Shown here: positions 1 through 64,000 of the stretch, one piece after another | Position numbering within the stretch: position 1 is the stretch's first letter | Layout: each line of letters begins with the position of its first letter | DNA from: a virus | Taxonomy: Duplodnaviria > Caudoviricetes | Virus record (IMG/VR): IMGVR_UViG_3300028581_000010 | Strand: one strand, 5' to 3' | DNA: 64,000 nucleotides | The notes under the pieces: generated by a model | What the model was told of the DNA's origin: nothing | Databases searched by the model: none | What the model saw: only the letters and a program-made list of their open reading frames with translations | Translations under genes and position numbers: made by a program

Positions 1-2
1 AT

Positions 3-656
3 GTGGCCCAAAAAGCACACTGGACGGTATGTCCTCCACCAGAGATACAATGTGACGAGTGGGGCAATTGTGGCTTTGTGCCTGCACCTTGCGGTACGTC
101 TCCTTGGTGCTGTGCCGGGCAACAGAGAACCACATATAAATTACTAGGTGGCCATCCGTTGGCAGACTGGTACGCAGCAACTCAGGCAGAATATAATTCT
201 ACACGTGCACAATGGAACACTATAGAACCAGCCAAAGCAAATACAAAAAAAGAAGGCGGTATAGCCAATTCTGTGAAGGTTGGCGTGGGTGGCTGTGATT
301 ACTCAACCAACGCTGCGGTGGATCTACCTATAACATATACCGCAGGATCAGAGGATGCTGGACGCAGACCCAACGTCGCAGACTTCACTTATCCTTGGAG
401 CTACACCGCGCTTTGCATACAAACTAAAAAACTTTCCAACGTAATACTTAGAAAGTGGACAAATCCTTCTGGAACAGGCTCATACACGTATACTTATGAG
501 AAAAAGGATATAGCCTCTACTGCAACCGGCTATGATGGCAAGGATGTTGTGATACTTGAGCCTGCTGCTCTTGAGACGTATTATGTCAAAGGACTTTCTC
601 CAGACTATGATTATGTGCTGGCTGAGTATGATAAACAGGAAGCAGCCACCCCATAA
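3..656 (+). CDS. Hypothetical Cys/Thr/Tyr-rich protein, probably 5'-truncated by the window edge (possibly virion-associated)
   Basis: ORF open from the window edge to TAA at 654-656; no recognisable motif. Confidence 0.55.
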   Translation: MAQKAHWTVCPPPEIQCDEWGNCGFVPAPCGTSPWCCAGQQRTTYKLLGGHPLADWYAATQAEYNSTRAQWNTIEPAKANTKKEGGIANSVKVGVGGCDYSTNAAVDLPITYTAGSEDAGRRPNVADFTYPWSYTALCIQTKKLSNVILRKWTNPSGTGSYTYTYEKKDIASTATGYDGKDVVILEPAALETYYVKGLSPDYDYVLAEYDKQEAATP

Positions 657-661
657 CAACC

Positions 662-694
662 TCAGGCTTCGGGAATATCTATCTTAGAGCTTAG
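662..694 (-). repeat. Recoded duplicate of the last 10 codons plus stop (LSSKIDIPEA*) of the RNAP gene at 930-962
   Basis: cta agc tct aag ata gat att ccc gaa gcc tga versus ctc tcg tct aaa atc gac ata cct gag gca tga. Confidence 0.95.
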
Positions 695-933
695 TCGTTG
701 CCGTATTGCCTTACGTTTGTCTTCTGCCACCTTGCGCAGGTTATCTTCTTCCCAAGCAGGCCTCAAGTTTGATAAAGCCCAGCACCGTTTAAAGGACGCA
801 TCCGTCTCACAGGTATAGTGGAAGGAACAAACAGGCTCAACATGGCTCTCCTACAGCTTACACAGATACTACGCTTATGCGCCTTGTTCACTATTGTTAA
901 CGGCGCGCTGCAGCCCTTGCATATCAATCTCAT
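662..933 (-). pseudogene. Internally deleted HNH homing endonuclease remnant
   Basis: ATG at 933 overlaps the RNAP stop (ATGA). N-terminal frame MRLICKGC...ICVSCRRA (CxxC..CxxC). Near 850 the frame shifts to HVEPVCSF...SNLRPAWEEDNLRK, the same HNH motif as the intact ORFs at 2727 and 4289. The central region is missing. Confidence 0.85.
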
Positions 934-2645
934 GCCTCAGGTATGTCGATTTTAGACGAGAGGAACTCTTGATGTGAGATCCACACAGGTTTACCCTCGG
1001 GGTCTAGCACCATTCTATAGAGCTTGCCGTCTTCTCCCTTGCGAGAGTTGTGCACGAAGAAGTTCACAACACCAATGGTAGTAGCCTCTACCGTAGCAAG
1101 AGGGTCCAGTAGTCCGAACTGCGATTCGTTGACAGCCCGCGAAGAGTCAGGAATAGCCTCGGTGCTGTTACCGGACCAAATACACTTACCATTTCTGCGT
1201 GTAAGCAGTAGCTCTCCTGGTACCTCTGCACAGTATACCATGCCACTGTACTGCCTTCGGTTGAAACAGGTCTTGTCAGACAGCATTACTTCTTTACGGT
1301 TATTGAGCTTGGCGCGAAAATAGCGAGAGTCGGCATAGTTTACGTGCATGCCGCGCATAACCGCCAATTGTGCCACTTGGTTACGGAGGCGTTTAGACGC
1401 GGACTCATACAACCTTCCGCCGCAGGCAAGTATTCCACTGCAGTCCATTTTTGTAAGTGCGTTAAACAAGGCTTCACGTATTTCCAGACTACCTTCCATA
1501 ATCCAATCTGGAATAAATTTATCCTTTGCTTTACCAAACTGCCGAAAATAATGAGCAAAGTGCTTGCCAGTGATTATAAATCGACGACCTTGCTCGTACC
1601 TATATTGAACACCAAGGGTGTCTAGTGTACTGCGAATAATCTCAACCTCTTCAGGGTTGGATACAATAGACTTACCTATCTCTACACGGTATTCGTTACG
1701 CTTTTCATTAAAAGAATAACTGCCATCGGCCAGATAGTAACCCAGTAGTGCAGCGAAGGGAACAGTACTAAACCGCACAGCCTCTTGTATTTGAGTAGCT
1801 CTGTTCGTTTTGTTCACAAAAGGAGCAGGCTGAATCTCAATATATTCTAGCTCCTTACCTCCGACGTATGCGCCTGCGGCCAGCATATGTTTCCACCGGG
1901 CTCCGTGAGCCTCCTCTGCAGCGCGAAAGCTATACGGCGAAAAGTCTCTAACCTGTGTGTGTCGATTATACTTGGGATTCGAGGCAAACATTCTATGCGT
2001 CGGCGTCACCAGTGCATTAACATAAACATTATCGAATTCCAGCAACTCGCCATTATACTCTCCAGCAAACAGCCTGTGTGGGTGTGCGAACTGCAGCGCA
2101 CCATCAAGACAGACGCCCAGCTCGTCGACTAATGTGACGTCCGGCCAGACCTTCCAGCCTTTGCTCGTAAACACCTCGGTATCTGCAGAATGACATCCAA
2201 TACCCCCCTCACCCATCTTGCTCACCTTGTGTGCAAGCATGTACTGTTCCATTGGGTTAACACCCTCGATGTTCTGTGCTAGAGAGTTACCAACGAATAC
2301 GGACTTAACTTGAGACGTAAAGAACCCAGAGTGTAGCCAGCTTAGATTGCGCTTCTGTCTGAGCTTCATTTTAGCCTTGGCTTGTATCTTACCTGCATCG
2401 TGCTCGATGTGTTCCTTGACGTAGTCCTCGGCACCAAGAAACTTAGCGAACATTAGGTTATCGCGGTCGTCGGCATCCTCTTCACGGGAGTAGACCTTGA
2501 TCAGCTTGGCAGAAGCATCCAATAGTATCTTCGGCGTCAGATACGAGGCATTAATCTTCATGGTTTTGGACATCACTGTCGCATCTAACTTCATGTTGGT
2601 GAGGTACAGTTTAATTTCGGCGATCTTTTCCTGACGAGTCTTCAT
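930..2645 (-). CDS. Split DNA-directed RNA polymerase beta-subunit-like fragment, intein-containing (extein about 228 aa)
   Basis: Extein NPMEQYMLAHKVSKMGEGGIG|STEAIPDSSRAVNESQFGLLDPLATVEATTIGVV resembles RpoB NPLSE.THKRR.S.LGPGG...R.VH.THYGRICPIETPEG.NIGL. Confidence 0.8.
   Translation of the reverse strand: MKTRQEKIAEIKLYLTNMKLDATVMSKTMKINASYLTPKILLDASAKLIKVYSREEDADDRDNLMFAKFLGAEDYVKEHIEHDAGKIQAKAKMKLRQKRNLSWLHSGFFTSQVKSVFVGNSLAQNIEGVNPMEQYMLAHKVSKMGEGGIGCHSADTEVFTSKGWKVWPDVTLVDELGVCLDGALQFAHPHRLFAGEYNGELLEFDNVYVNALVTPTHRMFASNPKYNRHTQVRDFSPYSFRAAEEAHGARWKHMLAAGAYVGGKELEYIEIQPAPFVNKTNRATQIQEAVRFSTVPFAALLGYYLADGSYSFNEKRNEYRVEIGKSIVSNPEEVEIIRSTLDTLGVQYRYEQGRRFIITGKHFAHYFRQFGKAKDKFIPDWIMEGSLEIREALFNALTKMDCSGILACGGRLYESASKRLRNQVAQLAVMRGMHVNYADSRYFRAKLNNRKEVMLSDKTCFNRRQYSGMVYCAEVPGELLLTRRNGKCIWSGNSTEAIPDSSRAVNESQFGLLDPLATVEATTIGVVNFFVHNSRKGEDGKLYRMVLDPEGKPVWISHQEFLSSKIDIPEA
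1167..2195 (-). mobile_element. Intein (343 aa) with LAGLIDADG endonuclease in the RNAP beta-like gene
   Basis: Starts CHSADTEV, block B VTPTHRM, LAGLIDADG-like LLGYYLADGS, block F VYCAEVP, ends WSGN followed by Ser+1. Confidence 0.92.
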
Positions 2646-2653
2646 GTTGGTTT

Positions 2654-2682
2654 ATTTTAGCAAGCGCAGAAAATATTGTAAA
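2654..2682 (-). promoter_or_regulatory. Sigma70-like promoter for the RNAP beta-like gene
   Basis: TTTACA-N17-TAAAAT with TGn extension, 8 nt upstream of the ATG at 2645. Confidence 0.65.
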
Positions 2683-2726
2683 CAAAAAGCTTGCAGCCTG
2701 CTTTCCATGTGGTAATTTAAGTACAG

Positions 2727-3314
2727 ATGAACGCTAAGCAATGCACTAAATGCGCGAAGACCAAGCCCCTAGAGGACTTCTACAAGCATGGGGTGCGCAC
2801 GTATCACGGCGCCTGTAAAGACTGCATACGCCATAAGAGCCGCCGTTATCGTATAGACCACCCGGAAAAGTACAAAGCCACGCAGCAAGAACATTATCGC
2901 AAAAATAAGGATGAGATTTGTGCTAAAAATAAGGCTTACCGCGAAGCAAACCCTGAGAAAGCCAGATTTTATCATACCCGCTATATGAAGGAACGCCGCC
3001 AAGTGGACCCGAACTTTAAGTTGATTACCAACTTGCGCGGGCGCATACACGCTGCTCTGCGAGGTAGAGATAAATCTCAGACTACTAGGATATTGCTCGG
3101 GTGTACTCCCACCTATCTGAAAGAATATCTCGAATCTAGATTTACAGATGGTATGACTTGGGATAACTATGGAAAGTGGCATGTAGACCATATTGAGCCG
3201 TGCGACAGCTTCGATTTTACAAAAGAAGCTGCACAGCGCGCATGCTTTCATTACACAAACTTACAACCCCTATGGGCTAAGGACAATATCAGGAAAGGAA
3301 ATAAAAAATCGTGA
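2727..3314 (+). CDS. Free-standing HNH homing endonuclease
   Basis: CTKC..CKDC zinc knuckle, basic helical repeats, WHVDHIEPC...HYTNLQPLWAKDNIRKGN. Confidence 0.92.
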   Translation: MNAKQCTKCAKTKPLEDFYKHGVRTYHGACKDCIRHKSRRYRIDHPEKYKATQQEHYRKNKDEICAKNKAYREANPEKARFYHTRYMKERRQVDPNFKLITNLRGRIHAALRGRDKSQTTRILLGCTPTYLKEYLESRFTDGMTWDNYGKWHVDHIEPCDSFDFTKEAAQRACFHYTNLQPLWAKDNIRKGNKKS

Positions 3315-3499
3315 CATTTGAGTTCACTTACGACGACGAAGCCGAAGAGATAACAATCATCTACGACAACAGCACTATTCTTAAAGCCAGCAGCGAAGAT
3401 GGAGATGCCTCCTTTCGCCACTTCAGCAAGATAGATGACGAGGACGTTGAGCACATTCTCAAGAACCTCTGCAAGCAGGTGTTGAAGCTGTACGCCTAA
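3311..3499 (+). CDS. Small acidic hypothetical protein
   Basis: GTGA overlap with the upstream stop; 62 aa. Confidence 0.65.
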   Translation: MTFEFTYDDEAEEITIIYDNSTILKASSEDGDASFRHFSKIDDEDVEHILKNLCKQVLKLYA

Positions 3500-3504
3500 T
3501 AGCG

Positions 3505-3924
3505 ATGAACAAGACTGAACGTGAGCGCCCAAACTGGGACGTCTATGGTATGTCGTTAGCGTATGCCGCGCGGCTACGCAGCCCCGACCCCCACTATCAG
3601 GTAGGAGCCTGCGCTTTGCGCCAGGATCGCTCTGTAGCGGCCACAGGCTACAATGGGGCACCGGCAGGGGTAGAGATAGATTGGACTGACCGTATAAAAC
3701 GCCGTGGTAAAGTTATACACGCAGAGAAAAACTGCCTCCGCTATACGAAGCGTGGAGAAGTACACTATTTGTATTGTACACTTTCACCTTGCGCTAAATG
3801 CTTCGAAATGATCCGGTTACACGGTGTAAAGGAGATAATTTTCTCGGAAATTTACGAAATGGACATGACAGCGCTTGCCATAGCCCCATCGCACAATATT
3901 ATATGCAGACAACTCAAGATATGA
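3505..3924 (+). CDS. dCMP deaminase
   Basis: RSPDP..QVGAC, GYNG, IHAEKNCL, SPCAKC zinc motifs. Confidence 0.93.
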   Translation: MNKTERERPNWDVYGMSLAYAARLRSPDPHYQVGACALRQDRSVAATGYNGAPAGVEIDWTDRIKRRGKVIHAEKNCLRYTKRGEVHYLYCTLSPCAKCFEMIRLHGVKEIIFSEIYEMDMTALAIAPSHNIICRQLKI

Positions 3925-4717
3925 CTAAGGTTTGCTCAAAATGTAAAGTACGCCAAGCTTTGAGCGACTTTTACACACGCAACACAAAACCAATAGCTGC
4001 CTGTAAGCGCTGCGTGAGCGAGGCTACTCGACAATATCGAGAAGAGCATCTAGATATAGTTCGAGCTAGGGAGGTAGCCTATTATAAGGCACATACTGAC
4101 ATGCGTATCGCAAGCGCTAGAGCTTATCGCGCAGCAAATTCAGAGAGAGTGCGCGATAAGGATAAAATCTGGAGAGCAGCCAATATAGAGAAAATTCGGG
4201 CACAGAAGAAAGCCTGGAGCCAGGCTAACCGCGAAAAAAGACGAATAATCCTTAAAAAATATCGTGTCACACACCGAGAAGAATGTAAGTGCATAGTAAA
4301 GCGTGGAAGGATGCGAACCCTGAGAAATGTAGAGCATATGCGTCCTCCTACAAAAAAAGGCGTAATGACCTGCGTAAACGCCGCCGACAAAGCGACACGG
4401 CCTACCGCCTTGGCGAAAATCTACGTAGCAGAGTGCGGCGGGCAATGAAAAACAATACTAAGTCAACGCGTACAATGCGGCTTGTGGGATGCTCTATGGA
4501 ACAGCTGCGTAAGCATCTGGAGGAACAATTTGCTGCTGGTATGTCTTGGGAGAATTATGGGAAGTGGCATATGGACCACATCAAGCCTTGCGCTAGTTTT
4601 GATCTTAGTCGGGAAGCTGAGCAGCATAAATGTTTTCATTACACCAACTTACAACCGCTCTGGGCTAAAGATAATTTGCGCAAGTCCGCCAAATATGAGG
4701 AGAAAAATGCCGTCTAG
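3921..4717 (+). pseudogene. HNH homing endonuclease split by a single frameshift near 4287
   Basis: ATG 3921 frame gives MTKVCSKC..CKRC...HREECK. The second frame continues HSKAWKDANPEK...WHMDHIKPC...NLQPLWAKDN. Adding one base at tgtaa^gtgcat restores a full-length paralogue of 2727..3314. Confidence 0.85.
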
Positions 4718-4802
4718 CCGGGGTAACTTGTATTTTTCTCATAAACTTTGTAAAAAAGGAGCTTGACATTTTTTGGTGGCTTGCTATGGTGGCCACATAC
4801 AA

Positions 4803-5462
4803 ATGAATATAACTACCACTCCTTTCGTGCTGAGCCCTAGATGTTACGTTGCAACTCCGTCTACCAAGACGCACATTGTGTTGCATGGTTCTTTTTCTAG
4901 AACCAAATACACCTTCACTGGTGCTGACAATTCTGAGACCTGCCTCATGAAGCGCTGGAACATGCTCGAGGATAAGTTCGTAGGCCACTACGTCATTGGG
5001 CGCTCCGGCATAGTCTACAACTGCGTGGATGAAGACAGCTGGGCAAACCAGTCCGCCATGCGCAAACATACCGACATCGACCGCAAGTCGATCGGCATCT
5101 TTCTCTGCAACGAGCTGTATCTCATCAAGAGCGGCTCCCGTCACTACGCCTTCGGAATAGAGAAGCCTCACAACCTATATACAGGTCCGGTGTTCGACTA
5201 CGACGCCAAGGGATACAAGGTGTGGGCCGACTATGACGAACTACAGATCAACGCGCTCTGCAACGTCCTAGACGACGTCTGTGGCCGCAACGGAATTCCG
5301 AAAAGCATGTGCGCAAACACCTTTCTCTGTGACGAGGAAGATGATCGCATACATGCCGCGGGAATTCTTTCTCACGGTAATATCAACCCAAGCTCCTACA
5401 GCCTTCCGCTGCCAGGCTGGGTACTCGATAAGCTTCAATCAAGAGGCGTCCGCATGCTCTAA
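4803..5462 (+). CDS. N-acetylmuramoyl-L-alanine amidase (Amidase_2 fold)-like protein
   Basis: HIVLHGS, GHYVIGRSG.V, SIGI, Q..AL..VL, ILSH; preceded by TTGACA-N16-TATGGT. Confidence 0.75.
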   Translation: MNITTTPFVLSPRCYVATPSTKTHIVLHGSFSRTKYTFTGADNSETCLMKRWNMLEDKFVGHYVIGRSGIVYNCVDEDSWANQSAMRKHTDIDRKSIGIFLCNELYLIKSGSRHYAFGIEKPHNLYTGPVFDYDAKGYKVWADYDELQINALCNVLDDVCGRNGIPKSMCANTFLCDEEDDRIHAAGILSHGNINPSSYSLPLPGWVLDKLQSRGVRML

Positions 5463-5569
5463 GCAGAGTGTGCGGATAAAGGCAAGATATAAAGTTTTCG
5501 TATGAAAACTATTCTTATGGCCGCCCAAATCTAAATTTGTTAGTATAAAATCTCAACTTTAACCAACCT

Positions 5570-8386
5570 ATGTCAAAACAATTCCTAAGCAACCTCGTCC
5601 ACTATAGAACCTACGCCAAGTACCTCCCTGAGGAGTTCCGTCGCGAAACAAAAGAAGAAACCATCAAGCGCAATATCGACATGCATATCAAGAGATTCCC
5701 AGCGCTTGAGGCAGAGATCAACAAAGCCTACGAAGAGGTCTACAACGGCCGTGTAGTCCCAAGTATGCGCTCGTTTCAATTCGCTGGTGAGGCTATCGAG
5801 CGCCGCCCGAACCGCATGTTCAACTGCTCGTTTCTAAACATCACCTGCTTTCAAGACTTTGCCGATCTGTTCTACATGAGCATGTCCGGCTGCGGAGTAG
5901 GCTTCTCCGTCCGCAAGCGCCACGTATCCCAGCTGCCTTCTATTGCCGAGGGCCAAATAGTGTCTCCGTATGTTATTGATGACTCCGCCGAGGGATGGTG
6001 TGACTCTCTGCTCGCTCTATTGGAGAACGCCGACATTCAGTTCGACTACACCAAGATTCGTCCTATGGGTGCCCCTCTATCTACCGGTGGCACTGCCTCA
6101 GGCCCTAAGGCCCTCGTTAAGATGCATGCACACGTTCGCGTCATTCTACGTAAGGCAGCTGGGCGCCAGCTCACTTCCTTCGAGACGCACCGCATTTGTT
6201 GTCTTGTTGCAGACTGTGTTGTGGTAGGTGGTGTACGACGCGGCGCACTGATCAGCTTGTTTGATTACGACGACAACGAGATGCTGCACTGCAAATCCGG
6301 CAACTGGTACGAGAAGTATCCTGAGCTACAACGAGCTAATAACTCTGCCTGCATCGTAAAGACCGACGCCAACTTCGTAAGTAAAGCCACGCAGGTCATT
6401 GACGCCTGCTTCATCGGTGGCCAGGCGGAGCCAGGACTGTCGCTCACAAACAACGAAGACATGGGCTTCAACCCATGTCAACCTAGCTGGGCAAAAGTAC
6501 TCACTCCTCATGGAATACGTGAGTTTAAAGATGTAGGCGTTGGTGACAAGATTTGGTCCAAAGAAGGCTGGACAACTATCGTACGCAAATGGTCCAACGG
6601 TGTTAAGGAAGTACTGGAGTATAAAACATCCGCAGGTGTGTTTAACGGCACAGGTAAGCACAGAGTGGTTTCAGCTGGTGAAAAAATCGAAGTAGATAAA
6701 GCTGAGGCTATTGATATTTTTTCTGGAGAATATACGGCACAGCTGCAACTGGCGCCAGAGGATATAATGGATGGTCTCGTATTAGGAGACGGGAGTGTAC
6801 ACAAGGCCAGCAATGAGCTGGTATATCTTTATATTGGGCAACATGACCAAGACTACTTTAACAGCGAAGTAGCCCAGCATTTGCTAAAAGCACGACCAGG
6901 CCTGGCAGAAGGGGCACATGAAGTATACACTACTATCACCAGCGCGGAGCTGTCCAAGACCTACGCTCGCCGTATACCAGATCGTTTCTACTTCGGACCA
7001 AAAGCTAAAGTAGCCGGTTTCCTTCGTGGCTTATACTCGGCCAATGGCTCTGTGATAGGTACGGCTCGAATAGCTCTAAAAACCGCGTCAGAAGAGCTCG
7101 TACGCCAGGCGCAAACGATGTTGTCCAGTCTTGGCATTTCGTCATATATCACTACCAATAAAACGAAGAAAGTTATGTTCGCTAACGGCGAATATACCTG
7201 CAGACAAAGCTATGACCTTAATATCACTAACGACCGGGCTAAGTTCGCGACAACTATAGGCTTTATACAAGAATATAAAACGCAAGCATTAACGGCCATG
7301 CTGGAAAAGCATCGCAGACCAGCCAGCGGCAAAACAACATATGAAATCACAGAGATCAATGTTGTTTCCGAGGAAGAAGTCTTTGATATTGAAGTAGATA
7401 ATGCCAGCCATACGTATTGGACACAGGGGTGCGACGTATCCAACTGCCATGAGATCACTCTACAGAGCCGCGGTGTCTGTAACCTCACCGAGGTCAACGC
7501 GGCCAAGTGCCTCTCCAAGAGCGAGTGGCTTACCGCAGTACGCGCCGCTACAGTCATTGGCACGCTGCAGGCCGCTTATACAGACTTCAAATACGTCCAT
7601 CCGGATTGGAAGAAAAATGCCGAGGACGACGCCCTCCTAGGCGTGTCTATCACAGGTCAGGCAGAGAACCAGCAGATTCTTACAGCGGAGAACCTACATG
7701 AAGGCTCACTACTGGCAGTAGAGGTCAACAAGGAGTGGGCTGCTAAGCTAGGCATCAAGCCGGCTAAGCGTGTAACCACCACCAAACCAAGCGGAACATC
7801 TTCCTCTTGGCTCGGCACTACGGCAGGTGTGCATGCTGGGCATGACATTCGCTATATGCGCCGCGTTCGCATGGACAAGCTCTCTGCGTTGGCTAAGGCC
7901 CTGCAGCGTAAATTTCCTGCCTTCGTCGTAACAGACCCTGACAAGGAGTCCGACATGATCATGCAGGTGCCCATCAAGCTATACGATACAACACTGCTGC
8001 GCTCGCAGGAGACCGCAATACAGTGCTTGGATCGTGTTAAGAAACTATATGATAACTGGATCGTGCCAGGTCACGTAGAGGGCGACAACACAAACAATGT
8101 CAGCCTTACAATCAACTACCACGAACATGAAAAAGAAGCCATTAAGAAATGGATGATAGAAAACAAAGACTCGTATTATGGCATTAGCCTTATCCCTTAT
8201 GACGGTGCTGACTATCGGTATACACCTTATAGCCAACCGCCCCATCCTGAGATATTTGAGGTCCTTGATAAGGCGTTTTGTCTAGCCGCTGAGAACTTCA
8301 GTTTCGAAGACATCAAAGAAAAGAAGGACAACACTGACTTCAAGGGCGAAGCCGCTTGCGCCGGAGGTGCCTGCACTATAGACTAA
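5570..8386 (+). CDS. nrdJ: Ribonucleotide reductase, class II (AdoCbl-dependent, monomeric RTPR-like), intein-containing
   Basis: YRTYAK, PSMRSFQF, FNCSF, GCGVGFS, GGVRRGALI, GFNP|CHEI, CNLTEVN, TTTKPSGT, C-terminal ACAGGAC. No beta (NrdB) gene is seen in the window. Confidence 0.88.
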   Translation: MSKQFLSNLVHYRTYAKYLPEEFRRETKEETIKRNIDMHIKRFPALEAEINKAYEEVYNGRVVPSMRSFQFAGEAIERRPNRMFNCSFLNITCFQDFADLFYMSMSGCGVGFSVRKRHVSQLPSIAEGQIVSPYVIDDSAEGWCDSLLALLENADIQFDYTKIRPMGAPLSTGGTASGPKALVKMHAHVRVILRKAAGRQLTSFETHRICCLVADCVVVGGVRRGALISLFDYDDNEMLHCKSGNWYEKYPELQRANNSACIVKTDANFVSKATQVIDACFIGGQAEPGLSLTNNEDMGFNPCQPSWAKVLTPHGIREFKDVGVGDKIWSKEGWTTIVRKWSNGVKEVLEYKTSAGVFNGTGKHRVVSAGEKIEVDKAEAIDIFSGEYTAQLQLAPEDIMDGLVLGDGSVHKASNELVYLYIGQHDQDYFNSEVAQHLLKARPGLAEGAHEVYTTITSAELSKTYARRIPDRFYFGPKAKVAGFLRGLYSANGSVIGTARIALKTASEELVRQAQTMLSSLGISSYITTNKTKKVMFANGEYTCRQSYDLNITNDRAKFATTIGFIQEYKTQALTAMLEKHRRPASGKTTYEITEINVVSEEEVFDIEVDNASHTYWTQGCDVSNCHEITLQSRGVCNLTEVNAAKCLSKSEWLTAVRAATVIGTLQAAYTDFKYVHPDWKKNAEDDALLGVSITGQAENQQILTAENLHEGSLLAVEVNKEWAAKLGIKPAKRVTTTKPSGTSSSWLGTTAGVHAGHDIRYMRRVRMDKLSALAKALQRKFPAFVVTDPDKESDMIMQVPIKLYDTTLLRSQETAIQCLDRVKKLYDNWIVPGHVEGDNTNNVSLTINYHEHEKEAIKKWMIENKDSYYGISLIPYDGADYRYTPYSQPPHPEIFEVLDKAFCLAAENFSFEDIKEKKDNTDFKGEAACAGGACTID
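6476..7444 (+). mobile_element. Intein (323 aa) with LAGLIDADG endonuclease, inserted immediately before the catalytic Cys of the RNR
   Basis: Starts CQPSWAKV, TGKHRV, DGLVLGDGS and FLRGLYSANGS, VFDIEV, ends VSN followed by Cys+1 (NP|CHE). Confidence 0.95.
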
Positions 8387-8498
8387 GTTTGTATGAGCGC
8401 TAAAAAATCCAGCAAAAAAGCGGTCCGCACACCAACCAAGGAGGAAGCGAAGGACTCCAAGAAACCTTCCAAGAAAATTAGAAAGTATCAGAAACAAA

Positions 8499-9065
8499 TT
8501 GAACAAGATGAATATGAACAATACTACGAACCAAGATAGATGTGGGTCTCCGATTCCGCCTTTTCCAACAAAGTCGTTTAAAGACGCAGAAGACTTCGAC
8601 ATCGCCATGGAAGGGAGGATCTTAGCCGGCCGCATCATAGCTGAGAAGAACCTGGAGGTATTCGACGAAGAACTCAGCAGAGATCCAGCCGCCCACAAGG
8701 CCTGGCTTAACCAACAGCAGAAGCTGGTCACCAGACAGCGGTATATTATTGATGAGGTCATCAAGTACTTTGTACCGTGGGTAAGCTCGTTTGGACCCAT
8801 GCAATACTCCCATGTCACAAGCGTACTCGAGGCCAAGATCCGCGATATCTTTGCCGCAGCTCCTAAGATAGATGAAGAAGATACCGAGGCGCAGTATAAG
8901 GCAAACAAGTGCGATTTGAAGTATAACCCGATGGGTGCTGGCGAGTTTCGCCTGTCTATTACAAACGCAATCTGCAGCCATGTGCCTGGCGCAGGTTTTT
9001 ACACAAAAGTGCTTGACACTGGTAATGCAACTGTGGCAGTATCTGTCTTTCCGAAAAATCAATAA
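8499..9065 (+). CDS. Hypothetical protein
   Basis: 188-aa ORF co-oriented in the operon; start uncertain. Confidence 0.7.
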   Translation: MNKMNMNNTTNQDRCGSPIPPFPTKSFKDAEDFDIAMEGRILAGRIIAEKNLEVFDEELSRDPAAHKAWLNQQQKLVTRQRYIIDEVIKYFVPWVSSFGPMQYSHVTSVLEAKIRDIFAAAPKIDEEDTEAQYKANKCDLKYNPMGAGEFRLSITNAICSHVPGAGFYTKVLDTGNATVAVSVFPKNQ

Positions 9066-9067
9066 AC

Positions 9068-9739
9068 ATGAAGAACCAAACAGACATTACAATTCTCCTA
9101 GATAGAAGTGGTAGCATGGAGACTATCCGCAAAGATATGGAGGGAGCATTTAATAGCTTTCTCGACGAACAACGCCGGCTCGGTGGAGATATGCGCGTGA
9201 CGCTATATCAGTTCGACACAACGCTTGACAAAGTCTATGACCGGCTCCCTATCAACGAGGTACCTCCGCTTAAGATTCAGCCAAGAGGTGGCACAGCTCT
9301 AGTAGATGCTATGGTGCAGGTTGTTGATGAAGTTGGACGTCGCTTCGCTGCTCTTCCGGAATATGAGCGACCGGAACGTGTTGTTTTCCTCGTTGTAACC
9401 GACGGTGAAGAGAATAGTTCTAGGATATACCATACCCCCGATGTACTGGAGCGTACTAAGCGCCAGAAAGATCAATATAATTGGAACTTCATTTATCTTG
9501 GAGCCAATCAGGATAGCTTTTCTGTAGCCCGCTCGCTTGGCATAAGCCTGGAGAGCACCATGAACTACGGCACAACTAGCGCGAACTTAAAGAGCATGTC
9601 GCGCTCGCTAGCTGACACAATAGGCAACTATCATGTAGGAGCGTCCTACTCTTGTAGCTTTACAGATAAAGATCGAGAAGCACAACAAGGCCAACTGCAG
9701 TTTACCTCTCAGCCTAGCAAGGAAAAATCGGGCTATTAA
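9068..9739 (+). CDS. von Willebrand factor A (vWA) domain protein
   Basis: MIDAS LLDRSGSM, GGTAL.DA, VTDGEENSS, WNFIYLGAN. Confidence 0.92.
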   Translation: MKNQTDITILLDRSGSMETIRKDMEGAFNSFLDEQRRLGGDMRVTLYQFDTTLDKVYDRLPINEVPPLKIQPRGGTALVDAMVQVVDEVGRRFAALPEYERPERVVFLVVTDGEENSSRIYHTPDVLERTKRQKDQYNWNFIYLGANQDSFSVARSLGISLESTMNYGTTSANLKSMSRSLADTIGNYHVGASYSCSFTDKDREAQQGQLQFTSQPSKEKSGY

Positions 9740-9818
9740 TTCGATAAAATATCTTAGACTTTAATGTTTTTGTGCTTGTGTCTTGTGTTGTTTTCTTGCA
9801 TTCTGTAGAGAGCTACGT

Positions 9819-9965
9819 ATGCAAGAAAACAACCAAACAAAAAAGTGTATCAAGTGCGAGGTAAAAAAACCCGTTACACTGTTTGCCCAGTGCAAGGCCG
9901 CTGCGGATGGACTACAAAGATACTGCAAGGCCTGCCAGAAGACAATAACTATGTTCAGATCTTAG
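9819..9965 (+). pseudogene. Truncated homing endonuclease N-terminus (zinc knuckle only)
   Basis: KKCIKCEVKKPVTLF...DGLQRYCKAC then an early stop; same opening as the HNH ORFs at 2727 and 3921. Confidence 0.7.
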
Positions 9966-10008
9966 GCATACCGAAACATATTGCCTTTTTAGTATACAAT
10001 AATAGGAT

Positions 10009-10983
10009 ATGTTCATATTCATTCTAACTCTGTCTGCCTTGTTTGTGGCAGGCTGCGCAGCCTTCTTTAGCATCAAGGGACTCATGGTGCTGTTCGCAGG
10101 CTCCGCTATAGCAATCGCTACAATGGCCTCGTCTCTGGAGATAGGCAAGCTCGTAGCGGCTTCGTTTCTTCACAGGCAGTGGCACCACATCTCCTGGATG
10201 CTTAAGACATACCTATGTATCGCCATCTTCGTGCTGATGGGTATTACCTCGCTGGGTATCTTCGGGTTTCTAACGAACGCCTACCAGGAGCACGCGTCTG
10301 TGGTAAACAATCTAACCGCCTCTACTACGCTTGTAGAAGCTAAAAAAAAGAGTTCTCAGGAAGCCATAGTGGCAGCAGAGGAGCGTATCAAGCTGCTATA
10401 TACTGTGCGCGCCGACCAGGAGCTGCGTGTCAAAGAGGCAGGTAACTATAAGCTTCCTCGTGAGCAGGCGTATAAAGCAATTGCTGAGGCCAACGCGGAG
10501 ATCTCTGCAAAGGAAAAGGTCGTAACCGAACAGCGTACGGAGCTGCTTAAACTGGAGAGCGAGCTGGCTGACATCAACAAGGACTTAAACACAAAGACCG
10601 ACATCGGTTCATTTAGGTTTATCGCCAAGGCCATGAATGTTGAGATAGACGTGGCTGTGCGGTACTTCATTCTAGCCCTTGTGTTCGTCTTCGACCCACT
10701 AGCAGTTTGCCTAGTGCTCGCCCTAAACATTCTACTAGAACAGCGCACGAAGAAAGTGGTGGTGCCTATCGTCGTAGAGCAGCCTGTCCCAACACCCGTT
10801 ATAGCACCACCTGCGCCTCAAGTAGAGGTGGCGCCCCCCGCGCCAGAACCTGTGCACCAGGTAGTTAACACGCCAGAGGGACCAGTTGATGTTCTGCCAG
10901 GCGAGACTGTGGAGCAGGCTATAGAGCGTAAGCGCCGGCGTAAAGCCGGAGTCGGAGACTCGGTTATAACCTCGACTAGCTAA
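10009..10983 (+). CDS. Membrane protein (about 4 TM helices) with coiled coil and Pro-rich tail
   Basis: Hydrophobic N-terminal helices, SLEIGKL motif, coiled coil, FVFDPLAV helix. Confidence 0.8.
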   Translation: MFIFILTLSALFVAGCAAFFSIKGLMVLFAGSAIAIATMASSLEIGKLVAASFLHRQWHHISWMLKTYLCIAIFVLMGITSLGIFGFLTNAYQEHASVVNNLTASTTLVEAKKKSSQEAIVAAEERIKLLYTVRADQELRVKEAGNYKLPREQAYKAIAEANAEISAKEKVVTEQRTELLKLESELADINKDLNTKTDIGSFRFIAKAMNVEIDVAVRYFILALVFVFDPLAVCLVLALNILLEQRTKKVVVPIVVEQPVPTPVIAPPAPQVEVAPPAPEPVHQVVNTPEGPVDVLPGETVEQAIERKRRRKAGVGDSVITSTS

Positions 10984-10989
10984 AGAGAG

Positions 10990-11775
10990 TTACGGTAATG
11001 GAGCTAGCTGTCTGCCTAAAGTCTCCACTAGCGCCTTGGTATTCTTCTTGTGGGACTCAAAGGTCTCTACAACGAACTTGCAAAGAGCACTACGTACAAT
11101 ATCCTCAGACGTGAAGCTGATTGCATAGATGCCGTGCTCCTGTGCAGGTAGCGTGTCGAATATGCGCAGGCAGGTAGCGAACCCACCTTGCTTGTTGTAG
11201 GGAAGGTCAGACTGGCTCTCATCGGCGCACACGATCATCTTGGTGAACTTACCGCAGCGCGTCATGAGCGTTTGTAGCTCGTTTAACGTAAGGTTCTGCG
11301 CCTCGTCAACTATGACAAACTTAGCCGTCCAGCTCGCGCCACGGCAGAAGTTAATAGGCTTGTAGTTGAGCCGCAGATCTGCCATGAGCTTCTTAATCTC
11401 TCCCTCGGGGAGTAGCTCCTCAAGCTTATCGTCGAACGGTCCCATGTAGGGCCCTAGTTTCTCGGAGATATCTCCTGGTAGGTGGCCCAGCTTGGAGTCG
11501 GCGGATTCCACAGCAGCACGTACGAATATGATGTCAGACATCTTACGCTCGTCCAGTAGCTGTAATCCAGCCCTTACCGCAATAGTTGTCTTGGAGCTTC
11601 CTGCCGGGCCAGATAGGAAGATTATTCTAGTGTCTTTGTTTGTAGCTAGCTCGAGAAAGGCTTTCTGCTTCTCTGTCCATGGAAGCTCTCGTATGCTTAA
11701 TGGGAAGTTGATCTTTTCTCTCTGATATATTTTCTGACTTGTATCTTGCTTAACTTCTTTTTTTGCTTTTGACAT
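10990..11775 (-). CDS. phoH: PhoH-like ATPase
   Basis: GPAGSSKT, RAAVES, LGHLPGD..EK..PY, RGASW, VDEAQN, RCGK, IVRS; start reassigned to ATG 11775 (MSKAKK). Confidence 0.93.
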   Translation of the reverse strand: MSKAKKEVKQDTSQKIYQREKINFPLSIRELPWTEKQKAFLELATNKDTRIIFLSGPAGSSKTTIAVRAGLQLLDERKMSDIIFVRAAVESADSKLGHLPGDISEKLGPYMGPFDDKLEELLPEGEIKKLMADLRLNYKPINFCRGASWTAKFVIVDEAQNLTLNELQTLMTRCGKFTKMIVCADESQSDLPYNKQGGFATCLRIFDTLPAQEHGIYAISFTSEDIVRSALCKFVVETFESHKKNTKALVETLGRQLAPLP

Positions 11776-11776
11776 A

Positions 11777-12208
11777 TTATGTGCGTTTTGGCTTCTCAAG
11801 ATCAAAGACCGCTTTTTTCTTGTCGCCGCTGAAGTCGATTGACTTCTCTCCAACTTGTATGGTTATTACTGACGCTTTCTGTATGGCTGGAAAGTTGTTA
11901 GGTGTGATGACGAGCGTGTAGTCGATTGTGCAACCCATCACCGTTTTCTCTATGTGAGCTGTGGTTAGAATAGACTCCAATAGTTTACCATCCAGAAATA
12001 CTTTAATAGGAATCAACGCCATAGCCTCACTCCAGGTGTTTACATCGAGGCGAAAGATAGTGATCTCGGCAAGATCAGTATCGTAACCCCCTGCAAATGA
12101 AACAGATGTAAGTTCAACCTCGGACTTGCCTATCTGTATAGGCACGGTTGCAGCCATCGCCACCATGGCGAAAAGCAGCATGGCTAGTAGTACGGGTACG
12201 TTCTTCAT
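11777..12208 (-). CDS. Hypothetical secreted protein
   Basis: Signal peptide MKNVPVLLAMLLFAMVAMA; TGCTACAAT -10 box upstream. Confidence 0.75.
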   Translation of the reverse strand: MKNVPVLLAMLLFAMVAMAATVPIQIGKSEVELTSVSFAGGYDTDLAEITIFRLDVNTWSEAMALIPIKVFLDGKLLESILTTAHIEKTVMGCTIDYTLVITPNNFPAIQKASVITIQVGEKSIDFSGDKKKAVFDLEKPKRT

Positions 12209-12247
12209 GTATCTGATTATTGTAGCATGGTAGGCAGGTAACCGACA

Positions 12248-12277
12248 GCTAAAAAGAAGGCCCGTTTGGGCCCTCTT
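12248..12277 (-). terminator. Intrinsic terminator ending TTTTTAGC
   Basis: aagagggcccaaacgggccttctttttagc. Confidence 0.75.
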
Positions 12278-12288
12278 GGGTTGATGTT

Positions 12289-12474
12289 TTAGTTGAACAG
12301 GACAAGCCCGAGTGCATCGGCAACAAGCTCCTCCACCTCCACCACGAAACCGCGGAGAGGAAAGAAGGGACCCTTGATCTCTCCGCCGTTATCTTTGACA
12401 AGCTCGAGGCAAGCCTTGAGATCGCGCAGTTCGCCGCCGGCCAACTCTTTTGTTGCTAGATATAAGTTTTTCAT
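12289..12474 (-). CDS. Small hypothetical protein, probably leaderless mRNA
   Basis: TGGTATAAT-N6-ATG at 12474. Confidence 0.65.
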   Translation of the reverse strand: MKNLYLATKELAGGELRDLKACLELVKDNGGEIKGPFFPLRGFVVEVEELVADALGLVLFN

Positions 12475-12499
12475 CAACAGATTATACCAGCGACTATCT

Positions 12500-13066
12500 C
12501 TATACGCAGGTACGGGCCATGAGTTCTGCAAAATAAGGAGTGCGTACTCCTAGGCTGAACTCCGGTAACAGCAGTGCATGAATACCGTGCGGCGCTCCTT
12601 GCCATGCGTTCTCTCTTCCTGTGAGTGCATCAGCGTCTAAGCTAAACTTAACGTAGGGCTGGTTTACATATAGCTGCAGCTTTGTGGAGATGTGCTGCGT
12701 TTTCATAAAGCTGCGCAAGGGCTCTATTACGAGGCGAATATTCTTCTTCACCACTCCCCTGAGGACCTCCACATGGCGACGATAGTTGTAATACGGAGGA
12801 AGCTTAGCCTCGTCGTCCGCAGCAATCCTTGCGCAGTAATCCTCATAGTGTTGCACCAACATCGCTTCGTCCGCGTCTTCCTCACCCATATCCCAGCGAA
12901 AGCGCAAGCTGTAATCAATACATGTGCGCCACATATCTACCTGCGGCCCTCCATTGGAGACAGGCAGCACTCCGCGCATTAGCGCCATTCTTTTCGAGAA
13001 GGCACCCAGCGATATATCCGCTGGTATAGGGGTTATTAATTCATCGGGTATTTCCAATAGCATCAT
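12500..13066 (-). CDS. Hypothetical protein
   Basis: 188-aa ORF in a tightly packed operon. Confidence 0.7.
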   Translation of the reverse strand: MMLLEIPDELITPIPADISLGAFSKRMALMRGVLPVSNGGPQVDMWRTCIDYSLRFRWDMGEEDADEAMLVQHYEDYCARIAADDEAKLPPYYNYRRHVEVLRGVVKKNIRLVIEPLRSFMKTQHISTKLQLYVNQPYVKFSLDADALTGRENAWQGAPHGIHALLLPEFSLGVRTPYFAELMARTCV

Positions 13067-13339
13067 TTAGTAGTCTTCTTTCTTTGGAGGCTTCCAGCCT
13101 AGCTTAGCGCAGGCTGCGTACCTCTCAATCATAGCTTTGGTAGCCGCGTTCCAACCGTTCTGCCACTCACTGCGCGTCTCGTATGGATGCGGCCCGCCTA
13201 TTACTTTCGCAGGGTAGATGCCTACGTCCGTAATGTGGTCTATCATGTTACGCAGGCGTCTTATCTCTAACCATGGAAAGAGTGCCACGTATAGCTTACG
13301 AAATACTTGCTTAAAACGGGTTTTGAGTTTGTGGTCCAT
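13067..13339 (-). CDS. Hypothetical protein
   Basis: 90-aa ORF abutting its neighbours. Confidence 0.65.
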   Translation of the reverse strand: MDHKLKTRFKQVFRKLYVALFPWLEIRRLRNMIDHITDVGIYPAKVIGGPHPYETRSEWQNGWNAATKAMIERYAACAKLGWKPPKKEDY

Positions 13340-13988
13340 GATGGTCGAACGTTGTAGCGGGCCTGTCCGCCAGTATATTTCTTAGCTGTGTAAAGCTTGG
13401 AGGCGCCTTGAAGTGTTCGACGCTTACCTCCAGTGATCTAGCTCTCTCGATATACATGCGCCCAAGTTCGCTATCTTTCAAGCTATTGTGCACATGGCTA
13501 TAGAAGTGGTACGAGCCGTTGCCCATGCCGTTCCAGCTTAGAATAGGGTAGTGCGACATCACTACCGACTGTTGGTCAATAAAGGCCTCCAGATAATTCG
13601 GACAGAAGTACACCGGCTTGGCGTTGTCCTCTCCGAAGTAGAGCACCAGATCACCGGCACTCTTCATCAACTGCCTCCAGCCGGCAACATGGTTGCCTGG
13701 CATGAGATAGCACTCCTTGTACGGCATTCTAGCCAGCACCTCAGTAAGACGCTCCGTAGCTTTCTGCCCGAAGATGTTATCTCCGAGCAGAAAGAGTACG
13801 GACTCATCATTAAGGCACTTGGCCCAATTACCAAAGGCAGATCTGTCCATTTCTTCCACGGACGCAAACCCTCGCTTCTGCCACAGAGGCTCGTCCCACT
13901 TGGGGTCGTGGCCTAGGTGCAGGCATCCCCAGATAAAGACGTTGTCGCCTGGGGTTTTAACGTTAATCGGTTCCAGTAGTTTGTGCAT
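13311..13988 (-). CDS. Calcineurin-like metallophosphoesterase
   Basis: GCLHLGH, LLGDN, PGNH, MSHYP, YSHVH; start reassigned to ATG 13988. Confidence 0.88.
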   Translation of the reverse strand: MHKLLEPINVKTPGDNVFIWGCLHLGHDPKWDEPLWQKRGFASVEEMDRSAFGNWAKCLNDESVLFLLGDNIFGQKATERLTEVLARMPYKECYLMPGNHVAGWRQLMKSAGDLVLYFGEDNAKPVYFCPNYLEAFIDQQSVVMSHYPILSWNGMGNGSYHFYSHVHNSLKDSELGRMYIERARSLEVSVEHFKAPPSFTQLRNILADRPATTFDHHGPQTQNPF

Positions 13989-15423
13989 TGAATATTTCCA
14001 GGGCCTCAACTAGCAGAATGTTTTCTGCTTCGGCCATCGTAGTGGGTTCTCGTTTCGCGAACGTCTTGAGAAAGAAGGCAGGCCCTTCGTCCTCTCCCAG
14101 CATTCTGTTGGAGAGCTGGAGCAACTGGTCGTCATTCGCATAGGTGAATTCCACCTCTACGTCTACGCGACCCTTGCGTATTACCGCTTTATCAAGCGAG
14201 TCTTTGTGGTTGGTAGTGAGCACCAGAATTCTTCCACCCTTGAAGGCAGTCACACCGTCAACAGCGTTGAGGAAGTCGGACAGAGACAAGGAGGTTTCCT
14301 TGGTAGGGTCCGGGTCATCATCTTCGGCGACACCTGCGGTGCCGAGCTTGTTGTCGAGCTGTATTCGCTCGTAATTGCTGCCAGCCATAACCTCACGACT
14401 GGACTCGAACAGGCTGTCCACGTCCTCGATGAGAACAATGGCACCCTCGGGCAACGCACGCAATGCGTCCTGAAAGCCGTTGAGGCAGTCCTTCGTGCTG
14501 ATCACATACAGGTTCTTCTTCAGTGTGATAGCCAGCGCCACGATGAGGCTGGTTTTACCACCACCAGGAACACCATAGAGCAGGTATCCTCTTCTCCAAG
14601 GAATACCCTTGGATTCGTACCACTCACGGGCACCGAGAAAGCGCTTGGCGTCATGCACCACACTTTCCATAACACCCTTGGGCATGATGACATGTCTCTC
14701 CATCGGCAAGTTACATACTCTGCTCCAGCGCCAGCCGCTCCAGGCAAAGATGCCATTGCAGCGTTCGCCGTTGAGCGCATATATCCGATTGAACTCTTCG
14801 TAGAACTCTACGAGCACCGCCTCCGGAATGGAAATGTTCCAACGAGACTTAGCCTCATCATAGCTGTCCGACTTGTTGATGGTTACAAACTTGCCCTTGA
14901 AGGGGATCATGTTAAGATCCTCCAGGACGATCTGCTTGGCGTCGTTTTTGTTGGCAGTCAGTTCGAACATGTAGCGCTTCACCGAGCCCTCGTTCAAGAC
15001 TATCTGATTCGAGGCCCAGTCCTTGAGCGCGCGGAACTCCATAGTGTTCTCCTCCACCGAGGTAGAGACAAACTTGTCTCCGTAGCGCGCGTAATAGCTT
15101 GAGCGCAGATATTTGTAGACAGTCCAGCCGAGCTCGAGGAGCCCGACAACCGCTGCTATCTTTTTAGGCAGCGTCTCCACCAGAAAGGTGAATTTCGATG
15201 TAGTGCCGACAGGCTCACTGAGCACTGCCAGAGCTTCCGAGGCGCCGTCGTTGATAGCGTCCAGCTGTACGCCGGCCTCTATCTTCTTCGCGTCGCGTTG
15301 TGCTGGAGGCAGCTCCCAAGCACCCGGCGCTGAGCCAGGGCGACGATCACGCCTTATCACGCGGCGCAGCTTCTTTGGTTGTTTAGAGTCTCCTTTAACA
15401 GGCTTGTATCCGAAGATGTTCAT
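13963..15423 (-). CDS. BCS1-like AAA+ ATPase with one TM helix
   Basis: GIPWRRGYLLYGVPGGGKTSL, IVLIEDVD, LSDFLNAVDG, LTTNHKDSLDKAVIRKGRVD. Confidence 0.88.
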   Translation of the reverse strand: MNIFGYKPVKGDSKQPKKLRRVIRRDRRPGSAPGAWELPPAQRDAKKIEAGVQLDAINDGASEALAVLSEPVGTTSKFTFLVETLPKKIAAVVGLLELGWTVYKYLRSSYYARYGDKFVSTSVEENTMEFRALKDWASNQIVLNEGSVKRYMFELTANKNDAKQIVLEDLNMIPFKGKFVTINKSDSYDEAKSRWNISIPEAVLVEFYEEFNRIYALNGERCNGIFAWSGWRWSRVCNLPMERHVIMPKGVMESVVHDAKRFLGAREWYESKGIPWRRGYLLYGVPGGGKTSLIVALAITLKKNLYVISTKDCLNGFQDALRALPEGAIVLIEDVDSLFESSREVMAGSNYERIQLDNKLGTAGVAEDDDPDPTKETSLSLSDFLNAVDGVTAFKGGRILVLTTNHKDSLDKAVIRKGRVDVEVEFTYANDDQLLQLSNRMLGEDEGPAFFLKTFAKREPTTMAEAENILLVEALEIFNAQTTGTD

Positions 15424-15619
15424 GTAGTGTAGTGTGGTTGATTGTGTACCGAGTTGTGTCCGACTTCATCGAGCCCCAAAGGGCGAGCACGTGCAGTAGA
15501 AAAGCGAGGAGCAGCCAGTGAAACCAGCTGTGATCCTCTGCAGTATACGCACGCCTAACGCTTATGCAAACAGCAATAATGCTGAACAAGCGCAATAGCA
15601 ATAGCATGAGCAACATCAT
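15395..15619 (-). CDS. Small membrane protein
   Basis: Two hydrophobic helices; ATGA overlap. Confidence 0.6.
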   Translation of the reverse strand: MMLLMLLLLRLFSIIAVCISVRRAYTAEDHSWFHWLLLAFLLHVLALWGSMKSDTTRYTINHTTLHEHLRIQAC

Positions 15620-15900
15620 AGTTGATTCATGCCGCACTTCGTGCCTGGTACCCAATGCACCAGATCACGGGACACTTGCAATTCTTCAGTACCTGCAAGT
15701 CTCCGATAAGAAACGAATTCCGGGCCGTAGCCCGAAAGCGATATGATAAACCCCTCCGGCGAAAAGCGTATGGGAAGGTAAACCCCACCTGCAATGATGG
15801 GATCTGCATGACTACTGTAGCGGACGTACAGCCCAGGCATGTCTTCTATGCTCAGGGGCTGCACGGCCTCTTTTAGAATGTGTATTGATTGTTGTGACAT
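15616..15900 (-). CDS. Hypothetical protein
   Basis: TAATG coupling to the ligase stop. Confidence 0.65.
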   Translation of the reverse strand: MSQQSIHILKEAVQPLSIEDMPGLYVRYSSHADPIIAGGVYLPIRFSPEGFIISLSGYGPEFVSYRRLAGTEELQVSRDLVHWVPGTKCGMNQL

Positions 15901-17057
15901 TATCTGTCTGGTGGATCGAATGCTACGATGTACGGGAACTGAGGTACGCCGTACTCCGTATACTCGAAGAATTTGACTGTCGCGTTCTTTCCAATGTATT
16001 GGTCCTTATCCTTGAGTACCTGCGTGATGTATTCGAAGTCTCCCTTTATGTTTGACCGAAACGTCTCACCTGTATCAAGTTGGCAGGTAGCATAGCCTGC
16101 AGTACCTGTGCGGTTGCCTGTACCCTCAGTGATGTCGATAACTAAAAATTCAGCATCCTGGAATGTTTTGCGCTTAAGCAAGCGCTTTGTGCGTTTGTGC
16201 TCGTAAGGACCATCCTGACGAATCATCTGCCCCTCGTATTCTTCTTCTAGGTACTGCTTGTAGAGTCTATCGAGTTCGAGCTGGTCGTTAGCCACATCCG
16301 ACTGGACGTAGACTATCTTAGGGCTGCGAATCATTCGGATGAGCTTGCGTATGGCCTGCTTTCTTGCAGTGAAGTTATCTTGCTCCGTAGCGCCATCACC
16401 GAAGTTATACCCATCATAGACATGGTACTCGACGGTGTGTTCGCTAAGAATAAGGTCAGCGTCACTAGGCTTGGTGCGGCGCACAAGCTCTATAATACGG
16501 TTTAACTTGTGCCTCAACTCGTGCGAGTAGAGCTCTCCGTCAAAGACCGCGTCAGGGTATTCCTCGAACACAGGCTTTAGCAGCTCGAAGATATGTGGCG
16601 CAGAGACGATCTCTTTGCCGTTGCGCGAGCGCATGCCGTGCTTATTAACAACACAGCGCATACCGTTATACTTACGATCGCTTAGAACGGGGAATGCAAG
16701 TTCGTCCTTGTAATCCTCATAGTCCTTGGCGAGAGTCGGCTCGATATAAGCCGGACGGCCTGCGTCCTCCATAGACAGCCCGTAGCCTGTCTCTGACTTC
16801 TTCTTCCACTTGGCCAAAGCCTCAAGCTCAGCTTGTTGCTCGGCGGTGGTCTCGTTCTTTCTACCTACGTTTTTGGCGAAGCATCGGGTAGGCTCGGATT
16901 TAACCAGCTTACCGTTTACTTGACCGCTTACCGTCCAAAAGCAGCCGTCTTCTTGAAAGATCGACCACTCCTGGATTTTTCCTATCTGTGTTTTTTTGTA
17001 TAGTGTGTTTCCTACCTGTGCCATTACTTGTTCTCGAGTTTGAGTAGCTCGCGCCAC
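15900..17057 (-). CDS. ATP-dependent DNA ligase with N-terminal WGR-like domain
   Basis: Motif I DRKYNGMRC, FDGELY, YHVYD, EYEGQMIR, LLKRK, OB-fold TVKFFE...GVPQFP. Confidence 0.92.
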   Translation of the reverse strand: MARATQTREQVMAQVGNTLYKKTQIGKIQEWSIFQEDGCFWTVSGQVNGKLVKSEPTRCFAKNVGRKNETTAEQQAELEALAKWKKKSETGYGLSMEDAGRPAYIEPTLAKDYEDYKDELAFPVLSDRKYNGMRCVVNKHGMRSRNGKEIVSAPHIFELLKPVFEEYPDAVFDGELYSHELRHKLNRIIELVRRTKPSDADLILSEHTVEYHVYDGYNFGDGATEQDNFTARKQAIRKLIRMIRSPKIVYVQSDVANDQLELDRLYKQYLEEEYEGQMIRQDGPYEHKRTKRLLKRKTFQDAEFLVIDITEGTGNRTGTAGYATCQLDTGETFRSNIKGDFEYITQVLKDKDQYIGKNATVKFFEYTEYGVPQFPYIVAFDPPDR

Positions 17058-17233
17058 TGTTTGATGGTAATGCCGTCTGATGCGTCATTAACGCCATAGT
17101 AACTCAAATATAGCGATCCATCTTCGCGCTGATCAAAGCGCAGTATACACTGTTCGGGCCAATTATCTGGTATGCCCTGTGCTACTGTTAAGAAAGGAGC
17201 CAGTACGGCACCCATGCTAGATAATTCGGGCAT
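17024..17233 (-). CDS. Hypothetical protein
   Basis: 69-aa ORF overlapping its neighbours. Confidence 0.5.
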   Translation of the reverse strand: MPELSSMGAVLAPFLTVAQGIPDNWPEQCILRFDQREDGSLYLSYYGVNDASDGITIKQWRELLKLENK

Positions 17234-17637
17234 AAGAATATATTAAAGGTTGTTATGAGACACGTAGCGTGTATCCATTGGTCCAGTCCAACAACTACAA
17301 AAAAGTTGTGGACCTTGTTCTTTGCCCAAAGCCGGGCAGTCCATTTGCTTGTGAAGCAATCTACAATAAAGTGTAATAGTCCGTTCAGCGCAGCACATAG
17401 CGTCCAAGGCACGGAAGTCATATGCTCGAGCGCAGCATCCTGCAGCTCCAGAGCCAGCAGTAGCATGCCACCAAGCCACAGAACGAACGTGTATGTGAAG
17501 CAGTGAGAGATAAGAGCCATTAGATTCTTGCTCTTGTTAACTGCCATCCAATGCGACTGGCAAACGAAGTCTGCGAGCCAGTGTAGAAACATTAAACCGA
17601 TGAGGTTTATACTTGTGTATAAGTTAATTGTTTGCAT
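17188..17637 (-). CDS. DUF3307-like membrane protein
   Basis: HWLADF.CQ..WMA..K, H...Y, HFIVD, GLDQWIH; TGGTATAAT-N6-ATG. Confidence 0.85.
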   Translation of the reverse strand: MQTINLYTSINLIGLMFLHWLADFVCQSHWMAVNKSKNLMALISHCFTYTFVLWLGGMLLLALELQDAALEHMTSVPWTLCAALNGLLHFIVDCFTSKWTARLWAKNKVHNFFVVVGLDQWIHATCLITTFNIFLCPNYLAWVPYWLLS

Positions 17638-17666
17638 CAATATATTATACCAATTTTTGTGCAGGT

Positions 17667-17700
17667 GCTAAAAAGAAGGCCCATCGCTGGACCTTCTTCT
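17667..17700 (-). terminator. Intrinsic terminator with GCGA-containing loop, ending TTTTTAGC
   Basis: agaagaaggtccagcgatgggccttctttttagc. Confidence 0.75.
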
Positions 17701-17715
17701 TGTTTCGTTCGTTTC

Positions 17716-17832
17716 CTACAGCAGGTTTTTAAGGGTCGTGAATAGGATGGACACCAGGACGAAGCCCAGTATCAGCAACCCCATCGCAAACCCCGAGTCT
17801 GCTGTAGCCACTTGAGCTACGAGTGGATTCAT
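17716..17832 (-). CDS. 38-aa membrane peptide (not in the ORF track)
   Basis: MNPLVAQVATADSGFAMGLLILGFVLVSILFTTLKNLL*; TAATG coupling to the upstream stop. Confidence 0.55.
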   Translation of the reverse strand: MNPLVAQVATADSGFAMGLLILGFVLVSILFTTLKNLL

Positions 17833-18896
17833 TATCCGCACAAGCAGAAGGCGCCCACCTTCTGCTCCTTATTGAACCGCATGAGCCACTGCATGGCGCG
17901 GTTCGGTGTTTGCACCGGCATTGGAGCCGCGTTTGCGTTCGCCCTCCACTTCATCACAGGGATCGCATCCCCGATCTGAGCCGTGGATTTGTGAGATATC
18001 CGCGGCAGGCGGATTATCATATCCGCGGAGCCCACCGAGGGAATCCGGGACCCGTCGCAGTTGTGGAGCACAAACTCATGCCCCAAGTACCCGCGAGGGT
18101 TCTCGGACACGAACTTTTGCCACCGACGATCTGCCACTCCCAGGACGGCAATCTTGAGGAACTGCCTCGCACCTGCCTCCTCCGTTACCGCAGGCACATG
18201 GTGCCCGTTTGTCGGCTTGGGAGGCTCCCACTTGAACTTTGGAATTTCTTCCTCAGTGATGGGTCTCGATACAGGGGCAGTAGCTGCGTCGAGCTTCTGC
18301 ATGACCTTGTCCGCGATTCTGTCCTCGAGCGTGGACAGATATGCGCCCAACTTCTGCATTTCCTCCAAGAGGTCCGCGTTGATGTTCTGACACGCCTGCA
18401 GCGCCTCGAAGGCCGCATGCGGCACATCAAGGAACTTGTCTATCTGTTGACTCAGTGACAACGTGCGCTTTTCCTTTGGCACGTCAGGCATGAGCTCCAT
18501 CATCTGCTTGGTGCTCAGACCCTCACTGACCGGGTCCGCCTGGGCAGGCTCGATCGGAGGAGCCACTACTGCCGGAGGAGCAACTGCAGCCGCCACTTTC
18601 GGCTCGGGAGGGAGCTCCACAACGCGCGATGGAAATGATGCAGACCCCTTGATCCACCTGTACCCCTGCTCAGCGAGCGTCGCCTGCATCTTTTTGAAGT
18701 ACGGCGTGGGCCAGGCTCCTCCAACGGGACGCTGTCGGTCTTCCCCGAACACCTTGGCCTGCGCGGTCTGTATAAGCGCTGTGAAGGATGCGAACCCTTT
18801 TCCAGTCTGCACGGAATCGATCGCCAGTTCCACCATTTTCCCGAAGAGGCGATCCTGCTCCTCGGGGGTCCAATGTATTGCTATTTTTCTTGTCAT
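17832..18896 (-). CDS. Hypothetical protein (354 aa)
   Basis: Long GC-rich ORF with a Pro/Ala linker and coiled coil. Confidence 0.75.
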   Translation of the reverse strand: MTRKIAIHWTPEEQDRLFGKMVELAIDSVQTGKGFASFTALIQTAQAKVFGEDRQRPVGGAWPTPYFKKMQATLAEQGYRWIKGSASFPSRVVELPPEPKVAAAVAPPAVVAPPIEPAQADPVSEGLSTKQMMELMPDVPKEKRTLSLSQQIDKFLDVPHAAFEALQACQNINADLLEEMQKLGAYLSTLEDRIADKVMQKLDAATAPVSRPITEEEIPKFKWEPPKPTNGHHVPAVTEEAGARQFLKIAVLGVADRRWQKFVSENPRGYLGHEFVLHNCDGSRIPSVGSADMIIRLPRISHKSTAQIGDAIPVMKWRANANAAPMPVQTPNRAMQWLMRFNKEQKVGAFCLCG

Positions 18897-18960
18897 AGTA
18901 GAGGACGAAGACTCGCCCTCAAAGGACTATACCATAGATATCCCCAGCAAATAGAGGGGG

Positions 18961-19197
18961 TCAGGCTATCTTATTTAGCACTGCTGCGAGCTGATTTATG
19001 GCTGCGTCGAACAGAATGCGACGGGCCTCGCTGAAGTCTTTTTCATGGCTGACGATGCCAAACATGTCGAAGGACTTCATGGGAAACTGCCTATCCCTAA
19101 ACGCTGCCTCCCAGAGGGCTATTATGCTCCAGTTAGTTCTGTCGCTTGCGTCTGGCTGGCATGCTACGAGAACCTTTAGTGCGGTTTGGTTGCTCAT
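18961..19197 (-). CDS. Hypothetical protein
   Basis: 78-aa ORF. Confidence 0.6.
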   Translation of the reverse strand: MSNQTALKVLVACQPDASDRTNWSIIALWEAAFRDRQFPMKSFDMFGIVSHEKDFSEARRILFDAAINQLAAVLNKIA

Positions 19198-19591
19198 TGT
19201 ATATTTTCTCTATACCGGGTGGAACCAGCCGGCGTGGGACGTGTATTTTGAAGCCTGAAGGAGTGTGAGTGATTCCGGTATACTTGGCATTCAGTATAGA
19301 ATCTACCTTAAATTGATCTGGAACGTTATGTAGCAGGCCGCCTAGAATCTTATTCTTTTGGCGGTAGTTGCCTACGTCGGACTGCTTCTTGGCCTCTATT
19401 AACTTAGTCAGTTCCAATGACTTAGCTTGTTTTTGTAAATCTTTTCTGATCTGGTCGAACACTGGCTCAGACCTGGCTGCCACAATACCGCTCTTGACCT
19501 CGATTCTTTCCATAGGCGTTAGCGACGATTTCCACGGCTTGATCTTCTTGAGCCAAGCTGGAACTCCTTTTTTTATTCTAGGTACGGGCAT
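19133..19591 (-). CDS. Basic hypothetical protein containing an LQKQAK motif
   Basis: TGCTATAAT-N6-ATG at 19591. Confidence 0.7.
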   Translation of the reverse strand: MPVPRIKKGVPAWLKKIKPWKSSLTPMERIEVKSGIVAARSEPVFDQIRKDLQKQAKSLELTKLIEAKKQSDVGNYRQKNKILGGLLHNVPDQFKVDSILNAKYTGITHTPSGFKIHVPRRLVPPGIEKIYNEQPNRTKGSRSMPARRKRQN

Positions 19592-19628
19592 GCATCTATT
19601 ATAGCAACAACCCACTCATAAGCCAATA

Positions 19629-19667
19629 GCTAAAAGACAGAGGAAGGCGGGCCGAAGCCCACCTTCC
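19629..19667 (-). terminator. Intrinsic terminator after the AAA ATPase gene
   Basis: ggaaggtgggcttcggcccgccttcc...ttttagc. Confidence 0.8.
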
Positions 19668-19692
19668 AAAGTCTTTCCACCTACTACACAAA

Positions 19693-22501
19693 TTAGCCGA
19701 CGCGGTCGCGGATGCCTTCCACGATCTTGGTGATGTGACCTTTCTCCAGAATGCTTCCGGAGACGGGGCCGCTTTCCTTGATCAGGTGGTCGAACACAAC
19801 CTGCGATGCTTCGGCGAAGACCTCTTCGCTTGTCTTCTGCTTGCCCTTCATGAGATCGATGTGATCGGTCAGAGAAGTGGCCGCAGTCATGAGGTCCTCG
19901 GTGGTGATTTTGCCTTCGATGTCCGCACCGTGGCGGAAGATCACTGCGCCTTTCGCACGATTCACAGCCTCCAGGATGAAGGCCGGAACGAACCCGGCGA
20001 GGGACTTGCCGACGGCGGCCAGTTCCACATCAGGGTGCAGCAGCGAGTTCCCGCTCTTATTGCGGGCGTACACCTTCACGAATTCCGCGGCTGCTTCCTC
20101 CTTCGGAGGAGTCAGAATGATCGAGCTGCTGATACGTCCGGGACGGATGTTCACAGGGTTGATCACTGCCGGGTTGTTCGAGGTGACGATGGTGATGATG
20201 GGCGTCGTCTTCGAGTCAATGCCATCGAGCGCCGTGGAGACAGCGTTGATGAACTCGTTGCGGTCGCCGGAGAGAACTTGATCAATCAGTTATTGTTATC
20301 GCGTGGGCTCTTTATCCCTCGCTTCAGCGGCTTTATGTATACCCGCTGCTCAGACTATATCATCAGCCTTTCGGCTGCCTGTATTTCGTGGCGGAATCGG
20401 CTGTCATACCTATCCGCTAGTCGTTAAACCTCCGCACTACTTTGTAGACTTCATGCGTTTGGTAATTGATTGTCCTTGTTTTGACTCAAGGGTTTTCCAA
20501 TTTTAAACAGGTTTTATGAGGACTATGATGCAATTTGTATTGCATTGACGGTAGAACCCATGGTTTTACTAAATTTGTGAACAAATCGCGAGATTTTGCT
20601 GGAACGTACAACATATTATTGCCGTGCACTGTTGTAGTTATTCCGAACTTTTCTTCAAGGAACTTCTGAAATTTTTCTAGGTCTTCTTCGGTAAAGGCAC
20701 AGGTGGCTATATTGTAGGTGTAGCCATCATTGTGCCCGTCATCCATTAAAAGAACCGCTAGGCTCCTCGCATCAAACCATTCCAGTATTTCATTGCTGAC
20801 CACCTTTTTACCGTTAGGATAGAGGTGCGCGTGAATTTCTGTAAAGTTTGGATGGCACACTGTTCCGAATTGATACGTTTCGTACACTTTCCCTGTGCGT
20901 TTGTCGGGCGTAGCCTTTTTGGGCTTGTTGTACGAAGTCATATCCTTGAAGACACTTGCTTTGTAGTCGAAAAGTTCTTTTTGTATAGCACAATGGGCAA
21001 AGCTCAAGCTGGCGTGATTTCCTAGCCGATTCTTCTTTAGGGAAGAGTCGCCCAGTAGTGTGCCTGCCAACACAGATTTTTGCTCATCGGTCATACGCCA
21101 TTCCTTATACGGATATGGTTTTCTTTCACCTTTATGGAACTTAGCCATATTGTGCTGAATTGCCGTAAGGCTCTCACCCATCAGCTCAGCTATCTCTTCA
21201 CGAGAATACTGGCCAGTGGATAAAAGCTGCTCGAAGCGCTCAACATCAAAAGGTTTAGTTCTTTGTGGCTTCTGAATGCCCAGTTCCCGTTTTAGGCGTT
21301 TATAGGAGTCTAGGGACAGCCCCAACTCTTTCGCGATTTGTTTATTGCGCAAGCCCTTGTTCTCGAGCTCGGCAATTCTTTCTTTAGTAATACCGCTGTA
21401 GTCATATTTACGTGGAATGAATTTTACTTTACGTATTCTCATTCCACTACAATACATCTACTGTTCCACTTTGTCAAGTAAAAAATCCTCCGCAAACACA
21501 ACGGCCGGAGCGTACTGCTTCGCGGTCTCGAGGGTTTCCACCAGCATCGAAGGAGTCTTCAGATAGATGAAGGTCCAGCCGTTGTCGACGCAGAGTTTGG
21601 CCGTAACGCGGGCCGTGAGCGTCTTTCCAGTCCCGAACTCGCCGCTGAGCAGCAAGCCTGTCTTGAGGGAGATGCCATTCGCGTGGCAGGCCTCGGGCTG
21701 AGTGATGCGATTCCAGACCTCGTTCTCGATGCGCATGCGGACTTCCCGGTTGAGGACCAGGTCGTTGAGCTGTGTGCCGCGGGTGTCCATGAACTCCGGC
21801 GAGTTGGTCTCGGGATTGTAATTTTCTCCCTTGGTGAGCCAGCCGTAATCGCAGATGATTGCGTGGCCCTTGTAGAGCGAGTCCTCTTTGAGGATCTGCT
21901 CCATGGTGTGCAGAATCTCATCGACCTGCGGGCTGTACTTCTGTTTGACCACGCCGGTGATGACGAGGGTTTTGTAGCTCGTGAAGACGGGCTGCAGGCA
22001 GCCACCTTCCCAGGCGGGCGGTTCGACCTTGCAGTACGGAACCTGCTCGGTGGTGCCGACGCCGGTGCGAATCTGCACCATGACCGGAGGGCGTTCACCG
22101 AAGAAGCTCTGCTGACCGCGGAGCTGCGAGAATCCCATGACCTTCTTCATGGCCTTGTAGAAGGCAACCATGCCGTCCACGGGAATGCAGGTGAAGCTGC
22201 GGTTGTAGTTGAGCTCCTTCTGTTTGGCGTCGCGCGAGGCCTTCAGCGCGAAGATGGCGCGGTCTTCATCCCAGCCCTTGGGCATGATGATGCTTTTGAT
22301 GCGCCCCGTGGGGTCGTTCTCGACAGTGAGCTCGTCGCTGCCCATGGAGGCGGCGAACAGAGCGTCCTTGGAGATGCCCATCTTTGCGCAAAAATCAGCG
22401 AGCGAGAGCCCGGCTGCCTTTGCCATGGTTTCGAGTGAGGAGACGTCGATCTCGGGGACGCCTTTTGTCTTTCCTGACGATGATACTGTTTTATCAGCCA
22501 T
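19693..22501 (-). CDS. AAA+ ATPase (about 536 aa) split by a group I intron; exon 1 22501-21485, exon 2 20286-19693
   Basis: Walker A GEFGTGKT in exon 1. Splicing joins VVFAED|IDQVLSG (Walker B). Exon 2 carries ALDGIDSK, VTSNNP and the arginine finger IRPGRI. Confidence 0.9.
20287..21484 (-). mobile_element. Group I intron (1198 nt) carrying a LAGLIDADG homing endonuclease in the P1 loop
   Basis: Exon ends in U (GAGGAU), intron ends in G. IGS GUCCUC at 20518-20523 pairs with GAGGAU with a U.G wobble. Core-like elements AAAUUGGAAAA, AAUCAAUUACCAA, UUUAACGACUAG, AUGAUAUAGUCUG. Confidence 0.92.
20486..21442 (-). CDS. Intron-encoded LAGLIDADG homing endonuclease with N-terminal HTH repeats
   Basis: LAGTLLGDSSL and LAVLLMDDGH motifs; start probably ATG 21442 behind TTGACA-N17-TATTGT-N6. 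Confidence 0.9.
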   Translation of the reverse strand: MRIRKVKFIPRKYDYSGITKERIAELENKGLRNKQIAKELGLSLDSYKRLKRELGIQKPQRTKPFDVERFEQLLSTGQYSREEIAELMGESLTAIQHNMAKFHKGERKPYPYKEWRMTDEQKSVLAGTLLGDSSLKKNRLGNHASLSFAHCAIQKELFDYKASVFKDMTSYNKPKKATPDKRTGKVYETYQFGTVCHPNFTEIHAHLYPNGKKVVSNEILEWFDARSLAVLLMDDGHNDGYTYNIATCAFTEEDLEKFQKFLEEKFGITTTVHGNNMLYVPAKSRDLFTNLVKPWVLPSMQYKLHHSPHKTCLKLENP

Positions 22502-22559
22502 TGTAGTAGTGTGTTGTTTTGGTTACTGCGGTGATCTTATTGGCGGTGCACCGTTATGA

Positions 22560-23084
22560 TCAGTAATTGTTTAGAGTCGAAGGTGTCAGATGCTCGACCA
22601 TTCTTGCGAGATGAGCCAGAGCTTTGTCCTTGTCTTCGTGTACTTGAATACCGTAGCGTGCACAGAGTATGTCCACGTTGCCCTTGCGCCAAAAGCCCTT
22701 GGGGCAATAGACGACTTGCGGCCATATATCTCTGACCGCCATCATGCCCAACTCCATGAGAGTTATGGGGCTCTTTGTACCTGCCTCAAAATGAAAATAG
22801 TGCAGATTGCTGTGGTTCTCGAGCCCGTCTAGCTCCCACTCCACCTGTTCTCTAAAAACAGGATTTTCGATGGATTGCTCCCAGCTGGAGTCCCAGTCAT
22901 CGCGGCGAGGGTTCAGAATGAGCCCATCGTGATCCGCAAGATGCTCCGTGACTGCCTGCTGCCAATCCGTAGCCGCGCCCATCTCTATGGAGCCGGCCAG
23001 GAATAACTTTGCTTTGAAGTGCATTCCCGTAGGAAAGCGCTCGTAAAACTTCTCGGGCGGTTTGATTACTTGCATGTTAAACAA
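22560..23084 (-). CDS. Nucleoside 2-deoxyribosyltransferase-like protein
   Basis: LFLAGSIEMG...WQ, ILNPRR, QVEWEL, SPITLMELG. Confidence 0.85.
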   Translation of the reverse strand: MFNMQVIKPPEKFYERFPTGMHFKAKLFLAGSIEMGAATDWQQAVTEHLADHDGLILNPRRDDWDSSWEQSIENPVFREQVEWELDGLENHSNLHYFHFEAGTKSPITLMELGMMAVRDIWPQVVYCPKGFWRKGNVDILCARYGIQVHEDKDKALAHLARMVEHLTPSTLNNY

Positions 23085-23111
23085 AAGGGCCCCGCTTTGA
23101 GGCGGGGACCC
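23083..23111 (-). terminator. GC-rich hairpin with short U tract
   Basis: gggtccccgcctcaaagcggggccctttt. Confidence 0.6.
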
Positions 23112-23129
23112 GTTTAATGTTTAGTATGT

Positions 23130-23459
23130 TTAGTTAGCGAACTCCATCCACGGCCACTTGCCGTGTTCCGTCGTGGACACTTCCTGCCACTTCGGATGGG
23201 CCCCTGGGGCCTCCTGCAGAGTTTCAATGGGATTCTTTGCAGCTTCTATCTTCATCAGCTTCAGACGAAGGTTTGCTGCTGCCATACCAGCATAAGGCGC
23301 GACGGCCAGTACTGTTAGGCAAACGGCGCCTGCCACTGCTACACCAACCAGACCTTGGATGGCGAGTCCCACGAAGGGAGCGACGACGACTCCGCCCACT
23401 GTAAGGACGGTAATTTTCACGATTGTTGCTGTGCGCTGAGCGCGCTGTTGTGGAGTCAT
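23130..23459 (-). CDS. Membrane protein (2 TM helices), possibly a deletion-fused remnant
   Basis: Hydrophobic hairpin, then KNPIETLQ and an abrupt, unrelated tail. Confidence 0.6.
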   Translation of the reverse strand: MTPQQRAQRTATIVKITVLTVGGVVVAPFVGLAIQGLVGVAVAGAVCLTVLAVAPYAGMAAANLRLKLMKIEAAKNPIETLQEAPGAHPKWQEVSTTEHGKWPWMEFAN

Positions 23460-23577
23460 TGTTTTGTAGGTTAAAAAAGAGCTGAGAAAGCCCGTTCAAT
23501 TTATTATACCAATTTTCTTAGCTATTGCTCAAAGTTGCTCCTGGCCGTACGGTCCGCACGCTCCAGGAGCATTAAAC

Positions 23578-23991
23578 TCAAGCCGCCCCGGAGGGCAGCA
23601 ATCGTAGGCTATTCAGAATGTTGGCGGCCTGCCCTTGTAGGGTTGCCTCCGGAACATTATGAATGTCTTTACCGTTATGAGCGTTTTCCACAATCAAGCA
23701 GAAGACCATGTAGCCTTTTTCATGGGCGAGATCCTCATAGAAGGTGTAATCCTTCGCCTTTGTGTTAGTATTGTCTACGATCACTACCTCTGTACCAAGC
23801 TCCAGAGCGTTCTTGTATTTATGCATGCACGATATGTGACAGTATCCAAGCTTCTTGTGAGAGAACTTGTATACGCCCTGTTCATACATAAAGCTATCTG
23901 CGGAACATACTACAGCCGTCGGGACGAGTGTCTGGAGAAACTCGGCGAACGTGCTTTTTCCGCAACCACTGCAACCTCTCAATATCAGCAC
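23578..23991 (-). CDS. AAA_33 / polynucleotide-kinase-like P-loop kinase
   Basis: LILRGCSGCGKST, SAD, IVDNTN, LIVEN.H...IHNVP. Confidence 0.85.
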   Translation of the reverse strand: MLILRGCSGCGKSTFAEFLQTLVPTAVVCSADSFMYEQGVYKFSHKKLGYCHISCMHKYKNALELGTEVVIVDNTNTKAKDYTFYEDLAHEKGYMVFCLIVENAHNGKDIHNVPEATLQGQAANILNSLRLLPSGAA

Positions 23992-24003
23992 TACTTTCGT
24001 ACT

Positions 24004-24258
24004 TTATTTCGTATTACACCATGCAATAAGCGATAATCTCATGCTGTAGAGCGTCACGACAACGACGGCCGAAGCCAGCGTCGCAAGGCTGAGCATAACC
24101 GCGAATTGTTGAGCTGCTGTGTAGTAGCTCATATATGCAAGAGACAGTGCTATCTGCATCTTGAGCACGAGGCTCAGAAACGCATTAACCACATACAGAT
24201 GCACGGGCGCAATGGTGGACGCCCAGATCTTTCGCAGGAGCAGCCGCCAATCAGGCAT
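24004..24258 (-). CDS. Small membrane protein
   Basis: Hydrophobic 84-aa ORF coupled to the Nampt stop. Confidence 0.55.
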   Translation of the reverse strand: MPDWRLLLRKIWASTIAPVHLYVVNAFLSLVLKMQIALSLAYMSYYTAAQQFAVMLSLATLASAVVVVTLYSMRLSLIAWCNTK

Positions 24259-26062
24259 GGCTCAGTGCGGCGGCGAGGCGCCCCCGAATTTCTCCGAGTG
24301 TTTGGAATTTGACCAGGTGTCCGTTCAGGAACACCGTCTCCAGGCAGCCACCCTTTTCTTCTTCGGGTGTGCAGCAATCTTTGAGGACGTACTCGCCGTC
24401 GATCAGGTCAACACGCAGCAAGCCCTTGGCAGACTTCTTCATGCCATCGTCGGTAACCGGATCCTTGAACATCTCACGAGGCTCGTATTCAACTTCGCCG
24501 TAGGTGGCTTTTATTGCTACTTGTATGGGGTTAACTTATCCCATTTTCGTTCTAAGTGCTCAGTTTTATTGCAGGCTTTTGCCCCAGTTCATAATAAAAT
24601 TATATGACTTTACAATAAAGGTGATAAGCAGAAACTTAGCCAATTTTAATGGACTATATCATCATCCTTTCGGATGCCGGAGGCTGTGGGCTTACCGTAG
24701 TATCCCTAGTCTCTGAACCTTCCACGAACTGCCCCGTGGCTCGGCTGCTGATTGTGTGTTGAAACACTTCCCAGCAATTCTTCCGGTTTGCATTAAATAT
24801 TTCTACTTAATGGGGCTAGCAATTAACCCAAACGTGTCGCGAGTATTCATTTGATACGTGTAGCTGCCGATACCGTAGACGACATTCGTGCTCGCGTAGC
24901 CTTTTTCTTTAAGGCGCTTAGTTGTATCCGCAGCTCTGTCTTTTGTGATAGCATCTCCGTAGATGGCTCCGATGTGCGGGTCGAGTACCTTGTAACCCTT
25001 GCTGTTGAGCGTCGTGCCGAACAGCTCACCGAGCGTCTCGATCAGACCGAGCCGAATGGTGTGCATCTCCGCTGGGTTGAGCTTCGCCATCTGTGGGTGG
25101 AAGCCGTCGTAGCCGCACAAGCAGTCCACGGGATCCGTCCAGAAGCTGTCCGGGCGAATCACGAGCTTGCCGTTGCGCGCCATGATCTTCTCCTTCAGGG
25201 CAGGCAGAATCACCGTAAGCACATGAGGCATGCTCCACGTGTCAGACACGATGGAGATGATGCCTTCGGGGTAGAGGTCAAGCAGCCGCTCGAACGTCTC
25301 GAGCTCGCCTTCCTTGGTCCCCATGCACATTACGGAGTGCTCCGTAGCAGGCACCGAGCCTCCCACGAGTTCTTTGGTCACGTCCGCGCCGTAGTACTCC
25401 TCAAGGAACGTAATTGCTGGAAACGTATCCGTGCCTGTGAAGGACAGCAGGTGACCAGCTCCGCTCGTGCACGCGCTCTCGAAGGAGCTCATGCCGCGCA
25501 TGGAGAAGTCGTGCCCTTGCCACATGACGAAGTCCAGATCGTCCGCCGTTTCATACGCTCCTTGGATAAGTTCCTTCTTGAACTCATGTGCGAGTGTGGC
25601 GCTCGTGCAAGGCTGCCATGTCGTGCAGCTGATGATCGTTTCGAGATAGTTGACCAGCCATGCGGCATGGTCTTCCGTCTCACGAATGGTGAACATAGGC
25701 ACGCGTACCGGTACCAAGCTTCCCTCGGGAAGGGCCTTGATCTCCAGTGGCATATACCCCTGGTCGTGCAACTGTTCGAGATGCTCGTAGGTTATGGCCT
25801 TTGGCCCGAGCGTGCAGCTGACGAGTCTGGAGTAGCTCGCTTTGACGTCCTCGAAGGGAAGCTCAAAGAAACCCTTGTTCCAGCCTTCGATGATATATTT
25901 CAGGATTGCGTACTGCAACCCGAAGAACACAATCTTGTTTGTGCTCGGAATCCTGCTTTTACGGGGCGTGCAGTTGTTGTACAACGACGTCATCCCGGAA
26001 GGATACATTCTGTAGTGTGGGACTTTGTAAAAGTCCACCTGTGTAAGTGGTTGTGGAAGCAT
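24251..26062 (-). CDS. Nicotinamide phosphoribosyltransferase-family enzyme (Nampt/Namat-like, about 501 aa) split by a group I intron; exon 1 26062-24826, exon 2 24519-24251
   Basis: DFYKVPH..MYP, HDFSMRG, GTDT, VPATEHS, SIVSDT, VIRPDS, IYGDAIT, GIGSYTYQ. Splicing gives TRDTFG(L)AIKAT...KDP.TD...KKSAKG. Confidence 0.93.
24520..24825 (-). mobile_element. ORF-less group I intron (306 nt)
   Basis: P1: exon GGGU pairs with GCCC (U.G at the splice site). P10: AUUGCUA pairs exactly with exon 2 UAGCAAU. P AAUUGCUGGGAA, Q AAUCAGCAG, R GUUCAGAGACUA, S AUGAUAUAGUCC; terminal G. Confidence 0.95.
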
Positions 26063-26071
26063 GTTTGTGTA

Positions 26072-27019
26072 TTACTGATCGATTACGTGGTCGACGAGAA
26101 ACTGGGGCGCATCGGGCAAGTATCCTAGCCAGCTGTTGCTGTAGGTGTCCGTGGTCCAGATCTCATCGATTCCTTCTTTGTAGAGAGGCTCGAGCCCCTT
26201 GGAGAAGATGCCATGCGTCACAAATAGAACGACTTTGGCAGCCTTCTTGGCTTTGAGGACCTTAGCCAGCTCAATGAACGTGCGCCCACCATCACAGATA
26301 TCATCCGCGATAATGACCGTCGCTCCTTCAAGCTCACCTTCCTCTGCATAGACGATTGTCTCTTTGATCTCGCCTGTTGCCAGATTGCGCAGCTTGTCTG
26401 CGCGAATGAACCGTGGGTGGCCGAAGTACTTGGCCAACTCGGAGGTCTTTTTGTTAGCCCCTGCATCCGGGCTGACAAATATGACGTGCTTGTCTGCATA
26501 GGGTCCGTTGATACGGGCCTTGAGCATCTCAGAGCTCTGTACGATCTTCAGCTGAGAGACGTCCTGCAGGTTGTTGATAACGCCGGAAGCAACGCTGGAA
26601 TGCGCGTCGAAGGTCTTCACGGAGAAGAAGTTCATGCTGTTGATGCTCTCGCCGAACGCCCTCAAGCTGAAGGCCTCTCCGACGCAGCACATGCGATCCT
26701 GCCTGCCGTAGGGTAGATAGGGAAGCACAAGCGCAACAGGAACAATTGTACCTCTTGCGTGAACTGCCATGCGCACGACATTATTGACCTGTATCATGGC
26801 CATGAAGTCGTTGCTGTTGGCGATACGCGACACGATAAGAATGTGATCGAGATCGTCGAACAGGCACCTGGATAGTGCGCCCATCTGGTCGGGCGTGAAC
26901 TTTATACCCACCTCACCGCCTGGAAACAACCATTGGTTCGGAATGAGGGTTAGTGGAGCCTGTGGCTGCCCCTTGCGAAAAATAACTACAGATGTATTGG
27001 AGTCGAATGATGCTGACAT
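26072..27019 (-). CDS. Ribose-phosphate pyrophosphokinase family enzyme (Prs/Adps-like)
   Basis: FPGGE, PYLPYGRQDR, DAHS, SPDAGA, KLRN..TGEI, IIADDICDGGRTF, FVTHGIFS. Confidence 0.93.
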   Translation of the reverse strand: MSASFDSNTSVVIFRKGQPQAPLTLIPNQWLFPGGEVGIKFTPDQMGALSRCLFDDLDHILIVSRIANSNDFMAMIQVNNVVRMAVHARGTIVPVALVLPYLPYGRQDRMCCVGEAFSLRAFGESINSMNFFSVKTFDAHSSVASGVINNLQDVSQLKIVQSSEMLKARINGPYADKHVIFVSPDAGANKKTSELAKYFGHPRFIRADKLRNLATGEIKETIVYAEEGELEGATVIIADDICDGGRTFIELAKVLKAKKAAKVVLFVTHGIFSKGLEPLYKEGIDEIWTTDTYSNSWLGYLPDAPQFLVDHVIDQ

Positions 27020-27021
27020 GA

Positions 27022-27456
27022 TTATGTGTCGGTTAGATCCGCATGATGCTGTGCGATGCTTCGACGGGCTTCCTCACGGGTGTACCCCAGTACAGCCCTC
27101 TCAGCTTCGAGCCAAAAGTGCTCGTGCATGTTGGTGGGTTTACCTGCTGCAACCCATTTGTGATAGGCATGCAACCGGATACGGGGCTCACACAGAGCAT
27201 GAAGACCATCATAGAGGCGGTAGGACTCCTCCAGGGAGTCGCTGAGGCCTATAACCTGTTGCGCGGAAGACGCCACTTCTTCAGGTGTTGCGTCGCGGAC
27301 GGTCCTGATGTCCACAATGCTGTCGTCCTCGACAAAGGAGAACGCCGGGTTCTGTGTATGCGGATTAAGGGTGATGTCCTTCACAGTGTTAACCTTGAGG
27401 GACGACTTGAACGGCTTCTTGGATTTCTTCACAACTTTGGTTCCGGTAGTGACCAT
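27022..27456 (-). CDS. Hypothetical protein with C-terminal DUF2934-like motif
   Basis: IRLHAYHKWVAAGKP....HFWLEAER. Confidence 0.65.
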   Translation of the reverse strand: MVTTGTKVVKKSKKPFKSSLKVNTVKDITLNPHTQNPAFSFVEDDSIVDIRTVRDATPEEVASSAQQVIGLSDSLEESYRLYDGLHALCEPRIRLHAYHKWVAAGKPTNMHEHFWLEAERAVLGYTREEARRSIAQHHADLTDT

Positions 27457-27460
27457 AGAA

Positions 27461-27598
27461 TTAGTGCTTCTTACTGCAAACTGTGCAGCGATGGCCGTCG
27501 CCCTTCAGTGGATTGGCAACTCTCTTTCCTTTGCCGTACTTCTTATCTTGATAGTCGTGCTTGCAGTCGCACGAGACGATTTTGATTTGGTTTCCCAT
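27461..27598 (-). CDS. 45-aa putative zinc-binding protein (not in the ORF track)
   Basis: MGNQIKIVSCDCKHDYQDKKYGKGKRVANPLKGDGHRCTVCSKKH*. Confidence 0.7.
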   Translation of the reverse strand: MGNQIKIVSCDCKHDYQDKKYGKGKRVANPLKGDGHRCTVCSKKH

Positions 27599-27621
27599 TG
27601 TAGTAGTGTTGTTACTGCGTG

Positions 27622-28110
27622 TTACTCTGGCTCTTTAAAACGCCCGGGTTCCTCTTGCCCTGGCTGAACAATCTTTCCTTCGCCTAGTTCGACCCTGGCG
27701 AGATCGAGATGGGCGTATGCACCATCCATGATGATATCCCCTGCGTGCAAGACGCGAATAGGTCTGTATATGTTGTTGACATGTTGCCCACCGACGTGTC
27801 CCTCCTGCCGCAAAGCCCCCGCCCGCTCTCTGCGCAGCCGCTCCCACGGCTGCTGCCGCGCCTCTCTCCGCGCTATCACTTTCCGGCGCTGTTCCTCCTG
27901 TGCAGCTTTCTTCGCGGCTTTCACATGCTCCTCGTTGGTGCCTATGTCAAACAGCTCTGGCGTAGCTAAAATTAATTTGCCTATCGCCTCCGCTTTACTG
28001 CGCGTCGACGATTGGTTCCTATCTACAGGCATTCCTTCTATACCTGCTGTGTACTTTATAGGGCCTGTACCTGCCCTTCCTGTCTGAGATGCTATGACGA
28101 TAATATTCAT
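27622..28110 (-). CDS. Hypothetical protein
   Basis: 162-aa ORF downstream of the tRNA. Confidence 0.6.
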   Translation of the reverse strand: MNIIVIASQTGRAGTGPIKYTAGIEGMPVDRNQSSTRSKAEAIGKLILATPELFDIGTNEEHVKAAKKAAQEEQRRKVIARREARQQPWERLRRERAGALRQEGHVGGQHVNNIYRPIRVLHAGDIIMDGAYAHLDLARVELGEGKIVQPGQEEPGRFKEPE

Positions 28111-28115
28111 TGAGT

Positions 28116-28192
28116 TGGTGTGCCCGACAGGGCTCGAACCTGTGACCAGCGCTTTAGAAAAACGCTGCTCTATCCAACTGAGCTACGGGCAC
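28116..28192 (-). tRNA. tRNA-Arg (anticodon UCU) with encoded CCA
   Basis: GTGCCCG/CGGGCAC acceptor stem, GCTC/GAGC D stem, anticodon loop TT-TCT-AA, T arm ACAGG-TTCGAGC-CCTGT, 3' ACCA. Confidence 0.95.
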
Positions 28193-28251
28193 ATTATATA
28201 CTACGTAAAGAAATGGCCGCGGCTGCAGCCATTTCCCTCGGGCGCTGCTGC

Positions 28252-28596
28252 TTATCGACAGCGCCCGAAATTATTCCACGTACCTCCGTAGGCGCGATAG
28301 CCGCCTCCGAAGCCTCCCTGGAAGCCTCCGTAACCTCCGAACCCTCCGAAGAAGGCCGGCTGTTGGATCACCATTGGTTGGCAATAACCTCCGCCCCAAC
28401 CTCCTCCGTAGAAGTTGTTCAGGGCTGGAGACGCCACCGGGTACATAGGGATTCCTGCTCTTGGGGCCATGACGACTCCGCCGTAAGGGAGCTGAACGGG
28501 TGTGAACCCGTTTGCCCCGTAAAAACACTGCGCGTTGCAGCAGCTCGTCACTGTGAGGACGAGCGTTGCAATTAGTAATGATGTAATGGTTTTCAT
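28252..28596 (-). CDS. Secreted Gly/Tyr/Pro-rich low-complexity protein
   Basis: Signal peptide, then GGFGGYGGFQGGFGGGY; TGGTATAAT-N6-ATG at 28596. Confidence 0.7.
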   Translation of the reverse strand: MKTITSLLIATLVLTVTSCCNAQCFYGANGFTPVQLPYGGVVMAPRAGIPMYPVASPALNNFYGGGWGGGYCQPMVIQQPAFFGGFGGYGGFQGGFGGGYRAYGGTWNNFGRCR

Positions 28597-28613
28597 CAAT
28601 AGATTATACCACA

Positions 28614-29660
28614 TTAGGCTTCTTCTAAAGCCCTAGGGGTGTCAACGTCAACCTTGTCTCTTACCATCGGACCGAACGTGTCCAGCAGGCGAAGCAGCTG
28701 CTCTTTTGATAGTGTGAGGGACGGTGACTCCAGATCCGCTGCAAAGAGGCGAACCACACCTAGGTCAAACACTATCTGACTGTAGCCGAAGTCTGTCGGC
28801 TGGCTATCGGTGCCTATTTCCGGAGAAACAGCCTCCTTCTTGGCATGCTCCCGTGCCTTTAGCAGAAACTCTGCGGCGGAGGTACATACTTGAATGTTGG
28901 TGGACTTACCTAGCTTGCTGCCTGAGACAAATACGCAGACAGTATTCGGACTTAGCGGAGCGGTATGTTTGTCGGAGTTCAGCGGTGTCTTACCATATGC
29001 GAAGCAAACACCGTTTCCTCTGGGTGGCTGAACTGAGTGCGGCTCATTCACGTAGCCTAGTTTCATACAGAACCCAAGAATATTGTATAGCGCAGGATCC
29101 CCCTCGTCAGGCACGTCGTACCTGTAGGCCTGGGCCAACTCTTCTTCGGGTTCGACTACCGCAGAGATATCCTTGTCGTCTGAGGTGAGCCATACAGCTA
29201 GTATTTCTTTTAGCTTTGCATATGGCATGCATAGCTGCAGCTTTCCAGACCTGGAAAACATCACATGCCAGGCACCAGCCATTCTCACAAGGTTTACGCG
29301 AACGGCCCCCTCCACTTCACCTTGTAGGTCACATATGTACTTGTTCTTGAACAGATTCACTTCCGCGAGCGAATTCAAAGCAAGCGCTATAAAGTCTGAC
29401 GGTGAATCCACCGTAAGATAGCAACTGTCCGTCCATTCGGATGTGTCCACAGGTGAGCTGCAGCAGAACGACCCAAGAGACTTTCCGTTAAAGCGCAAGC
29501 CGACTACCTTACCTGCCTCGGCTTTGGCTTTATTCCAAGCCAGGTCGGGTCGCTTAACCTCGGCGGCCTCATGACCAAGCTGCTCAAAGCGCGCCTTCAG
29601 CGCGTTAAACACAGTCTGCAATAGTGTGACGTCGTTGCTGTATAGTTTAAACCCGTTCAT
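28614..29660 (-). CDS. Hypothetical protein (348 aa)
   Basis: Long ORF, no recognised motif. Confidence 0.7.
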   Translation of the reverse strand: MNGFKLYSNDVTLLQTVFNALKARFEQLGHEAAEVKRPDLAWNKAKAEAGKVVGLRFNGKSLGSFCCSSPVDTSEWTDSCYLTVDSPSDFIALALNSLAEVNLFKNKYICDLQGEVEGAVRVNLVRMAGAWHVMFSRSGKLQLCMPYAKLKEILAVWLTSDDKDISAVVEPEEELAQAYRYDVPDEGDPALYNILGFCMKLGYVNEPHSVQPPRGNGVCFAYGKTPLNSDKHTAPLSPNTVCVFVSGSKLGKSTNIQVCTSAAEFLLKAREHAKKEAVSPEIGTDSQPTDFGYSQIVFDLGVVRLFAADLESPSLTLSKEQLLRLLDTFGPMVRDKVDVDTPRALEEA

Positions 29661-30129
29661 CTTGAGTAGGGGCGGATTGTATCCAGTTGATGTTTTCTAT
29701 GTTAAAGACAAGCCTCAGCAGCGTCTTGTACGCACTGGGCAACCCTGCTCTGTCGCAGAGCAGTACATTGTAGAACACCTTGGCGCCGCTGTAGTCGAGT
29801 TCAGGTCGATCGACCCACTTGACGACGTCGCAATTGATGCCGTCTATTTCGACTTCATTATCAGCCATGTAGCGGCGAATAAGGTCATGCCTTTCCTTGG
29901 GCGAGGCAGAGAACACGACTATCTTAAAGCCGAGCTCTTTGCAACGCCTGAGCAGGTTCCACACTCTTGGAAAGGTGTAACCCTTGTCGTGCAGGTCGAA
30001 GACGGTGTTATCGAAGTCGACCGCGACCACAATGCTACCATGCTTCTCCCAATCACGGTGTAGGCGCTCGTAGCAGACGTCCTCGTCGAGAAACGGATCT
30101 TCCTTTAGGGTTGGCGTGTTATGAATCAT
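29647..30129 (-). CDS. HAD-superfamily phosphatase
   Basis: Motif I VAVDFDNTV, motif II VVFSAS, motif IV-like LLCDRAG. Confidence 0.82.
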   Translation of the reverse strand: MIHNTPTLKEDPFLDEDVCYERLHRDWEKHGSIVVAVDFDNTVFDLHDKGYTFPRVWNLLRRCKELGFKIVVFSASPKERHDLIRRYMADNEVEIDGINCDVVKWVDRPELDYSGAKVFYNVLLCDRAGLPSAYKTLLRLVFNIENINWIQSAPTQDERV

Positions 30130-30535
30130 TGTCTTTGATGGTTACCGAGTCCTCTGGATCTTTCGTTACATCAAAGGCGTTGATCATAATGTATGTCGCC
30201 ACCAAGTTCTCGTCGTCGTCGACGCTGAATACGCCGAGCAGAGGAAAGCGTACTTCTTCTTCAAGTAGGCAGGGCAGGGGCTCGTCGAATGCGAGTTGCT
30301 TTTGGACATCTCCATCTTCATCCCAATACTCCTCGCTGTAGTCGCTCGAGAGTTTGAATCCGAGTATTCTTGCCAGAGTATCCATGGCGGCTGAGCCATC
30401 ATAAGAATCCGCTACACTCTCCACGATGCTATCGAGGCAGCGGTAGTCCTCGTGCAGAATCTGTCCGAGAAATGGGTAGGCGTGCTCCCATAGGTCTGCA
30501 ACAGAATTAAATCTTTTTACGTATGTTGTCAGCAT
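30119..30535 (-). CDS. Acidic hypothetical protein
   Basis: 138-aa ORF overlapping its neighbours. Confidence 0.65.
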   Translation of the reverse strand: MLTTYVKRFNSVADLWEHAYPFLGQILHEDYRCLDSIVESVADSYDGSAAMDTLARILGFKLSSDYSEEYWDEDGDVQKQLAFDEPLPCLLEEEVRFPLLGVFSVDDDENLVATYIMINAFDVTKDPEDSVTIKDNDS

Positions 30536-30896
30536 TTTTGATTATTCGTTGTAGATAGACGGCTAGATCAAGCGCCTCTTCCTGCGCATGCTTTAGCCAA
30601 TCCATCGTAGTTAGGTCGTCGCGCTCGGTTGTTACTTTGTATTTCTCAAGACCCACTATAGAGCGCTTTAGTAGGCTTGCACGTACTGCCTCCACGTGGC
30701 TATCTGGAGAGGCGTCTGGTTGTTGTACATATTGATGTACGAGATGCACGGCGTTCACCCAGCCGCGCTGGGCGCACTCGCTCAAGGCTCCGAAGAGGGG
30801 CAGCGAGCCACCTTGATCCGACGTCCAATTGCAGGCGTCGCAATATGTGTTATAAGCTTGTTCAGCTAGAAACAGATCAGTTTCTTCAGGGCTCAT
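30507..30896 (-). CDS. Protein with C-terminal MazG-like / all-alpha NTP-pyrophosphohydrolase-type helix bundle
   Basis: RSIVGLEKY..T..R.DL...DWLKHAQEEALDLAVYL. Confidence 0.6.
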   Translation of the reverse strand: MSPEETDLFLAEQAYNTYCDACNWTSDQGGSLPLFGALSECAQRGWVNAVHLVHQYVQQPDASPDSHVEAVRASLLKRSIVGLEKYKVTTERDDLTTMDWLKHAQEEALDLAVYLQRIIKNADNIRKKI

Positions 30897-31111
30897 AGCA
30901 GTATGAGAGACTCAGGTAGGCAGGCTTGGGAGGTTGTGCCCTCCCAGCCAAGGCTATTCACCTGCTTGTCGAACTTTACAAACACAAACTTCTGGTTAAT
31001 ACTGGAGATCACTCCATACTGCACGTCAGGGTGTTTCATGTCACCGAAAGCGTGTGTCGGCACGTAGGCTACCCTACGCTTCTCCTTGTTGATAAAATCA
31101 GTTATGGTCAT
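30893..31111 (-). CDS. Hypothetical protein
   Basis: 72-aa ORF with ATGA overlaps. Confidence 0.65.
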   Translation of the reverse strand: MTITDFINKEKRRVAYVPTHAFGDMKHPDVQYGVISSINQKFVFVKFDKQVNSLGWEGTTSQACLPESLILL

Positions 31112-31953
31112 TCGTCTAATGCGAGACGTATCTCTTTTTTGGTTAATGTTGTCGGCGCATTTCCGAAAAGCCTGTCGACCAGGTTTTCCTTGGTAAACAC
31201 CGAGAAGTCTTTAAGCAGTACGATCTCCGCACGCTCAATCTTCAGATTCTTGTCTTTTTTAGCTGCATGCGCTTCAGGCAGCTTGGCTATCTCCTCTTCG
31301 GTAAATGTGCGGAAGTGCTTCTGCCGCTGGAAGTATGCGCCGTAGCGCAGATCTGCGGGTAGTTCTTCCCAAGATATACCTTTGGCCTTAAGCTTCTCTC
31401 TTCGTACCGCAGTGCTGAGCCCCTGAAGCTCTTTATGGGAGAAATGGTTGCTCGCTAGCATGTTGACGCTGTTGCGCCGCGCGTCGAGCTCTCTCCACTT
31501 GAAGTACTCAGCGACATCCTCCTTTGTGGGAAGCTGCCAAGCACGAGCATCAAACATTATAGGAGACTTCACCTCCTTAATGGCTCCTGGTCCGTAATTT
31601 GTTGTTAGGAGCGCTCTGTTAAAGGCATATGTGGCGCACGAGGCAGCGCAGGAGATTATCTTCTGCAGCTTGCCGTCGAACCAAACCTGGCTCTTCTCGT
31701 CATCGGTATACAGTAGCAGAGAGATCTCGTCCGACTGTGTGTAGCCAACCTTGGCGCTGGTGTCTTTCATCAACGCCTTGGTAGCCTCTTGCATACACCC
31801 TAAAAAAGCCATATCGAAAGGCTTATCCATGGTACGTGTGCACTTATGAAAGCAACGCCCATCTATGCGTACGAGTATGGGGAGCTTTGGAATGAACTGC
31901 TGCTCACCAAGCTTCTCGTACTTCTTCATCAGGTCACCGAGTCCGTCAGTCAT
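31108..31953 (-). CDS. Thg1-like 3'-5' nucleotidyltransferase (tRNA-His guanylyltransferase family)
   Basis: VRIDGRCFHK.T, GYTQSDEISL, FDAR, WRELDARRNS. Confidence 0.92.
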   Translation of the reverse strand: MTDGLGDLMKKYEKLGEQQFIPKLPILVRIDGRCFHKCTRTMDKPFDMAFLGCMQEATKALMKDTSAKVGYTQSDEISLLLYTDDEKSQVWFDGKLQKIISCAASCATYAFNRALLTTNYGPGAIKEVKSPIMFDARAWQLPTKEDVAEYFKWRELDARRNSVNMLASNHFSHKELQGLSTAVRREKLKAKGISWEELPADLRYGAYFQRQKHFRTFTEEEIAKLPEAHAAKKDKNLKIERAEIVLLKDFSVFTKENLVDRLFGNAPTTLTKKEIRLALDE

Positions 31954-32149
31954 CTTGAACTACCTCCCACTCGAGCACTTCTTTCGGATCTTCAATGAAT
32001 AGCGGAATGACGCGGATGTCGTCCTTCTTACGACGACCCCAGACACCCTTGGCCCACATGCTTACAAAATAGTAGGCCTCTCCATCCTTCGGAAAGATGA
32101 ACTTCACACCCGCTAGCGGTCCTTTTGTCGATAGGTCCTTAATGTGCAT
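31946..32149 (-). CDS. Hypothetical protein
   Basis: 67-aa ORF in the operon. Confidence 0.6.
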   Translation of the reverse strand: MHIKDLSTKGPLAGVKFIFPKDGEAYYFVSMWAKGVWGRRKKDDIRVIPLFIEDPKEVLEWEVVQDD

Positions 32150-32702
32150 CTTCTTTCTCCTTTTCCTCAGGGCCTGTGAACAGTACGCCGTTCATGGATT
32201 TCTTCCAGTTCTTGACGAACTCTTCCATATTGTCGTTGCCGGTATAGCACAGCTTCTGGTCTGCGTAGTGCAGAACCATTGTGTTGGGCCACGCAAAGGG
32301 CGTGATCTCAAGCAAGCGCTGCATTGCCTCGCCGTTGTCCATGCCGGACAACCGTAGAAGTATGAAAGCGGCCGCAGTGGATCTGCATGCACCGGCAAAG
32401 CAGTGAATGAGCACGTTGTACTCTCGAGTGCTGGTGACGAGCCCTTGTAGGAAATTAACAAGGATAGACACGGAGTCTTCATCAGGTCCGAGCAGGTGCG
32501 TCGCTTCACCTTCCACATCATAAAAGTATGTGGCGAAATGGCAGATGTCCTGCGAATTGTTACGCTTGTTGACCTCCTTGATCATCTGGACAGCCTCGTA
32601 ATCATCTGGGTCTACGATACTGACCCACGCGTTATATCTATGCTTTACGCTTGCTACTTGCTCTGCGATGTGCAGGCTTACTACTTTTAGGTCTTTTATC
32701 AT
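32139..32702 (-). CDS. Cys-based protein tyrosine / dual-specificity phosphatase-like protein
   Basis: P-loop LIHCFAGACRSTAAA; FYD acid loop; WPN. Confidence 0.85.
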   Translation of the reverse strand: MIKDLKVVSLHIAEQVASVKHRYNAWVSIVDPDDYEAVQMIKEVNKRNNSQDICHFATYFYDVEGEATHLLGPDEDSVSILVNFLQGLVTSTREYNVLIHCFAGACRSTAAAFILLRLSGMDNGEAMQRLLEITPFAWPNTMVLHYADQKLCYTGNDNMEEFVKNWKKSMNGVLFTGPEEKEKEDAH

Positions 32703-33033
32703 AGTTTGGTTTGTGTAGCACTCCCGAAGAGGTCCGATCCATCTGGTAAAGAAGTCCGGCCATAATCTCCACGTAGCGCTCGTTGGTTGCGTTCTTGTCG
32801 TTTAGTACGTTAAGTAAAAAATGAACCTTCTCATGGTAGAACGTTTGCATGAGAAACTCATCAGACATTGGTTGAGGAGATGTAGCGGGATTCTGTAGTA
32901 GTATCTTGCCTACCGAGTAATGCGCTTCTCCGAGGTTGCCTGTTTCCTCGAGTAGGTCATCTACAAAAGAGACCTCGATCTTGTACCCAAACAGAGAGAA
33001 CTCCCTAGGTATTATACCATTAAGATGTTCCAT
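32638..33033 (-). CDS. Small phage zincin-like metallopeptidase
   Basis: QTFYHEKVHFLL (HExxH) followed by NERYVE. Confidence 0.6.
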   Translation of the reverse strand: MEHLNGIIPREFSLFGYKIEVSFVDDLLEETGNLGEAHYSVGKILLQNPATSPQPMSDEFLMQTFYHEKVHFLLNVLNDKNATNERYVEIMAGLLYQMDRTSSGVLHKPNYDKRPKSSKPAHRRASSKRKA

Positions 33034-33171
33034 CGGCCTCCTTGGTCGGAGTTGTTGGGTGTAGGCTGTTTAAGGCCTCCTGCAGCTCTTCAGCCGCAGA
33101 CATAATGTGCCCGTTATCTAATTTATACATTACGTGCAGCGCGCTGCCGTACATCTTGTGCGCCACCTCCA

Positions 33172-33477
33172 TTAGCTTATCCTTGGGGCATTGAGTTCAG
33201 CCTTTTCCTCCGCAGCGACAGGTGTATAGTGTTTGCAGCAGACCTCATCTATGCATACAGCTGCCTCCCAACACTCCTCCGTTTCGCGACTGAGTCGCAG
33301 CAGCAGTCGTGATAGATGCGGATTCCCGCGTGCGAAGTCAGCAAAACCATCCTGCTTGAGAGCAACGGTCAAATGCTGAAAAAAATCTCTAAGCGCATCA
33401 TATCTCAATGATGCAACTGCTTGGGCTAGGGCCTCTGGGGGCAATCCACCCACTGTTGTTTTATGTGAACATTTCAT
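33172..33477 (-). CDS. Hypothetical protein
   Basis: 101-aa ORF. Confidence 0.6.
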   Translation of the reverse strand: MKCSHKTTVGGLPPEALAQAVASLRYDALRDFFQHLTVALKQDGFADFARGNPHLSRLLLRLSRETEECWEAAVCIDEVCCKHYTPVAAEEKAELNAPRIS

Positions 33478-33538
33478 AATTGAAACTAACGAATAGGGGC
33501 CACAGTATTACCTGTGGCCCCGTTGCGTTCACTCTCGG

Positions 33539-33790
33539 TTATCGAGAGGCGCGTTTGCCTTTGACCGCCTTGGCCTTGGTCGTAACCTTGGCTGCCGCCT
33601 TGCGAGGCTTGGCTTTTGCAGTACGGTTCTGCGAGGCCACGGTGATGGAGCGCTTGACGCCACGTAGCTTGTCGGCGCTGGTGAGAGCCTTGAAGCATGT
33701 GATGAGGTCCGCGTTATCCGTGATACCGTTCTGAATTGCGAGTTTTACGGCACCCGCGTGCACTTTGTTTGTATTGTTGGTTTGTTTCAT
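33539..33790 (-). CDS. Small Lys/Ala-rich basic protein (nucleoid/H1-like tail)
   Basis: TAKAKPRKAAAKVTTKAKAVKGKRASR. Confidence 0.65.
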   Translation of the reverse strand: MKQTNNTNKVHAGAVKLAIQNGITDNADLITCFKALTSADKLRGVKRSITVASQNRTAKAKPRKAAAKVTTKAKAVKGKRASR

Positions 33791-33829
33791 TGTACTTGTT
33801 CTTTGTTCTGCCCTGCTGGGCAAAAGTGT

Positions 33830-35167
33830 TTATTCCTTTAGGTTGTAGTAGTAGCTACGCTCGTTAATTGGTGTGCGTATAAACTTGCCAGATCCTACCA
33901 TCTTGCTTGAGATGTATTGAAATGTTTTTGTTATACCCTTCTCTGCTAGGTAGTTAACGATCGTCCTTTTGTATACTCCTGGAAAAGGTCGGCTATGGCC
34001 ATCTGCCAGCCATTGCTGCTTAACCTCCATGATACATGTGGCGATGTGCTCGAATATATCCTCGAAGCTGGTGTAGTCTACCTCACGGTGCTGTTTTTTA
34101 GGTGCGAGTTTACGCTCCTTGCGCTCCGCTACCTCTTGTGTAATAAACCCCTCAGGCTTCTTGGGCAGTATGCGCCCCATTGGAAATGGTTCGTTAAACT
34201 GCTGCGGGTACTGCTTATTGACTAAAGCCTCTACATAACGTACAACCGCCTGCTTAGCCTCCTCCAGCTTCTGGCGGTTGTTGAGCTCTTGCTGCAGTAG
34301 TAGCTGTCGATTGCTGGTTAGCTCGCGTATTTCTTCTGTCGTTTTTAACGCTTTTGCAAGTGCCTCCAGGCTAAGTTCGTCGTCGCCGACAGCCTCGTCT
34401 TCTGGTAATTCTAGTGTAGTGTCTTCCATTTCATCGTTAAGTGTGAGTCCTATAATCACACACTTGTTTAACTTTCCAAGTATGTGCTCGTACGCAAACA
34501 TATCATATCTTGTCACACCATCTTCACACAGTATGGCTAAAGATACATTACGTGTTCCGCCTTCCTTCTGCAAAAGCTCATCCGCCTCCAGCTGTATTGC
34601 CAGCCCGAGCTGTTCGCTGAGCTGGTTGAGCTCTAGCAGCTTCTTATAGCGCTGCATTCCACCAACCCACAGTATTTTATCTCCCCCATCGCGACCATTT
34701 ACGACAAATGTGACGTATATACGGCTACCTGGTTTGGAGTTCTTCAGATTAGCTAAAATTTTGGCTACATTCTCTTCTGTTGGACCCGACTCTAGGTCCA
34801 TCCATGCAATCATTAAGTTATCCTTGGCGTATTTGTCGTACACCGTATTAACCTCTCCACGAACGTGCTCGTGACACTCCAGTGTGTCTATGGCAACGTC
34901 TCGCATACCAGGCTCTCCAAGGCTACTGTAGCCGTGAAAGCGCCTGTCTACTGTTACAAGCTTTACTCTGCGCTTGTAGTCTTCGTTCTTGTAAAATCTG
35001 TTTCGCAGAATATCTGCCTCATGGTAGCCGTGATCTGACGGCATTGTCATGATTACGTATGGCATACCCTTATGCTCTTCTTCAAAAATATCTATTCTAC
35101 TGTCAAAGAAACGCCTTGCTTGTATTTTAGCCAAGCTCAGCTGCACTCCTTCGTTGTTTACTCCCAT
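33830..35167 (-). CDS. Hypothetical protein (445 aa) with coiled coil
   Basis: Long ORF behind a TTGGTATAAT promoter at about 35205-35214. Confidence 0.75.
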   Translation of the reverse strand: MGVNNEGVQLSLAKIQARRFFDSRIDIFEEEHKGMPYVIMTMPSDHGYHEADILRNRFYKNEDYKRRVKLVTVDRRFHGYSSLGEPGMRDVAIDTLECHEHVRGEVNTVYDKYAKDNLMIAWMDLESGPTEENVAKILANLKNSKPGSRIYVTFVVNGRDGGDKILWVGGMQRYKKLLELNQLSEQLGLAIQLEADELLQKEGGTRNVSLAILCEDGVTRYDMFAYEHILGKLNKCVIIGLTLNDEMEDTTLELPEDEAVGDDELSLEALAKALKTTEEIRELTSNRQLLLQQELNNRQKLEEAKQAVVRYVEALVNKQYPQQFNEPFPMGRILPKKPEGFITQEVAERKERKLAPKKQHREVDYTSFEDIFEHIATCIMEVKQQWLADGHSRPFPGVYKRTIVNYLAEKGITKTFQYISSKMVGSGKFIRTPINERSYYYNLKE

Positions 35168-35230
35168 AGTTAAAATTCAGTCGGTGCTGGTTAAACAGTA
35201 CTCAGAGTATTATACCAATATTTCTGGGCA

Positions 35231-35259
35231 CTAAAAAAGCAGCCAGCAGGCTGCTTTCC
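35231..35259 (-). terminator. Intrinsic terminator
   Basis: ggaaagcagcctgctggctgcttttttag. Confidence 0.75.
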
Positions 35260-35284
35260 TCTTGTTTTGCTTGTACGTTTGGTG

Positions 35285-35401
35285 TTATCGCTTAGGTGTA
35301 TGGAAAAACCACCCCATAAACATAGCGACTACTATTCCAACTGTGACAAGTGATGTCTGATTGAGGAGAACAAGGGCTCCTCCTACTGCTAATATGCTCA
35401 T
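35285..35401 (-). CDS. 38-aa membrane peptide (not in the ORF track)
   Basis: MSILAVGGALVLLNQTSLVTVGIVVAMFMGWFFHTPKR*; own CGGTATAAT box upstream and terminator downstream. Confidence 0.55.
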   Translation of the reverse strand: MSILAVGGALVLLNQTSLVTVGIVVAMFMGWFFHTPKR

Positions 35402-35490
35402 TTCAAGTAATTATACCGTAAAAGAGCTCAAATCTAAAAAAACGCTCATTGCGTTCAAATTATTATACCAAGAAAATTAGAAATTGCTAA

Positions 35491-35898
35491 TTATCTACCA
35501 GCATAGCGTACTGCCGGTGGTGTAGCTTGGGGCTGCGGCACCGCAGCAGGCTTTTGTGTTAGATTAGCGTACTGATTCTTGTAGTATGGTGCTACAACGT
35601 TAGTTAAGTTGTTACCTACTGCGTTAACTGCTCTATGCACACCCGTCCACATAGCTGCCGATGGAAGACTTAGACCGGAGATAGGGTTTGCCAGCGTTTC
35701 TTCCATAAAGCTTGGTTGCGCGCTCGCAATCTTCTTAGGAAGGCCTTTATGCTTGGTTGCGGCGAAGTCATGGAGCTGCTTTTTGCTCAGAGACTCGGCT
35801 AGCCGACGTATTTCAGGAGTAGCAGTGGACAATTTGCCTTTTTTATAGGCGTATGCTTGTCCAAATAGACGTTGTTGGCTTTGAGATACAGCTGGCAT
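35491..35898 (-). CDS. DUF3008-like protein with K-x-A motif and C-terminal extension
   Basis: MPAVSQSQQRLFGQAYAYKKG...LHDFAATKHKGLPKK, then KIASA. Confidence 0.75.
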   Translation of the reverse strand: MPAVSQSQQRLFGQAYAYKKGKLSTATPEIRRLAESLSKKQLHDFAATKHKGLPKKIASAQPSFMEETLANPISGLSLPSAAMWTGVHRAVNAVGNNLTNVVAPYYKNQYANLTQKPAAVPQPQATPPAVRYAGR

Positions 35899-35903
35899 AA
35901 CAA

Positions 35904-36332
35904 TTATTTACCGAACATGAGCTTGATTTTGCGTTTTATCTTAGAAATGTCTAGATTCATCTCTGTTTCAGTATATCTTAACACAATGTAGCCCTTTTTT
36001 TCCAGTCTTTCAGTAACCTTTTTGTCCTTGGCGGCCTGTTTTGGCTTACCGTGCCAAAAATCTCCGTCTGTAAAGAGCACATAATTGGGCTCGACGACGG
36101 CGTCTGCGACACAAATACCGGCTACAGGCTGCTGCTTCTTGAAGCCTATACCAAGCGCCCCTAAAAGTTCATACATTTTAGTCTCAATGTACGTTTCAGG
36201 ATGCTTTCCGTTGAGGTAACCACGTATGCCTGCACACTTTGCACTACATGTCTTACCGTTCAGCATCCTTTTTGGAGGCTTAACCCATTCCCTTTTGCAA
36301 AAAGGACAAATTTTTAGCTCTTTTTTAACCAA
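35904..36332 (-). CDS. DUF559/Vsr-like PD-(D/E)XK endonuclease with zinc ribbon (probable free-standing homing endonuclease)
   Basis: CPFC..CSAKC, T.IE, ADA, FTDGDFWHG, D......L...GY.VLR. Confidence 0.8.
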   Translation of the reverse strand: MVKKELKICPFCKREWVKPPKRMLNGKTCSAKCAGIRGYLNGKHPETYIETKMYELLGALGIGFKKQQPVAGICVADAVVEPNYVLFTDGDFWHGKPKQAAKDKKVTERLEKKGYIVLRYTETEMNLDISKIKRKIKLMFGK

Positions 36333-39099
36333 TTTTTAACTTTCTTCGCACTTTGGCGAGCTCGTCGACCTTTTTGCCGGCAACCTTGCAAAATTCTTGC
36401 AGTGTTTTGGGGCCGGCAGGGTCCACTGGAAGGTTAATATACTCATCCTCGCTCAAAAATGCGTATTTTGTGTAGTTTTTTAGGTAAATTAAGTCATTTT
36501 TGTTGCACCAGTCGCTAGACCTGTCATCTGTAATACCACTTGCGCGCCTAAATACACCCGCAACTTTCTCTGACGAGCCCTTCAAGATACCAGCTGACTC
36601 CGCAGCCAGTCTAGCCTCGTTATCTTTTGCATTTTGCGCCTCCTGTGCAACCTGCGCACGGTACTTTTCTTCTAAACTTTGAGTCCGTTGATCGGTAACT
36701 TGCTGTTGCTGCGCTTGTCTTTGTGCATTAAAGCGAGAGCTGATGTATGACTTCATGTCACCTCCAGCCTGAGCACGCGGATCTTGGCTGTAGTCCTGTT
36801 CAAACTGCAGGCGTTGCTCCTTCTTACGATTAGACGCCACCGCTAACTGTGCCTCTAGCGCTCTTTCTGCGTTTGCATTAGAGCTATTCTCTATATCTTG
36901 AGCTATTCGTTGCTGATTAGCTGTGAGCAAGCCTGTTATTGAGCCCACCGGATCTATAGCTCCTCTCCATATATTTCCAGCCACCGACCCATTAGCCCTG
37001 GAGTCCACTTGTTCTTGCAGATACTGCGGAACTTCTCCATAACGCGCTGCATCAACTAGCCGCGCTGCGCTGGTCAGATGTACAGCTGGCAGCACCCCTG
37101 AAGACATTGTTGCGGCACCTGAGCCTGCAGCTACTAGATCACCATTATATACATCGGTTGCAACCCCTAAACCTATGAGCGACTTCCCAACATTGCCCGC
37201 GAAGCGTCCAGGTCGCGAGCTTCTAGGTGTGACAGGCTGCGCAGGTTGTGGAGCTACTGCACCGCCAGCGGAAGGCCCACTAATCAATGGATGCGGTTGC
37301 CCAGGAATTATAGGCGCAGCGTTTTTCGGCGCCGGTGTGGTGAATGCAGGCCGCGGCAGAGGCTGCGTTTTTTTAGGTATAGTGCCTGGCTGCTTAGGTA
37401 TAATAGGCTGCGTTTTAATTGCTGTGTTTATCTTTGGTGGTGGGGGCAGTGTTTCCGGTACACCAGGTATCACAACTTTTGGAGCTGTACCTGGTGCAGG
37501 TTGCCGGCTACTTGCTGGTGTAAAGCCTTGCACAGGCTGCGTTAAATCCTTACTAAGTTTTTCAAGCATACTCATAGGTTGTTCTTTCTTTTGTTTATGC
37601 TCTTTAAGCTTATCCATCACCTTTGAAATAAGGTACGACCCTACAGCAAGCCCACCTGTAGCCGCCATGACCTTAAGATTCTTAATCTTCTGGTGGCGCA
37701 CATCACTGCGCAGCGTCTTAGCCGCGTCCGCAACGTCGAAGTTATACCCAACACCACGTCCTTGAATTCTCGGATTTTCGTGCTCGAGCAGTTGCTCGAA
37801 ATGCTTTCTTCTGTCGGCATGCGCCGTGTCCCACGTAACTGCCGAAGGTATCTCGTGTGTTACGTTGGAGGCATTGCCTTCAAAGTGCTTCATGAACAAG
37901 TCTCTGTTCGTATTGGGAAGCACGTTGATAATCTTACCCACTTCTTCGCCAGGCATATGCATCAGCTCGCCCACAGTGGAGCCGGGTACAGTCATCACAT
38001 AATGTGAGTCTGCAAATTTGCGTGCAACCTCGCCCTGCGGAATACGGTCGATAAAGTTCACGCCGCTAAACCTGGCCTTACCCTCAGGAGTTGCAATATA
38101 GTCCTGTAGCTCCTTGAAAAAGTTGTCGCTACGCATGCCGCGCATCTGCATCGGGTTTTTATCCCAGGTAGAGCCTAGCAGTGCGTCTAACTCAAAATTG
38201 TTGCCGTGTTTGGCCCGCATAGCCTCCACGACGTCATCTAAGAAAAAACGTTTGCTGACGTCGTACCGGCGCGTGGCATAGTTCTTGGCCCCAGGGCGCC
38301 TGAGTAGCTTATCTGCCATCGTAGCCGGCAGATCCTCAGTTCCAGCTACGGCCAGCTCATCAAATACCATAGGAGCGGCGTTTCCTCCGCCCATGGTAAA
38401 GAATGCCTTTTTTCTAGCCGCTGGCGACCAGTCCTTAACTGTGTATGGCGTATTAAATGCATCGCTTACAGGTATGTTACCCACGCGCATGCTCGGCAGT
38501 TTACCTGTGTGCTCCTCGGGCATGGTATAGTGCTCGTCTTTGCCTGGTGTCCAATATCTATGAAAGCGCTTTTTATCGCCGCGTACCGCCATGGCATCCT
38601 GCCCGGCTGTATCATATATTTTACGTGTGTTTACAAAGTTACCGGAGTCAAAGTCCGTATTCAGCCTTATCTTGACCTTACCTGCGTCTACAATTGCAGG
38701 TCTGCCAAACTCATGCCCCACGCCGATGACAGCATCATAGTCTGGTGGACTAGCTGCCTGGCGGACAACAGTGCGAGCTATTCCTTTGGCATCTTTCCCG
38801 CTGGTTGGCCATGGATCGTGGTCTACATTAAGACCTTGTTCTTTTAGCGCCTTAATCAGTGCGTGAGCCTGTGAGGAAAAGCTGTCTTTTGATGTATTGT
38901 TCGAAGCTATGTACGGCTGCGGGCCTCCCAACACGCGCACATGCGGAGTTGCGTCTAAGTTAAATACACGAGTACCTCCATGGTGCGCAAACTGCGCGGC
39001 AGTGGCTAAGCCTCCACCAGCCGCGAGCACTTTCAACGCCGTAGACGGGTCTATGGCGGGTTCATTAGGAGTTTCTTCAACTGGAGGCAGCTCGGGCAT
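36325..39099 (-). CDS. Large modular protein: GT-B (GT28/MurG-like) glycosyltransferase domain flanked by Gly-rich hydrophobic helices, plus Pro-rich and coiled-coil modules
   Basis: KKAFFTMGGG, FIDRIPQGEVARKFADSHYVMTVPGSTVGELM; separators LEKLS, SEKVAG, FCKVAG. Confidence 0.7.
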   Translation of the reverse strand: MPELPPVEETPNEPAIDPSTALKVLAAGGGLATAAQFAHHGGTRVFNLDATPHVRVLGGPQPYIASNNTSKDSFSSQAHALIKALKEQGLNVDHDPWPTSGKDAKGIARTVVRQAASPPDYDAVIGVGHEFGRPAIVDAGKVKIRLNTDFDSGNFVNTRKIYDTAGQDAMAVRGDKKRFHRYWTPGKDEHYTMPEEHTGKLPSMRVGNIPVSDAFNTPYTVKDWSPAARKKAFFTMGGGNAAPMVFDELAVAGTEDLPATMADKLLRRPGAKNYATRRYDVSKRFFLDDVVEAMRAKHGNNFELDALLGSTWDKNPMQMRGMRSDNFFKELQDYIATPEGKARFSGVNFIDRIPQGEVARKFADSHYVMTVPGSTVGELMHMPGEEVGKIINVLPNTNRDLFMKHFEGNASNVTHEIPSAVTWDTAHADRRKHFEQLLEHENPRIQGRGVGYNFDVADAAKTLRSDVRHQKIKNLKVMAATGGLAVGSYLISKVMDKLKEHKQKKEQPMSMLEKLSKDLTQPVQGFTPASSRQPAPGTAPKVVIPGVPETLPPPPKINTAIKTQPIIPKQPGTIPKKTQPLPRPAFTTPAPKNAAPIIPGQPHPLISGPSAGGAVAPQPAQPVTPRSSRPGRFAGNVGKSLIGLGVATDVYNGDLVAAGSGAATMSSGVLPAVHLTSAARLVDAARYGEVPQYLQEQVDSRANGSVAGNIWRGAIDPVGSITGLLTANQQRIAQDIENSSNANAERALEAQLAVASNRKKEQRLQFEQDYSQDPRAQAGGDMKSYISSRFNAQRQAQQQQVTDQRTQSLEEKYRAQVAQEAQNAKDNEARLAAESAGILKGSSEKVAGVFRRASGITDDRSSDWCNKNDLIYLKNYTKYAFLSEDEYINLPVDPAGPKTLQEFCKVAGKKVDELAKVRRKLKIG

Positions 39100-39146
39100 A
39101 TACTCTATATTATACAAAAGTCAACAATTCCTGGAAAGCTTTAATA

Positions 39147-39180
39147 GCTAAAAAGAGGACCGCCGCGGGTCCTCTAGCTA
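39147..39180 (-). terminator. Intrinsic terminator flanked by TAGCTA on both sides
   Basis: tagctagaggacccgcggcggtcctctttttagcta. Confidence 0.75.
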
Positions 39181-39186
39181 GAGTAA

Positions 39187-39702
39187 TTATAGCTTTGTTG
39201 CTGCGAACTCCTCTGGAAAGAACACACGAAGCACTCTAACAGCGTTTCGTACGTTTTTTCCTACCCAGATATGCTTGTCTCCGAAGTGCACAAAGCGCAC
39301 ACGGCTGTCGGTTATCTCCAGCATCAGGTTTGGGTGTGACGGGCAGATCCAGCATGTGCCTGCTCTGTGTTGGAACTTGTTCACGATCAGCGTATTAATG
39401 GCCAGATTGCCGCCTACTATACTACGAAAGGCCGCCCCCATGCTCGTCATTAGTACGTTCTGCGTTTCACAGGTGTCAAGCAGCGCATCCGTCATATGAT
39501 ATTGACGGAAGTACAGCCGCATCCACGAAGTGGCGGCGAGTACCCATATGGCAGCTACTATGTTTGCGTCCAGGCAAAATAGCACAAAACACAGCACGTT
39601 AAGCAAGTAGAGCCAGTCCGGACCTGGAAACCACTCCTTGATGTTGTTGGAGAAATGCTTAACGCTGTTGTATATCTTCTTCATATTTAATGAGTTGTAC
39701 AA
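39187..39702 (-). CDS. Membrane protein
   Basis: Two hydrophobic helices; start uncertain. Confidence 0.65.
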   Translation of the reverse strand: MYNSLNMKKIYNSVKHFSNNIKEWFPGPDWLYLLNVLCFVLFCLDANIVAAIWVLAATSWMRLYFRQYHMTDALLDTCETQNVLMTSMGAAFRSIVGGNLAINTLIVNKFQHRAGTCWICPSHPNLMLEITDSRVRFVHFGDKHIWVGKNVRNAVRVLRVFFPEEFAATKL

Positions 39703-39852
39703 TCTTTTCGAGGATTGTTATAATCTTGAGACGCTTATCCGGCGGCATGAAACCCGCAGGCTTTAGGGCCTCGCGGGCATGCACGCCTTCGGGAAATGTC
39801 CTGTTAATGATGAGAGGCGTCCTCGGCTAGCTGACGAATGTCAGCCAACGCC

Positions 39853-40182
39853 TCAGGTGAACATGCAGGTGATGGCATAAACTGAGTTCTGTGTGCACAC
39901 CACGCCGCCCTCGGCAGTTATATCAATCGCCTTCAGGGTTGATGTGACGAACTCTCCAGGAGTCTCAACTCCGTTACGAATACGTCTGGCTACCCGAATA
40001 GGCTTGCCGTATTCGATGTCGTTCAGCAGCTCACCTACGAGACTGTAGTCGATGGGTAGAGAAAGATCTTCTTCACCAGCAGGCCCAACGCCTGGAATCC
40101 ACTTCTCCATAGGACAGCTGCCTACCTTTGCGTCAGGCGCTTCTTTTAACTTCTTAACTAGTACGGTTGTACCTTTTATCAT
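39853..40182 (-). CDS. Hypothetical protein
   Basis: 109-aa ORF with ATGA overlap. Confidence 0.7.
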   Translation of the reverse strand: MIKGTTVLVKKLKEAPDAKVGSCPMEKWIPGVGPAGEEDLSLPIDYSLVGELLNDIEYGKPIRVARRIRNGVETPGEFVTSTLKAIDITAEGGVVCTQNSVYAITCMFT

Positions 40183-40364
40183 GTTTGTTTGGTTGTTGTT
40201 TGTTTGAGGTTGACCACCACGTGGGGTGTTTTCATGGCATTGATGCCGTAGTCTTTGAGCAGAATGGCGTCGGCGTCTGATAGAAGCTCTGCCTCGATTT
40301 CTGCAACCAGCTTATATTGAGCTGGATCTTTACTGGATACGTCCTTGTAAACGTAAGTGCTCAT
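40179..40364 (-). CDS. Hypothetical protein
   Basis: 61-aa ORF. Confidence 0.6.
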   Translation of the reverse strand: MSTYVYKDVSSKDPAQYKLVAEIEAELLSDADAILLKDYGINAMKTPHVVVNLKQTTTKQT

Positions 40365-40503
40365 TTTCTTCCTTTAGCTTCCAAGCGTTGTAGTAGATTT
40401 CTTCTTTCGAGTTAGGCTCCATGATAGGAAGCCAGTGCACCTCGAGAGGCGCACAGCTTCCCATCAATAGAATAAGAGCCAGCAAAAGGGCTCTAGGCAG
40501 CAT
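40330..40503 (-). CDS. Small lipoprotein
   Basis: MLPRALLLALILLMGSC lipobox. Confidence 0.55.
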   Translation of the reverse strand: MLPRALLLALILLMGSCAPLEVHWLPIMEPNSKEEIYYNAWKLKEENEHLRLQGRIQ

Positions 40504-41584
40504 TGCAGCAGTCTCTCCAGTGAGTACGATCGCTGCTGAACTGCCAGCGGTTGATGTGGAGGTCCTCAAAGGAACGATAGACGACTTTTCCTTTTTGCAT
40601 GATGTCCAACCCTGCCTCGTAGATACCTACCACGAGGCACTCATCTGGCGTGTAGCCGATCTTGGCCAACTGACCCACCCAGCGCACGAAAAACGGCCCA
40701 TAAGGCAGGTTGCTCTTCGTGAGCGCTTTGTTCTTTGGTTGTGCCGGGAGCGGACGCTTGGTGCGGTGTGTGTCATAGTTGTCGCCGGCGACAGCTCCAC
40801 AACTATATCGACTGGTCTGTTCCCATGGAACTTGTCGGGCCGAGAAGGACGTCGAGCAGAAGAACTCGTCGTTACGCTCGATAGTCTCCCCCTTTAGCAG
40901 TAGCCTCCACCCGTCGCTCACGCCCACCTGTTTTGGTGTGAGCTTATGCCTGTTCCACCACTCCTTGCCCTCGGGGGCTGGTGGGAACTCGTCGGGTTTG
41001 ATACGCAGCTCGCACCGGGAGTCTAGATTGTCGAAGTCCCCTGTGTACGTAGCCCATGCGCCGCTATCAAATACAACGCGCTTGCACTCTATGACCTTAC
41101 CTTGAGAGCGCGCCTGCCGAAACTCGGCGTATGGATCGACTTCTGGTATGATAGGTACTGCTTCGAGGTAATGAAGATCGCCGTAGCCCAATGGGCAGCC
41201 GTAGGTCGATGATGGGTCCCAGTTGTGGTCATCGTACGGGTCATAACATATGTAACGTACCTGCAGCGAGTGCTCCCAGCCCATCCCACGATACTCCCAC
41301 TTGTACCCTTCTGGCGGAGCAATAGGAGTCGGCAGGTTCCAGGGCATCCCAGCGATGCCGTGCTCGGCGGGGGCCATATAAGCTAAGTCTGAGGCATCAC
41401 ACCCCCCGCAGGACTTGCCGTCCTCTGATGAGGTTGAAGGTGCCGCCACTCCTGCGACTACCGCTCCGAGGCGATGGCACTCGTAGAAATCCGGGCGATG
41501 AAACAGAAACTCCGCAACCCTGCCGTCGCGGGTGATGGCCTTGCGGCCCTGCTTGAATTGTTCGAGGTTGAATGGATCTGGCAT
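40493..41584 (-). CDS. Multi-module hypothetical protein, paralogue of 47311..48441
   Basis: FNLEQFKQGRKAITRDGR...MAPAEHGIAGMPWNLPTPIAPPEG. Confidence 0.75.
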   Translation of the reverse strand: MPDPFNLEQFKQGRKAITRDGRVAEFLFHRPDFYECHRLGAVVAGVAAPSTSSEDGKSCGGCDASDLAYMAPAEHGIAGMPWNLPTPIAPPEGYKWEYRGMGWEHSLQVRYICYDPYDDHNWDPSSTYGCPLGYGDLHYLEAVPIIPEVDPYAEFRQARSQGKVIECKRVVFDSGAWATYTGDFDNLDSRCELRIKPDEFPPAPEGKEWWNRHKLTPKQVGVSDGWRLLLKGETIERNDEFFCSTSFSARQVPWEQTSRYSCGAVAGDNYDTHRTKRPLPAQPKNKALTKSNLPYGPFFVRWVGQLAKIGYTPDECLVVGIYEAGLDIMQKGKVVYRSFEDLHINRWQFSSDRTHWRDCCNAA

Positions 41585-41595
41585 AGTTTTATTAG

Positions 41596-41901
41596 TTAGG
41601 TGTAGTGCTCAGGCCGAGCTCCTTCACCATGTTGCGCACATTCTTGGAGATTTTCTCTCCCTTCATCAGTGCTTTTACATTTGTGTAGCTCCTGCCCAGC
41701 GGCTTCGGAGCTTTTTCCTTTTTGGTGGAGTTCATGTGAGTCGGTGGGTATTGTTGTGCGTATTCCTAGATACTTTTCCATCAGCGCACCGTACGCTTCG
41801 CCGGCGGCTTCTGAGTTGATTGGCATTATAGCCTTGAGCTCCCGTAGATACTCCCGGTACTCGGGAGTATCCATGCGAAGCGGTTCTTTTGGAGGAGGCA
41901 T
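41596..41901 (-). CDS. Hypothetical protein
   Basis: TAATG coupling; start reassigned to 41901. Confidence 0.55.
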   Translation of the reverse strand: MPPPKEPLRMDTPEYREYLRELKAIMPINSEAAGEAYGALMEKYLGIRTTIPTDSHELHQKGKSSEAAGQELHKCKSTDEGRENLQECAQHGEGARPEHYT

Positions 41902-42239
41902 TACGCCACTCCTGTCTTGCGCCAAGCCCAGAGCCATTCTCTGGCCGAGTGCTCGAGCAAACCACGATCAGCGGGATTCATGAGCCCGTAGTTGTGGTTG
42001 TACGAGAGGCAGGCGTCAGCCACCTCCTCTGCTGTCGGGTCGTCGTATACGACGTGTATGTCGTTGGTGAGCACGACATGAGTAAGATTCTCTCCACCCG
42101 TGTCGTTCTCCTGTGCAAAGTACATTCGCACCCAGACTCCGTCGGGGTCACGCCCGACAACGATTCCTTTAGTTCCGGCTGGAATCTGATCATTCAAGCC
42201 TTTCTTTAGTACCGCCAATTGCGGCTGTCGTAGTTTCAT
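41901..42239 (-). CDS. Hypothetical protein
   Basis: 112-aa ORF. Confidence 0.6.
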   Translation of the reverse strand: MKLRQPQLAVLKKGLNDQIPAGTKGIVVGRDPDGVWVRMYFAQENDTGGENLTHVVLTNDIHVVYDDPTAEEVADACLSYNHNYGLMNPADRGLLEHSAREWLWAWRKTGVA

Positions 42240-42336
42240 GATATCTGCTTAGATTACGGCCAGCGCCGTTGTAGATAGCGGCTGACGCCAAAGGCTACGA
42301 CCGCCATCATGAGTATCGAGGTAAGAGTTATTCTTC

Positions 42337-42495
42337 TCATCGGTGTATTCTTGAATGTTGTTGGTTGTGTTTGTAAGCCTCGCGACCACGGTTCATACTC
42401 TGCCGAACCTGGCCGTAGGCCAAAACAAACAGTATTGTTAGTATGCAGGCAATGATCACGTATTCCTGCGGTGTGAGTGGAAGCTTACTCTTCAT
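42337..42495 (-). CDS. 52-aa single-TM peptide with pilin-like N-terminus (not in the ORF track)
   Basis: MKSKLPLTPQEYVIIACILTILFVLAYGQVRQSM...; ATGA overlap. Confidence 0.55.
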   Translation of the reverse strand: MKSKLPLTPQEYVIIACILTILFVLAYGQVRQSMNRGREAYKHNQQHSRIHR

Positions 42496-42908
42496 GCTCC
42501 CGGTGGTAGAAATTGCGCCGTCAGGGTCTTGATGATCTTGTCAGAGATCGTCTTGAGCCTTTCGTTGTCTGCCTCGAGCTCCTTGATGCGCGTGCGCAGT
42601 ATTGGAACGCAGCTGCAGTGGACTTCGTCGGCGCACTTCTCGTCTGTTGCGTGCAGCGTAGCGTTGTCCATATCCTCCTTGAAGTCCAGAAGCTCGACGA
42701 GCTTTCTATCGATGCAGGTCAGGCACACATAGCCACCCATCTTGTCGATGCGCAGCGGCGTGTGCTTTCTTCTACCACAGGAGGCGCACTTGGTAGCCTG
42801 CACTGAAGTATACGTGTAGTTCGTATACTCCGGAAACCTTGCTTCTACAGGTGTATATGAGATGTAGCCCTGCAGGGCCTCTCGAAGTTTCTTGAACATT
42901 TTGATCAT
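42492..42908 (-). CDS. Zinc-finger plus coiled-coil hypothetical protein
   Basis: CASC...VCLTC; start reassigned to 42908. Confidence 0.65.
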   Translation of the reverse strand: MIKMFKKLREALQGYISYTPVEARFPEYTNYTYTSVQATKCASCGRRKHTPLRIDKMGGYVCLTCIDRKLVELLDFKEDMDNATLHATDEKCADEVHCSCVPILRTRIKELEADNERLKTISDKIIKTLTAQFLPPGA

Positions 42909-43360
42909 GTGATTGCTTTTTTCATTGCTACTAACTGGGCACACTCCTCGTCCAAGGCATGCAGCTTTGCCTCTATTGTCGTAACGTGGTACATGCCCCA
43001 CCAGAAGTCAAAGTCCTTGGCGTTGTTGATCTCCAACTCAGCCGGAGTGATCTTATACTCACACCTACGCGTAACATACGTGTCGAAGCCCACCTCATTA
43101 TAGAACTCAACATCTATGTTAAGCACGATACTTGTGTTGTTCTGAAGAGCGTAGCCATAAACTTCCATGTTGGCTAGTTTGGAGCTGCGTACGCCTCCTT
43201 CAGCGTTTATGTCGAACATAATTTTTGTAATGCCTGGGTTATAACAGATCTTCCTCCGTAGTTGCTGTACGAAGTATAGCTCACCCGCCTGAGCCATCAG
43301 CTGCTTGTGCTCCACACGGTTAGCTATAAACCTGTCTAGAAATGGTTTCTTCTCAGGCAT
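42905..43360 (-). CDS. Hypothetical protein
   Basis: 151-aa ORF with overlaps at both ends. Confidence 0.65.
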   Translation of the reverse strand: MPEKKPFLDRFIANRVEHKQLMAQAGELYFVQQLRRKICYNPGITKIMFDINAEGGVRSSKLANMEVYGYALQNNTSIVLNIDVEFYNEVGFDTYVTRRCEYKITPAELEINNAKDFDFWWGMYHVTTIEAKLHALDEECAQLVAMKKAIT

Positions 43361-44306
43361 GGGGCTCCAGGTATTCCATAATCTTCTCGAAGACCTTGTC
43401 GTCTGATCCGACCGCGTCGAGCCCTAACCAGCTCATGCACAGGCTGTCGTCGGAGTATTTCTCCCAGGCAACACGTATCGTGTTGTCGCTGGCCTCGTAG
43501 CCGCGTATCTTAAGAATCAGGCGCAGCTTATCCAAGTCTGCCTGGGCCTCGGGTCCAAGCGGATAGTCAGGCGGCTCGGGTTTGAGCCTCAGCTGTATGT
43601 CGCCCTGCTCCTTGAGCTCCTCCTGCACATCCAATGCATCCATACGTGCCCTTTCGCGTACTTCATACATAACCTCATCCTCCTCCTGTTGGGCGGCATA
43701 GGCGTTTGCCAGCTTGGCTAAAATATCTCCATGACAGGCGTGCGGTGCGCACCAGCAGCCCAACGTCTTGCCCACGAGTTCATGCAGGCTGTCCAGGAGT
43801 TCAGGCTGGTTGATAATCCAGTCCGCATACTTCTGCACAACTTCCTCGCGTGTACCATCCTTGCCTAGCTCGAAAGGGTTGCCCCATTTTCCTGGCCGGC
43901 CGATGTAGATATCATGTGGTGCTTTCTTGCAGTGCACCACTCTGCACTGCACGGGCTCTGGATCGCTGTATCTGTAAACAAACACGCGTAACCCTATTCC
44001 CTGAGCGGCTTGAATCATATGCGAGGTTCCATGAGACTCTCCGTCCCACAGGGCAACCAGCGCATCAGCATTTGCCGCCATATGCAGATTACGGTGAATG
44101 CCGGCACTCTTGCCGTACTTCGTCCAGTCAGCCGGATGCAGCTCGACGGGAACACCGTTATTTTTAGCCCATTCCTCTCCGAGCTTGTCAGCGCCCTTGG
44201 CGCAGCCGCTGAGAACCAGTGTAGGTACCCAGCCGCAACCTTTCATTGCAGCCGCTACGTGTGCGTAGTCGGTGCAGTCACGACTCCCTGCTATTATCGT
44301 TCTCAC
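43353..44306 (-). CDS. YspA/DUF2493-type SLOG domain fused to DUF4326 and an acidic C-terminal domain
   Basis: IIAGSR..SGCAKGAD..ADW..YGKSAG..RN..WDGESHGT..MI; IYIGRPGKWGNPF..L.G..LGCWCAPHACHGD.L. Confidence 0.88.
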   Translation of the reverse strand: MRTIIAGSRDCTDYAHVAAAMKGCGWVPTLVLSGCAKGADKLGEEWAKNNGVPVELHPADWTKYGKSAGIHRNLHMAANADALVALWDGESHGTSHMIQAAQGIGLRVFVYRYSDPEPVQCRVVHCKKAPHDIYIGRPGKWGNPFELGKDGTREEVVQKYADWIINQPELLDSLHELVGKTLGCWCAPHACHGDILAKLANAYAAQQEEDEVMYEVRERARMDALDVQEELKEQGDIQLRLKPEPPDYPLGPEAQADLDKLRLILKIRGYEASDNTIRVAWEKYSDDSLCMSWLGLDAVGSDDKVFEKIMEYLEPHA

Positions 44307-44427
44307 TGAGTTGTTTTGTTCCTTTTTGATGTTTTGGTAGATAGGGGCAGTTCTGGCAGCCCGCGCCGCAGCACTGTCCCATCGACCGTAGTATTTCCGC
44401 CGATAGCGGCTCGCACCTAGGGCGCAT
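44278..44427 (-). CDS. 49-aa Cys-rich protein (DUF5522-like; not in the ORF track)
   Basis: GQCCGAGCQNCPY; TGATG coupling. Confidence 0.7.
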   Translation of the reverse strand: MRPRCEPLSAEILRSMGQCCGAGCQNCPYLPKHQKGTKQLSENDNSRES

Positions 44428-44786
44428 CAGGGCTTGAAATCAGCCCGGTGCTGTATGAAATCATGCACATCGAATCTGTGGAAGTGAAATGTCTCAGCGA
44501 AGTCTGCGAAGGGTTTCTTTATCTCGTAGTGTTCCCAGACGCGACGTAGGTCATCAATATCCATCTGTAGATACTTTGTAGAGCGCGGTTTGTCCTTCAA
44601 CGGCTTAGGAACCACCGTGTAGTCGTTTCGCGTTAATGGAGAAGCGATCTCTCCCTTAGCCAGCATCATGTTGAGCCTCTCAATAGTAATCAAAGGCGTG
44701 CTATTTCCACCAATTACAACGCAATAGTTTTTCGAGGTGTGCTCCTTTTCGTTATTAAAAAATGTCAAAATGTCAAATAGTGTCAT
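44427..44786 (-). CDS. Hypothetical protein
   Basis: 119-aa ORF. Confidence 0.65.
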   Translation of the reverse strand: MTLFDILTFFNNEKEHTSKNYCVVIGGNSTPLITIERLNMMLAKGEIASPLTRNDYTVVPKPLKDKPRSTKYLQMDIDDLRRVWEHYEIKKPFADFAETFHFHRFDVHDFIQHRADFKP

Positions 44787-44787
44787 G

Positions 44788-45078
44788 TTAGTTTGTTAGT
44801 TGTTGTTTGAGCCAGGTCACGAACTCGTTAAAGTTCTTCTCCAGCTCGAGTATTACCATCTTTCCGTCTACCTCGCCCTTTTCAGGCCAAAATAGCTCGC
44901 CGGCCAAAACCTTGAGCAGATTGCCAGCACAGTCACCGCCATGCTGGGTAGAGAATATCTTTCTCTCTGGCCAGTTAGCATGCTTCCATGCGAACAGCTC
45001 ATAGTCGCGCTCCACACCTGGAGGCATAGCTTCTAGTCTGGCTAGTAGTTCTTTAATCAGGTACATCGTTTTCGTCAA
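44788..45078 (-). CDS. Hypothetical protein
   Basis: 96-aa ORF. Confidence 0.65.
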   Translation of the reverse strand: MTKTMYLIKELLARLEAMPPGVERDYELFAWKHANWPERKIFSTQHGGDCAGNLLKVLAGELFWPEKGEVDGKMVILELEKNFNEFVTWLKQQLTN

Positions 45079-45250
45079 ATATGCTTACCGAGATTCGTGA
45101 AGCTTTATTATGCTTAGCGCAAATCTCTAGCGCTTTTTTTAGCGTGTAGCGATAAGCGAGGCGTATGTCCGCTGTAGTCCCATCTTTTGGAGCTTTAAAA
45201 TATTGCCCAAAATAGGCGTTTATCTTGTCTATGACTTTAATTAGATACAT
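45053..45250 (-). CDS. Hypothetical protein
   Basis: Starts at the ATG within the 17-bp junction repeat. Confidence 0.6.
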   Translation of the reverse strand: MYLIKVIDKINAYFGQYFKAPKDGTTADIRLAYRYTLKKALEICAKHNKASRISVSIFDENDVPD

Positions 45251-45663
45251 GTCAGTCCTCGGGTTGCATTTCCCAGTCACAGTTGCCGCTGGCTGTGTTC
45301 CCCTCTATACATATGTTAATGGCTTCCTGTGCGGTAAACCTCCTAGCCTTGATTTTATCATCCACGAACTCGCCCAAATTCGGGCCTAGGTACATACCGC
45401 TGAGCGCAGAAGTCTTTCTAACAACTTGAATAACGTATTTCATAGTTTTGGTGGCGGTAGATCAGACGTGTCTTCGTCCGGTAGAAATATAACATCGTTG
45501 GGCTCTTTAGTCCTTCCATTCACTGTGTTGAGAATTTCCACAGCTGTCAGCAGCTTATATCTATGAGCGTGCTGTTTATCAAGTGTGTAGCCCCCGCCAC
45601 GCGCTCTCCACCATCTTCTTCCTGTTTGGCAGTATATGATTACGTCCATGTCAGTCCTCGGGT
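45248..45663. repeat. 17-bp direct repeat CATGTCAGTCCTCGGGT at 45248-45264 and 45647-45663
   Basis: Exact match; on the minus strand it reads A-CCC-GAG-GAC-TGA-C-ATG (PED* plus the next start). Confidence 0.9.
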
Positions 45664-46257
45664 GGATCGTCGTCTGGATTAACCATGACGTCCTGGCTGG
45701 GCTCACCACATCGTGCCAGGCCTAGGTCCAATAAAATGTCAATGGCTTCTTGCATCTCGTAACGGTGGGCATCCTCCTTATCTGGAGTGTAGCCTTTGCC
45801 GAGAGCCTTCCACCATTTCTTTGAGCTTTTGTCATAGATTAGTGTCTTCATATTGATATTAAGTAGTCTGCAGCATTGGCCTCTTCTCGAGCCACATGCC
45901 TTTTTACTGAACACCACGAGGCATGCGGCGTGTCTATTATGCTACCCTCTCTGCGGGCCAGACAGTTAGGACATATGCCAGCCATCTCTGGGTGGTTACA
46001 GTTGTTGATGGGTTGCGTCCAAAGGCGCATCAGCAAAGCGCATTCGATGTCGCTTGCCTTGGACATTATGCCTCCTCCTCTACGTTAACCATCTTCTCGT
46101 TAAGCACTCCATCGGGTAGAAAGCGATTAGCCATGTAGCAGATCTCTACTGCTTCTGCGGCGCTGTAGATGCCTGCCTCTTTCTTATCTTTGGTGTAGCC
46201 GCGGCTTTCCGGGCCCCACCATGCGTCGTGCTCGTAGCTCCAGATGTAGAATCTCAT
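45252..46257 (-). CDS. Tandem family of four small paralogues (46066-46257, 45651-45851, 45440-45649, 45252-45443) with one unrelated Cys-rich ORF (45848-46066) interspersed
   Basis: Shared WW..(G/R)GYT.DK..A..Y...A..I motif (divergent in 45252-45443); all translationally coupled. Confidence 0.75.
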
Positions 46258-46358
46258 ACAGGAGCATTATCTAAAATAATGTTCTTTCGTACTCTTGCAA
46301 ATGATTGCGATTGTTTCATTTAAGTTGTTCTCTTAGTATTATACCAATTTCGAGGTAT

Positions 46359-46390
46359 CTAAGAAAAAGGGCCATTGCTGACCCTTTTCC
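46359..46390 (-). terminator. Intrinsic terminator (GCAA-containing loop) directly followed by a TTGGTATAAT promoter
   Basis: ggaaaagggtcagcaatggccctttttcttag...aattggtataat. Confidence 0.75.
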
Positions 46391-46410
46391 GAATACTAAA
46401 ATAGAGAAGC

Positions 46411-46854
46411 TTACACTTCGTCTTCCTTGGGATCCTCAGGAGGCTTGCGCCGAAGCTGAAGCTCGCTCGCGATCTTTTTGAGTATTTCAGACAGTGCTCC
46501 AGGCACGGGAGGTACGTCATCACCTTTGTCTACCATACTTCCGACCATTTCCTCGACGATCTTCATGGCCTTGGCGCGCACTCTTGTGTGCAGCTCCTCG
46601 ACCTCGTCTCTGGTGGGCTCGTAGTCCATTTCCTTCTGGAGATCCTTGATGTCTCCGACGAAGTCTTCCAGCGCCAGGCGTCCCAGCGCGATGAAGCTGT
46701 TCTTGGATGGCATGATCTGATGCTCGATCAGGTTCTTGAGTTCGCAGCTCATCATGTCTTCGACGGCGGCGCAGATGCAGAGCATTTCCAGATGCTCAAT
46801 TACGATACACAACTTCAAGGGTTCCCCCTCGGTTTTTATTGATGTTACTTGCAT
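46411..46854 (-). CDS. Acidic hypothetical protein
   Basis: Start reassigned to ATG 46854. Confidence 0.65.
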   Translation of the reverse strand: MQVTSIKTEGEPLKLCIVIEHLEMLCICAAVEDMMSCELKNLIEHQIMPSKNSFIALGRLALEDFVGDIKDLQKEMDYEPTRDEVEELHTRVRAKAMKIVEEMVGSMVDKGDDVPPVPGALSEILKKIASELQLRRKPPEDPKEDEV

Positions 46855-46874
46855 GCTAAAGAATAAGTGTAGTG

Positions 46875-47222
46875 TTATTGTTCGGTTGGCGGTTGGAATT
46901 GCTCCGAGATGTCTTCGGTGCTGATTGCACCTGCGTCGAGGGCGCACTTCAGTGAACGGGCGCCCATTTCTTTGCACTCCTTTTCGGTGGCGTCGTACAG
47001 TTCATTGCGCACGAGCTGCCTGCCGTGTTCTATGAGGCCGATGGCAAACAAGTTGCCGACCGCCACGGTCGGAGTGAATTCGACTGGGTCCCTATTCGCT
47101 TCCTTTGCGGACAAGGCCGTCATCTTCTCGATCGCGATAACCATCGCGGTGAAGTCCATATAGTTCATACGGACATTTACTTCTGGAGGTTTTCCCTCCT
47201 GTTTTATTAGGTGGATTTGCAT
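46875..47222 (-). CDS. Hypothetical protein
   Basis: Behind a TTGGTATAAT box at about 47244-47253. Confidence 0.7.
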   Translation of the reverse strand: MQIHLIKQEGKPPEVNVRMNYMDFTAMVIAIEKMTALSAKEANRDPVEFTPTVAVGNLFAIGLIEHGRQLVRNELYDATEKECKEMGARSLKCALDAGAISTEDISEQFQPPTEQ

Positions 47223-47267
47223 AGGTAAGGTGCTTCCAATAGATTATACCAATTAAGTTATGCGCTA

Positions 47268-47298
47268 GCTAAAAAAGAGGGCTATTGCTAGCCCTCTC
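47268..47298 (-). terminator. Intrinsic terminator (GCAA loop) ending TTTTTTAGC
   Basis: gagagggctagcaatagccctcttttttagc. Confidence 0.8.
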
Positions 47299-47310
47299 TT
47301 GCTCCCTGAT

Positions 47311-48441
47311 TTACATGCCACCAGGCGCATTGACAACATCTTTCACACGGCTGAGTCGAGCGCGATGCCTGAAGATGGTTTCATTGGCATCGCTTAATTT
47401 GCGAGCCAAGTCACCATTCTGTGCACATAGCTCACCCTTATCGGCCAATGCTTTAGCCAAGTCGTCAGACAACTTCTCCACCTTTTCCACGGCGTTATTT
47501 CTGTCACGCCGGTATCCATCGATACAGTTTTGCAGCCCCTGAGCCTTCAAGTCTATGTGGTGGTGATCTGTACGTAGCTGCTCGAGTGCGATGCAAGCTG
47601 TATCACGCTCTTGCCTAATCGCCACAATTTGCCCGTAAAGGCTTATGATCGCCTCATGCTTTTTGCGCAGCTCCTCTCCTGTGCAACTGTTCAGCATGTC
47701 TTCGACGCGCGCCTCCAAACGAAGGTTCTTTTCCTCCAACTCCTTCAACTTCGTCCCCGTCTCGCTTTGCTCTGAAACCAGCGCATCAGCACGATTTCGT
47801 TCGTGCTTCTCGTTTGAGAGTGCCTGTTGAAGCTCACGTTCTTTGCATGTTATGGCCTTCTCGAGCCACTCCTTTTCGGCTAGCGTCGTCTCCAACCGCG
47901 CCTCGGCAATGTTAGCTCTGGCTATTGCATCACCAAGCTCCACATCCTTCGGGTTTGGCAGAAGAATGAAGCGTGCATACAGATACACGAATGAGGGCTT
48001 TGCAACATGGTATCTATTTACGTAATTCCAGTCACGCTTCTGGAGGTCCCTCTGATCCGAATCATAATACAGCACGTGGCCGAGGTGTAAGGATGCGGGC
48101 AAGAAGGCGCTCACCTTCCAATAGCGCCCTGGGGGTGCTGGCGGCGGCTTGGGTGCATTCCACTTGAGCCCCTCGATGTTGTGCTCGGTAGGTGCCATGC
48201 GCACCAGATGAAAGCCACAACCAGGATGTTCACAGTGAACTCCATGTGTATTGTAGCCAGAGACTGTAACGGTATAGTCTGGACCGTTGTCTCTTTTTTT
48301 AGTAACTGAGGCGTTGAAGTTGAAGAATTCATCGGCGGGGCTTGCTAGCTCCTTAAACCGGGCTTCTTCTCCATCGGCGGTATATGCAACCCGCCCTTCT
48401 TTAAAATCTTCAAAGTTGAATTTGAGGTTCATGTCAGTCAA
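47311..48441 (-). CDS. Hypothetical protein: N-terminal module shared with 40493..41584 plus a long coiled coil
   Basis: FNFEDFKEGRVAYTADGE...MAPTEHNIEGLKWNAPKPPPAPPG. Confidence 0.75.
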   Translation of the reverse strand: MTDMNLKFNFEDFKEGRVAYTADGEEARFKELASPADEFFNFNASVTKKRDNGPDYTVTVSGYNTHGVHCEHPGCGFHLVRMAPTEHNIEGLKWNAPKPPPAPPGRYWKVSAFLPASLHLGHVLYYDSDQRDLQKRDWNYVNRYHVAKPSFVYLYARFILLPNPKDVELGDAIARANIAEARLETTLAEKEWLEKAITCKERELQQALSNEKHERNRADALVSEQSETGTKLKELEEKNLRLEARVEDMLNSCTGEELRKKHEAIISLYGQIVAIRQERDTACIALEQLRTDHHHIDLKAQGLQNCIDGYRRDRNNAVEKVEKLSDDLAKALADKGELCAQNGDLARKLSDANETIFRHRARLSRVKDVVNAPGGM

Positions 48442-48694
48442 GGCGGATTGTGTTGCCCCCTAGTACACGGGAAGTTACGGCACCAGAGACGGGTTGGCCA
48501 GATGGCGATATAGCCGTGAAGCCTGTTGAGAAGGTTTCGTTTTCGCTTTTCATCCACGGTCGGAAGCCCGTGATGGTGATGTTTGTGTAGCCGTTCTCCT
48601 GGAGCACGCGGATTGTTTCGTCCGGTTTCGTGCAGGCTACTATGCTGCTTAAAATAAGACAGCCGACGGCTGCCAGTAGTAGTAGTTTTTTCAT
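48434..48694 (-). CDS. Lipoprotein
   Basis: MKKLLLLAAVGCLILSSIVAC lipobox. Confidence 0.75.
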   Translation of the reverse strand: MKKLLLLAAVGCLILSSIVACTKPDETIRVLQENGYTNITITGFRPWMKSENETFSTGFTAISPSGQPVSGAVTSRVLGGNTIRLD

Positions 48695-48876
48695 GATTGT
48701 TCTGTAGTTGCTGCGTTTGCGGTTGTCTCTTTGATGGTGATGACTACATCGCTGTTGTCATCACCGGAGTTCAATATAGCTCCTTGTGGCATGTCAGCTA
48801 CGCCGCAGTAGCCAAACGTCGAGCCGAGCTCTCTTGTGATTATCTTCTTGATATGATCCAGCTTGGGATTTGTCAT
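48691..48876 (-). CDS. Hypothetical protein
   Basis: ATGA overlap. Confidence 0.6.
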   Translation of the reverse strand: MTNPKLDHIKKIITRELGSTFGYCGVADMPQGAILNSGDDNSDVVITIKETTANAATTEQS

Positions 48877-49469
48877 GTTGTAGTTTTTCTTTTGTATATG
48901 TATAGGTCGTCGTGAATGCCACTCCATTGCGGAATGTCAAGGCAGTCCACGAACTCCCAGTTTCTTCCGAGGTTTTGGTGAAACTCATCATCACCGGTGC
49001 AGCCCATTGCTCCCTCACCCACGTATGCCACGTGCTCTCCTCTAAAGAGCCTTAGGCAGTTGTTTGCGAAGGGGCTGTTGTAGCAAGGCCAGATGAGAAG
49101 CAATACGTTTGCATCGCTTTTCTCAAGTACGAACTCGTCTCCATCCACCACCGGAAAATGTAATGGAGAGGTACGAAAAGGATACTTGTTCTCGCTCTGC
49201 TCACCCGGCACAGCCTTGTCATACGCGACAACCTTGCCGCCGCATTCCTCGATGCACTTGGCCCAGTATCCAAGGCCGGCACCGAGCTCGATGATCTCTC
49301 CACCGAGCGAGGCTATTCTCTTGCAAGCCTCCTCGCTGGGTATGGCAAATCCGTACTCACGTATGCACTTTCTACGGGCCTCGAACGCCTCGGTAAAGGT
49401 GTCGAAGCCAGAGGTAAAGACATCTACGCCCAGGTATTTGCCATACCTATTCAGCAGTGGATTATTCAC
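48873..49469 (-). CDS. Class I SAM-dependent methyltransferase-like protein
   Basis: IIELGAGLGYWA, VVAYD, LLLIWP, YVGE; GTG start likely. Confidence 0.8.
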   Translation of the reverse strand: MNNPLLNRYGKYLGVDVFTSGFDTFTEAFEARRKCIREYGFAIPSEEACKRIASLGGEIIELGAGLGYWAKCIEECGGKVVAYDKAVPGEQSENKYPFRTSPLHFPVVDGDEFVLEKSDANVLLLIWPCYNSPFANNCLRLFRGEHVAYVGEGAMGCTGDDEFHQNLGRNWEFVDCLDIPQWSGIHDDLYIYKRKTTT

Positions 49470-49845
49470 TGAGACGCATGCGCTTGGCGAGCATCTCTTC
49501 AAATGCGTCTTCGCCCATGCGCGCCTTGGCCGCGGCTGTCCGCTTGCGGAAGATCTCCTCGGCTGTCCGCTTGCGGAAGATCTCCTCGCAGCTCGGTATC
49601 ATTTCCTCGACCTCCTGGTCGGTGGGTACGCCTCCGGTGCAGATTTCAGCTGCGGTGGTGCACAACTCTCCGACAAGCGTAGTGCCGACGAAGTTGGAGT
49701 CGGTCCGCGCATCTTCTACGGCGCCTGCCACGGTCAGCGCCATATAGGTGTTAGCCATCCGCAGCATGCGGCTGGAGATGAGATAATATTCATGCTCGGT
49801 CAAGTTGATGTTGATCGAGCCGTCTTCTTGTTTTGTAATTTTCAT
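49462..49845 (-). CDS. Hypothetical protein with a 9-aa tandem duplication
   Basis: EEIFRKRTA x2; start reassigned to 49845. Confidence 0.65.
   Translation of the reverse strand: MKITKQEDGSININLTEHEYYLISSRMLRMANTYMALTVAGAVEDARTDSNFVGTTLVGELCTTAAEICTGGVPTDQEVEEMIPSCEEIFRKRTAEEIFRKRTAAAKARMGEDAFEEMLAKRMRLSE
49534..49587. repeat. Perfect 27-bp tandem duplication
   Basis: GGCTGTCCGCTTGCGGAAGATCTCCTC at 49534-49560 and 49561-49587. Confidence 0.95.
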
Positions 49846-49875
49846 GGTTGGTTGGTTAAGTATTTCTACCATAGT

Positions 49876-49902
49876 ATTATACCGGATAAATGCTGGTATG
49901 AT
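49876..49902. promoter_or_regulatory. Back-to-back divergent extended -10-type promoters
   Basis: Minus strand CGGTATAAT (49876-49884); plus strand TGGTATGAT (49894-49902). Confidence 0.65.
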
Positions 49903-49924
49903 TAAGTGAAGGACAACTTCCTTT

Positions 49925-50221
49925 ATGAAATATACAAAAACCAAGAAAATAGCAGGCCACAAGGCTCTGGACTTTCTGTACAAGATCGGTCGTGCAGGAT
50001 TTATTCAGGCCTCGTGGGAAACGTCGGGTAAAACCGACAAGGTAAAAAAAGGCACCTGGATCACCGAGGACGCCCTCGGTAACTGGTTCGGTACTCCCGA
50101 ACACGGTGGTGCCTATCAACACAACAGAACGGACCAGATCACTCAGCTGGAATGGCTTCGCGCCAACATACCCAGCGACGAGAGGATGATCACGTTCACC
50201 TACCTACCCAAGCGCAAATGA
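49925..50221 (+). CDS. Hypothetical protein
   Basis: First gene of a two-gene plus-strand island. Confidence 0.7.
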   Translation: MKYTKTKKIAGHKALDFLYKIGRAGFIQASWETSGKTDKVKKGTWITEDALGNWFGTPEHGGAYQHNRTDQITQLEWLRANIPSDERMITFTYLPKRK

Positions 50222-50616
50222 ACGAGACGGGTGTCGAGCACAGAGTTGTCAAGCAGACTACGGTCGGTCCTACGTGTGTGTCTACCATCTACATGTGCAT
50301 CGATCAGAAGATAGCAGATGCTTACATGAAGAAGAACACACCGGAAGTATACGACATGATCAAGGAGTTCAGAGACACTCTCAAAAGGATCTTCCAGGGC
50401 GATACCGAGGGTGAAGAGTGGAAGAATGCGGACGCGCCTGAACAAGAGTCGTTGGTGGAAGAAGACGCTCCCTGGCATATCATGGGCCCGTACTACGAAA
50501 CGATGGTCTTCGGTGAGTGCCCGTTCGCCGAACATAAGCAGCGTCGGCAAACAGAGGAAGAGGCCTTACGCGATCACCAGGAGATGGTGGATAACGTGCG
50601 GTCGTTCCTTGGTTAA
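50218..50616 (+). CDS. Acidic hypothetical protein
   Basis: ATGA overlap at 50218. Confidence 0.7.
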   Translation: MNETGVEHRVVKQTTVGPTCVSTIYMCIDQKIADAYMKKNTPEVYDMIKEFRDTLKRIFQGDTEGEEWKNADAPEQESLVEEDAPWHIMGPYYETMVFGECPFAEHKQRRQTEEEALRDHQEMVDNVRSFLG

Positions 50617-50629
50617 CAAAACAATCAAC

Positions 50630-50662
50630 AAAAGGGCTCAGCAATGGGCTCTTTTTTAGCTA
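50630..50662 (+). terminator. Intrinsic, probably bidirectional, terminator ending TTTTTTAGC
   Basis: aaaagggctcagcaatgggctcttttttagcta between convergent genes. Confidence 0.8.
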
Positions 50663-51022
50663 TTCGAGAAAGGTAGCGTTAACCAACGTGGCTTGCTGGC
50701 GAGTAGCCTGCATCCACCTGGTTGCTATATCACTGGGATTGTTCCACCAGGCCCGAATGTGCAGCGATTTCCACATCGAGTCCCATACCCACAAAGAGTT
50801 GTCTCCAGCGGGATAGAGATAGACCACGACGGCGTGGCTCCACTGCGTTGTATCTATCTTGAGCACCTTGGCCTGTATCTCGGCCTTATGTAGAGACTGT
50901 ACCATGATGACGGCCTCAGGCAGACAGGCGTTCTTATACTTGCCATAGATGGCATTCTTCTCTGCTGGAGGCTCTATGGCACACCCAACCAATAAAAGAC
51001 TAGCTAGCAGTAGGGCTCTCAT
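50660..51022 (-). CDS. Lipoprotein with putative papain/transglutaminase-like Cys-His-Asp triad
   Basis: LLVGC lipobox; ACLPEA, WSHAVVVY, WVWDS. Confidence 0.65.
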   Translation of the reverse strand: MRALLLASLLLVGCAIEPPAEKNAIYGKYKNACLPEAVIMVQSLHKAEIQAKVLKIDTTQWSHAVVVYLYPAGDNSLWVWDSMWKSLHIRAWWNNPSDIATRWMQATRQQATLVNATFLE

Positions 51023-53658
51023 TTAGTTTTCAGTAGTGCCGCCCGCATCTCTGGAGTAATCTTGAAATGAGCTGCGTTGTCGTGAAAGCCTGGCTGATAA
51101 CCAGGAAGAGCTTCGAGCTCCTTACCACACACACCCTTATGAAATCTATCCAACGGAATAATGCTAGATGGATCTTTAGGGTGATTTAAGACCTGTATGC
51201 CTTCTCTCGGCGGTGCACCGAGCCCAAGTGTTCTTGTTTCAGGAGGAGCAAAACGTAGGCGATCTACTCCTCTACTATGACCAACCCATAGATCAGCCGC
51301 GGCTGGCACAGTATATGCATGTCCTGCATCTTCGGTCACAGTGTAACCAGCTCTCTCGAGCAACTTACGTACCGCGGTATAAAAAGCTCTTGGACGAGGC
51401 CTGTCGATATACTTGGGATTACCTTTGATGAGAACAGCTTTAAGTTGTTTCTCTAAACCTGCGGCTTTCTTCAACTTCTCCACCTTGTCCTTGTGAAATG
51501 CTACACGCTCGCTCAACGGCACGTTGGTCGGAGTCTCCACGGTAGTATAAGAGATACCCTTATTCTCCATGACCTTCTCGATAGAGCCCTTCGGTGGATA
51601 CTTGCCATCAGTGATCACGCCCTGTACTGCTTTGTCACCTTTTACGGACTTAGCCTGTCCTAGAGCCTTGCCCGCGTTTAGCTTCTGTCTAACTCTGTCA
51701 GCTATGTCATGCGAGGCATAAGCGTAGGCGCCATGTGCGTCGTTATCCTCATGAAGATCTATAATTTGCTTGGGATGTAGAGCAACTAGCTTGCGAAGAG
51801 CGCTCACGAGCTTGGGTGGTTTGTTTGCGTCGTCGAAGTGTCTGTTTAAATCAATACCATGATCTGTGCGTTTACCAGAATGATTACCTACATCAACTAC
51901 AGGTAACCCCTTGCTTGCGAGCTGCCTGCCTGCAATAGCTGCAGCTGGCTCGTCACCGTGTATACCGGAGACAATTACGGTGTCGGCTGCTGTCTTCTCA
52001 TGCTGGTTTCTGTTACGCAGGTGCTTCATGACCATGTCATAGAAACCAGCAGTCTTCAACCCAGCCTGTTGCTGGTTCTGTGCAAGAAACTGGCTATCTC
52101 TGGCAATCGCCTCGCGTAGTGCTTCTGCGCCCATCTCGTCGCCTGACTTAACCTTGTAGATGTAATCCCTAAAAATACGTGCACCCTCGGGAGGCATCTT
52201 GTCTAAAATGGCAGGATTCTTCTCTATCTCCGTAAATACCTGATGTATCTCGGCAGGAGTGTTCATCTTTCTTCCAGTGACGTCTCTGAGTGTGTTTAAA
52301 CCAGATAGAGCACCTTGCAGATACTCGGGAGCTTGAGTTGTGTTGTACGTAGGAGCCCTCAAGGCACCAGGTGCAACAAATTTATCCTCTGGCTTGAATC
52401 CCTTGCTCACCAATGATTGCTGCTGCTTCTGGTTTAGTGTACGTTGAAACTTTGTTAGATTTGCAACTAGTCCTGCAGGGGCGACATTCTGAAGAAAGGC
52501 ATGGTTTCCTTCATGCATGGCTGCCCAAGCTGTTTGATCAGCGGGCATTTTGGCGTTATCCGCATAACCACTGAAGTTATTCCAGGATACACCAGGCCAG
52601 CCATCTGCGCTGTTGCCTTTGTTTCCGTAGACATACTTCTGCAGCGCGGGATTAACAGATATGCTCTCTGTTTTAGGATGATACATGCCGGAATCATCTC
52701 CACCCAAAGTTAGGGGAAACTGTTGGTCTCTACGGGACCAGTCCACGCCATACGGTAACTTATCCTTAAGCTTTTCGTAGTTAGCCCTTTGCTCGGCTAC
52801 GAAGCTATCCGCACCACCAGGTATGCGCTGAAGCAGCTGGTTGTTCATTTCCGCCGGTGAAAGCGACGAATCTGATGGAAGCTGTAGCTGCGTAGGTGTG
52901 TGGGGTAATTTTCCTTTTGGAAAGATAGGGGCCTCCGTCCAACGCTCTTTTGGTTGATATACACCAGAGCGTAGAATGTCCAAACCATCATACCCATTTG
53001 GGCTAGGTGCCACAGGGCCTTTATTGACCGTTTCCAGGTTGAGCTGTGGCTCAGGCTGAGGATTGGCATTGGGCTGCAGCTTGTTCTGAGGAGGAAGCAA
53101 TGTCCTGCCATATGCGATAGCAGGCGGAGGAGTAGTTATTTCCGCTGGTGGAGGCGGCGCCAAAGTGACACCGCCTGCTTGTGGCCCTTGTTCAGGGGGT
53201 AATTTAACCTGCACCTGAGGTTCTGGTGAAACAGGCTTACTCTTAGCTATTTCTGTTTTTTCTGGAACACCAAGTGGTCTATTTATACTCGGCTCGGGAC
53301 CGACGTGCGGTGGTAATTGTGTGGGAACACCTGTAATTACGGGCTTTTCCGTCTTTACCGGTGTTTCTGCCGGTGGTTGTTGCTTAGGAGGCTGAGCAAC
53401 TGGTGTAACGTTATCAGGGACCTTTACAGGAGTGACCGTCTTTTCAACAGAAGGGGCCTTTACAGGCTCTTTGTTAACCGGAATGGCTCTACGTACCTCT
53501 GGTTCTGCTGTGACCGGTATAGCCTTGCGTATTTCTGGCTCTGGAGTAACTGGAATGGCCCGGCGCACTGGAACCTGGCCCGTAGTTGGGTCGATTGCCA
53601 TGCGCTGAGCCCCTAGATTAGCCAGCTTGTTGAGTAATTTTTTAGATATTCGAGCCAT
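51019..53658 (-). CDS. Large modular protein: Pro-rich RRAIPV repeats, HExxH metallopeptidase-like domain, M14/succinylglutamate-desuccinylase-like peptidase, small GxSxG hydrolase-like domain
   Basis: AMHEGNHA; SGIHGDEP, DLNRHF, IIDLHED, TVETP; WVGHSRG; separators LKTAG, EKTAA, KKAAG. Confidence 0.8.
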   Translation of the reverse strand: MARISKKLLNKLANLGAQRMAIDPTTGQVPVRRAIPVTPEPEIRKAIPVTAEPEVRRAIPVNKEPVKAPSVEKTVTPVKVPDNVTPVAQPPKQQPPAETPVKTEKPVITGVPTQLPPHVGPEPSINRPLGVPEKTEIAKSKPVSPEPQVQVKLPPEQGPQAGGVTLAPPPPAEITTPPPAIAYGRTLLPPQNKLQPNANPQPEPQLNLETVNKGPVAPSPNGYDGLDILRSGVYQPKERWTEAPIFPKGKLPHTPTQLQLPSDSSLSPAEMNNQLLQRIPGGADSFVAEQRANYEKLKDKLPYGVDWSRRDQQFPLTLGGDDSGMYHPKTESISVNPALQKYVYGNKGNSADGWPGVSWNNFSGYADNAKMPADQTAWAAMHEGNHAFLQNVAPAGLVANLTKFQRTLNQKQQQSLVSKGFKPEDKFVAPGALRAPTYNTTQAPEYLQGALSGLNTLRDVTGRKMNTPAEIHQVFTEIEKNPAILDKMPPEGARIFRDYIYKVKSGDEMGAEALREAIARDSQFLAQNQQQAGLKTAGFYDMVMKHLRNRNQHEKTAADTVIVSGIHGDEPAAAIAGRQLASKGLPVVDVGNHSGKRTDHGIDLNRHFDDANKPPKLVSALRKLVALHPKQIIDLHEDNDAHGAYAYASHDIADRVRQKLNAGKALGQAKSVKGDKAVQGVITDGKYPPKGSIEKVMENKGISYTTVETPTNVPLSERVAFHKDKVEKLKKAAGLEKQLKAVLIKGNPKYIDRPRPRAFYTAVRKLLERAGYTVTEDAGHAYTVPAAADLWVGHSRGVDRLRFAPPETRTLGLGAPPREGIQVLNHPKDPSSIIPLDRFHKGVCGKELEALPGYQPGFHDNAAHFKITPEMRAALLKTK

Positions 53659-53698
53659 TACACGCCTTGCCCCACAAATATCTAACTATTTTAGCAGC

Positions 53699-54496
53699 TT
53701 ATAAGTCGTTTATCCAGCTGAACTTTGTAGATAGGCCGTCGGAGAGCTGCTTACCGAGTATTTCCTCGTAATTCCTCGGTAGAGGCTTCACGTTGCTTTG
53801 AATCAGATGCTGCCCATAGGGCCAACCCGTCTCGTGCTCGTGTGTATATTGTTCTACGTTGGTAAAATCATGTACAAACCGTGGTTCGCCGAGATAATCC
53901 CACACCTGATCCATGACTGCTTGAGGAAACTGTGTAAGCTTGTCAGCATTGACGAAGAACAGCTTGCTCTTGAACCTGGATGCTGCGTCAAATACACGCT
54001 CTATGGCAATACCAACGGGAGGAGTGTTCAACCAGCCCTGTGCGCGCTTCTCCATCGTTGTAAATCCTTTAGCATTATTGGCTTCCGGAGATGCGAAGGG
54101 AGCTGGATGCTCGCGCCGAATCTTCTCCATGCTGCATATAATACCACGTACATCTCTAACGGGGACGAGAATCTTGGCATCGGGAAACATCTTGTAGGTT
54201 TGATCGATCTGCCCAACCCAGCTACGGCTCTTGTCAATGACAACGGGCCTATCTGTGAGAGAATCAAATGCTGCGAGTATACCAGCACGGTTATAATCAT
54301 CGAACATCTTCTCTACATCCATGGGCTGCCATGCTTTGGCGGCCTCGGACTTGAATAAGCCACGCGCTAGGTAGCTAATCTCATTCATGGGAGATGTTGC
54401 TGTGGCATGAACGCGCGGATTCTGTGCGAGTATATTACATAGAAGAGTGCTGCACGAACGGGGCAGCCCTGATACGAAGTGAACTGTTTTAGGCAT
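53699..54496 (-). CDS. Sulfotransferase (PAPS-dependent, Sulfotransfer_3-like)
   Basis: FVSGLPRSCSTLL 5'-PSB loop, VIDKSRSW, VPVRDVRGIICS; TTGACA-N16-TACGAT-N6-ATG. Confidence 0.88.
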   Translation of the reverse strand: MPKTVHFVSGLPRSCSTLLCNILAQNPRVHATATSPMNEISYLARGLFKSEAAKAWQPMDVEKMFDDYNRAGILAAFDSLTDRPVVIDKSRSWVGQIDQTYKMFPDAKILVPVRDVRGIICSMEKIRREHPAPFASPEANNAKGFTTMEKRAQGWLNTPPVGIAIERVFDAASRFKSKLFFVNADKLTQFPQAVMDQVWDYLGEPRFVHDFTNVEQYTHEHETGWPYGQHLIQSNVKPLPRNYEEILGKQLSDGLSTKFSWINDL

Positions 54497-54559
54497 TCTC
54501 GTATCGTACTCGCACTACGAGGAATGTCAACCGAAAATTACTCTAAACTCTCGGCTTGA

Positions 54560-57535
54560 TTAATCACAGACGCCATCGCTGATCAGTGCCGTGGCGCTAT
54601 AGAGAGAACCGGCTGGATTCGTACAACCAAGAGGCACATCCATTACCCACCCTAGAGCTTCCAATGCAGCTAAGTTCGCACGAAGTGTGTCTTTAGCTGC
54701 AGACGGCTCCGCGGCAATCGATGTCCCTGTTGAGCTAAATATAAACGTACCATCAGTCCGCCCTGCAGCAACTAGCTGCGTCGTGAGTGGTACTAGCTTA
54801 TTCGCAGATATGCTTCCGTTGTTGGCTCCTATCTCCACATAAGCAAGATTAGTTACAGTTCCCACCGCGGCAGTTGATGTAGGTAGTACGAACGAGGCAT
54901 GCCCGTTATAGTCACTGCAACCACTTATAATAAGAGACATCAGCGATGTCATTCCGGACATATCCTGTAAACCAGTATCATCGTGCCCTGCAGAGGCTGT
55001 AATGGTGATTTCCTCAAGAGCTGGAAAGCCGGTGGAATCGGTTACAACCAAACCGCCGTAGTTCCCCTGACCACTCTCTGAAATTGTTAACCTCTGCAGG
55101 CTCGGCGCATCCCACGTACTATCGATGAATAGCTGCGTATATCTGAAGCTATTCTGTATAGTTATATCTGTCAAACTGGTCCAGCCGGTGAAGTCTATGT
55201 CTAAGTCTCCATATATGCCGGTTATGTTAGTAAGTGTGAGAGATGTAAGCGAGGACATGCCCGTTGTGTTGAGTACTTGCAAACCATCATAACCGCAATC
55301 GTTGATAGCGAGTGACGTGAGCGCTGTAAGCCCAGAGCAGTCTGACAAAATAAACGAGTTCGTGGCCATCGGAAAGCCATTTCCACAATAGTCAAACACC
55401 AGCACGGTCAGCGAGCCAAGGGCGGATGTGTCGTCGATGACAAAATCGGAGTGACGTGAGCAGTTCGCAAATGCTAGTGATTGAACCGGACAACCTGCAG
55501 CAACTGCAAAGCTTATGGGGTGACATGTGTCATTCGGTAGGTCAGCCACTAGCATAGCAGGAGTGCGCGCGTTTGCCACCAATTGCATAGTGTTATCATA
55601 GACGCGCAGACCATACTCACAAGATCCATCATCGCAGCCTGCACTAGGGTTGTAGTTGGTTGCAGTTGGTTCTGTGCATCCAGGATACCCACTTGCATAA
55701 CATGATCCATCATCGTAGGCTGCTGCCGAATCATAAGCACAATAAAGTGGGTCCATACATCCTGGAGTACCATAAGCGCAAGATCCATCATCGCAGCTTG
55801 CACCAGGGTTGTAGTTGGTTGCAGTCGGCTCCAGGCAGCCGTAAACTGGGTCTGCTACACAAATACCAAATGCATTACCGCAGTAAGTACTTCCGTAGCA
55901 AGATCCATCATCGCACGAGGCACCAGAGTTGTAATTGCAGGACCCGTTGTTGGCTATACATCCAAAGTAACCACTTGCGGCACAAGAGCCGTCGTCATAG
56001 GTTGCTGCTGGATCATAAGCACAATAGGTGGGGTCCATACATCCTGGAACATCATGATAGTCACAGATATATATGCTACCAGTCCAGCCTTTTGTGTCTT
56101 TTAAACTAGTCCATTTATTGCAAAATTCGTACGTGTAACCATACCCTGGCCACGCCGTAATATAGATATAACCATCGTTAGGCCCATTGCTCAGCAGCGC
56201 GGCAAAAAGGAGGTCCATGTCCCAGCTATTAAACGACGTGTTACCGTCGTGTATCTCGAGGTGAGAAAGCGTTGTACTTATCGCCGAAGTGTCTGGAAGT
56301 ACAAATGTATTATGTATATTGTCCCCTCCAGCTTGTTGTAAAATCAGCTCTGTCAGACCTGTTAATCCAGAAAAGTCGACTATGCGCAAGGGGCTGTTGC
56401 TTGCGACAAAATTTGCAAATGTAAGGCTGGTCAACCCCGCCCCACCTATGAGAATCAATGGATTGCAGTCGGCACCGGCGATGTTGCTAAATGTTGGAGT
56501 TGCGCTGCCGTTAGAATACCCCAACAGCTTGCCAGGAGTAGCGCCAGATCCTGCTAATACGGTAAGGTCCTTCTGAGCTGCTCCGCCTCCACCACCTCCA
56601 GATTGAGCAACCCAGCTGCGCGTGCCACTGGTTGTAGAACTTAATACGTAGCCATTTACTGAAGGATTGCCTAAGGGAGGCTCGCCATTGGTCAAACCAG
56701 CGAGCTTGTCCTTCTCTGTAGTAGTATAATCGTTGGTAGATAGCCCCTTGCCAGCGACGGTATCTACCTTGCTGCCTAGTGCCGTAGCCACGTCCAAAGC
56801 ATTAGCCTTGGCATTCAGCGCGTCCTGTAGGCTCGAGACATCGCTAATAGAATGATAGTGCGTGCTTGCTGCCTTACCGGCGAGGGCATCGGTAAGACCT
56901 GTTATGTCAGATATGCCATAGGTATGCGTGTGCCACGTATCTGCCTTACCAGAAAGTGCTGTGGCAGTGGCCGAGCTGACCGGTTTGTCTGCGTCGGACG
57001 TATTGTCGACGTTACCGAGCCCGACCATCGTCTTGTCATAGTCTCCGCTTTGAGGCGCAATTGCCCCTACACGGCCGTTGAACGATGTGACCGCATCACT
57101 GGTATCAACCTTCTGCCAATCCGTGCCATTTGAGATGATCCAGTCGCCCAGGTTGAAGTCTATAGTCGAGAACGTCCCCGCGGTGGAGACGATGTAATAC
57201 TTTCCTTTAGCTAGCGAGGCCAGCCCAACGGCTGGAGTGTTCGTGGAAGCGTTCCACGTGCCTGCATAGGAAACCTGACCAAGAATAGAGTCTGGTAGCT
57301 GATCTGTGGGAATCTTGGCATCAGCACCAAGCGTTGCTACACCTGAAGCAGCTCCCTTCTCGGACGTGCTGATCTTCAGACTTAAGTCCGAGGTCGTTGC
57401 AAGGCCGGCAGGTAGCGTAGAACTGGCTAGCTTCCCGTCAGCTCCTAGTAAAACTAGTTTATGCTTGTCGGCTGTCCCAGAACTCTCTACTACCGCACCA
57501 GTTGCTGAAATGCGTGAGAGAATGTTGTTTTCCAT
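54560..57535 (-). CDS. Tail fibre / receptor-binding-like protein with LRR-like blocks and Cys-rich GCxDP..DDGSC repeats
   Basis: EKGAASGVATLG, YAGTWNASTN, GLGNVDNTSDADKPVS, HTHT..ISDITGL repeats; five GC...DDGSC units; LxxLxL repeats. Confidence 0.8.
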   Translation of the reverse strand: MENNILSRISATGAVVESSGTADKHKLVLLGADGKLASSTLPAGLATTSDLSLKISTSEKGAASGVATLGADAKIPTDQLPDSILGQVSYAGTWNASTNTPAVGLASLAKGKYYIVSTAGTFSTIDFNLGDWIISNGTDWQKVDTSDAVTSFNGRVGAIAPQSGDYDKTMVGLGNVDNTSDADKPVSSATATALSGKADTWHTHTYGISDITGLTDALAGKAASTHYHSISDVSSLQDALNAKANALDVATALGSKVDTVAGKGLSTNDYTTTEKDKLAGLTNGEPPLGNPSVNGYVLSSTTSGTRSWVAQSGGGGGGAAQKDLTVLAGSGATPGKLLGYSNGSATPTFSNIAGADCNPLILIGGAGLTSLTFANFVASNSPLRIVDFSGLTGLTELILQQAGGDNIHNTFVLPDTSAISTTLSHLEIHDGNTSFNSWDMDLLFAALLSNGPNDGYIYITAWPGYGYTYEFCNKWTSLKDTKGWTGSIYICDYHDVPGCMDPTYCAYDPAATYDDGSCAASGYFGCIANNGSCNYNSGASCDDGSCYGSTYCGNAFGICVADPVYGCLEPTATNYNPGASCDDGSCAYGTPGCMDPLYCAYDSAAAYDDGSCYASGYPGCTEPTATNYNPSAGCDDGSCEYGLRVYDNTMQLVANARTPAMLVADLPNDTCHPISFAVAAGCPVQSLAFANCSRHSDFVIDDTSALGSLTVLVFDYCGNGFPMATNSFILSDCSGLTALTSLAINDCGYDGLQVLNTTGMSSLTSLTLTNITGIYGDLDIDFTGWTSLTDITIQNSFRYTQLFIDSTWDAPSLQRLTISESGQGNYGGLVVTDSTGFPALEEITITASAGHDDTGLQDMSGMTSLMSLIISGCSDYNGHASFVLPTSTAAVGTVTNLAYVEIGANNGSISANKLVPLTTQLVAAGRTDGTFIFSSTGTSIAAEPSAAKDTLRANLAALEALGWVMDVPLGCTNPAGSLYSATALISDGVCD

Positions 57536-57654
57536 CTAGATGGATCAGGTATTTAACTACTCTATCACAAATAGAAAGGCTGTGCCAGAATATTTCTACT
57601 CCGGCACAGCCTTTTGGGTCTGGATTATGTGTATCTGTCTCTTTTCTCTGTCTC

Positions 57655-57879
57655 TTAGTTGAATACGATGTTTACAGCGCCATTGCCGTTAGGTAGGACG
57701 TTGAGGTTGAACCGTTTGACTTGTGTGAATTGAAGTCCGTCAGGAAGTGTGATAATTGCAGGGTCTGCTGAGGCAATCAGTGTGATGAGTGCTGTAACTT
57801 GTGCTGCTGTGATTTGAGCCCGTGCTGTAACCGGAGGTTCAGGAAGAGCGACGATTGTTGGAGTAATTGTATCTGCCAT
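57655..57879 (-). CDS. Small hypothetical protein upstream of the fibre gene
   Basis: 74-aa ORF. Confidence 0.65.
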   Translation of the reverse strand: MADTITPTIVALPEPPVTARAQITAAQVTALITLIASADPAIITLPDGLQFTQVKRFNLNVLPNGNGAVNIVFN

Positions 57880-57906
57880 AGTGTTTGTCTTTTGGTTTAC
57901 TGTTGT

Positions 57907-58380
57907 TTACTGAGTTTGTTTATAAATTGTGTCAAAAGGAGTACCAGCTGTCAAACTTAAAGTTTTTGTGGCTGCGGAGGTATGCGGAGGAGTTGTTGGA
58001 GCTGGATGTGACTTGTTAGAATCCTTCTCCTCCAGACGAATACGCATCTCGTGATCTGTTGTGGTCTGCTGCAGGCTCTCCACCGCGGATTGAAGCCTAC
58101 CAGCCCACCATACCGTAGTACCTATCTGAACAAGCACGCCTACGAGAATAGCTGCAAACACGGTTTTTAGAAAGTTAAACAAGCCGTCGCGCTCCTGAAT
58201 AGTGACTCTGAGTGTATTAACGTCGCTGCGAGTAAGGTCCAAACTGGTTCCGATACGACTAAGGGCAGCTTCATGCCGTTCTATATTCTTATCGACTTCA
58301 TCCAGTCTAGGTGTAATTGCCATGCAAACGCCATCGTTTGGGCAAGCTGCAGGTGGGGTGTGTAAATAGGGTGGGGCCAT
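57907..58380 (-). CDS. Coiled-coil, single-TM, coiled-coil membrane protein (holin/spanin-like architecture)
   Basis: Heptads, hydrophobic FAAILVGVLVQIGTTVWWAG, HEMRIRLEE; start uncertain. Confidence 0.6.
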   Translation of the reverse strand: MAPPYLHTPPAACPNDGVCMAITPRLDEVDKNIERHEAALSRIGTSLDLTRSDVNTLRVTIQERDGLFNFLKTVFAAILVGVLVQIGTTVWWAGRLQSAVESLQQTTTDHEMRIRLEEKDSNKSHPAPTTPPHTSAATKTLSLTAGTPFDTIYKQTQ

Positions 58381-58421
58381 GGTGCTTAATGTTTCTAATG
58401 GTAATGCTCCTGATGCACTCA

Positions 58422-61196
58422 TTATACCAAGCCCTGCTGGGCATTTAAAGGTTTAATTGATTGTGGTAGTTGATTAGTCGCGGGAACTTGTGTAGGAACT
58501 GTGTTGCGGACACCTTCCATCAGGCCTCCCTTGATATGATTGTTCTGTAGAATAGGTACAGCCCAATCGCGAAACTTCTTAGTAATATCGATCAGAGGCT
58601 TGGGGTCATCCTTTTGAATAGCCTCACCTATAGTGTTGTTGGCGCTCCTTGATAGAGTACCACGGAGCACGACGTCAACTGGCCCGAAATGCCCTGCTCT
58701 AGCCCCGCCAGCCCAGTTCTGTTTAACTCTAGCCCAGGCTTCAGGGTCGCCAACAGATATACGATTAGCAATACGCTCACCATCTGGATACTTAGGCGCC
58801 GGTGTTGGCTTGGGTGTGGCAGCTGGTCTGGGTACGTTTGACGCTAATTGAATAGCAGGCGCCGGGGGTGCCCCTGCTGTCTTGACCGTATCTGAGGGGT
58901 TCAGAGCTGAATTAAGTGCTAGCCCACCGCCACCAACGGCAAGAGCACCTGCACCAGCATAGCCTAGGCGCGTATTGCGCACATATCTAGGTAGTTCTCC
59001 TTTGATGGCGGCTACGGAGGCGTCGTATACACGTGGATCTTTCTCGATGAAACCACTAACCGACCCAGTGCCGTCTGCAATGTTAGATTCGATCATGTGA
59101 GGACGCCCAGCTTTGTCTATTCCGACGTCGAAGCCATGGTTGGCCTTGTGCAGAGGAGAATCCTTCATGCCGTCCAGTATCTGCTGCACGTGTTCCTCGG
59201 CTTTGCGTAGATTTCTGGGGCGCCACGGCAAATACGGCTCCACGGCAGATGCCACTGCGCCACCGCGGTTCATAGTGGCGAACGGAATTACTTTACCGTT
59301 TACTGTGTGTACTCTGTACTCTTTATTACCTGAAAAAGGCTTGGATACAGACTCGGGTACAAATTTATCAGCCAGCCTGGACAGCGGATTAGCCTTGGCC
59401 AGGTCCAGATCAGGTTGAACAACCCAGTCTGCATGGCTGTCAGGTGTGATATGACCCATGCTCTGCGTAAGCTTAGCCATGCGCTCGGGTGACATATTAC
59501 CTTTGTTACGAACAAACAGCTCTGGATGATCCTCGACACGGGAGTCCAACGAACCAAATCCTTTTCTCTGCTTAACCACCCAACCCTCGGGATAGGCTTT
59601 ATCAAGAGCAGCTGGATGAGCTTGCTGTGAACCAAGTACGTCGGCAAGCGTTTTAGTATTCTCTAATTCCTTAAAATGCTTGGATTCTAGAAGTTTATCG
59701 TCACCCACCTGCTTATAGAGCCTTTTCTCAGCAGGAGACACAGTATTCGTATGAGCAGGAGGCTTACCATCAAAGGTCGCCTTCATCTGTCCGGGAGTAA
59801 CAGTATCCTGGTTAAACACAAAACCACTATCGCGCATACCCTTCTGAACACGCTTGTTTCCCTTGATATCTTTTCTCGAGGCACGCTCGGTTAGCATTTT
59901 ATCTGAGTAGGCCTTGGCATTTCTACCATGTCCTGTACGCAACTCACGAGCAGCACGAACAAACGCACTAGTATCCTCGGTATCACTCTTCGGGCTGATA
60001 GTAGACAACCCCTTCTTACGTGTGGCAGCTGCTACCTCTTCACCGAACAGAGCGTTATCATAGTTGGGATTCCATAATTTTCTAAGCTTGGCTAGTATCG
60101 AGGATGGCGGTTTAACCGCCCCCTGTTTTCCCAACGTTGGCTCTTTCATCGAGGCCAAACGGGCAACAATGTCCGGTAAACACAGGACATGGGAGACTTT
60201 CTCGATAGGAAAACCTTGCAGGTCTTCTAAATACCGGACATTGCGGTCGGCTTCTTGAGCTAATTTTGGTAGAGCCTGAAGTGCCTTGTTGCTGTTTGAT
60301 TTTTTCCTACTATCTAATGCGTTGACCAGCCCGTGAGCCCGAGTAACCGTAGACGTGCCATAAGTTGCTTTCAATGAACGGAATAACGTATTATCTTCAT
60401 TCTTCGTAGGTAAACCGGGCTTCGCCGAGCTCCTTTCAAGAGAAAAACTAACAGGACTCTCCACCTGTTCAGCTGTTTTATTTAACTCACGAATATTATT
60501 CTCGATTTGAGCTATATGCATTTTGTCACGAAACTCTGCCGTCTTATCCTTGTTAAACAGCCTATGCAGCGCATCTATCTCCTGAGGAGGTAATGCTTCT
60601 ATTCCTGGACGAATCTTACCCAGCTGCTCCTTGGCGAATTGATCATGATTGTCTATATACTTCTCTCTCGCCTGCATTGCTGCTGTACCAAGCTCGGGAT
60701 GCTTCTCTATCTGTGCGATCAATCTGGCCTGGTCTGTGGGATGCATGGTAGACAGTGCTCCTGTTATGGACTCTCTCGCTGCTTCCTGCCCGTAGAATTG
60801 TGCCTTGGCACCTGCATGTGCATTGTTGATCTTATCTATTGTCTTCTTCGTCAGCTGGTCTCCCTGGTTCTCTCTGAATTTCGTCATCTGACCTCTGCCG
60901 GACATTAACCCGCCTAGTAGACCTGTTGCTGCTCCTATGCCACCACCTGTGAGTATTGCTTTGGTATATTTCTGCTGAGATTCCTCTGGTGTGAGCTCGG
61001 GTTCGTCTTCTTTTCTATTGTGCTGGGCAATATACTCCTTTACTCCACCCGATGCGGCACCTACCGTACCACCCGTGAGCGTTCCTATGCCTCCGTGCAG
61101 CATATAGAAATTCTTCAATTTCAGCTTGTCTACGAAGTTCTTCTTTACGAGATCCGCTATCTCTTTCTCTAGGGCGGGATTTACAATTCCAGGCAT
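58422..61196 (-). CDS. Large modular protein: Gly-zipper TM hairpin, then a RimK/ATP-grasp ligase domain with a C-terminal Gly-rich helix
   Basis: GWVVKQRKGFGS, WVVQPDL, EYRVHTVNGKV, GFDVGID..G..HMIESN; separators NKTAE, EKVS, GKQGA, VKTAG. Confidence 0.8.
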   Translation of the reverse strand: MPGIVNPALEKEIADLVKKNFVDKLKLKNFYMLHGGIGTLTGGTVGAASGGVKEYIAQHNRKEDEPELTPEESQQKYTKAILTGGGIGAATGLLGGLMSGRGQMTKFRENQGDQLTKKTIDKINNAHAGAKAQFYGQEAARESITGALSTMHPTDQARLIAQIEKHPELGTAAMQAREKYIDNHDQFAKEQLGKIRPGIEALPPQEIDALHRLFNKDKTAEFRDKMHIAQIENNIRELNKTAEQVESPVSFSLERSSAKPGLPTKNEDNTLFRSLKATYGTSTVTRAHGLVNALDSRKKSNSNKALQALPKLAQEADRNVRYLEDLQGFPIEKVSHVLCLPDIVARLASMKEPTLGKQGAVKPPSSILAKLRKLWNPNYDNALFGEEVAAATRKKGLSTISPKSDTEDTSAFVRAARELRTGHGRNAKAYSDKMLTERASRKDIKGNKRVQKGMRDSGFVFNQDTVTPGQMKATFDGKPPAHTNTVSPAEKRLYKQVGDDKLLESKHFKELENTKTLADVLGSQQAHPAALDKAYPEGWVVKQRKGFGSLDSRVEDHPELFVRNKGNMSPERMAKLTQSMGHITPDSHADWVVQPDLDLAKANPLSRLADKFVPESVSKPFSGNKEYRVHTVNGKVIPFATMNRGGAVASAVEPYLPWRPRNLRKAEEHVQQILDGMKDSPLHKANHGFDVGIDKAGRPHMIESNIADGTGSVSGFIEKDPRVYDASVAAIKGELPRYVRNTRLGYAGAGALAVGGGGLALNSALNPSDTVKTAGAPPAPAIQLASNVPRPAATPKPTPAPKYPDGERIANRISVGDPEAWARVKQNWAGGARAGHFGPVDVVLRGTLSRSANNTIGEAIQKDDPKPLIDITKKFRDWAVPILQNNHIKGGLMEGVRNTVPTQVPATNQLPQSIKPLNAQQGLV

Positions 61197-61261
61197 ATTG
61201 TTATTATATAGAACTCGTTAGCTAAAGAAAAGAGTTTTTGAGGCTCTCTTCCTGTGAATTG

Positions 61262-61561
61262 TTACGAATTGTACCTCATGGCCTTCCTAACTACTCTGTC
61301 ATGTATCTTCTTGCTGAACTTATACATGTAGACTTCGGTCGGCCAGACCGATACGACGACATCCGCATTGGTATCTGCTGCTATTGCGCAGCAAAAACAG
61401 CTTCTCAGATGCTTGTCGTAAAACAGCTCGTATCTGCGCTCCTGGTTGCCGGAGAGCTTGACCGTTCTACCCGCTGCTATTAGCCCGAGGAGTTCGCTCT
61501 CCGAGGTTCTAGTGCGCTGATGCAGCCTCAGGCGAGCATGATCCGTTAGTAATACTGGCAT
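61262..61561 (-). CDS. Small protein with an LTDHARLRLHQR start, typical of DUF4258/RNase-like folds
   Basis: N-terminal H-A-x-x-R motif and C-terminal VVVSVWP strand. Confidence 0.55.
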   Translation of the reverse strand: MPVLLTDHARLRLHQRTRTSESELLGLIAAGRTVKLSGNQERRYELFYDKHLRSCFCCAIAADTNADVVVSVWPTEVYMYKFSKKIHDRVVRKAMRYNS

Positions 61562-61562
61562 G

Positions 61563-61784
61563 TCAGTGTCCCATTAGGCGCAAGCGGCCCACCAGCTCGC
61601 CATTGCAGTCTCTCGCCTTCCACTCGATGAACTCCTCATCGAACTCGTGCAGCTCTGTACCGTATAGCACGAGCACCTCCGTTTTCAGTACAATATCCAG
61701 GTCGAAACCTGGACCGATGGGTGGCTTTACCTGTGCCGCGAGGCATGCCGCTTCCCCTGTGAGTATCTTTAGAACTTTCATCAC
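61563..61784 (-). CDS. Hypothetical protein
   Basis: ATGA overlap. Confidence 0.6.
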   Translation of the reverse strand: MMKVLKILTGEAACLAAQVKPPIGPGFDLDIVLKTEVLVLYGTELHEFDEEFIEWKARDCNGELVGRLRLMGH

Positions 61785-62044
61785 CAGACTCCAGTGTGTG
61801 TTGACATTCTCAGCAGCGACTCACTCTGGTCCTCCCAGGATGCAGGCAACGGAGGCGGAGGAGGAAAGCGCTGCGCTATCTTCTTCAGATTAATTCTGCA
61901 CAGCACGTCCAGCCCCGCAGTCTGGCTCGGCTTTGTTTCCTTAGCCTCGCGCACGGCGTCCATGACCTCCGAAATGAGCTCCACCTGAGACTTACCCTCC
62001 TGCGAGCTGATGGTCTCTAACTTATTCAATATTTCCTTCCACAT
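61781..62044 (-). CDS. Hypothetical protein
   Basis: Behind a TGGTATAAT box at about 62086-62094. Confidence 0.65.
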   Translation of the reverse strand: MWKEILNKLETISSQEGKSQVELISEVMDAVREAKETKPSQTAGLDVLCRINLKKIAQRFPPPPPLPASWEDQSESLLRMSTHTGVW

Positions 62045-62103
62045 TTGTAAATTTCCTGTTGGTTATAACAGGCTCCTTCAATGGATTATACCAGCATTCA
62101 CGA

Positions 62104-62146
62104 GCTAAAAAGAAGAAAGGAGAGGGCCCATCGCTGGACCCCCTCC
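62104..62146 (-). terminator. Intrinsic terminator (GCGA-containing loop) ending TTTTTAGC
   Basis: ggagggggtccagcgatgggccctctcctttcttctttttagc. Confidence 0.75.
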
Positions 62147-62242
62147 TGGTTTTCTTTTCCTCCACGTTTGAAGTCGTGGAGTCTTCGGGCCATCTGTGGC
62201 GTTAGTCCCCCGTACGGAGGGTGGCCTATGACCCGAAATTTG

Positions 62243-62659
62243 TTAGTGCGCCTTGACCTTCGCCTTGCCCGCGGGCGCCGACTCCACAGGGAGCGGAGCT
62301 GCTTCGGCAGGCGCTGCTTCGGCAGGCGCCACCTCGATGGCTTGGGCGGGCTGCTGCTGAAGCTGCTCCTTGGCGGCCTGGGCCATACCCTGGAGTTGTC
62401 CGATCAGCGCGCCGAGCGCTTGGGTGTCCTGCTTCGCCACGACTCCGTCGGGAATCGAGACGATGAGCGGCTTTGTGCGCCCGCCGATTTTCTCGGCCAG
62501 GCTGTCGATGTGTCCGTCGAGAGGCGCGAACGCCAAACGGCTGACCCGGTCACCAAGCTCGACTCCGAGCTTGGCTGTGAAGCCGACGACCAGACCGGCC
62601 GCGGCGAGTTGGAAAAGCCCGACGCCTGGGGCGGCGGGAGATGTGGTGATACCTTCCAT
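62243..62659 (-). CDS. Ala/Gln/Pro-rich protein with an N-terminal TM helix
   Basis: GC-rich ORF with its own promoter (about 62746-62754) and terminator. Confidence 0.7.
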   Translation of the reverse strand: MEGITTSPAAPGVGLFQLAAAGLVVGFTAKLGVELGDRVSRLAFAPLDGHIDSLAEKIGGRTKPLIVSIPDGVVAKQDTQALGALIGQLQGMAQAAKEQLQQQPAQAIEVAPAEAAPAEAAPLPVESAPAGKAKVKAH

Positions 62660-62861
62660 GGTTTTATTTGTTATTTGGTTTCTTGATCGGTTGCTGGCTA
62701 ATCTTTGCCCATTTCTGGGCGCAGCTAGTAGCTTCCTCTCAATTTATTATACCATTTTACACCCCCAAAACTCGGGGGGGGCACGCCTGAATAGAGGCTA
62801 ATTGGGCTTTTCGACCTCTCTGGAAGTGTTACCATTCCCATCCGCGGCTGCGGTCATTGGG

Positions 62862-63125
62862 TTAGCTCGCTTGGGCGGGGACTTTGCCTCCGCGCAGGTT
62901 GTTCATGCGGGCCCGCTCGAGCTCACGAGCCTTCCACGGGCTCTTGCGCTTATTGGCTGGGTTACGGTTTTTGTCGAGGAAGTCGGTGAAGCAATGCGCT
63001 CCCTTGAAGATTACGACCTGCTGGTCGACGGCCTTGGAGCCGTTTTGGGGAAAGTCTGCCTGTGCCCCCTTGATAACTTTTCTGCAATATCCTGCCTTGC
63101 GGAAGGAACGAACGGTGTGTCTCAT
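62862..63125 (-). CDS. Basic hypothetical protein
   Basis: ATG 63125 behind an AC-rich leader. Confidence 0.5.
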   Translation of the reverse strand: MRHTVRSFRKAGYCRKVIKGAQADFPQNGSKAVDQQVVIFKGAHCFTDFLDKNRNPANKRKSPWKARELERARMNNLRGGKVPAQAS

Positions 63126-63159
63126 GATGATTTTGTTACTGCGGTTTTGTTGTTTGTTG

Positions 63160-63630
63160 CTAGCGTTCCCAAAAGTTCCACCAGGGTTTCTCCTTTGGGC
63201 GATACTGTGCGTGCCTCCCAACGTATTGGGCTGTGATGTGGCGGGCCTTCATATCTATAAGCAGGGCGAGACCGTGAATGTGATGTGGCTTCTTGCATCG
63301 AATGAAGACGTCCGCATCATAGCTTTCGTACCACGTGGATGGCCCGCTTGCTGCCACGATCTTTATATGAAACTGTAAAGGCTCGAAGGTGTCTGCAAGC
63401 TTATGCATCTCCGAGAAATAGACTGGTAGCTTGCGCGCCACCAGGTTGTGAAGGTGTAGCACACCGGGGTAGCCGCGCATGTCCTCATACTGAGGCTGCT
63501 CGGTCATGTTCTGTTTGAATGTTGTGACTGAGATGCGTTTCTTCAGTTTAAGAAAAGCAGCCACGGCTTCTTGCTCGGGAGTACCTGGGTGCCAGGCCAG
63601 AGCTAAAATCTTTTCATCGGTAGCGTTCAT
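63160..63630 (-). CDS. Hypothetical protein
   Basis: 156-aa ORF ending KPWWNFW. Confidence 0.65.
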   Translation of the reverse strand: MNATDEKILALAWHPGTPEQEAVAAFLKLKKRISVTTFKQNMTEQPQYEDMRGYPGVLHLHNLVARKLPVYFSEMHKLADTFEPLQFHIKIVAASGPSTWYESYDADVFIRCKKPHHIHGLALLIDMKARHITAQYVGRHAQYRPKEKPWWNFWER

Positions 63631-63805
63631 ATGCTAAAGAAAGTAGCCCAGGACCAACGGGCACTTGCTGCACGCCCTTGGTATCGCCGTAGAGATCAAA
63701 CTTGACACCCTCATACCCCGCCTCCACTTTTTTGGTGCAGCTGGAGCATAAGAGCGTGGTGAATAACACTCCCATAAGGAGTCCGATATTGTTGTAGGTT
63801 TTCAT
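63614..63805 (-). pseudogene. Truncated SPFH/band-7 family gene (N-terminus only)
   Basis: TM helix plus CTKKVEAGYEGVKFDLYGDTKGVQ, the typical SPFH opening, then abrupt termination after about 53 aa. Confidence 0.7.
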
Positions 63806-64000
63806 GTAGGTTTTGTGTTTGTTGTTAACTGTAGCGTCCGCTATTAACGGAGTTGCCACCATTGAACGCGCTGGCCAGCATTCGAGACTGCTCGAGTGCA
63901 AAGTGCTCAGGGCGATGGAACAGGGTGAAGTCATGCCTCGTTTGGTGTATTACTACACCTGAAGCATGATGGTTGGATTGTGCTAGTACGGCAGAGCTAG

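Follow-up and report, generated by a model that had tools for sequence, protein, structure and literature searches.

The window (the whole 64,000-nt stretch of viral DNA analyzed here, from a giant phage of lake water) carries on its minus strand a gene for an AAA+ ATPase that is divided in two. Between the two parts lie a LAGLIDADG homing endonuclease gene and a group I ribozyme core, which overlap one another (Table 1).

Table 1. Positions of the exons, intron elements, and core helices in the window; paired strands are separated by a slash.
Feature	Position	Strand	Details
Exon 1, AAA+ ATPase gene	21485..22501	minus	339 codons: N-terminal domain, Walker A GEFGTGKT, Walker B VVFAED
P1 5' strand	21485..21490	minus	GAGGAU, the final six bases of the exon; U21485 precedes the 5' splice site
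Group I intron, IA-type core without P2	20287..21484	minus	1,198 nt; terminal omega-G at 20287
Exon 1 frame stop, UAG	21458..21460	minus	8 codons into the intron (FLLDKVEQ, then stop); adjoins endonuclease AUG (UAGAUG)
LAGLIDADG homing endonuclease gene	20486..21457	minus	323 codons; N-terminal HTH region and I-SceI-like double-motif domain; loop L1
IGS GUCCUC (P1 3' strand)	20518..20523	minus	within endonuclease codons S-P-H; pairs with 21485..21490
ORF/ribozyme overlap	20486..20523	minus	38 nt; stop UGA at 20488-20486
Ribozyme core, P3-P9.1	20301..20511	minus	helix pairing and covariation
P3	20511-20507/20382-20378	minus	5' strand in ORF tail
P4	20502-20497/20469-20464	minus	5' strand in ORF tail
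P5	20491-20487/20478-20474	minus	5' strand in ORF tail
P6	20463-20461/20430-20428	minus	
P6a	20457-20454/20436-20433	minus	
P7	20422-20418/20357-20353	minus	
P7.1	20417-20413/20395-20391	minus	
P8	20377-20373/20368-20364	minus	
P9	20348-20343/20330-20325	minus	
P9.1	20322-20316/20307-20301	minus	
Exon 2, AAA+ ATPase gene	19693..20286	minus	197 codons and stop: IDQVLSGDRNE..., TSNN and RPGR motifs, C-terminal domain

Both ATPase exons are in frame. Exon 1 ends with GTG TTT GCG GAG GAT at 21485, exon 2 opens with ATT GAT CAA at 20286, and their fusion reads FAED-ID (hyphens mark insertion sites), the predicted spliced junction being GAGGAU-AUUGAU, that is, GCGGAGGAU-AUUGAUCAAG. This matches uninterrupted homologues exactly and confirms the split of VVFAED-ID in the Walker B block proposed by the sequence-only reading. 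The closest homologue (P0018, 537 aa, 60 to 65% identity) has an unbroken FCEDIDRV across the insertion site, with exon 2 65% identical to its residues 347 to 537, and F[AC]ED-[IV]D is conserved around the junction in the homologue alignment. In tblastn searches against phages, exon 1 matches stop at residue 339 in the records listed, and the exon matches adjoin without gap or overlap in all five phage records for which both were listed (LR756500, LR756511, PhiW-14, Frozen, and CRPAP1904; 63 records matched per exon in total). The phrog_10440 profile runs from exon 1 (positions 23 to 293) into exon 2 (positions 294 to 459). PF00004, a domain present in the uninterrupted homologues, is divided between exon 1 (profile positions 1 to 62, 20.2 bits) and exon 2 (positions 79 to 128, 18.7 bits), each of which taken alone scores just below the cutoff of 21.2. 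The host gene has one classic AAA ATPase module, with Walker A, Walker B, and the second region of homology, in which GEFGTGKT, VVFAED, TSNN, and RPGR are all visible; the last two, which we interpret as sensor 1 and arginine finger, are absent from exon 1 taken alone. The exon 1 frame closes shortly after entering the intron, as it does 0 to 11 codons in among relatives. A megablast search of the whole locus against phages returned no match.

A covariance-model search for a group I intron, the check suggested from the sequence, matched RF00028 at the core (40.2 bits; E = 8.6e-7 over the whole window), below the gathering score of 50; relatives scored 33 to 48.7 bits. RF00028 expects a local P1/P2, which is absent from the ATPase-gene intron, and those model positions were aligned to a coding hairpin. 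Across three related sequences, 99.4% of cells were paired and 20 of 53 pairs showed two-sided changes, compared with 1 to 3 pairs in slid controls. Across eight sequences, pairing was 96.1% and 33 of 48 pairs were compensatory; a six-core MAFFT alignment was left out, since P6-P8 of the helicase-gene group were misaligned. As in other group I introns, helices P3-P9 are conserved with the P3/P7 pseudoknot, kept by compensatory changes, and ligation after the terminal G20287 would restore the host frame. Given the RF00028 E value, the strong covariation, and the way the two exon matches meet exactly in homologues that lack the insertion, the intron and its core are more than chance. Subgroup IA2 (T4 td/nrdB-like) has extra hairpins P7.1/P7.2 between P7 and the P3 3' strand and P9.1 downstream of P9. 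One covarying P7.1/P7.1a hairpin and P9.1 are present here, and a separate P7.2 and P2 are absent; we keep the subgroup call at the broader IA-type. A proposed P6b helix (20447-20437) was dropped, as it is not kept in relatives. A possible P10 is weak, at 2 to 4 bp (UGAU-AUCA for the window intron), and not conserved. A blastn search of the ribozyme core against phages returned short chance-level pieces only.

The same intron occurs in the relatives L013, L016, and L024, all of them Rfam matches (36.5 to 48.7 bits). A related intron occurs in a DnaB-like helicase gene of the cultured crAss-like Bacteroides phage PhiCrAssBcn18 (OQ221553.1) and of metagenomic L019 to L021. The Rfam search did not detect these AT-rich helicase-gene introns or the PhiCrAssBcn18 core, whereas a covariance model built from the ATPase introns matched the helicase-gene cores at 64 to 72 bits. 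The annotation of OQ221553.1 lists helicase fragments and a hypothetical protein, and no intron. Endonuclease relatives in Acinetobacter phages are free-standing genes that follow an intact helicase gene, without a ribozyme.

The whole endonuclease ORF falls within the stretch from the 5' splice site to P5, in agreement with its proposed placement in loop L1. It matches PF03161 (111.7 bits; E = 4.8e-32; cutoff of 25) and phrog_11023 and, in the PDB, 6x1j (E = 1.4e-14) and I-SceI (E = 4e-12). Both LAGLIDADG motifs keep their acidic residues, LLGD (D137) and MDDG (D239 and D240), which are invariant in seven relatives. Scanning IMG/VR for the endonuclease by sequence pattern gave no match. In one relative, L024, internal deletion has reduced the endonuclease gene to a remnant within an intact ribozyme, a state to be expected in the course of a homing cycle. 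The last 38 nt of the ORF (codons SPHKTCLKLENP and the stop) double as the IGS, J1/3, the P3 5' strand, J3/4, the P4 5' strand, J4/5, and the P5 5' strand, which bears out the suggestion that its final codons serve also as the IGS and the start of the core. Among close relatives and the window, ORF 3' ends fall 0, 10, 11, 11, 20, 38, and about 92 nt past the IGS start. This graded series fits the core-creep hypothesis, which predicts variable 3' extension of intron ORFs (PMC3073962). The 38-nt overlap would have arisen because the stop that relatives have immediately past the IGS does not fall in the reading frame of this ORF. Since the ORF reads through IGS-P5, endonuclease translation and ribozyme folding should be mutually exclusive on any one RNA molecule.

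An ORF that runs through IGS-P5 could hinder ribozyme folding. One might also ask whether the intron is decaying, with the ribozyme or the endonuclease inactive and this phage's ATPase gene a pseudogene: 38 nt of the core have been taken over by the creeping ORF, the match to RF00028 is subthreshold, and the endonuclease is already deleted in one relative. We consider this quite improbable, given that both exons are intact and over their full length 60 to 65% identical to an uninterrupted homologue, that every core helix pairs, and that both catalytic motifs of the endonuclease are intact. It is highly improbable, too, that the ATPase gene is split and never rejoined, its halves being separate, perhaps associating polypeptides (compare phage genes split by free-standing endonucleases) and the ribozyme a relic. 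Gene callers in public assemblies do call the two halves as separate genes, and the exon 1 frame runs to a stop of its own 8 codons beyond the junction. However, 99% core pairing, with 20 compensatory pairs, is maintained among lineages whose endonucleases are only 54 to 57% identical, which shows selection on the RNA fold, and the IGS tracks the exon sequence. Moreover, exon 2 has no start at the junction. Its first in-frame start, GTG 20166, is 40 codons in and falls inside the TSNNPAVINP block, so that most of this motif would be lost if translation began there.

As the sequence-only reading had it, the IGS lies some 960 nt downstream of the 5' splice site (961 nt by our count). It pairs with all six terminal exon bases and forms a U.G pair at the splice site, as expected for P1 of a group I intron. 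In the window and its relatives, the IGS is always directly 5' of J1/3-P3 and matches its own exon. The exon/IGS type is GAGGAU/GUCCUC in the window, L013, L016, and L024, AAGGAU/GUCCUU in L020 and L021, and CGUGAU/GUCACG in L019 and PhiCrAssBcn18, with splice site-to-IGS distances of 253 to 1,290 nt. P1 is invariant among the ATPase-gene introns, and its covariation comes solely from the related helicase-gene introns. When the complete precursor was folded in ViennaRNA without constraints, P1 was part of the minimum free energy (MFE) structure, with a probability of 0.5 to 0.99 over three flank choices; its probability in the AT-rich helicase introns was only about 0.1. In the MFE structure, exon bases lying upstream also pair with the 3' tail of the intron or with exon 2, which is probably an end-closure artifact of the folding program. 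The three covarying exon/IGS types and the unconstrained folds together uphold the closure of P1 across the endonuclease gene. That P1 instead forms with another guide near the 5' splice site, with the ORF in a P2-like loop and GUCCUC coincidental, is scarcely credible: Rfam does put its P1 positions on a local hairpin immediately before GUCCUC (AUGCAAU/AUUGCAU), but this hairpin belongs to the MQYKLH codons and has no splice site within it, none of the first 500 intron nt can pair with GAGGAU, the sole other candidates (intron positions 532 and 730) require G.U pairs and are not conserved, the gap from GUCCUC to P3 is only 6 nt and leaves no room for P2, and the exact complement of each of the three exon types stands at one and the same position.

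Altogether, these results indicate that a mobile group I intron very probably interrupts a phage AAA+ ATPase gene at its Walker B block, between the ED and ID codons, with P1 closed over the endonuclease gene. The support for this reading is comparative and does not depend on the first observation. The analysis establishes the anatomy, the exon junction, the conserved core structure, and the covariation of P1, and we infer the splicing chemistry, endonuclease activity, and homing. The ATPase gene would be transcribed through the intron, and ribosomes on exon 1 would halt at the UAG eight codons into it. The 237-nt ribozyme at the intron 3' end would then fold, with GUCCUC pairing with GAGGAU 961 nt upstream in a P1 that has U.G at the splice site and the entire endonuclease gene as its loop. 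After guanosine attack, the freed exon would attack the bond after G20287, joining GAGGAU to AUUGAU and yielding a 536-residue ATPase with the TSNN and RPGR motifs. The I-SceI-like LAGLIDADG enzyme encoded in L1 would be expected to cut intron-less alleles in co-infecting relatives, with repair copying the intron in. It is conceivable, though unlikely, that the layout acts as a switch, in which the unspliced exon 1 stop abutting the endonuclease start (UAGAUG) would let ribosomes reinitiate and run through the IGS and P3-P5, so that making the endonuclease would both signal the unspliced state and extend it. In this unlikely reading, the HTH-LAGLIDADG protein might also serve as a maturase that helps to close the 1-kb P1. 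The idea is drawn from the anatomy alone, and the relatives lack the UAGAUG overlap.

For annotation, the "genes" at 22501-21458 and 20166-19693 are one ATPase gene. Related metagenomic phages share the split gene, so gene catalogues miscount. The literature searched held no earlier report of an AAA+ ATPase as a group I intron host gene, and this host class (at the Walker B block) is, to that extent, new for group I introns. This part of the claim that the locus is unusual stands, while the other part should be toned down, as both L1-located ORFs and ORF/core overlaps have been published. ORFs located in P1 have been tabulated for the Synechocystis tRNA-fMet intron (I-SspI, 61-nt overlap) and the Physarum I-PpoI intron (PMC3073962, Table 1 therein) and are also found in fungal mitochondria (PMC4964425). 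Introns of phages have by now been described in many classes of gene (PMC7886860, PMC12880540), and the L1 layout itself recurs in a cultured crAss-like phage. A related lineage of intron and endonuclease sits in conserved motifs in two distinct ATPase genes, its guides retuned to each exon, and this distribution is a clean natural instance of an intron switching host genes. Also new is the natural gradation in where the ORF ends, from 0 to about 92 nt into the core, and it comes together with the intact-ribozyme, deleted-endonuclease stage of the homing cycle.

Among known systems, the helicase-gene introns of PhiCrAssBcn18 and L019 to L021 share a related core, an HTH-LAGLIDADG endonuclease (31 to 37% identity), an ORF that follows the 5' splice site and precedes the IGS, the lack of P2 with the IGS directly before P3, and insertion behind an Asp GAU codon within a conserved ATPase motif. 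They differ in their host, a DnaB-like helicase (KD-C or RD-A at the junction) rather than an AAA+ ATPase, in their guides (GUCCUU or GUCACG), and in an ORF that ends 0 to 20 nt past the IGS start, compared with 38 nt here. The tRNA-fMet intron of Synechocystis PCC 6803 is likewise a bacterial-type group I intron with its ORF in P1 and a 61-nt overlap with the core, in P1/P2 (PMC3073962), but it encodes a PD-(D/E)XK enzyme and interrupts a cellular tRNA gene, whereas the overlap in the ATPase-gene intron covers IGS-P5 without a P2. In the Physarum polycephalum LSU rDNA I-PpoI intron and the fungal cox3-i2 IA1 LAGLIDADG intron (PMC3073962, PMC4964425), as in the ATPase-gene intron, the ORF occupies the P1 loop, so that P1 must close over about 1 kb; those introns are eukaryotic, nuclear or mitochondrial, and I-PpoI is a His-Cys box enzyme without core overlap. 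The phage T4 td intron with I-TevI is also IA-type and in an essential phage gene, its ORF 3' end overlaps core helices by 20 nt, and a conflict of translation with splicing has been discussed for it (PMC3073962); in contrast, its ORF lies in P6, its P1 is local, its enzyme is GIY-YIG, and its host gene encodes thymidylate synthase. Beside these systems, the ATPase-gene intron leaves the known mechanism unchanged and stands as a genuine, well-supported case of a selfish element whose kind is already known.

The AAA+ ATPase gene is split into two exon frames with a LAGLIDADG ORF between them. The exon-1 ORF translates to ...APAVVFAED and then, after eight codons of unrelated sequence, reaches UAG; ~200 nt without an ORF separate the 323-codon endonuclease ORF from the exon-2 frame. 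Exon 1 covers positions 1-62 of the Pfam AAA profile, and exon 2 covers positions 79-128. When each exon was searched by tblastn against 50,697 phage records, each matched 63 records, and among the matches listed, the two exon matches abut without gap or overlap in all records with both. When the computed spliced product is aligned with five homologues that lack the interruption, the motif F[AC]ED|[IV]D is conserved and free of indels, and exons 1 and 2 correspond to positions 23-293 and 294-459 of the PHROG 10440 profile. The closest homologue in a collection of 5.8 billion proteins, P0018 (identity of 60% with exon 1 and 65% with exon 2), has 537 residues versus 536 in the predicted spliced product and reads uninterrupted through the junction region (...CVVFCEDIDRVLSGE...). 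Together, the abutting matches, alignment, PHROG 10440, and P0018 fix the junction GAGGAU|AUUGAU to the nucleotide, confirming the split ATPase noticed in the sequence-only reading.

Features of the window and of compared loci, with endonuclease ORF stops given relative to the guide (GUCCUC in the window)
Feature	Position	Strand	Detail
Exon-1 ORF, 347 codons	22501..21458	minus	N-terminal domain and Walker A loop GEFGTGKT
LAGLIDADG ORF, 323 codons	21457..20486	minus	starts at base right after exon-1 UAG
Predicted intron, 1198 nt	21484..20287	minus	last base G
Exon-2 frame	19693..20286	minus	IDQVLSGDRNE...TSNNP...RPGR...
Second group I intron, ORF-less, 306 nt	24520-24825	minus	RF00028, 66.4 bits
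tRNA-Arg(UCU) gene	28116-28192	minus	Rfam, 65 bits; ARAGORN
Abutting exon matches, LR756500	354898|354897		tblastn
Abutting exon matches, LR756511	142409|142408		tblastn
Abutting exon matches, PhiW-14	154120|154121		tblastn
Abutting exon matches, Frozen	15263|15264		tblastn
Abutting exon matches, CRPAP1904	51823|51822		tblastn
ORF stop, L019	before guide		
ORF stop, L021, L013, L016	10-11 nt past guide start		UAA in J1/3
ORF stop, L020	20 nt past guide start		
ORF stop, window	38 nt past guide start		UGA in P5 5′ strand
ORF stop, P0006	~92 nt past guide start		
Free-standing LAGLIDADG endonuclease, ~30% identical, L026 (vB_Ab_01_KEN_01, PP841127.1)	2492-3202		directly after intact DnaB-like helicase gene

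The sequence UAGAUG at 21455-21460 (minus strand) joins the UAG of the unspliced exon-1 frame to the endonuclease AUG, an adjacency that could permit termination-reinitiation coupling and that is absent from relatives. Five codons further down, at 21442, is another in-frame AUG, which public gene calls take as the start (P0004, 318 aa).

The reading of the insertion as a group I intron is supported by both a covariance model and compensatory change. RF00028 matches 20551..20331 at 40.2 bits, under the gathering score of 50, with an E value of 8.6e-7 over the whole window, and typical P7 and J8/7 strings are present (AACGACUAG and GAUGAUAUAGUCUGA). Metagenome relatives of the endonuclease (54 to 57% identity) share the layout of exon-1-like gene, LAGLIDADG gene, ~250 nt, and exon-2-like gene, with RF00028 matches of 36.5 to 48.7 bits downstream of the endonuclease ORF. 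We assigned helices P3 to P9.1 manually in the window sequence and transferred them to an alignment of three distinct cores. When P7 is treated as a pseudoknot, 99.4% of cells are paired, and two-sided changes occur in 20/53 pairs, a count reached in 0/500 shuffles and compared with 1 to 3 in slid controls. A covariance model (R2) built from the three ATPase-intron cores detects related cores at 64 to 72 bits in a second phage-contig set and a cultured crAss-like phage. Compensatory changes affect 33/48 pairs in the resulting eight-sequence alignment (96.1% of cells paired), which was itself fitted to the R2 model. The core is classed as IA-type from a single covarying hairpin, P7.1/P7.1a, located between P7 and P3′. 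The guide-to-P3 spacer of only six bases (AUAAAA) leaves no P2; P10 is weak. The window's ORF-less intron, which scores 30 bits with R2, has a local P1 and lies in phase 1 of a nicotinamide phosphoribosyltransferase-like gene, with predicted spliced product ...TRDTFG-L-AIKATYGEVEYEPREMFKDP.

P1 appears to close over the endonuclease gene, as the sequence-only reading had proposed. All six bases of GAGGAU pair with GUCCUC (20523..20518), located 961 nt downstream of the 5′ splice site, and the pair at that site is U.G; no site able to pair with the exon end was found in the first 500 nt of the intron. Other guide candidates were rejected, as they depend on G.U pairing and lack conservation. Since GAGGAU/GUCCUC is identical in all four ATPase-gene introns (window, L013, L016, and L024), these provide no covariation. 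Related introns in a DnaB-like helicase gene do: exon AAGGAU is paired with guide GUCCUU in L020 and L021, and CGUGAU with GUCACG in L019 and Bacteroides phage PhiCrAssBcn18, giving two-sided change in 3/6 pairs. The helicase-intron guide always lies directly 5′ of J1/3-P3 and 3′ of the endonuclease ORF. Across the introns compared, P1 closes over as few as 253 nt (L024) and as many as 1290 nt (L019). As supporting evidence only, unconstrained ViennaRNA folds of whole precursors (thermodynamic modeling, pseudoknots excluded) place all six pairs in the MFE of the four ATPase-gene introns, with pair probabilities of 0.5 to 0.99 at flanks of 8/3, 30/20, or 100/100 nt, and of only ~0.1 in AT-rich helicase introns.

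Residues 128-281 of the endonuclease match LAGLIDADG_2 (PF03161; E = 4.8e-32), the first ~120 give weak helix-turn-helix matches, and the aspartates of both LAGLIDADG motifs are invariant. The protein is predicted to be an I-SceI-type monomer (PDB 6x1j, E = 1.4e-14; I-SceI, E = 4e-12). We infer splicing, endonuclease activity, and homing from anatomy and conservation. A putative homing cycle appears in three stages. Intron-less alleles are the majority, the endonuclease-bearing intron occurs in four lineages, and in L024 (5042-5531) and L025 (57% identical exon 1) an intact ribozyme (238 bits) surrounds a ~250-nt remnant of the endonuclease gene. This remnant, putatively a degenerate stage of the cycle, fuses residues ~5-34 to ~267-310 (N-terminal ~30 and C-terminal ~45 codons) and carries an in-frame stop. 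In Acinetobacter phages, endonuclease relatives are free-standing and follow a helicase gene that is itself intact; no ribozyme was found at the L026 locus, whose endonuclease may be a free-standing form of the same lineage.

The claim that the ORF end doubles as the IGS and core start is borne out, and its stop belongs to a graded series. The conserved endonuclease protein ends ...MQYKLH, beyond which relatives diverge. In the window, the UAA of J1/3 falls outside the ORF's reading frame (GUCCUCAUAAAAC versus GUCCUCGAUAAAU), and the tail of protein P0006 (...IGLKLENP...GQSITNYTK...VV) is the core translated through P6a. These variable 3′ ends match the pattern predicted by "core creep," proposed by Edgell, Chalamcharla and Belfort (PMC3073962).

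An ORF in L1 that overlaps the core, called unusual in the sequence-only reading, has precedents: P1-located ORFs are tabulated (PMC3073962, Table 1), and fungal mitochondrial examples exist (PMC4964425). The AAA+ ATPase host is only a modest novelty: the literature searched yielded no phage AAA+ ATPase gene with a group I intron, but recent metagenomic surveys have found many essential phage genes that carry introns (PMC7886860, PMC12880540). The main value is a well-documented comparative series. PhiCrAssBcn18 shares the related core and ORF-in-L1 layout, as do L019 to L021, but the host in all four is a DnaB-like helicase gene, split after ...KD or ...RD. At the PhiCrAssBcn18 locus (OQ221553.1, 2410-3617), GenBank has a pair of CDSs named "replicative DNA helicase" plus one hypothetical protein, with the intron unannotated. 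The Physarum I-PpoI intron likewise has its ORF in P1, as does the Synechocystis tRNA-fMet/I-SspI intron, whose overlap is 61 nt versus 38 nt in the window.

Follow-up and report, generated by a model that had tools for sequence, protein, structure and literature searches.

The joints between enzyme modules in the large proteins of a jumbo phage carry the same K-x-A signal as the capsid, scaffold and head-protease proteins of that phage, and the large proteins are therefore probably split into separate enzymes, a separation that, as far as the sequences indicate, would probably take place inside the phage head. The window analyzed here, a 64,000-nucleotide stretch of viral DNA, is part of a jumbo phage genome of at least 215 kb that is distantly related to Salmonella phage Arash. 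The first-pass annotation of the window had proposed that several of its proteins are multi-enzyme precursors cut by a protease of Lys-x-Ala specificity. The core of that proposal stands, on the evidence of a protease located outside the window, the enrichment of the motif in the head genes, the capsid site, the linkers of one window protein (P0001) and the joints of its relatives; the K-x-S and K-Q-G-A variants of the motif, and its enrichment by count in the window proteins, do not.

The K-x-A signal in the head genes

Because the genome is circularly permuted, it was possible to walk beyond the window, and the head genes were reached about 20-40 kb upstream of it. In these genes, K.A ranks first among 400 spaced residue pairs (72 seen, 35.4 expected; z 6.2), and in the remaining proteome it is slightly depleted (135 seen vs 158 expected). 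The motif that we used further is K-x-A with A, S, G or E as the next residue (K-x-A-[GASE]), which occurs in three head-module proteins 9 times vs 0.96 expected (p 8e-7), 13 vs 2.3 (p 1e-6) and 10 vs 1.6 (p 6e-6). There are roughly 50 K-x-A sites in the head module overall, 13 of them in a scaffold-like head protein of 307 aa, and the neighbouring scaffold-like and internal proteins are massively enriched in K-x-A. A head-module protein of 133 aa shares the hexamer VKTAGA with a site in the window protein P0002.

The protease that the first-pass annotation did not identify in the window is located just outside it (L017:11907-13334). Residues 61-211 of the 475-aa protein that bears it match the PHROG head maturation protease (E 1.3e-7), and this domain is bordered by EKTA↓G (residues 40-43; the arrow marks the predicted cut) and LKMA↓S (219-222). 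The protease is not detectably a member of Pfam S77 or S78; it is related to Arash gp222, phage G gp19 and the proteases of cluster C mycobacteriophages. Self-cleavage has been reported for T4-type and phiKZ-type proteases, and the K-x-A sites on either side of the protease domain resemble that arrangement. A 319-aa protein matches the annotated major capsid protein of Arash (97% coverage, E 2e-22), and at capsid residues 24-27, K-x-A-[AS] is found in essentially all of the 120 relatives listed, with a variable middle residue.

To our knowledge, all characterized prohead proteases cut after Glu. The motif is L/I-x-E for T4 gp21, and S/A/G-x-E or A-x-E for phiKZ, 201phi2-1 and SPN3US (gp175/gp245) (PMC10052503; PMC5694885). 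The phage studied here resembles these systems in that a head-maturation serine protease lies between its own sites, many sites occur in scaffold and internal proteins, and one is close to the capsid N-terminus; in the T4/phiKZ-type systems, packaged proteins undergo trimming or cutting before their ejection (PMC10052503; PMC5694885). It differs in that Lys and Ala are the conserved residues, followed by one that is small or acidic. Furthermore, nearly all cuts in SPN3US take off N-terminal propeptides (PMC10052503), whereas here the candidate sites divide whole enzyme modules.

Placement of the motif in the window proteins

The genes of the four candidate precursors, all on the minus strand, lie 55-100 kb away from the head genes, amid metabolic and accessory genes, a location that counts against the proposed processing. 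All the peptides quoted in the first-pass annotation are present on this strand at the coordinates it assigned to them, including DTVIVSGIHGDE in the P0001 gene (51949-51984). The loose K-x-[AS] pattern, which that annotation presented as recurring and put forward for comparison with shuffled controls, is not above chance in the four window proteins (6, 7, 10 and 3 seen vs shuffle means of about 10.2, 12.7, 10.9 and 2.5). Even the head genes show no enrichment of K-x-S (21 seen vs 20.6 expected), so EKVS (60192-60203), LEKLS (37552-37566) and GKQGA (60117-60131), being K-x-S and K-Q-G-A variants without support, were dropped as sites. K-x-A-[GASE] occurs three to four times per large window protein vs about two expected, a count that is not significant (in P0001, 4 vs 1.94 expected, p 0.13), and a weight matrix built from the flanks of the head-module sites could not tell the window sites apart from K-x-A-[GASE] occurring by chance in metabolic enzymes. 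The recognized enzyme domains contain none of the nine distinct window sites; composition predicts 3.07, with a probability of 0.046 of finding none, and a model of uniform placement gives P 0.0015. The narrow motif is real and its placement in the window proteins is non-random.

P0001 (51019..53658; 879 aa) starts with a Pro-rich stretch of about 255 aa, where KLA↓N (residues 11-14) is a possible short leader site, and continues with three hydrolase-like modules split by K-x-A, the limits of which were taken from an exhaustive HMMER search (395 hits). Module A (52066..52881; aa 260-531) is zincin-like, with an invariant H-E-x-x-H (H128/E129/H132 in alignment A2) and a downstream invariant Glu. 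The AF2 model of this module has a pLDDT of 78 and a pTM of 0.78, and nearly all of its best VIA matches are to metallohydrolases of the zincin type (including YbeY, DPP III, SprT, anthrax LF and ArdC), but with Z no higher than 3.8; Pfam families give no match to module A, and one member of the family matches Peptidase_M91 (E 0.0013). The candidate site LKTA↓G (52045..52059; aa 534-538) lies just past module A: homology stops at aa 526-535 in 25 relatives, and pLDDT is below 50 at model residues 274-286 (aa 528-540).

The second candidate site, EKTA↓A (51985..51999; aa 554-558), lies three residues ahead of the first strand of module B (51472..51987; aa 558-729). This module resembles the M14-type zinc carboxypeptidases of the Csd4/MpaA/AstE group, and none of the catalytic residues is missing (invariant HGDE, N-R, H-E and E-T-P). 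The profile of this module matches 4wcm (E 4e-5) and MpaA (4axv, E 4.5e-4) in the PDB, and Pfam AstE_AspA_cat with E 1.6e-4, which is under the family cut-off. The corresponding columns of alignment A3 contain K-x-A-[SAN] in most fused module B relatives and not in the stand-alone ones; a site is found 0-5 residues ahead of module B in 9 of 13 fused copies vs 1 of 9 N-terminal copies (Fisher p 0.011). The third site, KKAA↓G (51457..51471; aa 730-734), separates module B from module C (51034..51450; aa 737-875), a small alpha/beta domain that is a candidate Ser-Asp-His hydrolase, with invariant G-N-P, G-H-S-R-G, Asp and His in alignment A4. The AF2 model of module C reaches a pLDDT of 91.4, with a mean of 55 over its first ten residues (aa 725-734) and the first strand starting at aa 739; stand-alone relatives begin at about aa 737-741. 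Module C matches PHROG 30942 and no Pfam family; Foldseek returned only weak flavodoxin-like and esterase matches (best 5cml, probability 0.99, E 0.01), and stand-alone copies occur in phiKZ-like phages. The M14 domain sits between sites as the first-pass annotation had placed it, and all three sites of P0001 fall in its only two inter-domain linkers and in low-confidence tails of the AF2 models; homology-defined limits and AlphaFold confidence agree in placing every site in a linker.

P0002 (58422..61196; 924 aa), for which a search of 5.8 billion proteins yielded no relative, comprises Gly-rich helices, a helical region, an ATP-grasp module (58995..60044; aa ~385-734), one more Gly-rich helix and, beyond a Pro-rich linker, a C-terminal domain. 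The ATP-grasp module is nearest to the R2K clade, with ESM Atlas structure matches over residues 385/422-734 (TM 0.41-0.61) and Pfam matches, both under the cut-offs, to R2K_2 (E 0.0033) and YheCD (E 0.0021). The candidate site after this module, VKTA↓G (58872..58886; aa 771-775), lies 38 residues beyond it, past the Gly-rich helix and ahead of the Pro-rich linker; with EKVS and GKQGA dismissed, the nearest valid upstream sites are DKTA↓E (60534..60548; aa 217-221) and NKTA↓E (60468..60482; aa 239-243), in the N-terminal region, about 145-170 residues ahead of the ATP-grasp fold and outside it. P0003 (36325..39099; 924 aa from the ATG at 39099, the form also contained in the ESM Atlas) has a GT-B (GT4-like) glycosyltransferase fold (37690..38952; aa ~50-470) flanked on each side by a hydrophobic Gly-rich helix; a Pro-rich linker then leads to the C-terminal part, which is Gly-rich and coiled-coil. 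ESM Atlas structures match the fold at TM values of 0.47-0.54 for the query and 0.58-0.74 for the target; searches for a Pfam match and for relatives of P0003 detected none. The candidate sites are PKNA↓A (37315..37326; aa 592-595) within the Pro-rich linker, EKVA↓G (36556..36570; aa 844-848) in the C-terminal part and CKVA↓G (36376..36390; aa 904-908) near the C-terminus. Neither P0002 nor P0003 has a clear capsid-targeting leader, which counts against the proposed processing, and the one respect in which they appear to fit the polyprotein picture is that every site lies outside the ATP-grasp and glycosyltransferase folds. In P0004 (35491..35898; 135 aa), Pfam DUF3008 (residues 3-56, E 2.4e-9), a domain that in PHROGs is N-terminal in longer proteins, is directly followed by KKIA↓S, as the first-pass annotation had noted (KKIASA, 35719-35736), and by an unstructured-looking tail.

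The motif in relatives of P0001 and in other phages

The modules of P0001 are heavily shuffled among its relatives, and K-x-A is found at the same joints in other architectures, including many relatives without module A in the same protein. The 148 relatives contain 272 sites vs 163 expected. The density is 8.8 sites per 1000 aa in joint flanks and 0.6 in domain interiors, vs 2.8 predicted from composition (the homologues are non-independent samples, which overstates the interior depletion); in relatives with other domain orders, it is about 15 times higher at joints than within domains. With P0001 as the tblastn query, the only relatives detected among phage records were the phiKZ-like module C copies; Arash gave none.

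Arash (OQ632216), described as an "orphan" 181-kb myovirus (PMC10585845), is a distant relative in which counterparts of P0001-P0003 were not found. It shares with the present phage a homologous capsid protein (26.5% identity, 97% coverage), a homologous protease-bearing protein, the same kind of K-x-A enrichment, and a gene order in which RNA polymerase subunit genes adjoin the head genes. K-x-A-[GASE] occurs 9 times vs 1.1 expected in Arash gp220, 7 vs 1.3 in gp223 and 6 vs 0.65 in gp225, and the Arash capsid has VKEA↓G at residue 27. The Arash paper reports a virion proteome, with no mention of a protease or cleavage, and its supplement contains no peptide lists (PMC10585845). In IMG/VR contig G003, the protease has 10 sites vs 1 expected and the adjoining gene 9 vs 1.5; the phage G protease gp19 has 5 vs 0.7. 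One contig with a joint-motif protein also encodes the same protease family and K-x-A-rich head genes, and the joint motif is absent from polyvalent proteins on smaller IMG/VR contigs. By these distributions, the joint motif goes with the lineage and is not intrinsic to the domain.

The window proteins resemble the polyvalent proteins known from phages and conjugative elements (Iyer, Burroughs, Anand, de Souza and Aravind 2017, PMC5512222) in combining several unrelated enzyme domains in one polypeptide and in the shuffling of modules among relatives. Delivery of polyvalent proteins with the DNA has been predicted, and processing into separate products, through autoproteolysis by embedded metallopeptidase domains, has been proposed; that paper describes no shared linker signal, and its main text does not mention M14 or DUF3008 (PMC5512222). 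The difference is that the joints here are marked by a defined tripeptide that matches the phage's own head-protein pattern.

Alternative explanations and the proposed processing

We consider it somewhat better than an even bet that the head protease cuts K-x-A and that P0001 is a cargo polyprotein that is packaged, cut and ejected, with P0002-P0004 probably treated likewise. A reading that we consider unlikely is that these are ordinary uncleaved multi-domain (polyvalent) proteins, K-x-A reflecting linker composition, a helix-capping preference or, in P0002 and P0003, chance. The chance-level site counts, the failure of the flank matrix to single out the window sites, the many module C polyvalent proteins without K-x-A at the joint and the unprocessed delivery known for some polyvalent proteins (PMC5512222) are compatible with this reading, but it leaves unexplained why K.A is the top spaced pair in scaffold-like proteins and flanks the protease domain and marks the capsid N-terminus, and why the motif precedes module B by 0-5 residues only when that module is internal.

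Distinctly less probable still is processing at K-x-A by the zincin-like module of P0001-type proteins, in the capsid or after ejection, without the head protease. Module A does have a zincin-like fold with the invariant HExxH and Glu, and autoproteolysis of the kind proposed by Iyer et al. 2017 (PMC5512222) would have this form, but K-x-A also characterizes the head genes of contig G003 and of Arash, where P0001 has no relative by tblastn, marks joints in the many relatives that lack module A, and borders the serine protease itself. About equally improbable, in our estimate, is that K-x-A is the uncut docking core of a helix, [YF]-x-x-G-F-x-K-x-A-x-x-x-G-L, that serves as a targeting or assembly signal to the scaffold or shell. 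Several head-module proteins start with this helix, some capsid relatives start with G-[FY]-x-K-L-A-[SN], and the module B relative P0153 starts with FYIGFIKRAQECGL; nevertheless, the helix consensus is missing around most of the approximately 50 head-module sites and all window sites, and neither 13 copies in a 307-aa protein nor sites at the exact edges of the protease domain would be expected of a docking helix. Docking and cutting are not mutually exclusive, since in T4 the targeting sequence has a cut site at its end.

Returning to cleavage by the head protease, we infer the cutting itself, the identity of the cutter, the cut after Ala and the virion location of these proteins from a motif that is concentrated in the head proteins, positioned at the joints and recurrent at the joints of relatives. 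Most likely, the head-maturation serine protease would cut K-x-A on the C-terminal side of the Ala if the next residue is A, S, G or E. P0001 would be loaded into the prohead as a cargo polyprotein, with cuts at LKTA↓G, EKTA↓A and KKAA↓G, plus possibly one close to the N-terminus, at KLA↓N. P0002 (ATP-grasp), P0003 (GT-B) and P0004 (DUF3008), with the signal outside their folds, would probably be handled in the same way. The predicted products of P0001 are a zincin-like domain, an M14 carboxypeptidase-like domain of the kind that trims peptidoglycan peptides and a small Ser-Asp-His hydrolase-like domain, which, once released, would be ejected together with the DNA.

The K-x-A motif in the head genes

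Three large proteins, P0001 (51019-53658, (-) strand, 879 aa), P0002 (58422-61196, (-), 924 aa) and P0003 (36325-39099, (-), 924 aa counted from the ATG), together with the small DUF3008 protein P0004 (35491-35898, (-), 135 aa), had been proposed in the first-pass annotation to be polyproteins cut at a recurring K-x-[AS] motif. Every one of the peptides quoted in support of this proposal was found at its position; the motif as defined is not enriched, with 6, 7, 10 and 3 occurrences in the four proteins compared to shuffle means of 10.2, 12.7, 10.9 and 2.5, and this generic form was rejected as a chance pattern. In the first pass over the data, all 5 copies of KTA[GAE] in the window fell within P0001 and P0002, and 7 of the 9 copies of K[TV]A[GAE] in the three large proteins, which comprise 13.6% of the residues. 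Because the motif was narrowed after the data had been seen, an independent definition was needed.

This definition was obtained from the head genes of the same phage, which were reached by walking approximately 20-40 kb upstream of the window, through the split RNA polymerase genes and into an unannotated block (loci L015, L017 and L019). When all 400 spaced residue pairs were ranked in the head block, with no motif preset, K.A came out on top (72 seen, 35.4 expected, z 6.2); outside the head block, the same pair is slightly depleted (135 seen vs 158 expected, 28,401 residues). The K.S pair occurs in the head block at expectation (21 seen, 20.6 expected), indicating that serine is not tolerated in place of alanine, and in the residue that follows K-x-A, Ala is preferred 3.0-fold and Glu 2.0-fold. 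The K-x-A-[GASE] motif is present in 9 copies in a 533-aa protein (L017:7671-9272; 0.96 expected, p 8e-7), 10 copies in a 475-aa protease-bearing protein (L017:11907-13334; 1.6 expected, p 6e-6), 13 copies in a 307-aa acidic scaffold-like protein (L017:15464-16387; 2.3 expected, p 1e-6) and 5 copies in a 133-aa head-module protein (0.6 expected).

The 475-aa protein matches PHROG 18299, "head maturation protease" (E 1.3e-7, residues 61-211), and the protease domain is bracketed by EKTA|G (40-43) and LKMA|S (219-222), where the bar denotes the presumed cut position. The first-pass annotation had located no Lys-x-Ala protease within the window, in agreement with the upstream position of this candidate. 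Proteins related to it are found in Arash (gp222) and phage G (gp19), among the capsid maturation proteases of cluster C actinophages, and in Gordonia phage Pupper, where the protein is annotated as a capsid maturation protease. A 319-aa protein (L017:18173-19132) can be aligned along 97% of its length to the major capsid protein annotated in the cultured Salmonella phage Arash (E 2e-22, 26.5% identity). Among its 242 relatives, the 120 listed are 70-94% identical and come from contigs of up to 232 kb, and in essentially all of these 120, residues 24-27 are K-x-A-[AS], with Q, K, E, D or S in the middle position; a second K-x-A is located at the extreme N-terminus of the capsid protein. The 475-, 307-, 533- and 319-aa proteins have no match in Pfam, and PDB sequence searches returned nothing for the protease and capsid proteins, so that the identity of these two is based on PHROGs and the annotation of Arash. 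BLAST detected no paralogues of the window proteins among the head-module proteins.

The head-module proteins encoded at L017:9652-10564, 13395-14801 and 16932-17381 open with a helix that follows the pattern [YF]-x-x-G-F-x-K-x-A-x-x-x-G-L and close with Gly-zipper-like hydrophobic segments; the same helix also starts some of the capsid relatives as well as P0153, a relative of the carboxypeptidase-like module of P0001 described below. This N-terminal helix could serve as a leader that targets proteins to the capsid, with a cut site at its end.

In Arash, the sites are abundant in gp220 (9 vs 1.1 expected), gp223 (7 vs 1.3) and gp225 (6 vs 0.65), and there is one near the start of both the capsid protein (VKEA|G, residue 27) and the protease protein (TKQA|A, residue 30). 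On another IMG/VR contig (G003), a 29%-identical protease protein contains 10 sites vs 1.0 expected, and the adjoining gene 9 vs 1.5. In Bacillus phage G, the head protease gp19 (L022) carries 5 K-x-A-[GASE] motifs vs 0.7 expected, before and after the protease domain, and the portal protein gp14 has two close to the N-terminus; the capsid protein has none. Judging from these sequences, the code may extend to phage G. No K-x-A enrichment was found in mycobacteriophage Myrna, which encodes a protease of the same family; the code is thus not a property of the whole protease family. The paper on Arash does not mention the protease or cleavage, its supplement contains no peptide lists, and no published Lys/Ala head-protease code was found in the open-access literature.

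Modules of P0001 and the position of the sites

When 1.84 billion representative proteins were searched exhaustively with HMMER, 395 matches to P0001 were obtained, and these resolved it into modules A (approximately residues 260-531), B (558-729) and C (737-831, or up to 875), each of which also occurs alone and with varied partners, in proteins of 130-2123 aa. Alignments were constructed per module; a joint MAFFT alignment (A1) of the three modules smeared fragments across the query. In the zincin-like module A, the HExxH motif and a downstream Glu are invariant. The best VIA matches of this module (AF2 model, pLDDT 78) are nearly all zincin-type metallohydrolases, but with Z of 3.8 or less; Foldseek found nothing in the PDB, and the profile retrieved from the PDB only WLM (E 0.19). 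The M14 domain predicted in the first-pass annotation corresponds to module B and was borne out: H18-G-D-E21, N56-R57, H87-E88 and E159 are invariant in 22 sequences, which is the complete M14 catalytic set, and the profile matches the peptidoglycan-peptide carboxypeptidase Csd4 (4wcm, E 4e-5) and MpaA (4axv, E 4.5e-4). The H-x-x-E and later H zinc ligands, the N-R pair and the catalytic Glu place the module with the Csd4/MpaA/AstE-like M14 enzymes; the Pfam scores of the single sequence are under the curated cut-off. Module C (51034-51450) is a small alpha/beta, Ser-Asp-His hydrolase-like domain in which GNP, GHSRG, an Asp and a His are invariant, and its AF2 model (pLDDT 91) has only weak matches, to esterases and flavodoxin-like proteins. 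This is a widespread phage domain without a Pfam family, which is found alone in the phiKZ-like phages 201phi2-1 (gp429, L004), PhiPA3 (gp373) and Psa21, and also within polyvalent proteins of up to 2123 aa.

When the motif defined on the head genes is applied to the window proteins, their site counts are not significantly above expectation: P0001 contains 4 sites vs 1.94 expected (p 0.13), and P0002 and P0003 contain 3 each. Counts are a weak test, since a few sites suffice for a polyprotein, and the informative test is where these are located. The only inter-module linkers of P0001 are residues 532-557 and 730-739, and all three K-x-A sites of this region (535-538, 555-558 and 730-733) fall within them, in segments of low model confidence (residues 528-540, pLDDT below 50; residues 725-734, mean 55). 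The original claim that the motif marks the domain boundaries of P0001 holds for the placement of these sites, by both the HMMER limits and the AF2 confidence. Across P0001-P0003, none of the 9 distinct sites lies within a recognised domain, compared to 3.07 predicted by composition (P 0.046; P 0.0015 under uniform placement). In addition, KLA|N at residues 11-14 of P0001 resembles the N-termini of the capsid relatives and is a candidate leader. A position weight matrix of the head-site flanks carried little information, failed to tell the window sites apart from chance matches in metabolic enzymes, and was not used.

The same placement is observed in relatives of the modules that are built differently. 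Module B has the motif in 10 of 16 upstream and 9 of 13 downstream flanks, and module C in 25 of 60 upstream flanks; the density of sites per 1000 aa is 8.8 in flanks, 0.6 in domain interiors and 3.9 elsewhere, compared to 2.8 expected from composition. Altogether, 148 relatives contain 272 sites vs 163 expected, and the largest of them have their sites about one domain length apart. When copies of module B are aligned, fused proteins carry the motif in the same columns, three residues ahead of the first strand, with the Ala 0-5 residues from the domain start, and stand-alone proteins are without it; it precedes module B in 9 of 13 fused copies vs 1 of 9 stand-alone or N-terminal ones (Fisher p 0.011). 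As the relatives are akin to one another, the flank, density and count statistics treat them as more independent than they are; the difference between fused and stand-alone copies is unaffected. IMG/VR scans found no relatives of P0001, and a word-based search of 5.8 billion proteins returned three partial matches.

The remaining candidates and their genomic context

In models taken from the ESM Atlas, residues ~385/422-734 of P0002 match ATP-grasp clusters, led by the R2K clade (TM 0.41-0.61), and the Pfam scores for R2K_2 (17.7 bits vs a cut-off of 26.2) and YheCD (17.8 vs 26.8) are both below threshold. Residues ~50-470 of P0003 match GT-B folds (GT4/GT1 clusters; TM 0.47-0.54 by query and at most 0.74 by target) in a model of pLDDT 0.48; the protein has no Pfam match. 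The valid sites are outside the respective folds: DKTA|E 218, NKTA|E 240 and VKTA|G 772 in P0002, the last one following a Gly-rich helix and belonging to a hexamer, VKTAGA, that is shared with a head-module protein; and PKNA|A 592, which lies in a Pro-rich linker, EKVA|G 845 and CKVA|G 905 in P0003. In P0004, KKIA|S directly follows DUF3008. No leader was seen on P0002 or P0003. No relatives of P0002 were found in the IMG/VR scans or the word-based search of 5.8 billion proteins, and none of P0003 in the IMG/VR scans or a JGI metagenome scan. Gly-rich hydrophobic segments and Pro-rich linkers are common to P0002, P0003 and several head-module proteins, a weak link between these proteins and the head module.

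Among 50,697 phage records, there is no near match to the window. The P0001 protein is on record on a contig of 215,276 bp, so this is a jumbo phage, and the phage is represented in other samples by contigs (L005, L012, L015) that cross window base 1 (matching window 1-2645) into the split RNA polymerase genes, implying that the genome is circularly permuted or terminally redundant. The window also encodes a DNA ligase and an RNA-polymerase-like subunit. The ribonucleotide reductase gene (5570-8386, (+)) matches its PHROG family in two separate stretches, its product has a LAGLIDADG_3 match, and an intein is probably present. NAD salvage is represented by nicotinamide phosphoribosyltransferase together with ribose-phosphate pyrophosphokinase, and there is also a Thg1-like tRNA-His guanylyltransferase; these genes lie at 24803-27019 (-) and 31108-31953 (-). 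Between P0004 and P0003 lies a gene for a small DUF559/Vsr-like endonuclease (35904-36332, (-)) that overlaps the end of P0003 by 8 bases and may be a mobile nuclease inserted amid cargo genes. Between P0001 and P0002, there are a sulfotransferase-like gene (53699-54496, (-); PF13469 on record) and a gene for a tail-fibre-like 991-aa protein (54560-57535, (-)) with a PTR repeat and Cys-rich repeats; the first 280 residues of the latter contain 4 K-x-A-[GASE] sites vs 0.95 expected (p 0.016). The head genes are 55-100 kb distant from the putative cargo genes. A MuF domain was looked for as a packaging link, and none was found.

A candidate cleavage code for putative capsid cargo

The proteases of T4 (gp21), phiKZ and SPN3US cut after Glu (PMC10052503). 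In those phages, sites surround the protease, are numerous in a scaffold-like protein and occur once near the capsid N-terminus; this pattern is matched here, whereas the candidate code, as read from sequence, is Lys-x-Ala. Building on the motif, on its distribution and on its placement at joints, all of which are observed directly, K-x-A|(A/S/G/E) is best read as the cleavage code of the head-maturation protease of this clade, and P0001 as a putative capsid cargo precursor cut at the module joints; P0002-P0004 probably are such precursors as well. Here we infer cleavage itself, the scissile bond, the responsible enzyme and the location in the virion. The modules of P0001 would be cut apart at the K-x-A joints inside the capsid, and would then enter the host as separate enzymes.

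Other explanations bear on the same observations. With at least two unrelated enzymatic domains in one polypeptide and modules that recur in many architectures, P0001 is like the polyvalent proteins (Iyer et al. 2017), and P0001-P0003 may be uncleaved multi-domain proteins, which would agree with their chance-level site counts but would not explain the abundance of the motif in the head proteins or its position just ahead of internal copies of module B. Processing might also be performed by the zincin module itself, as Iyer et al. proposed for polyvalent proteins; the zincin-like module with its invariant HExxH is present in P0001, and the motif also flanks the head protease domain itself. Alternatively, the motif may form the centre of a docking helix such as the N-terminal one of several head-module proteins, although the window sites lack that helix consensus around them. 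On smaller IMG/VR contigs, polyvalent proteins have module C with no motif at its joint; the motif is therefore not part of the domain, and one contig with a joint motif also encodes a K-x-A-type protease and head genes.

Returning to the head protease as the enzyme that would cut these joints, we tentatively consider it possible, at somewhat less than even confidence, that a whole Arash-like clade of jumbo phages, represented by one cultured member and by metagenomic relatives of 180-230 kb that number in the hundreds, employs a K-x-A|(A/S/G/E) head protease code instead of the known Glu-specific codes and uses it for true enzyme polyproteins, whose peptidoglycan-peptidase-like, zincin-like, serine-hydrolase-like, ATP-grasp and glycosyltransferase modules would be separated within the capsid and enter the host as individual enzymes. 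In T4-like and phiKZ-like phages, head proteins are known to be trimmed after Glu by the prohead protease, and a Lys-x-Ala code would be a different specificity, in a large and almost unstudied clade whose cultured relative, Arash, brings it within reach of virion mass spectrometry. Being readable from sequence, such a code would predict capsid cargo among unknown proteins, along with their mature ends. If the joints are cut, several separate enzymes would reach the host from one gene at the moment of infection, which would provide a compact route to evolving and shuffling injected tool kits.

Follow-up and report, generated by a model that had tools for sequence, protein, structure and literature searches.

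P0001 and P0002, two multi-module proteins encoded in the window (the whole 64,000-nucleotide stretch of phage DNA analyzed), are best read, with moderate confidence, as polyvalent polyproteins that are cut apart, and the ATP-grasp ligase and M14 carboxypeptidase-like modules that they carry as independent effector modules rather than a matched pair. An earlier note, made from the sequence of the window, had proposed a peptide-tag writer and eraser. The source is an uncultured jumbo phage from lake water with a genome of roughly 215 kb, and the P0001 sequence is also on record within a 215,276-bp contig. Nucleotide and tblastn searches of the INPHARED phages, with the region and P0001 as queries, gave no matches. 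All features described below lie on the minus strand. The open reading frame list places P0001, a 924-aa protein with the ATP-grasp module, at 58422..61196 (with its translation) and the 879-aa P0002 at 51019..53658 (with homologues). The start codon of a 171-aa ORF (57907..58422), for which no family was matched, overlaps the P0001 stop codon. As had been noted earlier, fiber and sulfotransferase genes lie between the two: a 991-aa tail-fiber protein (54560..57535; PF12789 PTR, phrog_13892, and phrog_35419) and a 265-aa sulfotransferase (53699..54496; PF13469, E 9.4e-14; phrog_27463). The 120-aa ORF that follows P0002 was considered as a Cys-protease partner and set aside. Because it lacks similarity to the Peptidase_C92-like gene near P0004 and has no Pfam match, such a partner is unconfirmed.

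The conserved module of P0001 spans aa 360–770 (about 410 residues; 58887..60119) according to the family alignment, the predicted model, and structure matches; the segment at 59050–59720 that was first recognized as an ATP-grasp domain corresponds to its catalytic core. The AlphaFold model of the module (pLDDT 91.7, pTM 0.90) has the three-domain ATP-grasp fold. A Foldseek search against the PDB gave 174 matches with E ≤ 1e-3, and all 50 matches listed are ATP-grasp enzymes, with D-Ala-D-Ala ligases at the top. VIA-align gave Z scores of 10.2 for LysX/ArgX, 10.1 for PGM1, and 9.4 for RimK. In total, 201 chains aligned with Z ≥ 8, the best of which span model residues 36–375, and the structural scores of Ddl, LysX, RimK, and TTLL are tied. 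The key residues are DK501, E504, K542, E626-x-R628-x-H630, D690, and E703-x-N705. Across 95 aligned sequences, K542, E626, R628, D690, E703, and N705 each show either full conservation or at least 90% occurrence, and the E-x-N pair, on which the earlier proposal depended, is present and invariant. Directly ahead of the central domain stands a nearly invariant DK..E motif that contains K501. Many members have a basic residue some 12 positions beyond K542, but it is not invariant, and a G..S remnant of the loop motif is retained. Based on fold and residues, the module is predicted to be a catalytically intact ATP-grasp amide ligase.

Single-sequence comparisons gave few clues to the family of this ligase. 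A word-indexed protein search with the ATP-grasp part recovered only P0001 itself, single-sequence PDB searches returned chance matches only, and the Pfam scores of P0001 for YheCD (18.8 bits) and R2K_2 (17.7 bits) are both below threshold. The family emerged from an exhaustive HMMER search, which recovered 108 cluster representatives (clusters at 50% identity). Of the 95 members aligned, 42 match R2K_2, 27 match R2K_3, and 21 match YheCD. Many match R2K_2 or R2K_3 at E < 0.01, and P0064 alone reaches the gathering score (26.4 vs. 26.3 bits). The RimK model of Pfam matched neither the query nor any of the 95 family members. Thus, the ATP-grasp part of the initial "RimK-like" reading stands, whereas there is no indication of RimK-type glutamylation, R2K and YheCD rather than RimK being the closest models by sequence. 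The module also occurs as a stand-alone protein (about 400–450 aa) or at varying positions in proteins of up to 2047 aa, and homologous polypeptides also carry InPase (PF18823), NUDIX, DUF192, and DUF5661 domains.

Two parts of P0001 have membrane-like features. The ATP-grasp module ends in a Gly-rich hydrophobic helix (aa 743–765; 58902..58970) that is kept across the family with the consensus RRxxYGGAGLxxxGAGA (alignment A3), coincides with a hydropathy peak, and forms helix 378–396 of the predicted model. This helix is probably a membrane anchor or an oligomerization helix, such that the ligase would be held at the membrane or in an oligomer. In addition, the N-terminal part (aa about 35–100; 60897..61094) contains Gly-zipper, membrane-like segments with a weak match to Gly-zipper_YMGG and a hydropathy peak at aa 79–97. 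Directly after the ATP-grasp module, a K-T-A at aa 772–774 (58875..58883) is a candidate processing site in view of the junction enrichment described below.

In P0002, the M14/desuccinylase-like domain previously placed at 51480–51984 corresponds to aa 555–735 (51454..51996; module proper 51472..51987), a minimal M14 zinc hydrolase of about 180 residues that resembles Csd4, MpaA, and AstE/AspA. The key residues are H567, E570, R597, N605, R606, H636, and E708. The zinc ligands H567, E570, and H636 do not vary among 14 sequences, nor do N605, R606, and the catalytic E708, and R597 is found in at least 90% of sequences (R597 and the Asn-Arg pair being the substrate-carboxylate binding residues). 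The P0002 copy itself scores 21.6 bits in a single-sequence Pfam search against a cut-off of 25, and the family matches AstE_AspA_cat in 12 of 14 members (best E among relatives 2.9e-8) and Peptidase_M99 in 5 of 14. When PDB sequences were compared with the family profile, Csd4 (E 1.9e-7) and MpaA (E 2e-4) matched best. The predicted model (pLDDT 90.2) has the carboxypeptidase alpha/beta fold and gave Z scores of 17.2 for 3ieh, 17.1 for Csd4, 16.8 for REP34, 14.6 for aspartoacylase, 14 for carboxypeptidase B, and 12.8 for CCP5; the alignments to 3ieh, Csd4, aspartoacylase, and carboxypeptidase B cover about 170–180 residues each. Judging from fold and residues, this module is predicted to be a catalytically intact M14-type zinc carboxypeptidase/amidase. 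It also occurs as a stand-alone protein (about 195–205 aa) or embedded in larger proteins. The genes next to the stand-alone forms encode HNH nucleases, a phosphoesterase, and an RNA ligase, and no ligase partner is found in these neighborhoods. As judged from sequence comparison, the ATP-grasp and M14 modules each represent a phage family not captured by any Pfam model at its cut-off.

The other regions of P0002 are less readily classified. The Pro-rich, repetitive N-terminal region in its translation (aa 1–280; 52819..53658) has no family match. The region that follows (aa 285–535; 52054..52806) contains an HExxH motif (HEGNH, aa 382–386, nt 52501–52515) and is possibly a zincin peptidase. 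No Pfam model matched it, including MPTase-PolyVal, and its Atlas structure neighbors are of the Peptidase_M78/MPTase-PolyVal type with weak TM scores of 0.33–0.41, while its feature neighbors are LPD families. The C-terminal module B (aa 740–879; 51022..51441; phrog_30942) is a small alpha/beta domain with a GHSRG motif, for which the Atlas indicates a generic Rossmann-like fold only. Module B recurs within many polyvalent-type phage proteins (homologs P0008–P0028), together with SNF2, NUDIX, GNAT, DNA ligase, and RNA-polymerase Rpb2 pieces. Lys-x-Ala motifs lie at the boundaries: a K-T-A at the end of the HExxH region (aa 535–537; 52048..52056), a K-T-A directly before the M14 module (aa 555–557; 51988..51996) that is supported by the homolog alignment, and a K-K-A-A between the M14 module and module B (aa 730–733; 51460..51471).

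The M14 relatives raise the question of a role in the cell wall. Csd4 and MpaA, the nearest characterized relatives together with AstE/AspA, trim peptidoglycan stem peptides, while AstE/AspA hydrolyze N-acyl amino acids. The module might accordingly be a virion-borne peptidase of the gamma-D-Glu-mDAP type that opens peptidoglycan at entry together with the HExxH and alpha/beta modules, and the ATP-grasp module a Ddl-like ligase that alters stem-peptide precursors. The top profile matches, the Peptidase_M99 matches, the adjoining tail-fiber gene, and the position of D-Ala-D-Ala ligases at the head of the Foldseek list are in line with this, and polyvalent proteins with peptidoglycan-cutting domains are described in the founding survey (PMC5512222). 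However, the stand-alone M14 homologs occupy early or auxiliary regions whose surroundings include neither lysis nor tail genes, and they have no evident export signal. The ATP-grasp sequences match R2K and YheCD rather than Ddl, the tied structural scores do not single out Ddl, and the periplasm is no place for an ATP-dependent enzyme to work. A joint role of the two modules in the cell wall is thus rather unlikely.

The description of both proteins as delimited by K-x-A held up when homologs were compared, as Lys-x-Ala is found at module junctions in many related polyproteins. The motif occurs within 20 residues upstream of the module B start in 17 of 22 sequences (background 0.136, binomial p 2.5e-11) and within 30 residues after its end in 13 of 20 (background 0.20, p 1.5e-5), and these p-values overstate independence because the junction sequences are related to each other. 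K-T-A precedes the M14 module in all seven embedded homologs and in none of the seven stand-alone ones, and K-x-A precedes most ATP-grasp modules. By count, the motif is not over-represented in these proteins (four or five sites vs. about seven or eight expected); it is special in placement only, not in abundance.

Such a motif could also be a conserved linker or helix-capping feature of intact, multi-domain, membrane-tethered enzymes that are made during infection and never cleaved. Consistent with this possibility, K-x-A is also present near the N-terminus of some stand-alone ATP-grasp proteins, and for this reason part of the motif could be structural. The founding survey also describes the virion RNA polymerase of phage N4 as packaged unprocessed despite bearing a peptidase domain (PMC5512222). 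Nevertheless, K-x-A flanks modules on both sides whatever the neighboring module. In P0018, K-x-A stands on either side of a module B that interrupts RNA-polymerase beta-like pieces, and P0002 ends (...LKTK) at the exact position of the K-T-A in its homologs. These patterns make the absence of cleavage unlikely.

Co-occurrence had been proposed in the earlier note as a check on whether the two enzymes form a pair. In such a pair, the ligase would tag a host or virion protein with amino acids or peptides and the M14 enzyme would take the tags off, as TTLL ligases and CCP carboxypeptidases do on tubulin. Both enzymes appear intact by their residues, and TTLL6/TTLL11 and CCP5 are among the structural matches. 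In bacteria, RimK-like genes are reported to be linked to AstE-like genes. The two modules are 5–8 kb apart in this phage. In a complete, distantly related 204-kb phage that has only three detectable ORFs in common with this region, a single small gene separates them and the gap is about 600 bp. Such closeness exceeds what a pure chance model would predict, and it keeps the pair idea alive at low odds.

The pairing part of that proposal nonetheless fared poorly in the co-occurrence comparison, whereas its reading of the two domains as a ligase and a carboxypeptidase was borne out. The two modules are never fused (0 of 133 homologs: 107 for ATP-grasp and 26 for P0002) and lie within 10 kb of each other only here and in the 204-kb phage, so that only two of the 13 ATP-grasp loci, and two of about 10 loci with M14, have the other module as a neighbor (188-kb and 107-kb contigs were checked within ±10 kb). 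Seven further phage records with the ATP-grasp module, of which two are complete and another is 86% complete, lack an M14 module. When ATP-grasp neighborhoods were compared all against all, no consistent partner gene emerged, only shuffled modules, and both modules recombine freely with unrelated enzyme modules. Furthermore, the stand-alone M14 genes lack a ligase partner, and CCP5 ranks below Csd4, 3ieh, and REP34 (all with Z about 17) as a structural match. A writer and eraser is therefore weakly supported and, in our view, improbable. More improbable still is its most extended form, in which reversible peptide tagging is delivered by the phage: a membrane-tethered ligase would tag a host protein or cell-wall precursor, the carboxypeptidase would trim or remove the tag, and both would be freed at Lys-x-Ala by a maturation protease that defines a broad cargo class of jumbo phages.

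Taken together, these patterns are most compatible with cut-apart polyvalent polyproteins. P0001 and P0002 would each be a string of self-contained modules on short Lys-x-Ala-bearing linkers, and Lys-x-Ala would most likely be the cutting site of a phage maturation protease. If K-x-A is cut in this way, the modules end up as separate proteins. The freed modules would probably be packaged in the virion, or made alongside it, and act in the infected cell. There, the ATP-grasp module would couple ATP consumption to the joining of an amino acid or peptide to a carboxylate, carried by a protein or metabolite of the host or phage, while the M14 module would be a stripped-down zinc carboxypeptidase/amidase; the two would act independently. 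Their proximity here may then be attributed to the clustering of polyvalent-protein genes beside fiber genes. Gene proximity within a cluster of polyvalent-protein genes is thus weak evidence of a functional pair, a caution that applies to similar readings elsewhere.

These findings add two predicted enzyme activities, an ATP-dependent amide ligase and an M14 carboxypeptidase/amidase, to the cargo of polyvalent proteins; neither was found by a term search of the founding survey (PMC5512222). No catalogued model exists for either of the two phage families that they define, of which the ligase family is the one comprising the 108 clusters. The comparison also supports a simple Lys-x-Ala junction rule. 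If K-x-A is indeed a protease site, mature products could be predicted from sequence in many uncultured jumbo phages.

Several known systems can be compared with these modules. RimK, LysX/ArgX, and TTLL enzymes form amide bonds onto protein C-termini or side chains. The ATP-grasp module shares their three-domain fold (Z 9–10) and catalytic constellation but has only 9–14% identity to them, and it gives no sign of glutamate specificity or of targeting ribosomal protein S6. Csd4/Pgp1 (Peptidase_M99) and MpaA are M14-type gamma-D-Glu-mDAP peptidases that act on peptidoglycan tripeptides. They are the top sequence-profile and structural matches of the M14 module and have the same HxxE...NR...H...E catalytic set. 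However, the P0002 module is a catalytic core only (about 175 residues), without the accessory domains of Csd4, and the stand-alone phage forms appear to be cytoplasmic. Similarity to the AstE/AspA group (succinylglutamate desuccinylase, aspartoacylase, and DoeB) is seen in most Pfam matches of the family and in structural Z scores of 13–14.6, whereas the C-terminal beta domain of that group is missing and the P0002 copy falls below its cut-off.

The R2K clade of ATP-grasp enzymes comprises CDC123, R2K.2/DUF4343, and R2K.3, for which peptide ligation onto proteins has been predicted (Burroughs, Zhang, and Aravind, 2015; PMC4431377), and is sporadic in jumbo phages (PMC7824862). The P0001 family is likewise phage-borne and sporadically distributed, its nearest Pfam models are R2K_2 and R2K_3, its Atlas neighbors are phage R2K clusters, and it keeps the standard E-x-N motif of R2K.1 and R2K.2. 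In contrast to that clade, almost all of its scores are below the gathering cut-off, and it has two additions, a Gly-zipper helix conserved at the C-terminus and a helical N-terminal region of greater length. Moreover, R2K enzymes by definition lack the linker lysine between the pre-ATP-grasp and RAGNYA domains (PMC4431377), whereas the classical "DK" lysine, K501, is nearly invariant here, its equivalence being judged by motif position. Two further marks of the clade are a second conserved Lys/Arg in the loop that follows the strand-2 lysine and the loss of the ssxGbGl loop motif; the frequent basic residue beyond K542 and the G..S remnant of the P0001 family fall between the two states.

For the proposed processing, the closest parallel is the gp245 prohead protease of the giant phage SPN3US, which alone trims many packaged internal head proteins, including virion RNA-polymerase subunits, at a short motif (PMC10052503). 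Apart from self-cleavage, all gp245 cuts identified remove N-terminal propeptides (PMC10052503), while cutting at Lys-x-Ala would separate whole enzyme modules.

Polyvalent proteins, which occur in phages and conjugative elements, are predicted to be packaged or injected effectors (Iyer, Burroughs, Anand, de Souza, and Aravind, 2017; PMC5512222). Term searches of that survey turned up no description of a conserved K-x-A junction motif, and the domains it lists include, by the same kind of search, no peptide ligase of the ATP-grasp type and no M14 carboxypeptidase; the MPTase-PolyVal model of Pfam also does not match the HExxH region here. As in the large phage proteins described there, unrelated enzyme modules are strung together in one polypeptide, P0002 combining the HExxH region, the M14 module, and module B. 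As for gene context, a tail-fiber gene adjoins here and RNA-polymerase subunit genes adjoin relatives. The survey presents InPase as a hallmark of those phage polyvalent proteins for which packaging is predicted (PMC5512222). Homologs of P0001 and P0002 combine their modules with InPase, NUDIX, SNF2, GNAT, ligase, and RNA-polymerase pieces, and with InPase, NUDIX, SNF2, GNAT, and RNA-polymerase pieces as the signature, these relatives can be recognized as polyvalent proteins.

The window derives from an uncultured lake-water jumbo phage. Proteins identical to those it encodes are recorded on a 215,276-bp contig, whereas searches of the INPHARED phage collection with the region gave no match at the nucleotide or protein level. 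The genes concerned all lie on the minus strand. In transcription order, these are P0001 (58422–61196; 924 aa), which carries the ATP-grasp module; a 171-aa ORF (57907–58422), the start of which overlaps the P0001 stop; a tail-fibre protein with matches to PTR and tail PHROGs (54560–57535); a sulfotransferase (53699–54496; PF13469, E 9e-14); P0002 (51019–53658; 879 aa), which carries the M14 module; and a 120-aa ORF. Elsewhere in the window, adjoining genes for a nicotinamide phosphoribosyltransferase and a ribose-phosphate pyrophosphokinase form an NAD+ salvage pair (24803–27019, minus strand).

For the ATP-grasp module, the single P0001 sequence has only sub-threshold Pfam matches (YheCD, 18.8 bits; R2K_2, 17.7 bits). 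HMMER, run exhaustively against 1.84 billion cluster representatives, recovered 108 relatives (69 at E ≤ 1e-10), and the conserved unit of about 400 residues (P0001 aa 360–770) exceeds the core delimited in the earlier note. This unit occurs as a stand-alone protein of about 400–450 aa or as one part of larger proteins, up to 2047 aa long, in which its position varies. Among 95 aligned members, 42 match R2K_2, 27 match R2K_3, and 21 match YheCD; a single member narrowly attains the gathering score of R2K_3. In the same alignment, E626, R628, and E703 are invariant, and K501, E504, K542, H630, D690, and N705 are kept in at least 90% of sequences. These residues represent the DK, strand-lysine, E-x-R-x-H, D, and E-x-N motifs; absence of E-x-N had been named in the earlier note as a refutation. 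The AlphaFold model (mean pLDDT 91.7, pTM 0.90) has 174 PDB matches at E ≤ 1e-3 in Foldseek, and the best 50 of the 174 are all ATP-grasp enzymes. VIA-align matches, each spanning about 230–270 residues, include LysX/ArgX (Z 10.2), the peptide ligase PGM1 (10.1), TTLL11 (9.6), and RimK (9.4); because these scores are tied, they show the fold and an amide-ligase neighbourhood rather than a substrate. The ATP-grasp domain first recognized from sequence is thus confirmed in both fold and motifs. In addition, every module ends in a conserved Gly-rich hydrophobic helix (consensus RRxxYGGAGLxxxGAGA; aa 743–765 in P0001), which may serve to anchor the module in a membrane or to mediate oligomerisation.

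The Atlas feature and structure neighbours of this module are phage R2K clusters. The R2K clade is defined by loss of the linker lysine (PMC4431377), whereas the present family retains a DK motif there, almost without exception. For this reason, membership in the R2K clade was set aside. In a survey of jumbo phages, R2K ligases were present only sporadically (PMC7824862).

The M14 domain of P0002 was likewise borne out by alignment, model, and structural search. Relatives with 39–53% identity to P0002 aa 555–735 lie inside five other large proteins, and IMG/VR contigs also carry the module as stand-alone ORFs of 194–255 aa. Across 14 sequences, H567, E570, N605, R606, H636, and E708 are invariant and R597 is kept in at least 90%, which together make up the full zinc-binding, carboxylate-binding, and catalytic set. 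Members match AstE_AspA_cat (12 of 14), Peptidase_M99 (5 of 14), and Peptidase_M14 (3 of 14). An exhaustive structural search with the model (pLDDT 90.2) gave Z-scores of 17.2 for 3ieh, 17.1 for Csd4, 16.8 for REP34, 14.6 for aspartoacylase, about 14 for carboxypeptidase B, 12.8 for CCP5, and 12.6 for MpaA. With about 175 residues, the module is reduced to its catalytic core. When PDB sequences were searched with a profile, Csd4 (E 1.9e-7) and MpaA (E 2e-4) were also found, and this affinity suggests a cell-wall role common to both modules. The stand-alone M14 genes are located in auxiliary regions beside genes for HNH nucleases, a metallophosphoesterase, an endonuclease, and an RNA ligase, and no ligase partner, lysis gene, or tail gene was found in these surroundings; we regard a shared cell-wall role as quite unlikely. 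For one such homologue (L010, 9914–10519, on a phage contig of about 50 kb), the neighbours are two HNH endonucleases, a metallophosphoesterase, a further endonuclease, and an Rnl1-type RNA ligase.

The earlier note had further proposed that the two enzymes write and erase a peptide tag. The M14 module was found in none of 107 ATP-grasp homologues, and the ATP-grasp module in none of 26 P0002 homologues. The neighbourhood count covers loci with flanks, 13 distinct ones for ATP-grasp and about 10 for M14; both modules lie within ±10 kb only in the window and in L006. L006 comes from a phage whose genome is complete (204,454 bp) and has terminal repeats. There, a gene for an 863-aa M14-bearing protein is followed first by an ORF of 158 aa and then by an ATP-grasp gene of 417 aa; only three detectable ORFs (32–43% identity) are shared between this phage and the region. 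In whole-record searches, the M14 module was not found in a 168-kb phage (86% complete) or a 17%-complete fragment, both ligase-bearing, or in another five records, including two complete ones, whose ligase relatives are more distant. Conversely, the ligase is missing from four fragments that carry M14, and an all-against-all comparison of ligase neighbourhoods revealed no constant partner. These fusion, neighbourhood, and whole-record results indicate that the association is loose, being seen only in two genomes of at least 200 kb with polyvalent-gene clusters. A true writer/eraser pair is therefore very unlikely; the enzyme identities stand, and the pairing does not.

P0002 begins with Pro-rich repeats (aa 1–280) and continues with an HExxH region (HEGNH at 382), followed by the M14 module and by module B, a small alpha/beta domain (aa 740–879) with a GHSRG motif. 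The first segment (52819–53658, minus strand) is extremely Pro-rich; its repeated R-[KR]-A-I-P-V-x-x-E-P-E units recall spacers that span the periplasm, and family matches to it were not found. More than 20 phage proteins contain module B, in company with SNF2 helicase, NUDIX, GNAT, DNA-ligase, and RNA-polymerase Rpb2 domains, and InPase (PF18823), NUDIX, DUF192, and DUF5661 share polypeptides with ATP-grasp relatives. InPase was defined in phage polyvalent proteins, for which packaging and injection are predicted (PMC5512222). Given such companions, P0001 and P0002 are polyvalent-type proteins. No ATP-grasp peptide ligase and no M14 enzyme came up when that survey was searched by term (PMC5512222).

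A 160-aa stand-alone ORF (19133–19615, minus strand), with a weak NUCB1_N match as its only Pfam hint, has 36–51% identity to a module fused directly beside ATP-grasp in three other polyproteins (L016 aa 970–1055, L015 aa 563–649, and L020 aa 277–350), and is a more frequent ligase companion than M14. RNA_pol_Rpb2_2-matching genes lie directly upstream of ATP-grasp polyproteins in two relatives, L027 (3126–4556) and L032 (617–2056), suggesting that the latter are encoded with virion RNA-polymerase subunits. A DUF559/Vsr-like small endonuclease gene that recurs close to genes for polyvalent proteins, on several phage contigs not related to one another (window 35907–36335, minus strand; L006 15347–15796; L002 8585–9040; L028 4855–5292; L029 5604–6050), is probably a mobile nuclease travelling within such clusters. 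A 930-aa protein (36325–39117, minus strand) with Gly-rich helices, a long Pro-rich linker, and no PHROG match looks like a third multi-module protein of this style.

The earlier remark that both proteins are K-x-A-delimited extends to module junctions across homologues. K-[TK]-A directly precedes all seven embedded M14 modules and none of seven stand-alone ones, and most ATP-grasp modules are preceded by K-x-A. The motif lies within 20 residues upstream of the module-B start in 17 of 22 cases (binomial p 2.5e-11 against a background of 13.6% of windows from these proteins) and within 30 residues after its end in 13 of 20 (background 20%; p 1.5e-5), although these p-values are optimistic because the sequences are related. 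In P0001, K-T-A (aa 772–774) follows the Gly-zipper helix. In P0002, three of five K-x-A sites (aa 535, 555, and 730) are at domain junctions, and the C-terminus (...LKTK) falls at the exact position of K-T-A in homologues. In P0018, a 664-aa module-B homologue, this module interrupts RNA-polymerase beta (Rpb2)-like segments and is flanked by K-x-A at each end; if the insertion is real, a functional polymerase piece would require module excision. K-x-A is not over-represented overall in these proteins, and some stand-alone ATP-grasp proteins retain it near the start. Intact, uncleaved multi-domain proteins appear unlikely. K-x-A is probably a maturation-protease site, and we consider it fairly probable that the ATP-grasp and M14 modules would act as independent effectors released from polyproteins. 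The nearest precedent for such cleavage is the trimming of giant-phage head proteins by the prohead protease; there, nearly every cut identified takes off an N-terminal propeptide (PMC10052503).
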